Assembly (NCBI GenBank): GCA_963706795.1
Contig: OY970170.1
Coordinates: 150,001 to 182,000, forward strand
Direction: 5' to 3'
Source of the DNA: Candidatus Saccharimonadota bacterium
GTDB taxonomy: Bacteria; Patescibacteriota; Gracilibacteria; BD1-5; UBA2023
DNA: 32,000 nt
This document shows positions 1 to 32,000 of this stretch, piece by piece. The translations under genes and the position numbers were made by a program. Under the pieces are notes generated by a model, which saw nothing but the letters and a program-made list of their open reading frames with translations, had not been told where the DNA came from and did not search any database. Within the stretch, counting starts at the first letter, position 1. Every line of letters begins with the position of its first letter.

Positions 1-1626
1 AGAGACAAGATTACTCGTGTCATACCCATTTTTAGTCCAAGTTGTAGCCTGTGTATAGCAGCCTTGCAGTATACCGCCGTGAGTATTTCTAAAGAGGTCT
101 TCTTGTATAATCATTTGATTATCCTGCAAATGACCGAGTGCGGCTGCGATTTGATCGAGACGATTCTTAATATCTGTTACATCACCCTGGATTTGGTCCA
201 ATCTATCTAATACAATATCGAGTTTTTTATCTACACGATCAAAGCGCTCATGCATCTCTTTTTTAAGTTCGGAGATTTGTTTAGAGAGCTTTTCAAGCGC
301 AGCCATTATTTGCTTATGCCTCTCTCCAGCAGGATCAGGTTTTTTAGCAAAGAGTCCTACGAGATTTACAGCCGCGCTCACCATGTTCCCTGTTGCAATT
401 GAGCCAGCCATATCGCCTAATTTAAGCAGACTAATCGTCTCCATGACATTGACGAGATTGTCTGCGATGACCACTGCAGTTCAGATATCTCTTGCAGTCT
501 CCGAATTCCCAAAAAGCTGTCCAAGACCCCGTGCTATATTCAAATAGTTACGAGTCTCTTGGTAAACTTCTTTAATCTGCTGCTTTTGAAGCATGAATGC
601 CGCAGCAATAGCAGCTTCTTTTGCTTTAATGAGCACTTCTTGTTCAGCCTTTGCCTGTACATTTGTGAGCGTTTTGAGACCTTCGCGCATCACTTTTGCC
701 TGAGCAACTAAATCAGCAAGCGTTTGAGCTTGGTTTTTGAGCGCATCTGTATTTTTACCAATCTTTTCCTGCATTTTCTTATTTACTTCATACAGACCAT
801 CAGCCTTGTTGAGCAATAAGACAGTTGCTGGGTCCATGAAGCTCTTGTAATCAACCTTGGTGATATCTTTATCAATGAGCTGCTTTGTGAGAGCGCCAAG
901 TAATTTTTGCTGATCTTTAGAAAGTCTCTCAGGATGATTGATGAGCTCTTGAATAAGTGGCTTTCCGATGTTTTCTGCAAATTTCTGGAACTTAAAATTT
1001 GCCTCCTGGCGAAGCATGTCTTCATCAATTTGAGCGTCTGTTTGCAGCTCTGCGAAAGATGATCAAACCGGAGAGAATGTTGTACTATTAGAGGCAAGCA
1101 CGATGGCCTCTTTTATAACCGACGTATATCCTATCATTTTACCAATAATCGACTCCGCGAGAGGAAATGCCTGATTCGCCAATATCGCCTTAGAGACCAT
1201 CTCTGCTGTATAACTCTGTGGGAGATGAGAGATCACTTTTGCAATATCTCTATCAGATATTTTTTGGCCATCACTTCTTGCCACCATCTTAATATTACTG
1301 TCAGTTTTGAGCAGTGCGAAAACAAACTGCTCCATCTTTCAGCTATCGAGCAGGGCTTTATTCACGTAGTCAGCAGTAAGCTGTTTTTCCATTATTTGAC
1401 GCTTCTCTATCTCGCTCGCATTCGCAATCGAAGGACTCGTCACCACTGGAGTTGCCAGTGTTGGCTGCGACTCCGCTGGCGATGCAAATGTGAGTGCTGC
1501 AGCAACTACCGCCCCCTGAATAGCGCTCGAAATAGATTTTCCTTCTCTATTTTTTGATGTGGGTACAAAAAAATCCCTCACCCCAAGGTTGTTCTGCATA
1601 ATTCCAAAGATGAAAAAATACTTCAC
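1..1626 (-). CDS. Hypothetical secreted coiled-coil protein, partial (3' end lies beyond the window edge); 3 in-frame UGA(Gly)
   Basis: Track ORFs 1339..1626, 1063..1335 and 481..1017 share one minus-strand frame. They are separated only by TGA at 1339-1341, 1063-1065 and 481-483. The frame stays open from 480 down to base 1. A signal-like segment (AVVAAALTFASPAES) is followed by long Q/K/E/L-rich helical sequence. The start is GTG 1626 or ATG 1599; neither has an obvious SD. Confidence 0.6.
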
Positions 1627-1722
1627 TCAAATCCAAAGGAGGATGGATTACATAGTTCAAAATATTCAAAAAGATGAGATATTCAAGCATGATGAAGCCA
1701 TCTTTAAAAAAATCCCCACAGA

Positions 1723-1750
1723 TTGATTTTTATCCTCAAATTCATACGAT
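1723..1750 (+). promoter_or_regulatory. Candidate sigma70-like promoter, TTGATT-N16-TACGAT
   Basis: The hexamers sit at 1723-1728 and 1745-1750, upstream of the 1831 CDS. This would give a ~74-nt leader. Confidence 0.35.
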
Positions 1751-1830
1751 GTAGGCGTTCCGAAATAGTGGCCCGCAAATATATCAGTCACCCCGACTGA
1801 TACGATCTACTACAAAAAAAGGAGGAATAC

Positions 1831-2424
1831 ATGGTGCAAATATTCGCGGCTTTTCTGTTGATTGTTGGGTATTCTCTCATGCTTCGAGGACTCATATTGG
1901 GCCAAGAAAAATCGATCAACGGATTTAGCTTTTTAATCTGGGGTTCCCTGAGTCTCTGCCTCGGCCTCCTTGCCTCTCACGAAGCAAGCGTCGATCCAGT
2001 GATTCAGCGCTTCACTATAATTATGAGTCTCTTCCAGTACCTGATCGGTATCGTTAGTCTCTGGAAGCGACAATACAAAAAAATAAATACCTACGAAATA
2101 CTTGCCGTTGTCATTGCGGCTGGTACTATGACTCTCTGGTATATTTTGAGAGAGCAGGTCAGCTTCATATCTATGGGATGCATCATCGTGGCCGACATCT
2201 GCGCGATCATACCAAGCATTATCGAAGTCAAAAAATCCGAAAAAATCGGGAATGATTTTATCAAGAGTTTCGCACTCTTTGGTATCGTGGCGACGCTCGT
2301 AGTTCTCGGGCTCGAAACAAAAAACCTTCAAAGTCTGGCGTATCCCGTCTTTGAGGTGGTCGTCAACTTTGGCATTATGCTTTTTGCTCTATACCGAAGA
2401 TCTCACATCTTGAGACTTGCCTAG
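1831..2424 (+). CDS. Multi-pass membrane protein, possibly a 3+3 TM transporter-like fold; family not identified
   Basis: The ATG lies 5 nt after AAGGAGG. The 197-aa product has about six hydrophobic segments. Both halves end in a basic aromatic motif (SLWKRQYKK and ALYRRSH). TAG stop. Confidence 0.7.
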   Translation: MVQIFAAFLLIVGYSLMLRGLILGQEKSINGFSFLIWGSLSLCLGLLASHEASVDPVIQRFTIIMSLFQYLIGIVSLWKRQYKKINTYEILAVVIAAGTMTLWYILREQVSFISMGCIIVADICAIIPSIIEVKKSEKIGNDFIKSFALFGIVATLVVLGLETKNLQSLAYPVFEVVVNFGIMLFALYRRSHILRLA

Positions 2425-2450
2425 CAAAGTTTCATGAGTGACTCCTTATT

Positions 2451-2480
2451 ATCCCTGCACATTGTGTGGGGATTTTTTTA
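2451..2480 (+). terminator. Rho-independent terminator
   Basis: The ATCCCTGCAC/GTGTGGGGAT hairpin (two G-U pairs) is followed by T7. Confidence 0.55.
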
Positions 2481-2508
2481 AGTGAAGTACTCCCTGATAT
2501 GCCTTCTC

Positions 2509-2536
2509 TTGACAACCTTCATATTCAGCATAATGT
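2509..2536 (+). promoter_or_regulatory. Candidate promoter, TTGACA-N16-TAATGT
   Basis: A consensus -35 sits at 2509-2514 and a -10-like hexamer at 2531-2536, upstream of the AGGAGG-ATG at 2568. Confidence 0.45.
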
Positions 2537-2567
2537 CTAACTCCAACACAAACAAATAGGAGGAACT

Positions 2568-3128
2568 ATGATCTCATTACATCTCGAGGAGATTGTGAGC
2601 TTTCCTCATGATATCTTCATAAAAATAAAAGTATATCTACATAGGCGTGCCTTTTTAGAATCCCTCGAAGCCGCATCTAAAAGCGATGATTTCGGCAACC
2701 TGGTACGTCAAGTTCGTGAAGCGAGAAGCAATCCAGACCTGATAGCCGTGAGAAATCATGCCGAATTACTCCTCAAAAATGCAGTCAAAAAAGAAGTAGA
2801 AACCTATGCTGCACTCAAACATGCAGGCAGGAAACAAATCCAACAAATCGTCTATTATGCAGTCAAAGAATGTCAGATAGACTGCACTATGGAAGAGCTG
2901 TTTCTCCTCTTGCTCAAAGCAGAGATGCAGGATACTCCAAATAAGGATTTCCTCAAAAGGCTGATGCTCCTTGCAAAAGAGCACAAGCTCCCAATCGCTC
3001 TCAAATTTGAGCAGATCATAGATCATATCTACGCTCAGGAAGCACTGCAGAGATCAATATCAACGCATTGATTCATAAACTACAATACCGGCTCACGAGC
3101 CGGTATTTTTTTGATGATATCTAGATAG
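2568..3128 (+). CDS. Hypothetical helical protein; 1 in-frame UGA near the 3' end
   Basis: The ATG lies 4 nt after AGGAGG. The code-11 ORF stops at TGA 3069-3071. Under code 25 the frame continues 19 codons to TAG 3126-3128, reading through the terminator hairpin. Confidence 0.6.
3085..3112 (+). terminator. Rho-independent terminator, embedded in the code-25 tail of the 2568 CDS
   Basis: ATACCGGCT-CACG-AGCCGGTAT is a perfect 9-bp stem followed by T7. Confidence 0.75.
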
Positions 3129-3142
3129 GCAATCGACAAATC

Positions 3143-3679
3143 ATGCATTGCTTTTTATCATTTTCACCTACTATAGAGCCATCTTCACCCATTTTTACTA
3201 TGAAAGCTATCAGTGATTTTATTGATTCTATTGAACAGGCACTTCTCGGATCATGCAAAAATATGCCCGCATTCTCTCAGGGGGTTCAGGACTTTTTTGT
3301 AAAGATCATGCCTATTGTCGCCATTCTTACGGCAATCTCATACGGAATTACGGTCATTTCGATGGTTTCATTTTATATGCGCCTTAATGACACATATCAG
3401 TATTGGGGGTTATCAGCAGTTGGATATTTTAGTCCTATGGACTGGATCGGTACCGCGCTCGAATGTCTCGCGGTATACGCGGCAGTGATGGCATTTTCAG
3501 GACTTTCAAAGAATCTTTATGAAGGATGGAGATGGTTCTTTGTAGCCCAGATTACACTCGCGCTTTCGATGGTATTCCATGGACATCTTGCCGGACTTAT
3601 CGGTATTGCAATTGGTCTCTACATACTTTTTCAGATCCGCCCAAGATACACTGGAGAGCCAAAGTTAACAAATAAGTAA
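3143..3679 (+). CDS. Hypothetical membrane protein (3-4 TM)
   Basis: Open frame ending in TAA, with hydrophobic segments IMPIVAILTAISYGITVISMV, LECLAVYAAVMAF and GLIGIAIGLYILF. The start is uncertain (ATG 3143 or ATG 3200, MKAISDF). Confidence 0.55.
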   Translation: MHCFLSFSPTIEPSSPIFTMKAISDFIDSIEQALLGSCKNMPAFSQGVQDFFVKIMPIVAILTAISYGITVISMVSFYMRLNDTYQYWGLSAVGYFSPMDWIGTALECLAVYAAVMAFSGLSKNLYEGWRWFFVAQITLALSMVFHGHLAGLIGIAIGLYILFQIRPRYTGEPKLTNK

Positions 3680-3754
3680 GAAAGAGATAAAAACTCTTTA
3701 CAATAAAAGAAAACACTGCCACAATATCCGTGATTTACTTTTTCTAATCGCCCC

Positions 3755-5371
3755 ATGAAAAAAATCGTCACCTCTTTTGTGGTTGGGTGTGTGCTCATGA
3801 TGAGCCTCTCAATCCAAGCAGACGCAGCAAGCGTCTATCTCTCGCCCAAATACGAAACTATTGCTAACGCCTTTGTTAAAAAGGTGGTCGACGCAAAGTC
3901 TCAATACTCAGATGATGGAGACTATTACAATTTTGTCGTAGCCCTCGAAACTCAGCTCAAGGCATATCGAGCAAAGAATTACAGCAAGATCTCTGCACGT
4001 AATCTCTCAACTCGTATACTTGGTGATCTCGACAATATTCTTGCGCAGTACGATGCTGGCGGAGATGATATTAGTACGATTCTCTCAGGTATCACTGGTA
4101 CAAGCGGACTTGGAACTGGCTCAAGTGTAGCCATTGCTCCACCTCCAAGTTCTGGTACATCTGGTTCATCGACCACAGTTACACCACCTCCTGCTTCAGG
4201 AGTAAGTCCTGGACCTCAGAACAACAATGTCCCTGGTCCTGACAATGCAAGCGGAACCAAGTGGAGTGTATCAAGTACAGGAAACGGTGTTTGTACAAGT
4301 GCCGGTGGTGGTCAATATGCAACTGACAAACTCGCTACCAACAAATGTACTATTGGAGCTACAGTTTCTACTCGTACAAACTGTAGTGCAGGTGACGTAA
4401 CAAGCGGTGCCTCATATAGCTATACAAACTATGTATGTGCTGTAGACACAACTCCTGCACCAGGACCAGTAAAACAACAGCCAGCTGCAAATGCTACATT
4501 TAGCTGTAGCGCTAATCTTCCTGCAAATGCTGCATGGAGCTACTACGACTTTACCTATCTTGGAGACTCACTCCGTGATACATATGAAACTCTTCGTGGT
4601 AACAAGAAATTTGTCCTCGCAAACGGTGCTGTAACCTATGGAACAGCATTTGCCGGAGGTATCTACGGTGGTGATCTTGCACCATTTAGTTATGACGCAC
4701 TCACGGGCGGAGCTATTCCTACGTACACAACTGCTGCATCACGAACGGTGTATTATATTCCACAAGGTGGAGCAAACGCAACTACGAGATACGGCACACT
4801 CACAAACAACAAGGTAAAGGATCCATCAACTGGACGTGCGCCTTCTGATTATAACTATGCAAATCTTGCATGTGAATATACTTGTCAGAATGGTTATGCT
4901 TGGAATGGAAATGCATGTACATCTGCACTTGCTGTCAATCGTGCAGATACAACATATCCTGGTTGTGATAAGAAGGACGTCCAGATGGGAACAACAACTT
5001 GGGCACTCTGTGATGCAAATGGAACAGCTTCATCAACTATCTCAAAGGCCTCTGATAATATAGCTTATGCTGACCTTGGTTCACGAGATAAGTTTGATTC
5101 GGCTTCGATTTGTGCAGATGGATACCATCTCCCAACAAAAGCTGATGTACAGGCTTCGTATGCTGCATCAGGAAAGGATGGAGAATTCTTCACTCGATCA
5201 CTTCGCATGAATCTCCTCACAGACGGACGTGGGGCATACGGATATATTACTGCAGGCGGGGCTCCGTACTACACACAGTACGAAGAGACGATCTATGGGA
5301 AACGATACACTTTCAAAATCGATGACAATACTGGTACTGCCGGTCAGAAATACCGATGCGTAAAGAACTAA
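3755..5371 (+). CDS. Secreted Cys-rich protein with a G/S/T/P linker and a possible FISUMP-like C-terminal domain
   Basis: A signal peptide (MKKIVTSFVVGCVLMMSLSIQADA) is followed by a low-complexity PPPSSGTSGSSTT linker. The C-terminus resembles the Fibrobacter succinogenes major paralogous domain pattern (CADGYHLPTKADV ... YRCVKN). The protein also carries the cysteine motif CEYTCQNGYAWNGNAC. No UGA; TAA stop. Confidence 0.65.
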   Translation: MKKIVTSFVVGCVLMMSLSIQADAASVYLSPKYETIANAFVKKVVDAKSQYSDDGDYYNFVVALETQLKAYRAKNYSKISARNLSTRILGDLDNILAQYDAGGDDISTILSGITGTSGLGTGSSVAIAPPPSSGTSGSSTTVTPPPASGVSPGPQNNNVPGPDNASGTKWSVSSTGNGVCTSAGGGQYATDKLATNKCTIGATVSTRTNCSAGDVTSGASYSYTNYVCAVDTTPAPGPVKQQPAANATFSCSANLPANAAWSYYDFTYLGDSLRDTYETLRGNKKFVLANGAVTYGTAFAGGIYGGDLAPFSYDALTGGAIPTYTTAASRTVYYIPQGGANATTRYGTLTNNKVKDPSTGRAPSDYNYANLACEYTCQNGYAWNGNACTSALAVNRADTTYPGCDKKDVQMGTTTWALCDANGTASSTISKASDNIAYADLGSRDKFDSASICADGYHLPTKADVQASYAASGKDGEFFTRSLRMNLLTDGRGAYGYITAGGAPYYTQYEETIYGKRYTFKIDDNTGTAGQKYRCVKN

Positions 5372-5380
5372 GTCTATAAT

Positions 5381-5425
5381 AAAAATCCCTCCTTCGCTCG
5401 TAAGAGCTTCGGAGGGATTTTTATT
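5381..5425. terminator. Bidirectional terminator between convergent genes
   Basis: The AAATCCCTCC ... GGAGGGATTT 10-bp outer stem has an inner GCTC/GAGC helix. It is flanked by an A-run on the left and a T-run on the right. Confidence 0.75.
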
Positions 5426-5435
5426 AGGTCTATTT

Positions 5436-5867
5436 TTAGATAGAGCTGCGGATCATCCATGCATTCTTTTCATGTTCGGCGAGCATTCCTGTGAGGAGAT
5501 CTGCACCAGCGGCATCATCTTGAGCCGTGAGGGTTTCGATTGCTTCACGAAGAACGATGATTGTCTCATCCGCAAATGAGAGAAGTGTAGTGAGAAGCAC
5601 GTCTCGTGATTCGGTACTAAAACTCGCATCTACTGCGTGAGAAACCGTCGGTGCAGGGAGATCAAAAACGCGGTATCGCTCTGCAATCTGATCAAGTGAA
5701 CTCCAGAGGTAGTTATATTGCCCCTCAAGCATGATATGCAGCTCATGGAAGTCTTTAGCGACAACATTCCAATGGCAGCTGTGGGTCTTGAAGTAAAGAT
5801 CATATACTGAACCAAATACGGTATCGAGGGTATGTTTAATTTTTTGAGTATCGAGTGTGTTTTTCAT
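5436..5867 (-). CDS. dps: Dps-family DNA-binding ferritin-like protein
   Basis: The 143-aa product has the Dps ferroxidase-region pattern (YFKTHSCHWNVVAKDFHELHIMLEGQY) and a four-helix-bundle-sized length. TAA stop. Confidence 0.85.
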   Translation of the reverse strand: MKNTLDTQKIKHTLDTVFGSVYDLYFKTHSCHWNVVAKDFHELHIMLEGQYNYLWSSLDQIAERYRVFDLPAPTVSHAVDASFSTESRDVLLTTLLSFADETIIVLREAIETLTAQDDAAGADLLTGMLAEHEKNAWMIRSSI

Positions 5868-5896
5868 ATAAAAATGAGTTAAGAAAACAACCCGTT

Positions 5897-5923
5897 ATTG
5901 TAACGTATTTTTTAAAAATACAA
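5897..5923 (-). promoter_or_regulatory. Candidate dps promoter, TTGTAT-N15-TACAAT on the minus strand
   Basis: On the plus strand the hexamers read ATTGTA (5897-5902) and ATACAA (5918-5923). The spacer contains the palindrome listed next. Confidence 0.35.
5905..5921. promoter_or_regulatory. 17-bp palindrome GTATTTTT-T-AAAAATAC, a candidate operator
   Basis: The two 8-bp arms are perfect and lie inside the putative dps promoter spacer, about 40-55 nt upstream of the dps ATG. Confidence 0.4.
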
Positions 5924-5969
5924 CCTTGCAAATAATGTACAGCAAGAGATCGAAACAAAACGGGCAATC

Positions 5970-5997
5970 TTGCATATTCCTCTATGCATAGTATACT
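5970..5997 (+). promoter_or_regulatory. Candidate promoter, TTGCAT-N16-TATACT
   Basis: The hexamers sit at 5970-5975 and 5992-5997, 22 nt upstream of the ATG at 6019. Confidence 0.45.
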
Positions 5998-6018
5998 TCT
6001 CACAACTAAAAATCCCCT

Positions 6019-6354
6019 ATGGCCATCGAACACAAAGAAGCGATTTCTCAGATCGAAAATCCTGCCGAAAAAGCCCGCGAGCAACTCGGCGCACTTCTTA
6101 AGATGATTGAGGGTTCTACAACCTTTGGAGAATACCACACCGCCAAAATCCACGATATCTATGGCAAATTTGAGAGCCTCAGCCCTTCCGAAAAAACAAA
6201 TATCGGATCAAAAGTAGCCGAATGAAGTCTTGGCGCTGTATCAACCGATACTGCGAGCCGAGCAAAAACTCAGCGAGAAATCGCACTGAGCGCTCAGGGA
6301 GACTATGACAAACGCAGCGCACTTCGTGGTCTGGACGAGCTCGCTTTTGCATAA
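6019..6354 (+). CDS. Small hypothetical protein (111 aa); 1 in-frame UGA
   Basis: The track ORF ends at TGA 6223-6225. The same frame continues to TAA 6352-6354, which overlaps the next ATG (TAATG). Confidence 0.55.
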
Positions 6355-6788
6355 TGGCTAACTATCAGTTCGAAATCCTCCTCAAAAATTCGGGCCTTTC
6401 GGCCGAATCAATGCACAATTTGTGGGTGATTTTTCCTGCGCTTTCAGACGAACGCAAGATCGAACTCATGGATAACTGGCCAGCACATCTCGATACATTC
6501 TTAAAAATTGAAAAGAAGGGTGTAGAAGAGCGCAAAAAGAATATCGAATCAGCACTCTCAAAAATTGAGTCCATTATCAATGATGCACTCGAACGAGATC
6601 GACAAAAAGCGCTTCAAGCAGACAAAAAACAACAGGAAACAGCTGAATGGAGCAAGGGTGCTGCTGCATTTGATAATCAATTACAGACACAAGAACAGCA
6701 AAAAAAGTTTGAAATGTTGCGCAATATCTGACGTACTATGTCCGACGACGCACCTTCTCCTCTCTTTGATCCGTTATGAAATCTGTAA
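6354..6788 (+). CDS. Small hypothetical charged helical protein (144 aa); 2 in-frame UGA
   Basis: The ATG at 6354 is coupled to the upstream stop. TGA codons occur at 6729-6731 and 6777-6779, and the frame ends at TAA 6786-6788. It overlaps the next CDS by 13 nt. Confidence 0.5.
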
Positions 6789-7018
6789 CTCCCAATAATT
6801 TTGCGCGCTTCCGGATTTTATATCCAAAACACGCTACAGAAATCTACGAGCTCGAAAAGACAATCGAGATGATTGAGGATGACGAACTCCGCTTTAAAAT
6901 CGGAGCGCGGATCAATATAGAGCTCGGTGTAGTCATCCTCAAAAACGAAGAAGTCGGCGAAGCACTCAAAAACCTCTTTCAAAAAGAGTTAAAAAGCCAA
7001 AATTCAGTTTGACTATAA
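6776..7018 (+). CDS. Small hypothetical protein (80 aa); 1 in-frame UGA
   Basis: ATG at 6776. TGA at 7010-7012 is followed by CTA and then TAA at 7016-7018. Confidence 0.5.
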
Positions 7019-7082
7019 TGAGTGTTTTTATATCATAAGCCCATCTTTTTGAGCACCCGCTCTTTTTTTTAGCTTTCTCAAC

Positions 7083-7436
7083 ATGACGAACGCAGCACTT
7101 ATCGCCGAAATTCAGAAGCCGTTTCTCAAGGCAGAAGTACCACAGGTCCGTACAGGAATGGAGGTAGAGGTTCACCAGACTATTAAGGACGGTGAAAAGA
7201 CTCGTATCCAGAAATTCCGAGGTCTCGTGATCCACACCCGTGGTAAGAGTGCACTCGAAAAGAACATCGTCGTTCGCAAGGACGTTGATGGTATCGGAGT
7301 AGAGAAGATTTTCGCGATTCACTCGCCGACGATCGTTAAGATCGACGTTCTTCGTTCCTTCAAGGTTCGTCGCAAGAACATCGCCTTTATTCGAGCCCTC
7401 AAGGGGAAGGCAGCACGCCTTCGAGAAGTTCGATAG
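7083..7436 (+). CDS. rplS: 50S ribosomal protein L19
   Basis: The 117-aa product matches the L19 pattern (VRTGMEVEVHQTIKDGEKTRIQKFRGLVI ... GIGVEKIFAIHSPTIVKIDV ... VRRKN). No UGA; TAG stop. Confidence 0.93.
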   Translation: MTNAALIAEIQKPFLKAEVPQVRTGMEVEVHQTIKDGEKTRIQKFRGLVIHTRGKSALEKNIVVRKDVDGIGVEKIFAIHSPTIVKIDVLRSFKVRRKNIAFIRALKGKAARLREVR

Positions 7437-7499
7437 CTTTTCACGTTTCAGTCGGGTTGTACAGATATCGCTTTGTCATATACTCGAAGAAACCTATCC

Positions 7500-7694
7500 A
7501 TGAGCACGAGAAAAAAATTTCAAGCCGCTGTGAACTTTTACCTCACAGACGCACAAAAGAAAAAAATCGAGTTTATTCTCGAAGCGAAGGGCCAAAGCCT
7601 GACCGATTTTCTGAGGTCGCACATTCAGACGACCATTGAGAAACATGAGGACAAGAATGGACCCATCAACGTCTATCAAACGTACATAGTTTAA
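7500..7694 (+). CDS. Small ribbon-helix-helix (CopG/Arc-like) protein
   Basis: MSTRKKFQAAVNFYLTDAQKKKIEFILEAKGQSLTDFLRSHI fits a beta-strand, helix, helix RHH layout. I prefer ATG 7500 over the TTG 7473 used by the track. Confidence 0.5.
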   Translation: MSTRKKFQAAVNFYLTDAQKKKIEFILEAKGQSLTDFLRSHIQTTIEKHEDKNGPINVYQTYIV

Positions 7695-7747
7695 TTATTC
7701 GACATCTTCGCTCGAGCGATACGAGGGAGGTGTAACCCCTTTGTATA

Positions 7748-9235
7748 ATGCTTTTTAGCGAAATCAAACTTCGTCCGAGTATTCAGGACGCACTTTCAAA
7801 AAGTGGATATTTAGAAGCTACGAAAATCCAAGAAGAAGTAATTACTTTTGCTCTTCAGGGTAAGAATATCGTTGGACAGTCTCAGACCGGAACCGGAAAG
7901 ACTGCCGCTTTTGTAATTCCCCTTCTTGAACTCATCGACTGCCGTCAGCGTAAGCCACAGGCAATCGTTCTTGCACCAACTCGTGAACTCGCGATCCAAA
8001 TCCGAGACGAAGTAGTAAAGCTCTCAGAAGGAATGTATCTCCGATCTACCGTTGTATATGGAGGTTCGAGCATGAAGAAACAGCGCGAAATTCTCGATAA
8101 GGGTCCACAGATCGTTATTGCTACTCCAGGTCGTCTCATTGACCTCGTTGATCGCCGATATATCGACCTCGCAGAAGTAAAATTCTTTGTTCTCGATGAA
8201 GTAGACCGCATGCTCGACATGGGATTCGTTGATGATATCGACTATCTCTGGGGTCACATGCCTGGAATTAAGCAGTCAATGACCTTCTCTGCTACGATCC
8301 CAATGGAGATGAAGAATCTCCTCGTAAAATACGTTGGTGAAGGATATGAGGCAATCAAGTCTACCCAGGAACTCACGGTTGATAAGATCGATCACTCATT
8401 TATCGAAGTAGAAACTTTCGACAAGTTCAATCTCCTTAAGAGCTATATCGAAGAACACGTTGGACAGAAGATCATCGTCTTCTCTCGAACAAAGCACGAA
8501 ACAGAACACCTCTCTCGCATGCTCCAGGAAGGAGGTGTGAAGGCAGGATGTCTCCATGGTGATATGGAACAGCGTCAGCGAACACGCGCACTTCAGGCAT
8601 TTAAGAATGATGAAGTAAATGTATTCGTTACAACGGACGTTGCAGCACGAGGACTCAATATGAACAATATTAATCTCGTACTCAATTACCACGTACCAGA
8701 AGATCCAGAGGCATACATCCATCGTATCGGTCGAACCGGTCGTGCTGGAGCTGAAGGAAAGGCAGTTATGTTCGTATCTGCTGCAGAACGTCTTCTCCTC
8801 AAGAATATTGAAAAGCGCAACAAGATCGTCATCCGACAGATCGACCGCGAAGGAAATACTCTCGAGCGTAAGGTAGAAGCTCCAAGTACTGGATTCGGAG
8901 GCGGAGGTCGCCGACGAGGAGGTGGAGGAGGCGGATACCGAGGAGGTCGTGGACGCGGAGGAAGCGGAAGTGGAGGCGGCTACGGTGGTGGTCGAAGCGG
9001 CGGAGGTGGAGGCTACAACAGTGGCGGAGCAGGAACCGGTGGATACAACCACGGTGGAGGTGACCGACCAGCTTCAACTGGAGGTGGTGGAAATGGTGGA
9101 CGTGGAGGTTACCAGGGTGGTGGACGATCAGATGCTGGCCGAAGTGCTGGAGGTGATCGCAATCCAAACTTTGGAAATGACCGCCCACACCGCGCTCCAC
9201 GCCAAGGAGGTGGAAGCGAGTACAGCGTATTCTAA
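7748..9235 (+). CDS. DEAD-box ATP-dependent RNA helicase with a C-terminal Gly/Arg/Tyr-rich (RGG-like) tail
   Basis: It has the Q motif (TKIQ), Walker A (SQTGTGKTAAF), motif II as DEVD (VLDEVDRMLDMGF), SAT, and HRIGRTGRAG. The last ~115 aa are GGGRRRGGGGGGYRGGRGRGG-type low complexity. No UGA despite the very high Gly content. Confidence 0.92.
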   Translation: MLFSEIKLRPSIQDALSKSGYLEATKIQEEVITFALQGKNIVGQSQTGTGKTAAFVIPLLELIDCRQRKPQAIVLAPTRELAIQIRDEVVKLSEGMYLRSTVVYGGSSMKKQREILDKGPQIVIATPGRLIDLVDRRYIDLAEVKFFVLDEVDRMLDMGFVDDIDYLWGHMPGIKQSMTFSATIPMEMKNLLVKYVGEGYEAIKSTQELTVDKIDHSFIEVETFDKFNLLKSYIEEHVGQKIIVFSRTKHETEHLSRMLQEGGVKAGCLHGDMEQRQRTRALQAFKNDEVNVFVTTDVAARGLNMNNINLVLNYHVPEDPEAYIHRIGRTGRAGAEGKAVMFVSAAERLLLKNIEKRNKIVIRQIDREGNTLERKVEAPSTGFGGGGRRRGGGGGGYRGGRGRGGSGSGGGYGGGRSGGGGGYNSGGAGTGGYNHGGGDRPASTGGGGNGGRGGYQGGGRSDAGRSAGGDRNPNFGNDRPHRAPRQGGGSEYSVF

Positions 9236-9236
9236 A

Positions 9237-9270
9237 AATAATCCCCTGAGCAATCAGGGGATTATTTTAT
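9237..9270 (+). terminator. Rho-independent terminator
   Basis: AATAATCCCCTGA-GCAA-TCAGGGGATTATT is a perfect 13-bp stem followed by TTTAT. Confidence 0.8.
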
Positions 9271-9295
9271 ACAAGAAGTATTAGATAATCAAAAA

Positions 9296-9324
9296 TTGCC
9301 TGAAAATTGCAATTCTGATACGAT
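9296..9324 (+). promoter_or_regulatory. Candidate promoter, TTGCCT-N17-TACGAT, ending 7 nt before the helicase ATG
   Basis: The hexamers sit at 9296-9301 and 9319-9324. No SD precedes the ATG at 9331, so the transcript may be leaderless. Confidence 0.3.
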
Positions 9325-9330
9325 CGAAGC

Positions 9331-11922
9331 ATGAGAAACACTCTCCCCTCTTGATACTCACTCAGGGAATACCAAGTCTCCGCGGTAGATACCCTTATTT
9401 CAACAATCAAAGACCTCATTCGAGAAAGACTCTCAAGGGACGATGATGCGGAATTCTATACATCCCTTCTCGTCGAAATGGCCACCGGAAGTGGTAAGAC
9501 ACTGACCGTCGGTACCGTCATTGATACCTTGATTCTCATGCGAAATAAGAATGCCCGTCTACGGGAACTTTTTTCAGGACTGCGCATAGTCTTACTCTCA
9601 AATCGAATCGGAGGTGTAAACCAGTTTCGCGACGACCTTGTACATGGACGCAAATGAGAGAAAGCTAAACCTCCGATCATTAGCTCTGCTGTTCTCGATA
9701 ATCTTAAGGTATCCACCTATCATTCGCAGGCGGATCGTGAAAACAGGAAAGCCGTAGACGAGAAAACGGACATCGAGACATTCTCCAAGCAGAACGGCCG
9801 AATCAAGGACGAACTGATCTGCAGCACGTGGCAGACAGCACTGATCAAAGATCTCGCTTCCGAGCTTCCCTACATTGACATCGTCCTTGTCGACGAGGCG
9901 CACAATGCCGCTAGCGAGACCGACTTTCATAGTGTAATCAAATCGCTCATACAGAAGGGTCGAAACGGGCACCCAGCCCTCGTGATTCCAGTGACAGCGA
10001 CACCAAGCAATCTCACGAAAGAGCTTTTCGGAGAATCGAAGTTCCAATTCGGCCTTGGGGAATACCTCGCGAGTGGATACGCGCCAAACGTAGAATATCA
10101 TCTCGTCACAAATTCAAGTGCAACTCCTGAACAGATAGCTGAACTTAGCATGCTCGTCGACCAAGCTAAGGCGATGGAGTATTCGCGGGAAAAAAAGAAA
10201 CTAGTTGTGAAGATAGCTGAAAAATTCGAATCCATGATGGCAAGTTTTCCCGATAACCGAACCCTTGTAGACGACTTGTTCCAGCGCGCTGGAGATCCTT
10301 GAAGCAAAAATCCTCTGGAAGAGACGATAATTTTCTGTAACAACATAGCTGAAGCGGACGAACTCGCCAAAATCATCTCAGGCAAGGTAGGAGCTCCAAA
10401 CTACGCCCTCGCCTACCATTCGCGAAACGACCAGAACCAAGCTATAGAGCGCCTCGCCGATCCAAGAGACGCTTGCAAGATCCTACTCGCCATCGGGAAG
10501 CTCAACGAGTCAGTCGATATTCCCACAGTCTCAAATGTCGTTTTCTGGCGGGGAACCGACCAGTCGAAGATCTATCTCCAGCAGTTCTGACGTGGATTAC
10601 GAGGAGATGGAACAGTGAGATATTATGACTATGTTGGAGGGATTCAGAATTTCGCATGGATCGGAGACATCTACGAGCAATACCAAACGCATACGAGCAC
10701 CAAAACATGAGCTAGTAGGAATGGAAATGGACGGTTAGATTCCTTTCTCGTTGCTGGAGGAAATCTCTGAACCAATGGCTACGAGATCGACCTAGCACAA
10801 ATCGGCCTAGAAATTGGACGACTGGAATCGAAATCCAAGTTCGCAAGAGAAATTACCAAGGCCAACGTGGAGGAATTCCTCTTTAATTACGCAGGAGAGG
10901 GTAAGAAAGAGGAATCATACGACATGCTCATGGAGCTTTCAGCAAGACAAGTAGAGGCATTAAAGTTCAAAGGGGGTAGCATCAAGGCGGCAGCGATTGC
11001 ATGCGAATGGAGGAAATCAAGTGGATTGAAAGCCTCGAAACTAAGCGACTTCCGAGAGTTCATAAGCTGGTTGTTTGGAAAAAATTATAGACCATCAGAT
11101 AAGACTCTTGAAAGATCTGAGATTGAAGATTTTTTCTTCAATTATGCTGGGAAAAAAAATAAAAAGGGGGCCTATGATAAATTGACGCAATTAACGTGTA
11201 AAGACATCCGACTGCTTGAGATTAAAGGAAATGGTATTAGGTCAATCATCAAGTTAGTTGGATGGACGAACCCAGAAGGCCTACATGTAAGAGATACTGT
11301 TGGGTTTCGAGCTTTTATTGATTGGTTGTTTGGCGAGGAATACAGAACTGAGATTGTCAGCATAAGCAAGTGAACAATCGAAGATTTTTTCTTTAGCTAT
11401 TGAGGAAAAGAGGGAAGGGAAAAATCATACGCTCAACTCATGATCCTAACTCAAAATGAGATTAGATCACTTGAAATTCAAGGAAAGAAGATCACTCTAA
11501 TTGTAAAGCTAAGTGGATGGGAGAATCCCCATCAGCTAACCTGCCGGTGAGTAGAGGAATTTCGAGCTTTTATTAATTGGTTGTTCGATAAGGAATACGT
11601 AGTCAATAAGAACAAGAAAGAAGAGATAAGCAAATCTGATATCGAGGCTTTCTTCTTTACTTATGCTGGAAATAACAAGAAAAATAGGTCATACGAGATA
11701 TTAAAATCTTTAAAAAGAGAAGATATAGCCTTACTCAAAATTCAAGACAATAGAATTCCGGCAATAGCACGATCAACCTGATGGCAAAATCCAAAAAAAT
11801 TGAATGTAAGAAATCCTATGGGTTTTAGAGCGTTCATCAGTTGGCTCTTCGACAGAGAAACACTGTCGAACGAAAAGAGCAAAGTCAACAAGAAAGTTCC
11901 GAGACTGAAAAAAGAGGCCTAA
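9331..11922 (+). CDS. SF2 (DEAH, ResIII-like) helicase with four C-terminal tandem repeats; 10 in-frame UGA
   Basis: A single frame is open from ATG 9331 to TAA 11920-11922 when TGA is read as sense. The TGAs are at 9352, 9655, 10300, 10588, 10708, 10768, 11371, 11401, 11548 and 11779. Helicase motifs are LREYQ, MATGSGKT, LVDEAHN, VTATP and QQF[UGA]RGLR. It joins track ORFs 9982..10302, 10867..11373 and 11581..11781. Confidence 0.85.
10588..10590 (+). other. Diagnostic UGA=Gly codon in helicase motif VI
   Basis: The sequence reads YLQQF-TGA-RGLRGDG. The codon occupies the conserved Gly of Q-x-x-G-R-x-x-R. Confidence 0.8.
10867..11919 (+). repeat. Four tandem, degenerate ~85-88-aa coding repeats (unit starts 10867, 11122, 11377, 11641)
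   Basis: Every unit carries the motifs [IV]E-x-F-[FL]-F-x-Y-[AG]-G, S/A-Y, GW-x-NP and FR-[AE]-F-I-x-WLF. Unit spacing is 255, 255 and 264 nt. Confidence 0.8.
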
Positions 11923-11936
11923 TGGCCTCTTTTTTG
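11907..11936. terminator. Bidirectional terminator between the helicase (+) and PBP1A (-)
   Basis: The AAAAAAGAGGCC-TAAT-GGCCTCTTTTTT hairpin has A and T runs on either side. Confidence 0.8.
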
Positions 11937-11945
11937 CTCTTTTAC

Positions 11946-14900
11946 TTATTTCGCGAGGACTTCCACGCTGATAGCTCTTGCAGATTTACCGCGGAGTTCG
12001 TTGGTGGTTTGAATTTCGACGCTGTGACTACCAACCTCAAGATCAGCGCCAACTGGCACAGAGAACGAGGTATCATTCGAACCAAGGATCTTGAAGAGCT
12101 GGCCATCGATATAGATATTGACCGCAGTGAGTGCGACAGGATCTATAATATGGAATTTAAAATTGAAGTACTGACCCTGATAGATCGAGATTTTTGGATC
12201 GGAGTCCTTAGGATTATCGATCATGATCGCCGATCCTTGAACTTGACCACCAAAGGTTACATGCGAAGATGACTCTCCTGAGTATCCATATTGGTCAATT
12301 GCGGTCACAGTAATGACATGTTCTCATGCAAATGCTGTATCAAAATTGATATCCGAAATTGTCATTGAACCCGTTCGAAGACTCTCAACAGCAACTTCTT
12401 TAAAGACTTCTCCATCGCGATCGAGGCGGATTTTGACGATTGGATTGAGCGCCTGGAATGAAACTTCTATCGAACCACGACCGAGCGGACGCTTGCTGCC
12501 ATCTGCAAGACTGAGCGAGACTGAGACTGGTGAATCTGCTGCACTTGGACGTACGCAGACCTGATCAGAGTAACTAGTAATGAGTGTTGAGCCCGATGCA
12601 AAGTAGGCGTTGCCTGCTTCACTCGTTGCCCATCTACGGGTAGATTTGAGCCAAGAAGGATCATATGATTCGATGATTGGATCGATATCCATGAGGTATC
12701 CCTTGCGCACTGCAGCAGCTGGAGTTGCATCGGTCACCTTTCCATTACAGAGTGAGTCAACCTCGACCTGTTTAGCGCTATTTTCATATTTAGTGGGCTT
12801 CACGGCAAAGATCGATGTGATCTTGTATTCGTCGGGCGTATTATCAGATGCGAGCTTCCCAGAGATAGAAGAAATCGTCGCTGAATAGACGCTATCAGGC
12901 TTTTTAAATTGCATGACCGGAAGGCCTTTATGGGCATATTCCATAAAATCATGCCAGATAGGAGCGGCACAGTTAAGTCCGTCACATGTTCCCTTTGTTT
13001 CGGTTCCATCTACGTTTCCAGCCCAAACGACCGTTGTGTATTGTGGTGTATATCCTGCAGTCCAGAGATCACGAGGAAGGATTTTTTTCTCCGTTCCAGT
13101 ACTGACGTCTTTATTCGATGTACCTGTTTTGGCAGCGACGGGACGATCTTTGAGGGTAAGTACATTATTCCAGAACGAGCTTGGTCGACTCGATGCATCT
13201 GAGAGGATTGTCGAGAGCAGATATGAGGCAGCATCTGAGAAGATATATTTGCCATTCGAATCTACGTATTCATCAATGACATTGCCTTTTTTGTCGACGA
13301 TTTTGAGGATGGGAGTGGGTTCTTTTTTCCAGCCGCCATTCGCAAATACGCTATAGGCTTCCATGAGTTCGATGGGCTTGAGCTCACCAGTTCCGATGGC
13401 GAGTGGCATACCGTAGGTTCCATCATCTCTGAGCGAGAGTGCTCCGAGGCTTCGTGCATGTTTGACGACTGCAGCTTCACCGCCGGCGACCGTAAACATC
13501 TTGATTGCTGGAATATTACGCGAGTAATCGAGAGCAGTTTTTACCTTCATCTTCCCCATAAACTTTCGGTCGTAGTTGTCAGGATTCCAATTTCCAAAAG
13601 AGGTATCGACGTCAAAGATAGGTGTATCTGGGGAGATTGCTTCCTTGCTCATAGCGAGGGAATAGACGATCGGTTTAAATGATGATCCAGGCTGTCTGAG
13701 GGCTGTAACCATATTGACCTTCCCCTGCTCCGTATCACCGAAAAAATCCGGTCCACCGACCATAGAGATGATTTGTCCCGTTTTGTTATCTACACTGACA
13801 AGTGCGGCACTGGTTGCTCAATATTTGTCCTTGTTGATCTTTACTTGTTTTTGGACGAGCTCTTCGGCTTTGTCTTCGAGCTTTGGATCGATCGTTGTAT
13901 AGATCTGAAGTCCGCCCTGATCAAAAAAATCATCACCATATTTTTTAGTGAGATAGTCCTGCACATACATCACAAAATGTGGATATTTGATGCTCTGGGC
14001 ATTACGAACGAATTGGAACTCGAGTCCATCAATCACCACCGATTTAAATTCCTCGGGAGTAATTTTGCCATCTTCGAGCATACGCGAAGCCACGAAGTCT
14101 TTGCGGCCGGTGTTGTATTCGAGTACGTATCCCGTGAGCTTCTCACCAGGAGAAACTGTAGATGCGGTAGCACCTGTATTTGTTGTCGGTTTTACAGAAG
14201 GCTTTGTTCCTGGCTTGACAGGCGCAACTACAGGAGCTGCAGGAGCCTGAGCATCCTTTGGAGGCGTGAGCTGGATATCATTGAGGAGCTGAAGGATATC
14301 TTTATATGCGAGCCTCGAACATCCACTCGAATCAATCGAATACGAAGCTTTGAGCTTGCCTGCATCGAGCCCGCAGACCTTTGCATCAGATTCGTCGATA
14401 CGATCAATCTTGAGACCGCCTACAAACTTTTTAAAGCTATCAACGAGCGGACGGAAGTCACGCATACGCTCAGGACTGGAGAGGGTGATCTTTTCATCTG
14501 TCTTTCCATCCTTAAATACGTAGAGATATCCCATGAGGCGATCTCGATGTGAATATGGTGAAAAATATGTTGGCCCTTTTGGAAGCGACGCGAGGATGGT
14601 TGCGCCGAGAACTTTTACGTCCTTTGCAGATTTACCAAAATAGGTCTTTGCAGCTTCTTCAATACCGGAGGCGTTATTACCATATGAAATCTTGTTGAGA
14701 TAGAGCTCGAGGATCTTCTCTTTAGAATATTTGGTATTGAGTCGATACGAGAGATAGATTTCTTTGGCTTTACGATCAAACGAGCGCTCATTACTAAGAA
14801 AGGTATTCTTAATGAGCTGCTGCGAGATGGTAGAAGTTCCTTGGATTTTGTCAGTTTTACCAGTGATATAATTCCATCCTGAACGCACGAGACCCTTAAA

Positions 14901-15278
14901 GTCGACACCACCATTCTCAAAGAAGGTCTTATCCTCGGTCGACACGATAGCATCGAGAATGGTTTGAGACATATCTTTGATCTCGACGTAAGTACGCTTC
15001 CCTTCTTGTCCAGAAAAAAGTGAATAGAGCTCGTTCCCATTGCGGTCGCGGATCACCGAACTCTCAGGCAAAGTGATATCCTCAATAGATGTAATTGATG
15101 GAAGCGTGCGAAGATAGACGAGATAGAGCACTCCAATACTCGCAATTCCCAAGAGGAAGAGCGATACACCGATATAGAGTGTGAGAATTCCCCACGAAAC
15201 TTTACGTTTGCGGAGGCGGTCGAAAAATTCCTTGGGATTGACCAAGATATTTTTTGGTTGGGATTTTTTGAATGTCAT
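11946..15278 (-). CDS. Class A penicillin-binding protein (GT51 glycosyltransferase plus transpeptidase) with C-terminal Ig-like extension; 2 in-frame UGA
   Basis: Track ORFs 13818..15278, 12324..13763 and 11946..12308 share one frame and are joined by TGA at 13818-13820 and 12324-12326. It has an N-terminal TM, GT51 motifs (EDKTFFENGGVD, GTSTISQQ), and transpeptidase SSFK, SRN and KTGT motifs. A Pro/Ala/Lys-rich insert separates the two domains, and a beta-rich tail of ~250 aa follows. TAA stop. Confidence 0.9.
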
Positions 15279-15280
15279 AG

Positions 15281-16738
15281 TTATTTGAGAAGTGTTGTCG
15301 AATCTTGACCGAGTATAATCTCGATCCCAGGTCCAGCAAGTTTGCTATAGGTGAGCGTCGCCTCTTCTTCGGCTGGCGCATAGATAAACATCGAGAGTGC
15401 AGTAAGCGTCGACGAATCCGGACTTACACCCATCTTGCCAATCGGGTCCCAAACATGGAGGATCTTACTTTTTGGATATGGATCCTTGGTCGTTGCGATG
15501 GAATTTTTTTCGGGAATATTGAAACCGAATCGTTTGAGCCTGAGCGCAACGCGAGTCGCATTCCCTGAGAATTTTGTTGCGTTTACCACGGTGATTTCGT
15601 CCTTATCTATATACATCTGTGGCAGATCAAAGATCATATGTGCAAATCGCGAAATATCCGTATATGTCGAGATATTCGCTGGAGTTGCACCATCTGGTAA
15701 GAGCACCGAAGATCCTCCAAAAAGCTCTCTATTTGGCGTATAGAGGAAACTTCCGGCGTTACAGAGTGAAGCCGACTGAAAACACATGTCATTGAGATTG
15801 AATGACAAAATGTGGTCCGATGGCAGATCCTTTGCAAAAAGCGCAAGTGAGACAAGATCATTAAATGCGAGATCGGTCTTGATATGCCCAGTAATTGCGT
15901 AATAGAGAGACTGGAGCTTAGATGGACTGGTAAGTGCGTTAAAGCTGAGGAGTTTTTCTTTGATAGCCTTAAGTACAAGTTGCTGACGATGAGATCGATC
16001 AAAGTCGCTGGTCGAATGACGTGAGCGAACATATTTGAGCGCCGTCCCCCCATCAAAGGTCTGAAGCCCCTTGCTGACTCTGAGAGTTGTATATCCCCAA
16101 TTATCATCTGGATATTCACGATCGAGGAGATCTTCAGGTACATTGACCTCTATGCCACCCAGGATATCGACAAATTTTACGAACCCATCAAAGTCGATAT
16201 TAAAATAGGCGTCAACACGTTCGCCGGTGATTTCGGTCACTTTAGAAGCGAGTTTTTTCATCGCCTCATCAGTCGTACTATTACGAAGTCCGCGCTGATA
16301 GGTCTCATTGATCTTGCCGCGTCACTTAGTTGGGAACTCCACATAGAGGTCACGTGGGATTGAGAGCATACTGATACTATTGGTCTTGCGGTTAACAGAT
16401 GCAAGAATAATGGTATCAGTGAGATCACTACCATCATGACCTGCGCCACCCACACCCGTAAGGAGAATATTGAGTTTTTGAGGTTCATTACTACTGTGCG
16501 CCAAAAATGGGACGTTATTGGTAATGAAGCTTGGAATCTCAAATCCGATATGAAATCCCGAAAATCGTGACAGAATCCCAATTCATACGAGCCCTATAAA
16601 AATAGTGGCGAGTATTCCAAAGAACACAGAAACGAAGAAATTCTTCCTTTTGGAAGCGAAATAAGATTCACGAATATTCGTGAATCCCTGAGTAGCCTTG
16701 ATAGGCTCCGTCTTGAGACGTTTTTTTGTAAAAGTCAT
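15281..16738 (-). CDS. LytR-CpsA-Psr (LCP) family cell-wall polymer ligase with a LytR_C-like C-terminus; 2 in-frame UGA
   Basis: Track ORFs 16583..16783, 16322..16504 and 15281..16261 share one frame, joined by TGA at 16583-16585 and 16322-16324. An N-terminal TM is followed by NILLTGVGGAGHDGSDLTDTIILASV ... SIPRDLYV ... [UGA]RGKINETY ... FDGFVKFVDILGGIEV. The start is taken as ATG 16738. Its TAA stop lies 2 nt before the PBP1A ATG. Confidence 0.85.
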
Positions 16739-16815
16739 AATGAAAAACGTTCGTGAGTATAGAAAAAAAACACAAAAACGCAACCTTCGGATCGAGAAAC
16801 TTTCTACAGGTTTTT

Positions 16816-16861
16816 AAAAAGTTTTTAACAATTTTTTGCAAAGAATGTTAAAAACTTTTTT
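16816..16861. promoter_or_regulatory. Perfect 15-bp inverted repeat (AAAAAGTTTTTAACA ... TGTTAAAAACTTTTT) in a divergent intergenic region
   Basis: The arms are at 16816-16830 and 16847-16861. The core GTTTTTAACA recurs at 16810-16819 (one mismatch) and 16984-16993. Confidence 0.45.
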
Positions 16862-16921
16862 GGTATTGAATACAGTCACATAATTGTCAATTACAACACG
16901 AGTAATGACTTTCTCTTTTAG

Positions 16922-16949
16922 TTGACAGACGCACAAAAAGGGATAGTTT
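16922..16949 (+). promoter_or_regulatory. Candidate rsmH promoter, TTGACA-N16-TAGTTT
   Basis: A consensus -35 sits at 16922-16927. The -10 is weak. Confidence 0.3.
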
Positions 16950-17005
16950 CTTGCGTGAAGATTTTGTGAATTCTTCGATCCAGGTTTTTAACAAAAACAG
17001 ACCGC

Positions 17006-17941
17006 GTGAACAGCATCCCGCATACATCTGTCCTCCGAGACGAATCCATTGATAACCTCATAACAGAGGCAACGAAGCGAGGAAAGATCTACGTAGATGC
17101 CACCCTCTGAATCGGAGGTCACAGCGAAGCCATTCTCGAGCGTCTGTCCAGCGGCGATATCCTCATAGGTATTGATCGTGACAGCGAAAACCTCGAAAAG
17201 GCAAAATCCCGACTCGCCCCATCCATCCAAAACACGAAGGGTACCATGCTCTTCGTACATGACTCATTTGCTCATTTACATTCTATTCTTCGGGAAAGGG
17301 ACATCGATCATATCGATGGCATCCTCTACGATCTTGGTGTATCCAGTGTCCATTATGACGAAGCCGAACGTGGCTTCTCAACACGTTTTGATGGGCCACT
17401 CGATATGCGGTTTGATCGGACAGATGATACGATGACTGCTGGCGCTATTGTCCAGAGTTATGAAGAACGTGAACTCTTTAGGATATTTCGCGATTACGCG
17501 GATGAACCCAAGGCATTCTTTATTGCGAAAGCAATTGTAGAGCAGCGAAAGATTCGCCCATTCACAACAACCAATGAGCTTCGTGAACTTATCGAAAAGG
17601 CAAGCTTTGATCCAAAGTCGCCCATACGAGTTTTCCAAGCGCTTCGCATTGAAGCAAACAGAGAGTTAGAAGCTGTGGAAGCCTCACTCCATGCAGCAGT
17701 CAAAGAACTCGCTCCAAAGGGTCGAATTTGTGTGATTACTTTTCATTCGATCGAAGACCGGCTCGTAAAGAACCTCTTCAAATCCTATGAAACCCCAGAG
17801 ACTCACGAAATCACCGGTGCTATCGTTGTGCCTGCCAGTCTCAAAAAGGTTCACAAAAAACCCATCGAACCTTCCCCCGAAGAACAGAAAAGCAATCCAA
17901 GATCCAGAAGCGCCAAGCTTCGAGTGCTAGAAAAAATATAA
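17006..17941 (+). CDS. rsmH: 16S rRNA (cytosine1402-N4)-methyltransferase RsmH; 1 in-frame UGA
   Basis: The frame of track ORF 17246..17941 extends upstream through TGA 17108-17110. The N-terminus reads (V)NSIPHTSVLRDESIDNL ... VDATL[UGA]IGGHSEAIL, then DGILYDLGVSS, FHSIEDR and RSRSAKLRV. The restored length of 311 aa is typical of the family. GTG 17006 is the likeliest start; GTG 16955 is possible. Confidence 0.9.
17108..17110 (+). other. Diagnostic UGA=Gly codon in the RsmH SAM-binding motif
   Basis: D-A-T-L-TGA-I-G-G-H-S corresponds to the conserved D-x-T-x-G-x-G-G-H-S motif. Confidence 0.9.
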
Positions 17942-17947
17942 TTATTC

Positions 17948-18313
17948 ATGAACGCAAACCTCCTCGTCATGAAGAAAGGAAACATTCCATTCCTTTCCTC
18001 CCGCAAAACCACACGTGAAAACTATCGTCTCTCATTCCGCGAGACGTATATTCTCGCCCTCGGCCTCATTGGAATCCTCGGGATTTACTATGTTTTTGTA
18101 CTCAATGTAAACGCGACAAAGGGCTACAATGTCCGCACTCTCGAAATCGCTCGCAAAAACTACGTCACCCAAGAAAACCTCCTCAATATCAAAATCGCTG
18201 AAGCAGAATCCCTCTCCAATCTCTCAAACTCTCCGCTCGTCAATACGATGGAACAGATTGATACACCACGCTATCTCGTACTTAAAGAATCTCTCTTCAC
18301 TTATCAAAAATAG
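17948..18313 (+). CDS. FtsL-like single-pass membrane protein
   Basis: It lies immediately after rsmH. The 121-aa product has one TM (YILALGLIGILGIYYVFVL) followed by a helical segment. The call rests on position and topology only. Confidence 0.5.
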   Translation: MNANLLVMKKGNIPFLSSRKTTRENYRLSFRETYILALGLIGILGIYYVFVLNVNATKGYNVRTLEIARKNYVTQENLLNIKIAEAESLSNLSNSPLVNTMEQIDTPRYLVLKESLFTYQK

Positions 18314-18314
18314 T

Positions 18315-18914
18315 ATGATTGAGACGATCAACAAGATCCTATCACCTATTGAAGCCGGCATACGAACTCATCGCACATGGGTATCGTATGTTTTGCTTAT
18401 TGTGGCATACTGTCCCATCTTGACCTACCTCACGCCTGAGGTTCAAAAGGATCTCGGAGGCATCGCATACTGGCTTCTTTTTATTATCCTCGCACTTCCG
18501 CCACTCTCACGAGTAACGGGGATTAAACTTATTACGCTCATCATGGGCTTTAGGAAGGAGCTGGGAATTTTGATGGGAGTGCTTGTACTGATGCACTATA
18601 CACTCTTTGTAAAACTCATGGGTGGATTTGCAGCGCTCGCAAATATGAATCCTGAGCCATGGTTTATTGCTGGTTTTATAGCCCTCATAACAACTGTGCT
18701 TTTACTCATTACCTCAAATACGTGGTCAATGAAATTGCTCGGTAAATGGTGGAAGAGACTTCATAAAGGAGTCTATCTCATTGCTATCTTGGTCGTAGCC
18801 CATGTGCTTCTCCTCTCGCCTGCTCGTATCGAATACCTCGTACCCGTTATCCTCTACGCAATTATAAAGATTGCTGACCTTGCCTCCGTCCGACTCCATG
18901 CCAGAAATTCTTAA
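18315..18914 (+). CDS. Ferric-reductase-like transmembrane domain protein (MsrQ/YedZ-like)
   Basis: The ATG at 18315 (MIETINK) follows the ftsL-like TAG by 1 nt. The product has about six TM segments, conserved His residues in TM helices (VLMHYTLF, VVAHVLL), and the pattern TSNTWSMKLLGKWWKRLHKGVY. TAA stop. Confidence 0.6.
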   Translation: MIETINKILSPIEAGIRTHRTWVSYVLLIVAYCPILTYLTPEVQKDLGGIAYWLLFIILALPPLSRVTGIKLITLIMGFRKELGILMGVLVLMHYTLFVKLMGGFAALANMNPEPWFIAGFIALITTVLLLITSNTWSMKLLGKWWKRLHKGVYLIAILVVAHVLLLSPARIEYLVPVILYAIIKIADLASVRLHARNS

Positions 18915-19488
18915 AAAACTCTCAGAGCTCATCGGTTTCATGCCTGGAATCGGAGAAAAAACGGCGGTTAAACTCGCCTTTTTTTTGCTGAAGTCACATC
19001 CTTCGTATCTCAAAAATCTCTCTGAGAATATTGCCGAACTTCAAAATTCGGTCCATGAATGCAAGACATGTTTCTCACTCACCGATCGAACTCATGACGA
19101 ATGTGAAATCTGTCGCAATACCACTCGCAATACTGCAGTACTCTGCGTAGTCGAAGATTATCTCGATCTCGTATCTCTCGAGCGACTCGGCATGCACCAT
19201 GGCCGCTACCACGTACTCTGAGGTGTCGTCTCCCCTATTGCCGGCCGAATGCCCTCTGATCTCAAAATCAAAGAGCTCTTCGCTCGCATCAAATCCGAAT
19301 GAGTCGAAGAACTCATCCTCGCCCTCAATCCCAATATCGAGTGAGAAGCCACCTGCCTCTATATCGAGGAACATAATCCAAATAAAGCACTCAAAATCAC
19401 CCGCCTCTCCAAAGGTCTTCCCAATGCTGGATTTATTGAATACGCGGATGAAATCACTCTGATCAATGCGTTTAGGGGGAGGAATTAA
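18898..19488 (+). CDS. recR: Recombination protein RecR; 3 in-frame UGA
   Basis: MPEILKKLSELIGFMPGIGEKTAVKLAF is the HhH motif and CKTC...CEIC the zinc finger. The Toprim region follows: RYHVL[UGA]GVVSPIAG ... [UGA]VEELILALNPNIE[UGA]EATCLYI ... ITRLSKGLPNAGFIEYADEITL. The TGAs are at 19219, 19300 and 19342. The restored length is 196 aa; TAA stop at 19486-19488. Confidence 0.92.
19342..19344 (+). other. Diagnostic UGA=Gly codon in the RecR Toprim motif
   Basis: N-P-N-I-E-TGA-E-A-T corresponds to the conserved E-G-E-A-T motif. TGA 19219-19221 likewise completes HVL-G-G. Confidence 0.9.
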
Positions 19489-19495
19489 ATCTCAT

Positions 19496-19540
19496 AAATA
19501 CTTATTTAAAAACTATTTAAATAAGTATTTATTTTTATAT
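19496..19540 (+). terminator. AT-rich perfect 15-bp hairpin after recR, a likely terminator
   Basis: AAATACTTATTTAAA-AACTA-TTTAAATAAGTATTT is followed by ATTTTTAT. Confidence 0.55.
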
Positions 19541-19584
19541 AAGAGTCCCTATACTTACAGGGTTTATATCGTAACAATCACCGT

Positions 19585-20001
19585 ATGACTTGGTTTATAA
19601 ATTTTGTTTTGGTTTTTGTACTGAGTACTTTTGCGACGAACTATTACGCGCGCAAACAGCTGACTACTCAATTCCCTCTTGCTGCAGTAGTAAAGGTTAC
19701 AGCAATTGCGAGCATACTCACAGCCCTCGTTGGTTTTATACTTGTGAATGTAGTACCGCTTGATGTGCAGCCAGGCAATCTTGAAGCCGGAGGACTAGAA
19801 ACATTCTTCCCATATGTGGTGACCATTATTCAAGTGATTGTATTTTACGCGAGCTATAAATATCTCTCTCAGAAGTTTTTGTCAGTACCACCAGCATCCC
19901 AGAAGAAATTTGCAGAATCTGTCGTTATTTTCGTCGTAGTTATCGAGCTTCTCCTCGGGGCCTTTGTTGTGCCAGCTCTTGTTACAATGCTTACGCGATA
20001 A
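19585..20001 (+). CDS. Hypothetical membrane protein (about 4 TM)
   Basis: The 138-aa product has four hydrophobic segments. TAA stop, followed by an 18-bp hairpin. Confidence 0.6.
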   Translation: MTWFINFVLVFVLSTFATNYYARKQLTTQFPLAAVVKVTAIASILTALVGFILVNVVPLDVQPGNLEAGGLETFFPYVVTIIQVIVFYASYKYLSQKFLSVPPASQKKFAESVVIFVVVIELLLGAFVVPALVTMLTR

Positions 20002-20010
20002 AATTCTCAT

Positions 20011-20052
20011 CACAAATAAAGCACCCAAACGCTCTTGGGTGCTTTATTTGTG
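20011..20052 (+). terminator. Terminator hairpin with a perfect 18-bp stem
   Basis: CACAAATAAAGCACCCAA-ACGCTC-TTGGGTGCTTTATTTGTG. Confidence 0.7.
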
Positions 20053-20114
20053 AGTTGACAAAAATAGTATTTGATTAGATTTATATACGATCAACAAATA
20101 TAGGAGGAATGATC

Positions 20115-20642
20115 ATGGGAACTAAAAAATTGATTGCCAAATTAGCAGTCATTGGAATGATATTGGGCCTGGCAGGATGCGCAGCAGACAACAGCTATCA
20201 GCGAACAGTCGATAGCGGTGGTCGTGCATATGTCCCAACGCCAGTAATCAGTAATCCACGGATCGCCGTCGGCTATGTTGTGTGCCGTGGTAATATCCCT
20301 GGTGAGTTGTATATCAGCGTCGACAACTGTGCTACAACGCGGAGCAGTACTCCAATGCAGGACGTCACAGCCCAGCACCGTGCTGAAAGCAAGTTCTTCG
20401 TCAATCTGATCGCAACTCAGAAACCCAAAGAAACAAAAACCTGGCCATCCATTGTCGACGCGCGTTTTAAAAACACGCTCTACGTCGCCTCTGAATACTG
20501 GGACAAAAAGAAAAAATCGACCTGCCGCAATTTTAAGGCAGTCATCGTAAGTCCGACTTTACAGTCTCTCTACTTCACCGGTTCGGCATGCGCCAAACCG
20601 GACGGAGCATGGGAACTGACAAAGCCAATATCTGATCTCTAA
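20115..20642 (+). CDS. Lipoprotein
   Basis: AGGAGG at 20102-20107 lies 7 nt before ATG 20115; the track start at 20109 is too close to the SD. The product has a signal peptide and lipobox (LAVIGMILGLAGC). TAA stop. Confidence 0.75.
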   Translation: MGTKKLIAKLAVIGMILGLAGCAADNSYQRTVDSGGRAYVPTPVISNPRIAVGYVVCRGNIPGELYISVDNCATTRSSTPMQDVTAQHRAESKFFVNLIATQKPKETKTWPSIVDARFKNTLYVASEYWDKKKKSTCRNFKAVIVSPTLQSLYFTGSACAKPDGAWELTKPISDL

Positions 20643-20656
20643 CAAGGTCAGACTTC

Positions 20657-20686
20657 AAAAAAGAGCAGCTTGCGCTGCTCTTTTTC
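20657..20686. terminator. Bidirectional terminator between the lipoprotein (+) and the SLH gene (-)
   Basis: AAAAAAGAGCAGC-TTGC-GCTGCTCTTTTT. Confidence 0.8.
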
Positions 20687-20699
20687 CTTGTCTTATAAT

Positions 20700-21644
20700 C
20701 TAGAGTTTAAATGCCTTCACGACGACCTTTGCAATCTCAGCACGTGTTATACTGTCAGACGGTCGGAATATGAGTCTTCCAGTAGTTGTGATTTGTCCGT
20801 CAAATATACCTGCTGCCTTTACGGCTTCAACATACATAACGAGACTTGATGAGATGCTCACGTCCGCAAATACACCAGTTGGCGTATGAAGGGTAAGTCC
20901 AAGTGCACCCGCAAGTATCTTTGCTACTTCTGCTCGGCTAATTGGATCATTTGGTCGAAATCTCGTCGCCTGGGAGATGATACCATGTCCAAGTGCGTAA
21001 CTCGCATATGGTGCATACCATTCAGTTTTTGAGACGTCAGTGAATGGATTTGCATTGATAGTTTCGAGCTTCCATCCTGCGGTATTCCCGACTATTTTAA
21101 GGAATTCTGCACGAGTAAGCGTGTCATTTGGACGGAAGAAATCAGTGTTATTAATAATCTTACGAACCGCGAGATTATTAATATAGTCGCTGGCCCAATT
21201 AGAACCTGTGTCCTTAAAAAGAAGCTGTGAAGTACTGAGAACAACTGGAGGAATAGTGACTACCGCTGGCGTAGTAGTCGTAGGTCCATTCGTTGGAGTA
21301 ATCACTGTACCAGAGCTGGTTGTTGTGACTCCAGTAGAAGTTCCTGTCGAGCTAATAAAAATACTCGATCAACCTCCCCCGCCACCCCCTCCCCCGCCTC
21401 CACCACCTCAGGTAGAGACAGCGGCGCAGGCCTGACCAGAGAGTTGGAATCCTGAATTACATGTAATCGCACACGTTGACGCATTTACTGTACCATTTGA
21501 TACAGATGCTGGATTACATGCGAGCGTAAAACCAAGTCCTGTTGATACATCGGATGTTCCGACTGTGCCAACTGACTCACTCGCAAAAGCTGATGTACCC
21601 GAGAGCATCACACACGCAAGAACCAGAAAAAGAATTCGTTTCAT
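20700..21644 (-). CDS. Secreted protein with three C-terminal S-layer homology (SLH) domains and a poly-Gly linker; 2 in-frame UGA
   Basis: Track ORFs 21408..21644 and 20700..21305 share one frame. A signal peptide (MKRILFLVLACVMLSGTSAFA) is followed by a Cys motif (CAITCNSGFQLSGQAC), a 14-Gly run, a T/S/P linker, and three SLH-like units (FKDTGSNWASDYINNL ... TRAEFLKIV; FTDVSKTEWYAPYASYAL ... SRAEVAKIL; FADVSISSSLVMYVEAV ... TRAEIAKVV). TAG stop. Confidence 0.85.
21369..21410 (-). repeat. Poly-glycine coding tract: TGA, 12 GGN codons, TGA (14 Gly)
   Basis: The minus strand reads TGA GGT GGT GGA GGC GGG GGA GGG GGT GGC GGG GGA GGT TGA. All four GGN codons plus UGA occur in one homopolymeric run. 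Confidence 0.85.
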
Positions 21645-21663
21645 AAGATATCTAAAGTAAGGG

Positions 21664-21689
21664 AAAAAGCCGGATTAATCCGGCTTTTT
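21664..21689 (-). terminator. Hairpin terminator between the giant surface gene and the SLH gene
   Basis: AAAAAGCCGGA-TTAA-TCCGGCTTTTT is a symmetric hairpin. A U-run follows it on the minus-strand transcript. Confidence 0.7.
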
Positions 21690-21693
21690 TAAA

Positions 21694-24600
21694 TTATTGT
21701 GTCTGAATTCCGTAACTTGTGGAGTAGGCTCCAGCAGCTCCGGTAGGGATCTTATAGAAAAGATCAATCGTAAATTGTCGTCCACCAGTATTTACATCCG
21801 CATCGAATGCACTAATGCTGACATTCGTTCCATACGCATTCGTCACATCAACGGCTGATCCTGATGCTGTTGCGTAATCCGCTACACCATCCTGAGATAC
21901 TACCATCTTTGTGTTTCCTGCGATAGCAAGCGTACCGACAGTATTTGACCAATCAGCGAGCTTGAGCGATGCCCCAGTCTCTGTGAGTGAGTTGGCAGTG
22001 ACATTAAATCTAAAGTGGTATCCATTGGTGAAGTCACCCGCAACTACTGGAGTTCCATGAGGAATTCGAGCAATCGAATTTACCACGATTCCTGTGTTTG
22101 CTGCAGCCGTCTTAAAGGCCATTGGTACTGAATTTACCGTCTGTCCGTTTGCAGTAAATCGAACCTGATAGTAATACGTCGTATTTGCCGCGAGTCCAGC
22201 AACTGCTGCCGGAGACGCCGCGAGCGTTACCCATGAACCTGAGTATGCAAGGGTTGAGATGCGATACTGACTCGTTGTAGGTAAAACATCGGTTGTATAA
22301 CTGATCACTGCACCCGTGTTTGTAACACTACCAATAGAGAGTCCAGTAATATCTGGAGCTGATGCAGACTGTGTTGTGAAGTAAATCTCTCGTGATTCAG
22401 TTACGAGATTATTTGTTGCATCCTTCACTGCATTTGGCTGAATTGTGATGCGGTATGTAGTGTTGTACTCGAGAGTTCCATATCCAACTTGGATATTATT
22501 CCCTGATACGACAGCAGTACCAACCTTCACGCTTGAAGAGTCAGAAACCTTCTGGATGAGTACCTTTGTCTCATCGGCCATAACGAGAGCTTCGTTATAG
22601 AGAATAGTTCCAGTTCCTGCTGTTACTGAGACACTCGTCGCAGCATTCGAAGGAGCAGAAGAAACAAATACGGGAGCTGAAGCATCAGCCGGAGTATCGG
22701 CATTTACTTGGTACGAAATCGTGAGATTTGCTGTCGTGCTCGTACTCGAAGTGACAATGATGTTATATGTATGTACTCCAATACTCGTCGCTCCAGAGAG
22801 TGTATCAATAGCTACCGTTGCAGCAGGCGCCACTGGAGTTCCATTTACTGTCATGCTCGCAGCATTCGTCGTATCGATCTGAAGTCCAGAACCAAATCGT
22901 GCTGCTGCTGCAGTCGCAGAGTATGCTGAGAGAATCGCAGCACCATTGAGGACGACGGTTGGAGTAATTGTTCCAGAGCCAACAACTACTACACCATTGG
23001 CGAGCGTCCAGTTTCCTGCATTATCCTGAACCTTTGCAATGAAGTTATGTGTTCCTGCAGCGAGATTTGCATCCGTATAGGTCACAGTAAGCGAAGTTGC
23101 TGTTGGGCGAGCTACTGAGGTCTTCAGATCACTCTTTACATCATTTCCGTCGAGTGTGAATTCGATAACGTTTGAAAGCGCAGTCGAATTAAACAGCATA
23201 TTGTCCGCGAATGTGAATACTACCGGAGCTACTGCCGCTACTGTCTGAGCTCCTGCTGGAGTGATACTCATCGTAGTTGGTGCAGTTGTATCGGCAATAG
23301 TTGTAAACTCGTGAGCTGTCTTATTTGTGCTGTCATAGGCTACCGCAAAGGCATTGCCAACGACATCCGTCACGCTCGTATTTACTGCGAAGTAATACTG
23401 AGTTCCTGGCGTGAGATTGTCAGCCGGAGTGAGCGTAACTGTTTGATTGCTGTTTGAGAAAGCACATGTAGCAGCTATCACAGAGTCGTCACTATATTTC
23501 TTGAGCTGAACGTTATTACATCCAACACTGACGCTTCCAGTAGCAATAGGCTCGCTAAAGGTGATAGCTGGAGCAGTTGTTACTGCAACACTTGTCGCAT
23601 TGTCGAGTGGACTGAGTGTAGAAACTGTTGGCGCAGTACTGTCGATCGTAAAGGCAAGATCCGAAATATCATTTGCGGTATTCCCTGCCTGATCAGTAAT
23701 CGTTACTCGCACCTTTGCAGTATTTACATTACTCATTGGAATAGTCCATGCATAGGTTCCATCATTTGCTTCGTTGTTGATAGTTACCGAATCCGTGAAA
23801 TCTCCGAGTGCAGAATAGTCGATGGTCATTGGAGTCGCTCCAAGGTGAGCATCAGTTCCACCTGTCCATGTAATGTTATATCCCGCACCTCCCTTGAGTT
23901 TCTCTCCACCATTTGGAGTGAGAACTGTAGGAGCTGTTGGAGCAGTATTATCTACTGTAACTGTAGCTGTCGAGGCAGTAGAGATATTGCCTGCAGCATC
24001 AATAACAAAGAGATTGTATACACCCTCAGTTGCTGGAGCGAGAATCGTCGTAGCAACTCCATTTGTTGCCTTCGTCATGGTAGCACCTGCAACGAATGTC
24101 GTTGTTCCGCTTGCTGCGAGCCAGACATCATTTGATGCCGTTCCAGAAGTCACAATCGTTACTGAAGCTCCGCCCTGTTTAATAACAGAAGCGGCAAGTA
24201 CTGTATCCTGATTTGTTGGTGCAGTATTATCAGTATTGAGCTGACCTACGAGGTGATATCCAATATTCCCTGCGTTGTCTGCTGCAGTGACACAGAGATA
24301 ATCAGTGTGATCACCCGCAATCGTAAAGTTTGTACCACCTGTAAATGCTGTACCGTAGGTATCAGTCACGTCACAAGTATTGTCAGCACTAAATCCATAT
24401 GCAACCGTCGATGCCTTCACACCAGAGATAGCATCTGAGAGGGTAACATTGATAGTATCAGTCTTCACTGGACCAGCTGCCGTAGCATCTACGTCCGTAA
24501 ATCCTGGTGCTGTATTGTCGATCGAGAATGTATTATTTACTGGCGTGGCAGTGACTACATTTCCTGCTGCGTCCTCTCCAGTTGAGAGCGTAACAGTTGC

Positions 24601-26811
24601 TGTAGCGATATCACCAGCAGGTACGTTGAGATCGTATGTATAATGCGTTGTGTCCACCTTTGTCATGTTTGTAGCCGCAAGAACTGCATTATTGACAGCA
24701 ACCTGCACAATTGGCGCATCCTCAATTGGTTCATTGAAGTTTGCAATAATTCGAAGTGTATCCGCATCTTTTACACCAATGGTTGTACCAGTACTTGTTC
24801 CACCATCTTTTGAATAATAGAGAGTTGCTACTGGTGAAGTGCTATCAACTGTGAGCGTCGCAGTTGAAGCACTTGAGATATTACCCGCAGCATCAAGTAC
24901 GAAGAGCTTGTATGCACCTTCAGTTGCTGGAGCAAGAATAGCGGTCGAAGTTCCATCCGTTGCCTTTGTCATGGTAGCACCCGCAACAAATGTCGTGGTT
25001 CCGCTTGGGGCAAACCATACATTATTTGTTACATCACCCGAGCTGACAATCGTTACAGAAGCTCCTGACTGTTTTGAAACCGAAGCCGCAAAGACAGTAT
25101 TTTGGTTGGTTGGAGCAGTATTATCCGTATTAAGCTGACCAACGAGTTGGTACGCGATATTCCCTGCATTGTCGACAGCCTTCGCACAGAGATAGTCCGT
25201 GTGATCTCCCGCAACTGTGAAGTTCACTCCTCCTGTAAATGCTGTACCGTACGTATCAGTGATATCACAGGTATTATCTGCGCTAAATCCATATGCCGCA
25301 GTACTTGCATTAACACCTGATGTAACATCAGAGAGTGCTAGATTGATCGTATCTGATTTTACTGGACCCGCATCCGTGCCGCTCGTCACTCCAATAACTG
25401 GAGCAACTTGGTCAACCATGAGGGCGCCAGCAGTATTATTAGCGTCCATAACATTACCTGCAAGATCGGTTGTACCAGAGACTTTGATTGCCCCTGAACC
25501 ATCCGTAAATCCGGTAACATCCACGGTTCCCACCCAAGTATTAGCTGAGTTGTCATATCCGTTATTGGTATGAGTACCGTCAACGAGAGCAGTTACTGCA
25601 TGGTCCGCACCATCATTAAATTGAATAGTCGGAGCCACCATTTTATTGATGCCAGAACCTGCCTCAGTAAATGTAACAGTCACCGTAACATTTCCCGCCT
25701 TTGCAGGACTTGGACTTGCCGTTGCTGTAGCAACTACTGGCTTAGTCGTATCCACTACAAAAGTCGTAAGAGTGAGAGGTGAAGACTCATTTCCTGCTTC
25801 ATCCAAGAATGTTGCAGTAAAATTTGCGACACTTCCATCTGGAATAGTGGTAAGAGTGACTGTATTATTTCCCATCGCAGGACTATTGACTGTCTGGAAG
25901 AGAATACCTCCACTATAGACCTTGATCGACTGTCCGCTTGCTTCGGCAACATTGATCACAACGTCTGGAGTATTGTCTGTAGTAGGTGTTGTTACTGGTG
26001 TTGTCTCAGTCGGAGTAGCTGGTGGAGTATTATCAACTGTGAGCCACCCTGGCACAATGCTCGAGACATTACCTGCAGGATCGACAGCAACGATGTCATA
26101 GACACCATCATTGAGACTTGCAGCGAGTGTTACAGTATACGGAGTTGCAGCAGCAGCTCCTGATTTACCAAGGAATGCATTATTTGCAGTAACCGCCGCA
26201 TCGATATTTGCCTGAGAAGCCGCGGCAACGCCGTTTTTCACAAGGTAGATATTTGCGCCTTCGTTCGCCTGAACGGTAGAAGTCGATGTCGATCCACTCT
26301 TGAGGCGCTGAGCCGTATTTGTCGGAGCAGACGCAACAGGAACGGTATTGTCGATAATTACATCGCTGTATGCGGTAGTATTTACGATCGTACCTCCTTT
26401 ATTGAGTCGGAACTGATAATCTGTGTCATCCGTAGTCTGACCAGCTGTTGAGTCAAAGTTTACAGAAGTTGAGCTTGGGAGGGCTGAGGTCGCAATGGTT
26501 ACCCAGCTGCTTCCACCATCGTGGGATGCCTGGACATCAAAAACTGCGGGATCTGTGGTTGTACAATCAATGCCATTGAAGGCCCAAGCTACAGATACCG
26601 TAATTCCTCTTTTTGCACTGCCTGACGCAGGGCTTGTAATCGTCGCATCTCACGCATTACATGTTCCATCGCTCATTGCCGCATTTGCAGTGGAAACCAA
26701 TCCTGGCAACCCAACAAATACCTGAGACGAAATAATTGTAATAACCGAGAGAATAGCCAGAAACTTGCGTTCCAAGCTGGATTCCCCCCTCCTTCTCGTA
26801 ATCGATTTCAT
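21694..26811 (-). CDS. Giant secreted cell-surface protein (1705 aa) built from Ig-like, SbsA_Ig/Big_5-like and FN3 domains; 1 in-frame UGA
   Basis: The frame of track ORF 21694..26241 stays open upstream through TGA 26650-26652 to ATG 26811. An alternative start is TTG 26775, after an internal AGGAGG. The signal peptide reads FLAILSVITIISSQVFVGLPGLVSTANA. Domain junctions of the form [VI]D-x-T-x-P recur (VDNTPP, VDTTKP, VDQVAP, VDSTSP, IDNTAP, VDNTAP, IDSTAP) with D-x-AGN motifs. There are two SbsA_Ig-like units (about 23317-23616 and 22372-22662) and an FN3-like unit (about 22108-22359). No SLH, LPXTG or TM anchor is visible. TAA stop. Confidence 0.85.
23938..24477 (-). repeat. Intragenic duplication, copy B (~180 aa)
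   Basis: AGPVKTDTINVTLSDAISGV ... VTVDNTAP. The similarity to copy A is also visible at nucleotide level. Confidence 0.8.
24835..25371 (-). repeat. Intragenic duplication, copy A (~179 aa)
   Basis: AGPVKSDTINLALSDVTSGV ... LTVDSTSP. By eye, about four-fifths of residues are identical to copy B, which lies 894 nt downstream in the gene. Confidence 0.8.
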
Positions 26812-26954
26812 AGGTGAAAATAAAAAAGTACTACTTTTACTTACTTCACCTCCTTAGCTCCGTGGCGGACAAAGGTACGATTATGTTCTGGAAGTCCGAT
26901 CACGGGAGATACGAAGGTTCCTTCTAACTTCAGAGGATAGATGAAAAAAAACGA

Positions 26955-26983
26955 ATTACAAGAACTTTTAAGGAACATTTCAA
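26955..26983 (-). promoter_or_regulatory. Candidate promoter of the giant surface gene, TTGAAA-N17-TGTAAT on the minus strand
   Basis: On the plus strand the hexamers read ATTACA (26955-26960) and TTTCAA (26978-26983). This implies a ~135-nt leader. Confidence 0.4.
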
Positions 26984-27003
26984 AAAAATTCATTCTAATG
27001 CAA

Positions 27004-27038
27004 TCAAAAAAGCAGGCACTCTCTCGAGTGCCTGCTTT
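27004..27038 (-). terminator. rplA terminator
   Basis: AAAGCAGGCACTC-TCTC-GAGTGCCTGCTTT is a perfect 13-bp stem, followed by TTTTTGA on the minus strand. Confidence 0.8.
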
Positions 27039-27051
27039 AGAAACTGAACAA

Positions 27052-27738
27052 TTATTTTACATCGATGCGTACGCTTGGCCCCATAGTGTTGCAAACGTAT
27101 ACAGTATTGATGTAGCTTCCACCCTTTACACCTGAAGGCTTAATTTCGCGCATTGTCTTGATGAAGTGTGCGAGATTTTCCTTGAGCTTTGCTCCTCCGA
27201 ATGAGAGCTTACCAGCGATTGAGTGGAGATTTCCCTGCTTGTCGTTCTTGATTTCGAACTTACCAGCCACGAGCTCTTTGGTAATCTTGATGAGATCTTC
27301 ACCAACAGTACCCGCCTTTGGATTTGGCATAAGACCCTTTGGTCCGAGAACCTTAGCAACCTTACCCATCTTCTTCATCATTCCTGGAGTAGCGATGGCA
27401 ACATCGAATTCTACCTTACCAGTTGAAACAACTTCGACGAGATCATCTCCTCCGACTACCGTAACTCCGAGAGCAAGGAGCTCCTTTTCATTACCTGCGT
27501 CAGTGAAGGCTCCGATACGAACTGCTCGACCACTTCCGTGTGGAAGATTGATAGTTGTACGGATCATCTGGTCAGACTGCTTTGGATCAATTGCGAGATT
27601 GAAATGAATCTCAACAGTTGGATCGAATTTTACAGTATTTGTACGCTCGAGGAGCTCTACAGCTTCGTCGAGAGTATAGATACGATTTGCTTCGATGAGT
27701 GCAACCGCCTGGTTGTACTTTTTTCCGTGTTGTGCCAT
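27052..27738 (-). CDS. rplA: 50S ribosomal protein L1
   Basis: The 228-aa product matches the L1 pattern (KFDPTVEIHFNLAIDPKQSDQMIRTTINLPHGSG ... FDVAIATPGMMKKMGKVAKVLGPKGLMPNPKAGTV). No UGA; TAA stop. Confidence 0.93.
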   Translation of the reverse strand: MAQHGKKYNQAVALIEANRIYTLDEAVELLERTNTVKFDPTVEIHFNLAIDPKQSDQMIRTTINLPHGSGRAVRIGAFTDAGNEKELLALGVTVVGGDDLVEVVSTGKVEFDVAIATPGMMKKMGKVAKVLGPKGLMPNPKAGTVGEDLIKITKELVAGKFEIKNDKQGNLHSIAGKLSFGGAKLKENLAHFIKTMREIKPSGVKGGSYINTVYVCNTMGPSVRIDVK

Positions 27739-27855
27739 GGATATATAAAAAAGAAAATAATGTGGTCCGAGCGTACGTTCACTCTGTTACAGGGCTACTA
27801 GAACTCCCAAATTATTGGACGCGAGAATTATATTGGAAACCAGCAAAAAGCAAGC

Positions 27856-28725
27856 CTACTTAAGATACTTATCAAAATAGGTCGGCTTAGACTCTGGATA
27901 GACGCGAATACGGTTCGTATCGAGGTGATCAGTACTCTCTGCCCAAGACTTCCCAAACGAAGTCGAGAATCCGAGTGAATAACCACATTCCTTCTCGATT
28001 TTTGTGGAGAATCCGGACATTCGCCCTGCTGGAAAAATGAAGGTAGAAACAGGTTTTTGAGTGATACTTTCGAGTGTTTTTTTGGAATCACACATTTCTT
28101 CGTGCTCGATTTTTTCGCTGACGATATCGAGATCGACATGCGAAATGCTGTGCGATGCTATCGTAAAGAGCGGATCTTGTGAGAGGACGCGGACTTCGTT
28201 TTCGGTCACAAATCAGGCGGTTGCAAGTTTGGATGTGATCACTCCAAACGTAAATGGAATCTGATATTTGCGCGCAATCGGAGCAAGCGCGGTATAGCTA
28301 TCAATCCAGCCATCATCCGAGATAAATACAAAGATTTCTTTATTTGGGAAGCAGTGATTAGTCGTGTCTTTAATGAGTTCATCGGTGCTTATCACCGCAA
28401 CTTTACCAGCATCTACAAGTGCACGAACATGCTCCATATGCGATTCAAAGACCTTGGGTGCGACGGACAATTGTACGATCACCTTTGCGTCCTGAGGAAT
28501 CGGATCGCGGATATAGTGGTACATAAATACCGAGACATTCGCGCCTGAAAAACATGCGGAAATCATTGGTGGATTATGTAAATCAGATGTCGAATTTTGA
28601 GTACTCTTTTGAAAATCTGGAATCTGCAGCTTCGAAAAATCAAAATGTGGAAATATATACAAAGCGAAGGCTCAAAAAAACACTCCCAATAGGAATATCG
28701 AGAGTGTTTTGATCCAGTTGTGCAT
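27856..28725 (-). CDS. Polysaccharide deacetylase (NodB homology domain) with an N-terminal TM anchor; 2 in-frame UGA
   Basis: Track ORFs 28213..28662 and 27856..28209 share one frame, joined by TGA 28213-28215. The frame extends upstream through TGA 28672-28674 to ATG 28725 (MHNWIKTLSIFLLGVFF[UGA]AFALYIF). NodB-like motifs are VFISDDGWIDSY, ASHSISHVDL and FIFPAGR. TAG stop. The ATG lies 3 nt after the pheS TAA. Confidence 0.75.
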
Positions 28726-28728
28726 ATT

Positions 28729-29751
28729 TTAGAACTGACTGAGGAAGGCGAGATTGGGATTTTGGAAATAGCGCATATCGGTAATACCGTAGCGGATCAT
28801 TACGAGACGATTGAGTCCAAAACCAAAGGCAAAGCCCGTGTATTCATTTGGATCGAGACCACCTTCACGGATGACATTTGGATGGATGAGACCAGCGCCC
28901 ATAAATTCGATCCAACCAGTGTGTTTACAGATTTTACACCCCTTCCCTTCACAAAAAGTACATGAGAAGTCGACCTCAACTCCTGGCTCGACGAATGGGA
29001 AATATCCTGGACGAATGCGGATTGCAACTTCGTGATCAAAGATGTCCGAGAGCATCGTTCGGATCGTATATTTCATGTGCGCAAGCGAAATCTGCTTGTC
29101 AACGACGATTCCTTCTACTTGGTAGAATGTATTTTCGTGAGTAGCGTCGATATCTTCGTTACGGAACACACGTCCTGGGATAATCGTCCGAATTGGAAGT
29201 GAGTGTGACTTGAGGATATGGTTCTGCATGCTCGAGGTCTGGGTCGCGAGCACATTTGCCTCACCTTCGATCCAAAATGTATCCTGCATATCGCGCGCTG
29301 GATGGTTCTTTGGGACATTTACTGCGTCGAAATTCTCGTATTCAGTGGTTACTTCGTTGGATTCCTGGATATCAAATCCCATGCGTTTGAACGAATCCTC
29401 GACTTCGCGAAGAACCTGGCTGATTGGGTGCAAATGACCAATCGGAGGTTCAGGATTTGGAAAGGTAACATCGATGTATTCCTGCGCGAGCTTTGCAGCA
29501 ATGAGGGCTTCGGAGAGAGCTGCAGATCGGACATCAAAAGCAGTAACGATCGCCTCTTTAATCTCATTGGAAGATTTTCAGATGGTTTGTTTTTCTTCGA
29601 GAGAGAGATCCTTGATGCCTTTGAGAACTTCAGTAAGTTCACCATTCTTCCCGAGAATGGAGTTTTTGTATGCGACAAGAGTGTCATCATCCTGTACTGA
29701 GGGGAGATGAGTGAGAACTTTGTCTTTGAGCGATATGAGTGTTGCGAGCAT
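28729..29751 (-). CDS. pheS: Phenylalanine--tRNA ligase alpha subunit; 1 in-frame UGA
   Basis: The frame of track ORF 28729..29433 continues upstream through TGA 29578-29580 to ATG 29751. The sequence reads LSLEEKQTI[UGA]KSSNEIK, GHLHPISQV, NHPARDMQDTF, then the class II core (FRNEDIDATHENTFYQVEG, GAGLIHPNV, GFAFGFGLNRL). The restored length is 340 aa. Confidence 0.92.
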
Positions 29752-29922
29752 GATGATTACTTAATTCTGTTTTTTAGATTTTTCTAAACCTAACCCAAAG
29801 GTCCCAAAACTGCAAAGAGCGAAGATATTTGCGCGAAACGCGAGCACCGCAGTAAGGTGTAGCGGCAGCTACTCCGCACGAGGCGCACAGCGATGAGCAC
29901 AAAGATCAAAGCTATATGCAGT

Positions 29923-31038
29923 TTATATCTTCAAAGGCATTATGATGTGCTTATAGGACTGCTTAGAATCCTCGGCCGGTACTGCCTGTACCATGATTGG
30001 GGAGAGACTCGTCTCGAAGTCGAGACTTACGTAGTCGTCACGGATGACAGAGAGTACTTCGAGGAGATATGTTGCATTGAGACCGACGGTCGTGTCTTCT
30101 CATTCGATCGATGCAGGAATCGTGATACGTCCTGCTCCGATCTCGGTATCACCAGTAAAGAGCTCAATACCGGACTCAGCACGGAATGCCATGCGGGTAT
30201 TGTAGTTATTTTCGCGAGTGATGAGATTCATCCGCTTGAGACCTTGGATAAGATCAGTGCGGAGGATGACACCCTTGGTCGAATATCCCTTTGGGAAAAA
30301 GTTACGATAGTCTGGGAAGTGTCCGTTGAGGAGACGAGAATAGACTTTGATATTGCCAAATACTACGAGGAGCTGATTTTCGCTCGCATAGAGTTCGGCA
30401 TCACCGGATTCTGGTAGGATGCGTGCAAGCTCCATCGCAGTCTTGGATGGGATGATGATCGAGAGTGGTGGATGATTGATCTCAGCCTTGAGAACGTATT
30501 CAGAGAGACGGAAGCTGTCAGTTGAGGCAAATACTATTCCGTCCTCTCGGATTTGGAGACAGATACCGGCGAGGGTTGGCCGGATGTTTCCTTCAGCTGT
30601 GGAGAAAATCGTGCGTTCGATCGAGCGCTTAAGAGAAGCAGCTGGGATACGAAGTGGCTCATTTACCTGAAATCCTGGGATAACTGGAAATTTTGAAGCT
30701 TCGATTCCTTTTACTTTAGTGAGTGATGTAGGCGTAGTGAACTCAAGAGATCCGCCATCGACGAGAGCAACGCTGATGCGATCATCTGATACCAGCGAGA
30801 GAAATGATGAGATAAATCTCGAAGATACCGTAAAGCTTCATTCTGATGCGATTTCGATTTTGTCATCGAGCACATATTCGATTGCCATTTCGAGATTGTT
30901 CGCCGTCAAAATCGCTTTTTTGTAAGCGACAGTGAGAAGAATATTCTCAAGAATTGGTGTCATGCCGCCAGAAGAACTAGCGTGGCTCACGATATCAATT
31001 CCCGATTTGAGAATCGAGGTATCTGTTGTAAATCGCAT
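29923..31038 (-). CDS. dnaN: DNA polymerase III beta sliding clamp; 2 in-frame UGA
   Basis: Track ORFs 30838..31038 and 30100..30435 share one frame that is open throughout if TGA 30838-30840 and 30100-30102 are read as sense. The sequence includes PILENILLTV, RPTLAGICLQ, ASTDSFRLSEY, LNATYLLEVL and the C-terminus YKHIIMPLKI. The restored length is 371 aa; TAA stop at 29923-29925. Confidence 0.9.
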
Positions 31039-31166
31039 ATGCTCAGGAAAACGCGAGAAGTATGGGCAAAATCTACAAAAAACGAGCCGAAAAGCAAGGA
31101 GGAATTATTTTTTTGTATTTCTGAGAAATGTGCCTATAGTTCAGGAAAACATTCCCCATTACCGCT

Positions 31167-31640
31167 ATGAATCGAATCTTTGAAAAAAGTTCTGGCGGCA
31201 TCGTCTATCGAAAACGAAATGGCAATATCGATGTCCTCCTTCTGGAGCGCAAAAACGGCAAAGGCGACCGAGAATATGTCCTCCCAAAAGGACGCATGGA
31301 AGAAGCTGAAACCGCCAAAGACACCGCCCTTCGTGAAATCGGTGAAGAGACCTGACTCGAGCTCGAATACCTCGAAATCGTCAAATTCATGACCAAAATC
31401 AATTACAGTTTCATTGCGACACATAAGGACGGCAATCCTGTAGTTGATAAGGACGTCTATCTCTTCCTCGTTCGATATACAGGCTCCAAAGAACCCACTC
31501 CGTTCGGTATGAACGACCCGACGATTACGACTGGTGAACGCTTCAGCTGAGCCAAATGGCTCTCGCTCGATGCGCTGGCAAAAGTCCACGTAAAACCCGA
31601 CATCCTCTCTTTCGTCCGAAAAAATATCCAATACATGTAA
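31167..31640 (+). CDS. Nudix hydrolase; 2 in-frame UGA
   Basis: SSGGIVYRKRNGNIDVLLLER ... LPKGRMEEAETAKDTALREIGEET[UGA]L contains the Nudix box G-x5-E-x7-R-E-x2-E-E-x-G, with the final invariant Gly encoded by TGA 31353-31355. A second TGA is at 31548-31550. The product is 157 aa; TAA stop at 31638-31640. Confidence 0.85.
31353..31355 (+). other. Diagnostic UGA=Gly codon in the Nudix box
   Basis: R-E-I-G-E-E-T-TGA-L corresponds to R-E-x-x-E-E-x-G-U. Confidence 0.85.
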
Positions 31641-31645
31641 ATTTT

Positions 31646-32000
31646 ATGGAAATCATCGAACAAAATTCACACATCGAAATTGCATCTGAAAAGAAAATCA
31701 TCGTCCTTGAAGGTCAGACTATTAACGTAGATGGACTCAAGATCGACTTTCCTGGTGAATATGAGAAATCAGGATTTCTCATTCATGCGATCGAAATCGG
31801 CGAATCTCTCGTCTATGAACTCCGCATCGAAGGTAAGGTTATCGCCTATCTTTCAGAAACTGTAAAAGAAACCAGCGAAGAACTCAGCGGATTTTTTCAA
31901 AATCTCGATATCCTCGTACTTGCAGGATCCAAGGAATCTACCAAGATATCAGAATTCCTCGATGCCCGCATCGTCGTAGCTTACGGAGAAGGAAAAGAAA
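31646..32000 (+). CDS. Hypothetical protein, partial (runs off the window)
   Basis: The frame is open from ATG 31646 to the window end (MEIIEQNSHIEIASEKKIIVLEGQTINVDGLKIDFPGEYEKSGF...). It is not in the ORF track, presumably because no stop codon is reached. It has a weak resemblance to small beta-lactamase-fold hydrolase C-termini; I am not confident in that. Confidence 0.45.
   Translation, partial: MEIIEQNSHIEIASEKKIIVLEGQTINVDGLKIDFPGEYEKSGFLIHAIEIGESLVYELRIEGKVIAYLSETVKETSEELSGFFQNLDILVLAGSKESTKISEFLDARIVVAYGEGKE

Follow-up and report, generated by a model that had tools for sequence, protein, structure and literature searches.

A 32,000-nt chromosomal fragment, probably of Gracilibacteria type, in which TGA behaves as a glycine codon

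Results

Gene structure of the window

The window, that is, the whole 32,000-nt stretch of DNA that was analysed, is almost certainly a chromosomal fragment of a Gracilibacteria-type member of the CPR whose genetic code is translation table 25: UGA encodes glycine, and only UAA and UAG terminate translation. When TAA and TAG alone were taken as stops, 27 CDS were found, occupying 91.8% of the 32,000 nt; 35 in-frame TGAs are spread over 15 of these CDS, and none of the 27 contains an internal TAA or TAG. The part of the window covered by ORFs of at least 150 aa increased from 78% under code 11 to 98% when TGA was freed, and reached only 86-88% when TAA or TAG was freed instead. The 25 complete CDS terminate at TAA (19) or TAG (6), as a sequence-only reading of the same DNA had claimed for every CDS with its 3' end inside the window. 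That reading had also counted 16 of 29 genes as split by TGA and by no other stop; the absence of TAA and TAG interruptions stood, but the figures did not (15 of 27), because the gene and start-codon calls differ. Several TGAs are located just upstream of probable gene starts, among them those of L19, RsmH and the helicase. The CDS with in-frame TGAs are the following:

1..1599, minus strand: coiled-coil protein, function unassigned, extending past the left window end; TGAs 1339, 1063 and 481
2568..3128, plus strand: hypothetical protein; TGA 3069
6019..6354, plus strand: hypothetical protein; TGA 6223
6354..6788, plus strand: hypothetical protein; TGAs 6729 and 6777
9331..11922, plus strand: SF2 helicase (ResIII + Helicase_C) whose C-terminal part has four repeats, each of about 75 aa; 10 TGAs (9352, 9655, 10300, 10588, 10708, 10768, 11371, 11401, 11548 and 11779)
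11946..15278, minus strand: class A penicillin-binding protein (transglycosylase + transpeptidase); TGAs 13818 and 12324
15281..16738, minus strand: LytR-CpsA-Psr (LCP) family protein; TGAs 16583 and 16322
17006..17941, plus strand: RsmH (16S rRNA m4C1402 methyltransferase), 311 aa; TGA 17108
18898..19488, plus strand: RecR, 196 aa; TGAs 19219, 19300 and 19342
20700..21644, minus strand: secreted protein with three S-layer homology (SLH) domains; TGAs 21408 and 21369
21694..26811, minus strand: 1705-aa surface protein with Big_5 (bacterial Ig-like) domains; TGA 26650
27856..28725, minus strand: polysaccharide deacetylase; TGAs 28672 and 28213
28729..29751, minus strand: PheS (phenylalanyl-tRNA synthetase alpha subunit), 340 aa; TGA 29578
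29923..31038, minus strand: DnaN (sliding clamp), 371 aa; TGAs 30838 and 30100
31167..31640, plus strand: Nudix hydrolase; TGAs 31353 (Nudix box, E-E-T-TGA-L) and 31548

The 12 TGA-free CDS are interspersed among these genes, within 1831..31999:

1831-2424, plus strand: CDS
3143-3679, plus strand: CDS
3755-5371, plus strand: CDS
5436-5867, minus strand: Dps/ferritin
7083-7436, plus strand: ribosomal protein L19
7748-9235, plus strand: DEAD-box helicase
17948-18313, plus strand: CDS
18315-18914, plus strand: ferric-reductase-like membrane protein
19585-20001, plus strand: CDS
20109-20642, plus strand: CDS
27052-27738, minus strand: ribosomal protein L1
31646-31999, plus strand: CDS, partial

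The presence of housekeeping genes marks the window as part of a cellular chromosome and not of a phage. Pfam matches cross the TGAs unbroken and extend up to the profile ends (for example, RsmH, 2-309 of 309; PheS core, 2-246 of 246; RecR Toprim). The lengths previously proposed for the restored RsmH, RecR, PheS and DnaN were right, and the positions cited for individual interruptions (17108, 19219, 19342, 10588, 31353, 29578 and 16322) are all true in-frame TGAs. The proposed run of 14 glycines, capped at both ends by UGA, was also found: in the SLH protein, TGAs 21408 and 21369 flank twelve GGN codons (21369-21410, minus strand). TGA makes up about 4.7% of the glycine codons (35 TGA versus 707 GGN) at a GC content of 44.7%. 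No tRNA gene was found in the 32,000-nt window.

Residues aligned with TGA in relatives

The TGAs were compared, codon by codon, with 10 genome relatives (L001-L009 and L012) and, for the dnaN neighbourhood, with 80 metagenome relatives; seven of the 35 TGAs (the three of the coiled-coil protein, 3069, the two of the SLH protein and 26650) lie outside this homologue comparison. Among the genome relatives, the position of a window TGA was occupied by a glycine codon in 40 cases, by TGA in 16 and by another codon in 15, and among the metagenome relatives in 107, 89 and 2 cases, respectively. When the pairs of TGA with TGA are set aside, glycine accounted for 40 of 55 comparisons with genome relatives and 107 of 109 with metagenome relatives. 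In the reverse direction, TGAs of the genome and metagenome relatives faced glycine in the window in 114 of 192 and 475 of 769 cases, respectively. When both sets were pooled, a window TGA corresponded to a glycine codon 147 times and to TGA 105 times, with about 590 glycines in the reverse direction, and tryptophan was never found. Cysteine was opposite TGA in none of the comparisons with genome and metagenome relatives.

Residues other than glycine (N, S, A, E, D, Q and others) make up about one quarter of the non-TGA comparisons at window TGAs, a fraction no worse than that at ordinary GGN codons in variable positions. Against the genome relatives, TGA aligned with G in 56% and with TGA in 23% of cases, a profile that mirrors the one seen for GGN codons (G 57-74%, TGA 9-12%). 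With substitution profiles drawn from those same genome-relative alignments, the log-likelihood for TGA was best for glycine (-65), followed by serine (-168), while that of tryptophan was -243. TGG aligned with W in 75% of alignments and exchanged with TGG, TAT or TTT, never with TGA. For every non-TGA codon the most frequent aligned residue was the standard one, and no other codon appears to be reassigned. These comparisons support the conclusion that TGA in the window behaves as a glycine codon and bear out the assignment first made in the sequence-only reading, which had set against itself the outcome of TGAs aligning mainly with tryptophan or gaps; in the comparisons with genome and metagenome relatives, tryptophan was absent and glycine predominated.

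TGAs in individual genes

TGA in the window occupies catalytic or structural glycine motifs and swaps with GGN at orthologous positions. Solved-structure homologues have glycine at the motif positions of RsmH, PheS, DnaN, the RecR Toprim domain, the Nudix box and helicase motif VI. TGA 17108 lies within the SAM-binding motif of RsmH (D-A-T-L-TGA-I-G-G-H-S). Its column holds glycine in all three solved homologues and, across many phyla, in 74 of 77 loci; the remaining three loci, all Gracilibacteria-type, have TGA. At TGA 29578 of PheS, all five solved homologues and both genome relatives have glycine; of 13 metagenome relatives, 12 have glycine and one has TGA. In DnaN, metagenome relatives have glycine (48) or TGA (32) at 30838, where solved homologues have glycine, and TGA (45), glycine (32) or K (1) at 30100, where the four solved chains shown, two of them from the same clamp, have G, G, G and V. 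TGA 31353 of the Nudix hydrolase faces G or TGA in relatives (one N) and G or D in solved homologues, and 31548 faces G or TGA in relatives.

RecR carries a third TGA beyond the two previously described, at 19300, in a variable column (S, N, E, D, Q). TGA 19342, in the Toprim motif NP-x-I-E-G-E-A-T, corresponds to glycine in the PDB homologue and seven relatives and to TGA in one, and TGA 19219 to glycine in 8 of 8 relatives but to histidine in the three solved chains shown, which are variants of a single sequence. At TGA 16322 of the LCP protein, relatives have G twice, S once and TGA three times; the residue in solved homologues is D or S. Of the TGAs that the sequence-only reading placed on invariant glycines, two, RecR 19219 and LCP 16322, are not at invariant positions.

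Opposite the helicase motif VI TGA (10588), PDB 7clg has glycine; of 23 homologues, 21 have glycine and two have W. The homologue columns of TGAs 9655 and 10768 hold G or W. The W at these last two columns is read as TGA, probably mistranslated with code 4. In the penicillin-binding protein, TGA 13818 faces glycine in five relatives and TGA in L012, and 12324 faces G twice and A, a gap and TGA once each. In the polysaccharide deacetylase, 28672 is TGA in L001 and 28213 is N, A or G in relatives. TGA 6223 is at a variable position, with ACA (Thr) in the L001 orthologue. The hypothetical protein encoded at 6354..6788 ends in a conserved C-terminal motif, EMLRNI-TGA-R...PLFDPL-TGA-NL, followed by the stop; TGAs 6729 and 6777 and the residues 3' of each are kept in L001, which supports read-through. 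Orthologue searches recovered none for the coiled-coil protein and the hypothetical protein at 2568..3128.

Lineage and tRNA(UCA) of the relatives

The closest locus belongs to a 'Patescibacteria group' metagenome-assembled genome (MAG), which has gene order in common with the window and proteins 63-98% identical. Among relatives that carry a name, Candidatus Gracilibacteria come closest (RsmH, 46-53% identical; L1, 68%), and the helicase homologues with source names were all named Gracilibacteria or Absconditabacteria. The class JAEDAM01 of GTDB (Patescibacteria) contains the table-25 users. Look-ups of exact matches to L1, L19 and Dps gave none, and neither did a scan of metagenomes for an exact 42-mer.

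A tRNA with anticodon UCA was found in two relatives, L101 and L105, a few kb from dnaN in each; their own dnaN contains in-frame TGA, and their DnaN is 49-50% identical to that of the window. This tRNA scored 41.9 bits against the Rfam tRNA model (RF00005), which it matches, and not tRNA-Sec. It carries G1:C72, C2:G71, G3:C70 and U73, exactly the glycine identity criteria of Shulgina and Eddy 2021 (PMC8629427). ARAGORN labels it 'tRNA-SeC'. No release-factor gene was found in the window or in the scanned Gracilibacteria-type loci (L001-L009, L012 and L081-L160), which are loci and not whole genomes.

Discussion

Reading UGA as tryptophan (genetic code 4) reassigns the same codon, and restores long ORFs identical to those of code 25. 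Code 4 is used by the Mycoplasmatales, some insect endosymbionts and a small number of further lineages, with Hodgkinia, Zinderia, Nasuia and Stammera among the users. The Spiroplasma locus L011, which the RsmH search also brought up, has its ORFs broken up under code 11 in the way that a UGA reassignment produces. Many database homologues of the helicase do have W at the columns of TGAs, but these homologues contain 3-6% W and only 1-2% G, and their W is therefore judged to be not real tryptophan but a likely product of code-4 mistranslation. Code 4 was refuted by the alignment counts: tryptophan was opposite TGA in 0 of 55 and 0 of 192 cases (genomes) and in 0 of 198 and 0 of 769 (metagenomes), so that in these comparisons TGA never corresponds to tryptophan in either direction. 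The log-likelihood of tryptophan is also 178 units below that of glycine, and TGG, mostly aligned with W, does not exchange with TGA. We consider code 4 exceedingly unlikely. A dual or ambiguous UGA, mainly glycine but with termination retained in certain genes or contexts, or misread at a low level, is very unlikely. TGA does occur near the annotated end of two hypothetical genes (19 codons ahead of the stop for 3069, three for 6777), and rare non-glycine peptides at UGA were found in a BD1-5 bacterium (Hanke et al. 2014, PMC4032931). However, none of the 25 complete CDS needs a TGA stop, the Pfam profiles end at the C-termini defined by TAA or TAG, and both the 'NL' and stop after TGA 6777 and the stretch between 6729 and 6777 are conserved in L001.

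The fragmented appearance of the genes under code 11 would also fit the standard code with TGAs as real stops, in pseudogenes or through assembly or sequencing errors, or as selenocysteine sites, but this is vanishingly improbable. The interruptions involve one of the three stop codons only and never shift the frame, they hit essential genes (pheS, dnaN, rsmH, recR and the class A penicillin-binding protein), and the relatives have TGA at the same codon in 16 (genomes) and 89 (metagenomes) cases; this conservation pattern refutes the standard-code reading. Selenocysteine sites are rare, belong to specific selenoprotein families, align with cysteine and require a SECIS element. The window and its relatives share with selenocysteine recoding an in-frame UGA and a tRNA with anticodon UCA, to which ARAGORN gives a selenocysteine label, but the 35 sites are in 15 ordinary genes and align with glycine. 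Selenocysteine insertion was rejected, as cysteine is never opposite TGA and the relatives' tRNA(UCA) fits the ordinary tRNA model and the glycine identity elements, not the selenocysteine-tRNA architecture.

Table 25 is used by the Gracilibacteria (BD1-5/GN02) and the Absconditabacteria (SR1), and was reportedly described there by Campbell in 2013 and Rinke in 2013. Its use in both lineages is documented (PMC8629427; 10.64898/2026.05.24.727570), in agreement with the statement of the sequence-only reading that these two groups are the only ones known to have UGA=Gly, and proteomics of a BD1-5 bacterium gave 97 peptides unique to a UGA=Gly database versus 3 for UGA=Trp (PMC4032931). The window resembles this system in its sense UGA at glycine positions, UAA and UAG as sole stops, UGG as tryptophan, CPR/Patescibacteria lineage, GC content (inside the reported range of 0.21-0.53) and the tRNA(UCA) with glycine identity elements carried by its relatives, and no essential difference was found. 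TGA is a minor glycine codon in the window, in contrast with its heavy use in some low-GC relatives such as L012, which has no ORF of at least 150 aa under code 11. An additional reassignment of CGA and CGG to tryptophan is reported in Absconditabacteria (PMC8629427); in the window, CGA (n = 98, R 61%) and CGG (n = 15, R 74%) gave no tryptophan signal.

From the literature and the tRNA of the two relatives, we propose that a dedicated tRNA-Gly with anticodon UCA would decode UGA, and that UGA would not terminate translation because release factor 2 has probably been lost. UGG would remain tryptophan and the remaining codons would be standard. The code itself is already known and is expected for this lineage, and the call of UGA as glycine is useful for annotation.

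In-frame TGA codons in the window

With only TAA and TAG taken as stop codons, 27 closely packed CDSs were called in the window (44.7% GC), covering 91.8% of it, and 15 of them contained in-frame TGA codons, 35 in total. No internal TAA or TAG was found in any of the 27, and the 25 complete CDSs end in TAA (19) or TAG (6), as the sequence-only reading had stated. That reading had also counted 16 of 29 genes as split by TGA only; TGA was indeed the sole interruption, while the count became 15 of 27 because gene and start-codon choices differ. Each TGA that it had located (positions 10588, 16322, 17108, 19219, 19342, 29578 and 31353) is truly in frame, its restored lengths of RsmH, RecR, PheS and DnaN (311, 196, 340 and 371 aa, respectively) were recovered, and its 14-residue glycine run capped by UGA at both ends was found as TGA, 12 GGN codons and TGA.

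The Pfam matches spanned the TGAs up to the profile ends for RsmH (2-309 of 309) and the PheS core (2-246 of 246), and did so too for the RecR Toprim, DnaN, LCP, Nudix, polysaccharide deacetylase and ResIII/Helicase_C domains. Coverage of the window by ORFs of at least 150 aa increased from 78% under code 11 (UGA as stop) to 98% when TGA was read through, and reached just 86-88% when TAA or TAG was freed instead. The TGA pattern is therefore not an artefact of the ORF definition. Two loci among the RsmH hits served as controls for this measure: a Spiroplasma locus (L011) went from 51% to 91% coverage, the expected signature of code 4 (UGA as tryptophan), and the locus from a 'Fusobacteria bacterium' (L009, WTXA01000001.1, 31% GC) behaved as standard code, with 93% coverage under code 11.

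Counted as a glycine codon, TGA is a minor one (35 TGA and 707 GGN, a share of 4.7%), and its share is uneven between genes: the DEAD-box protein has no TGA among 80 glycine codons, and the SF2 helicase has 10 among 62. The C-terminal tail of the DEAD-box helicase (7748-9235, + strand), about 130 aa long, is rich in glycine and arginine (RGG-like); the 80 GGN codons of the protein without a TGA have P = 0.02 at the window-average share. Two ribosomal protein genes and a Dps gene also lack TGA; highly expressed genes may avoid UGA. The scans of the window gave no Rfam match at the gathering threshold, no tandem repeats, and promoter and terminator signals at background level only.

Residues aligned with TGA

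Comparison of the window with its ten closest genome loci, obtained from an RsmH-anchored scan, showed that its TGAs stand opposite 40 glycine codons, 16 TGAs, 15 other residues and no tryptophan. In the reverse direction, the TGAs of these relatives were opposite a glycine of the window in 114 of 192 cases and never opposite a tryptophan. The log-likelihood of the meaning of TGA, with substitution profiles drawn from the same alignments, was at its maximum for glycine (-65), compared with -168 for serine and -243 for tryptophan. TGA and the four GGN codons had matching alignment profiles, TGG was opposite tryptophan in 75% of alignments, and the commonest residue aligned with every non-TGA codon was the standard one. 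A dnaN-anchored scan of metagenome contigs added 80 relatives, against which the TGAs of the window aligned with 107 glycines, 89 TGAs, 2 other residues and no tryptophan (reverse direction: 475 glycines of 769, no tryptophan). UGA is thus almost certainly read as glycine in the window, as had been proposed from the sequence alone.

The best locus, L001, comes from a MAG recorded as 'Patescibacteria group bacterium'; over most of the window the gene order is the same in L001, and protein identities between the two are 63-98%. Exact-protein look-ups of L1, L19 and Dps gave no match, nor did a scan of metagenome contigs for an exact 42-mer. The species of the contig appears to be absent from the collections searched. 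A hypothetical gene (6354-6788, + strand) ends with the motif EMLRNI-TGA-R...PLFDPL-TGA-NL followed by a stop, and both TGAs are kept in L001 although overall identity between the two proteins is no more than about 49%. Conservation of PLFDPL-TGA-NL-stop therefore argues for translation through and beyond the TGA, and this comparison of sequences supports a probable read-through in this gene.

L001 also differs in a four-gene block, missing there, where the L1 gene directly follows recR:
~19500-26900: membrane protein, lipoprotein, SLH-domain protein (with the 14-residue glycine run) and 1705-aa Ig-like surface protein
This block looks like a variable cell-surface island. Another relative, L012 (CAYWJC010000123.1, titled 'uncultured Candidatus Peribacteria bacterium', 26.7% GC), has no ORF of at least 150 aa under code 11 and 89% coverage with TGA read through, and carries TGA at five of the TGA columns of the window; this record looks wrong in either its lineage label or the genetic code that it implies.

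We then translated TGA as X and read off the residue carried there by homologues. In solved structures, the site was glycine in 3/3 for RsmH, in 5/5 for PheS, in every chain read for the first DnaN site and in the structure for helicase motif VI. The second DnaN site gave G, G, G and V in the four chains shown (two being the same clamp), the Nudix box G or D, the LCP site D or S, and the PBP site, in a variable linker, P, P, T and G. The three RecR sites corresponded to His, Ser and Gly, the last being the Toprim I-E-G-E-A-T position. The RsmH-anchored scan, in which each GTDB species was represented by one genome, gave 80 loci; the motif was found in 77, of which 74 had glycine in this column and the remaining 3, all Gracilibacteria-type, had TGA. 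The description of these TGAs as falling on invariant glycines was overstated for RecR 19219 (His) and LCP 16322 (D or S).

These alignments also bear on the other ways of explaining in-frame TGAs. Code 4 is excluded because tryptophan is completely absent at the TGA columns, and selenocysteine because the 35 sites lie in ordinary families and stand opposite glycine, never opposite cysteine. Pseudogenes or sequencing errors are excluded because TGA is the only stop codon concerned, the reading frame never shifts, relatives conserve the TGAs, and the genes hit include essential ones. A residual dual use, in which TGA would partly remain a stop, is very improbable, as no gene in the window needs TGA as its stop.

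Decoding machinery

Neither the window nor any of the 10 RsmH-anchored relatives contained a tRNA gene. Two tRNA(UCA) genes, each of 79 nt and a few kb from dnaN, were present among the dnaN-anchored metagenome loci:
L101, 8644-8722, - strand: tRNA(UCA)
L105, 18171-18249, - strand: tRNA(UCA)
The DnaN proteins of these loci are 49-50% identical to that of the window and their own dnaN genes contain in-frame TGAs. The tRNA matched the ordinary Rfam tRNA model (41.9 bits) rather than tRNA-Sec, and its anticodon loop, CUUCAAC, gives the anticodon UCA. Its G1:C72, C2:G71 and G3:C70 pairs and discriminator U73 are exactly the glycine identity criteria of Shulgina and Eddy (PMC8629427). ARAGORN labelled it tRNA-SeC; the D-loop is unusually long, so that the anticodon begins at position 37, and the CCA end is encoded. 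Loss of RF2 would be a step taken from the literature only (10.64898/2026.05.24.727570); the release factor motif GGQHVN was absent from the Gracilibacteria-type loci L001-L009, L012 and L081-L160, a result that is uninformative for whole genomes. Proteomics of another BD1-5 bacterium proved the glycine reading at the peptide level, with 97 peptides unique to a UGA=Gly database and 3 unique to a UGA=Trp database (PMC4032931).

The SF2 helicase

One gene concentrates the TGAs:
9331-11922, + strand: SF2 helicase (ResIII/Helicase_C), 10 of the 35 TGAs of the window
TGA makes up 16% of its glycine codons and 3.5% of those elsewhere in the window (binomial P = 5e-4). At its C-terminus a unit of about 75 aa occurs four times and follows the pattern ...EDFFFNYAG...W.NP......FRAFI.WLF. 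The gene is not at the matching site of L001, where a different 834-nt ORF (~278 codons) lies between the DEAD-box and PBP1a genes. A defence role was considered and set aside: the PADLOC similarity to PbeA and Type IV restriction helicases is weak and generic to SF2, and was not counted as evidence.

The strong homologues with a source name are labelled Gracilibacteria or Absconditabacteria. Many public database entries for the family (P0001-P0022) have 3-6% tryptophan and only 1-2% glycine, with W where others have G (for example motif VI, GR-W-LR); these entries look as if code 4 had been applied to them in place of code 25, and if so, public protein collections would contain systematic Gly-to-Trp errors. 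The records of L001-L004 (44-56% GC) are titled only 'Patescibacteria group bacterium' or 'bacterium', and those of L005-L008 Candidatus Gracilibacteria. We consider it unlikely that the window and L001-L004 form a code-25 lineage outside Absconditabacterales and BD1-5, the two orders in which use of this code is already recognised, and, jointly, that the helicase moves horizontally among code-25 genomes or their phages.

Discussion

The first reports of translation table 25, on Absconditabacteria (SR1) and Gracilibacteria, date from 2013, and the table is now the default assumption for the GTDB class JAEDAM01 (PMC8629427; 10.64898/2026.05.24.727570). The GC content of the window is inside the range reported for table-25 lineages. 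The CGA/CGG-to-Trp change of Absconditabacteria (PMC8629427) is absent; this reassignment was rejected for the window, where all non-TGA codons look standard. The UGA=Gly code of the window is an already known phenomenon, and knowledge of the code itself is unchanged.

The value of the result is mainly practical and lies in correct annotation. A code-11 annotation, which the sequence-only reading had called badly wrong, would leave 15 of the 27 genes truncated or split, including pheS, dnaN, rsmH, recR and a class A PBP. Falling back on code 4 would place tryptophan instead of glycine, often in catalytic motifs, an error visible in the helicase homologues. If the helicase is mobile, its UGA content would block its expression in standard-code hosts. 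With code 25 recognised in no more than 32 kb of sequence, the contig can probably be assigned to a CPR lineage whose members are small and host-dependent.

Follow-up and report, generated by a model that had tools for sequence, protein, structure and literature searches.

How does a bacterium keep a very large secreted protein on its surface when that protein has no anchor of its own? The question is raised by two neighbouring minus-strand genes in a 32,000-nucleotide stretch of Gracilibacteria DNA, which we call the window. The first (21694..26811, the cargo gene) encodes a secreted, anchorless protein of 1705 aa with Ig-like modules. The second (20700..21644, the adaptor gene) encodes a secreted protein of 314 aa with an SLH anchor. 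We argue that the locus is rather likely to be a two-part surface-display system, in which the adaptor anchors the cargo. All features below are on the minus strand unless stated otherwise.

Reading the two genes

UGA is read as Gly in this pair, and table-25 ORFs bridge table-11 fragments throughout the window. Codon 54 of the cargo is an in-frame TGA (26650..26652) that reads as Gly under table 25. The adaptor has a poly-Gly linker at aa 79-92 (21369..21410) whose run of 12 GGN codons has one TGA on either side, and this supports TGA as Gly. When a JGI homologue is translated with table 4, W appears exactly at the positions where relatives carry G. No tRNA or Rfam genes were found in the window, so the code cannot be argued from a suppressor tRNA.

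The cargo

The initial annotation described the giant ORF as secreted and without an anchor, and our reading agrees. Its Sec-type signal peptide is about 44 aa long (aa 1-44, 26680..26811) and ends in ...STANA, followed by A. The only TM-like hydrophobic window (aa 16-39) lies inside this signal peptide. Sortase anchoring was considered and rejected: LPXTG is absent, there is no hydrophobic window past the signal peptide and the C-terminus reads ...SYGIQTQ. The mature protein is about 168 kDa with a pI of 4.1 and 0.5% Cys, and by composition it is rich in Thr, Ala, Val and Ser. Secretion, this size and pI, the Cys content, the Thr/Ala/Val/Ser-rich composition and a terminator hairpin of its own are compatible with an S-layer protein, and only compatible.

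Pfam matches Big_5 twice in the cargo. Modules end in D-x-A-G-N at 12 places spaced about 100 aa apart, and in a D-x-T-N-N variant at one more. The earlier count of at least 10 beta-sandwich modules is therefore reasonable. Part of the array has been duplicated internally. A repeat search and pairwise alignment show that aa 449-671 (24799..25467) are 70% identical to aa 747-969 (23905..24573), and the repeat search finds a DNA repeat of 76% identity between 24827-25126 and 23933-24232. The end of the protein is a conserved block (aa 1282-1705, 21697..22968) made of an Ig-like module, Big_5, an FN3-like module and a C-terminal domain (CTD). The tblastn match to the relative L003 (genome CAIVSN01) has 67% identity and is confined to this block, the last 424 aa. 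Over about aa 1350-1705 the identity is 47% to L005 and 39% to L007. Cargos of relatives thus keep the last ~420 aa and differ in the N-terminal Ig-like array.

A conserved terminal domain

The CTD is the 135-aa terminal beta-sandwich (21697..22101) that the initial annotation could not place and singled out as the likeliest new interaction module. Pfam and NCBIfam contain nothing that matches it, and the PDB sequence search gave chance matches only (rotavirus VP6, E about 0.3). A word-indexed search recovered just 4 homologues with a single sequence and 12 with a profile. It was an exhaustive search of representatives that revealed the family, which comprises 195 or more protein clusters when grouped at 50% identity. 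Where a source is named, it is Gracilibacteria, SR1, Parcubacteria or Minisyncoccia, and the window CTD matches the family profile at E = 3.9e-48. In family matches the domain is always at a protein terminus; in 39 of them it is N-terminal, directly behind the signal peptide. A type IX secretion sorting domain (Por_Secre_tail/CHU_C) was rejected on that N-terminal placement and the lack of a Pfam match. The unplaced region is a new conserved terminal module.

AF2 prediction of the CTD alone, as the initial annotation had proposed, gives a beta-sandwich with pLDDT 94.7 when an alignment of 45 sequences is used. A run with 5 sequences reached pLDDT 45 and was set aside. The model is a whole and confident sandwich by itself, so a missing strand is not suggested. 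Its conserved strands include KFADW and GGSYSTSYGI. The Foldseek matches are weak (best E = 4e-3, TM 0.3-0.46). The top ones are donor-strand pilins (E 4e-3 to 5e-2, TM 0.3-0.45), and glycosidase beta-domains and carbohydrate-binding modules are found as well.

Those last matches deserve attention. They include GH123 N-terminal beta-domains and mannanase/esterase carbohydrate-binding modules with Foldseek probability 0.9-0.97 and TM about 0.45. It could be argued that the CTD is an anchor in its own right, binding carbohydrate or the wall, and that the downstream protein works independently in the wall and shares no more than a transcript with the cargo. Many wall-binding modules are terminal, as the CTD always is. 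We consider this unlikely. Searches of Pfam, NCBIfam and PDB sequences link the CTD to no known family of anchors or carbohydrate-binding modules, and the partner gene is a greater difficulty, as the following sections show.

The adaptor

The small SLH protein downstream is as first described: 314 aa in table-25 translation, with a signal peptide and three SLH repeats. Its parts follow the order N-terminal motif, small Cys module, poly-Gly and Thr/Ser/Pro-rich linker, three SLH domains. The SLH domains occupy about aa 141-314 (20703..21224). Pfam SLH (PF00395) matches them in 3 stretches at E = 4.1e-25, and the score of 87.9 bits exceeds the cut-off of 20.8. Each repeat has the [TS]RAE signature (TRAE at aa 177, SRAE at aa 236, TRAE at aa 300), whose arginine binds the pyruvylated wall polymer in S-layer proteins of Bacillota (PMC6081394).

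The start of the mature protein is a motif at aa 22-42 (21519..21581), SESVGTVGTSDVSTGLGFTLA, defined from an alignment of 60 adaptors. Across the family it is about 20 aa at the mature N-terminus and reads roughly SE-x-TG-x-L-x-TG. It is Gly/Thr-rich with a hydrophobic residue about every fourth position, and Gly26 is invariant. The motif HMM scores 15.1 bits on the window adaptor over about aa 22-44. Behind it, sequence comparison finds the Cys module at aa 43-73 (21426..21518), with the pattern C-x14-C-x3-C-x2-GF-x-L-x-G-x2-C. The initial annotation proposed to co-fold the CTD with this module. As the partner element the module does not hold for the family: it is restricted to a subset (the window, L001-L003, L005, L008, L051 and L055), and it was rejected as a universal binding element as most adaptors are without one. 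What is conserved family-wide is the motif. The poly-Gly linker is at the same place in most adaptors from standard-code relatives.

Conservation of the gene pair

If the two proteins belong together the genes should stay together, and they do. All Gracilibacteria relatives with downstream sequence keep the giant CTD protein followed by an SLH partner (L001, L002/L004, L003, L008), and these SLH adaptors are 44-50% identical. The partner in L005 has a marginal SLH match only. For distant CPR lineages, 80 metagenome loci were collected by a CTD pattern built from 8 sequences. An automatic rule scores the following gene as coding for a secreted protein with the N-terminal motif in 76 of the 83 loci that could be tested, and inspection by eye does so in about 82. 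Where a C-terminal-type locus extends far enough downstream, which is so for 62, it always has a same-strand gene with signal peptide and motif 2-99 nt downstream (median 24 nt). Loci where the CTD is N-terminal also have a partner, with the motif in a longer variant. The window pair has the same two parts, namely a terminal CTD and a next same-strand gene with signal peptide, motif, linker and anchor.

The motif is specific too. Among 4903 ORFs the matches of at least 9 bits are only these adaptors and three fused copies; because the model had been built from these adaptors, it is informative only through the absence of matches elsewhere. One match on the L016 contig belongs to its second cargo-adaptor pair. 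The motif is internal in three large proteins (L014, L024 and L031), which means that a free N-terminus is not required. Sampling in reverse, an adaptor profile gave 105 matches that are mostly generic CHB_HEX proteins, with the motif in 15 of the 105. At all three testable loci from this search the preceding gene ends in the CTD (E about 1e-45). Divergence of the CTD and of the motif is correlated (Mantel r = 0.58, a value that 0 of 2000 permutations reach), a correlation confounded by shared ancestry.

The proposal of a cargo with a wall-anchored partner, in which the CTD is the interaction module, is strongly supported by this synteny. The element on the partner side has to be revised from the Cys module to the motif. 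No description of a CTD/motif gene pair was found in the literature searched. This is apparently an undescribed cargo-adaptor pair that is conserved across CPR bacteria.

Interchangeable anchors

The partner always has an envelope anchor, as expected from the initial annotation, and the kind of anchor varies: SLH, PG-binding, dockerin or TM. Pfam searches of 53 adaptors find PG_binding_1 at the C-terminus of 19, Dockerin_1 in 17 and SLH in 1; other adaptors end in a TM helix. Where the adaptor has a dockerin, the next gene encodes a cohesin with a C-terminal TM helix. The window pair itself is not a cohesin-dockerin pair since Pfam finds neither domain in either protein. The anchor type differs even between close CTDs, such as those of L067 and L014 (80%) or L069 and L040 (68%). 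In the minimal adaptors (L043, L025, L029) nothing is present beyond signal peptide, motif, linker and anchor.

These results bear directly on the idea that the CTD is the anchor. That idea gives no reason for a partner that has the same motif at about 76-82 of the 83 loci and yet varies in anchor type. It also leaves unexplained the adaptors made of motif, linker and anchor alone. A system in which the adaptor anchors the cargo is the better reading.

The intergenic region

The gap between cargo and adaptor is 49 nt (21645-21693). It holds a terminator-like hairpin right behind the cargo stop (21664..21689) with an 11-bp stem, a TTAA loop, a T5 tail and -15.2 kcal/mol, so the hairpin reported between the genes is real. 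Hairpins of other sequence are in the same position in L001, L002, L003 and L008. The position is kept only inside the Gracilibacteria clade, and outside it the median gap is 24 nt. Two more terminator-like hairpins delimit the unit. One behind rplA (27009..27038) parts the cargo gene from its upstream gene and is followed by a cargo leader of about 195 nt. The other is bidirectional and closes the unit downstream of the adaptor (20658..20685, no strand assigned).

One could suppose that the downstream protein is a nucleator, a chaperone or a similar helper in the secretion, folding or assembly of the cargo, and forms no stable tether. The operon-like spacing would suit this, and the Gracilibacteria hairpin may lower the adaptor level as one would want for a sub-stoichiometric factor. 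Most adaptors, however, end in a recognisable envelope anchor behind a long flexible linker, and that is the architecture of a tether. The searches brought up no enzymatic or chaperone domain. A helper is therefore improbable.

Genes around the pair

The window holds other envelope genes. PBP1A and LCP genes are 4-10 kb past the adaptor, with the LCP ligase gene at 15281-16813, and a polysaccharide deacetylase gene (27856-28728) is 1 kb upstream of the cargo gene. Pfam finds no pyruvyl transferase among 12 window proteins; the remaining window proteins were judged by translation alone. It is very improbable that cargo and adaptor are unrelated surface proteins, adjacent only through the shared regulation of envelope genes that the nearby PBP1A, LCP and deacetylase genes might suggest, because from one locus to the next the flanking genes change wholly and the pair keeps its order, and the CTD and the motif are each specific to the pair.

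A proposed docking model

The pair probably fastens the surface coat or adhesins of CPR bacteria to the cell. How it would do so is a separate matter. We put the chances at about even that the CTD and the N-terminal motif are an unrecognised plug-socket docking pair, general in CPR, with a role like that of cohesin and dockerin. Through such a pair, large surface proteins that evolve quickly (S-layers or host adhesins) would hang on whatever anchor the lineage uses. The CTD would be the socket and the adaptor motif the plug, and their binding would be non-covalent. Binding might proceed by beta-strand addition, the way donor-strand systems work. The adaptor's SLH trimer would keep it on the peptidoglycan-linked wall polymer and the linker would cross the wall, so that the cargo would form an S-layer-like coat or fibrillar adhesin on the outside. 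Within the Gracilibacteria clade, most transcripts probably end at the hairpin behind the cargo or are stabilised by it. Adaptor synthesis would then depend on read-through past it and run at a lower level than that of the cargo.

Comparison with known systems

One close parallel is the cellulosome of Clostridium thermocellum. There CipA carries a type II dockerin and is held by SdbA, OlpB or Orf2p, which have a type II cohesin and three SLH domains. In both cases a large, modular and anchorless secreted protein has a dedicated C-terminal docking module (a predicted one here), and the tether is a small separate protein bound to the wall by three SLH domains. The proposed parts are different, with an unannotated 135-aa beta-sandwich as socket and a ~20-aa motif as plug. 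The genes here are also adjacent, and the pairing is in CPR bacteria. Relatives of the window pair do use a true dockerin, on the adaptor, and a cohesin on a third, TM-anchored protein, one step further in.

The S-layer of the Sulfolobales has a large outer protein, SlaA, and a smaller stalk, SlaB, that sits in the archaeal membrane by a transmembrane helix. As here, adjacent genes encode a large anchorless outer protein and a smaller one that fixes it to the envelope. We detected no sequence relationship, the anchor is swappable in our system (SLH, PG-binding, dockerin or TM), and a lattice is unproven for it.

Donor-strand systems include the chaperone-usher pilins FimA, CfaB and PapA, and the TasA fibres of Bacillus with their wall-associated partner TapA. 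They resemble our proposal in that a beta-sandwich engages an N-terminal element of its partner, and the best Foldseek matches are pilins. However, those matches are weak (E >= 4e-3, TM 0.3-0.45) and the modelled CTD needs no donated strand to be complete. The motif is Gly/Thr-rich and not alternating, unlike donor strands. No chaperone or usher gene was found in the window.

The SLH-anchored S-layer proteins of Bacillota, such as Sap/EA1 and SpaA, are examples of this anchor (PMC6081394). Like them, the adaptor has three tandem SLH domains with the [TS]RAE arginine. There a single polypeptide combines SLH domains with the lattice-forming or displayed part, whereas here the two are divided between two genes.

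Significance

A large part of bacterial diversity belongs to the CPR, whose members live attached to other cells. To our knowledge, hardly anything has been described of how the envelope retains the surface proteins of these bacteria. If the model is correct, a terminal CTD with a motif adaptor is a genomic signature that would give, for each genome, the displayed surface proteins and the chemistry that anchors them. The 135-aa domain and the ~20-aa peptide would be a new small docking pair that is directly testable, and the pair could serve as a tool for protein display. It would also provide candidate host-attachment proteins for the uncultured Gracilibacteria and SR1.

Gene models and genetic code

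The pair consists of the cargo (the secreted Ig-array protein; 21694-26811, minus strand, 1705 aa) and the adaptor (the small SLH protein encoded just downstream; 20700-21644, minus strand, 314 aa), separated by 49 nt. The re-derived gene models agree exactly with the coordinates and lengths in the initial annotation. Under the standard code the region is in fragments. Reading UGA as a sense codon joins ORFs across the whole window (e.g. 11946-15344 and 21694-26853), and the cargo gene has one TGA, at codon 54. The sequence points to UGA being glycine rather than tryptophan here, for the following reasons. A JGI homologue of the CTD (the C-terminal domain of the cargo) translated under code 4 has W where all relatives show G. 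The adaptor's poly-Gly run (window 21369-21410) has 12 GGN codons with one TGA at each end, and standard-code relatives have simple poly-Gly in this linker. Among named relatives, a Candidatus Gracilibacteria MAG is the closest. There is no tRNA gene within the window to confirm this assignment.

The cargo has a signal peptide of ~44 aa. The mature protein is ~168 kDa with a pI of 4.1, is rich in Thr/Ala/Val/Ser and contains 0.5% Cys. Module ends are marked by 12 D-x-A-G-N motifs at intervals of ~100 aa, and once by the variant D-x-T-N-N. Pfam finds Big_5 twice, and the Ig-like and FN3-like matches are weak. Residues 449-671 and 747-969 are an internal duplication with 70% identity. Upstream of the gene, rplA is followed by a terminator-like hairpin (27009-27038), and the leader is ~195 nt long. 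A strong Shine-Dalgarno-like sequence, AAGGAGGTGA, lies ~33-42 nt 5' of the cargo ATG (window 26812-26860, minus strand), too far to serve the cargo, and no in-frame start codon occurs between them.

Two other genes in the window deserve mention. At 9289-11922 (+) a ResIII/Helicase_C helicase is followed by four tandem ~85-aa repeats (...FFFNYAG...FRAFI[SDN]WLF...) with no assigned function. A protein of >530 aa at 1-1647 (-) is mostly coiled-coil, has a weak DUF1664 match and runs off the window edge.

Conservation of the pair

A CTD cargo followed by an SLH adaptor (44-50% identity) is kept on 4 independent Gracilibacteria contigs (loci L001, L002, L003 and L008; L002 and L004 are the same contig). 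The genes that flank these pairs bear no relation to the window's. In L005 the adaptor keeps its N-terminal motif and Cys module, and its SLH-like repeats are very divergent (20.5 bits vs a cut-off of 20.8). The L003 cargo is ~2465 aa and shares only its last 424 aa with the window cargo, at 67% identity; its N-terminal array is made of different repeats. This implies that the C-terminal part of the cargo is conserved and the N-terminal part is variable. The variable part is presumably the exposed one.

Scanning metagenomes for [GA]G[SA]YSTSYG gave 129 relatives; we kept 80 loci, almost all of them with the standard code. Where the CTD ends the protein and at least 300 nt follow it, the downstream neighbour shares its strand in 62/62 loci, 2-99 nt away (median 24), and in every one the product begins with a signal peptide and continues directly into the motif. 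A strict automatic rule finds a motif-bearing ORF after the CTD gene in 76/83. The motif is visible in 6 of the 7 misses, weaker or mis-parsed; the seventh, L066, has another kind of N-terminus, rich in Cys, together with poly-Gly and a dockerin. Sampling in reverse, with adaptors fetched by their own profile, gives an upstream gene ending in a CTD at all three testable loci (L088, L090 and L091; E ~1e-45). At L089 the contig end cuts off the upstream gene, and a fifth adaptor, P0172, comes from contigs without deposited DNA.

The C-terminal domain

The CTD (21697-22101, minus strand), which the initial annotation could not place, has no match in Pfam, NCBIfam or PDB sequences. A word-indexed search yields only 4 close homologues. 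When 1.84 billion representatives are searched exhaustively with a profile, 195 clusters come up at E <= 1e-3, 49 of them at E <= 1e-10. In 83 matches the domain closes a large Ig-array protein at its very C-terminus, and in 39 it directly follows the signal peptide. The 21 individually listed "internal" matches have a domain E > 1, except for P0024 and P0077. Named sources are Gracilibacteria, candidate division SR1, Parcubacteria and Minisyncoccia; it must be noted that this taxonomy comes from few named records and that most loci are unbinned metagenome contigs. AlphaFold2 predicts a confident beta-sandwich from a 45-sequence alignment (pLDDT 94.7, pTM 0.88). Foldseek of this model against the PDB gives nothing at E <= 1e-3. 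The best matches are weak (E 4e-3 to 5e-2, TM 0.3-0.46) and mix chaperone-usher pilins with glycosidase beta-domains and carbohydrate-binding modules. These predicted neighbours are a lead, not evidence of homology.

The adaptor motif and its anchors

The motif in the partners of C-terminal CTDs is roughly SE-x-TG-x-[LIV]-x-TG-[VIL]-x-TG-[VIL]-x-G-x-V. It reads SESVGTVGTSDVSTGLGFTLA in the window adaptor, whose Gly26 is the only invariant column. We searched its profile over the 4903 ORFs (579,610 aa) of the window and all loci. With a threshold of 9 bits the hits are these adaptors, the partners of N-terminal CTDs (with a slightly longer variant), the adaptor of the second pair in L016, and 3 internal copies in large third-gene proteins of L014, L024 and L031. 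CTD identity co-varies with motif identity (Mantel r = 0.58, reached by 0/2000 permutations), to which shared ancestry contributes. The third genes (L014:2570-7321, L024:7712-12343, L031:3561-8222) encode >1500 aa in loci with a PG-binding adaptor, and carry motif and CHB_HEX domain internally near the C-terminal end. From their sequence they look like a fused cargo-adaptor form.

Pfam domains were counted in 53 non-redundant adaptors. A CHB_HEX_C_1-type beta-domain follows the motif in 42/53. The C-terminal end is PG_binding_1 in 19/53 and Dockerin_1 in 17/53, and SLH occurs in 1/53, that of the window. Other adaptors end in a transmembrane helix (L029, L069) or in domains without family assignment. 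Most adaptors have a poly-Gly linker, and minimal ones are signal peptide, motif, linker and anchor alone (L043, 133 aa; L025, 148 aa; L029, 129 aa). Dockerin adaptors are followed by a ~250-aa protein with signal peptide, cohesin and C-terminal TM helix; the cohesin is above the Pfam cut-off in 5/10 tested. In L047 the third gene encodes three SLH domains. Anchor type differs even between close CTDs, e.g. at 80% and 68% CTD identity. As judged from these architectures, the motif of the second gene is constant and the part that changes always appears to be an envelope-holding module. Two more recurrent C-terminal domains without a Pfam or NCBIfam match, ...WDIVRAIAYSGAKR and ...GEAYYVNPxDxKMxYxG... 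(L055, L063, L067, L076; L036, L079), are presumably additional envelope-binding modules.

All three SLH repeats of the window adaptor keep the [TS]RAE arginine, the residue through which SpaA and Sap contact pyruvylated ManNAc (PMC6081394). A 538-aa secreted protein at 3707-5371 (+), with no Pfam match, has a Cys motif, CEYTCQNGYAWNGNAC, similar to the Cys module of the adaptor; the C-terminal portion of this protein, CADGYHLPTKADV..., is reminiscent of Fibrobacter-type paralogous domains.

The intergenic hairpin

The hairpin reported between the two genes is present at 21664-21689 and is terminator-like (11-bp stem, T5 tail, -15.2 kcal/mol). Only 19 nt remain before the adaptor ATG, so there is no room for a promoter. 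L001, L002, L003 and L008 have hairpins of unrelated sequence in this position, and L005 is ambiguous. The gap in standard-code relatives is mostly <= 30 nt, too short for a hairpin. Attenuation, or stabilisation of the cargo mRNA 3' end, would be a reasonable role, limited to this Gracilibacteria clade since the hairpin is positionally kept there and standard-code gaps are too short.

Proposed mechanism and known systems

Starting from the established components (gene pair, terminal CTD, N-terminal motif and anchor modules), we propose that the CTD would bind the adaptor motif, the SLH trimer would bind a peptidoglycan-linked wall polymer, and the adaptor's Gly/Thr/Ser/Pro linker would span the wall. 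The window also encodes a PBP1A (11946-15344, -), an LCP-family (LytR_cpsA_psr) ligase in the adjoining gene (15281-16813, -) and a polysaccharide deacetylase (27856-28728). These are relevant to wall-polymer attachment, and their presence makes a wall with attached polymers plausible in the source organism. The PBP1A has a C-terminal extension of ~300 aa that is Ig-like in look. Strand addition, donor-strand style, is one candidate for the binding mode; both the pilin-like Foldseek hits and the motif's location at the N-terminus hint at it. What speaks against it is that the CTD model is already complete by itself and that the motif is also found internally.

The closest systems by function include the C. 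thermocellum CipA-SdbA cellulosome, in which the scaffold, itself anchorless, attaches to a small SLH protein through a docking module, and the Sulfolobales S-layer encoded by two genes, SlaA/SlaB. The pair in the window belongs to neither type: Pfam finds no cohesin or dockerin in the two proteins, and no relationship to SlaA or SlaB is detectable. A type IX sorting signal is excluded, since the CTD has no Pfam match and also directly follows the signal peptide in those 39 matches. A sortase signal is excluded too: the whole 1705-aa cargo has no LPXTG and no hydrophobic segment past the signal peptide, and it lacks a sortase or TM anchor as first described.

We found no description of the cargo-adaptor pair in the literature searched. 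Novel Patescibacteria S-layer proteins have been predicted in one preprint, whose text makes no mention of an adaptor. L016 has two complete pairs in tandem (L016:2-1049, L016:2161-7041). L044 has two N-terminal-type CTD genes (L044:5845-7386, L044:8626-9540), with a weak-motif partner after the first and the second running off the locus end. From these loci it appears that one genome can display several cargos. We argue that adaptor-mediated anchoring of surface proteins is the known principle here, and that what would be new is the docking pair, which appears to be widely distributed in CPR bacteria.
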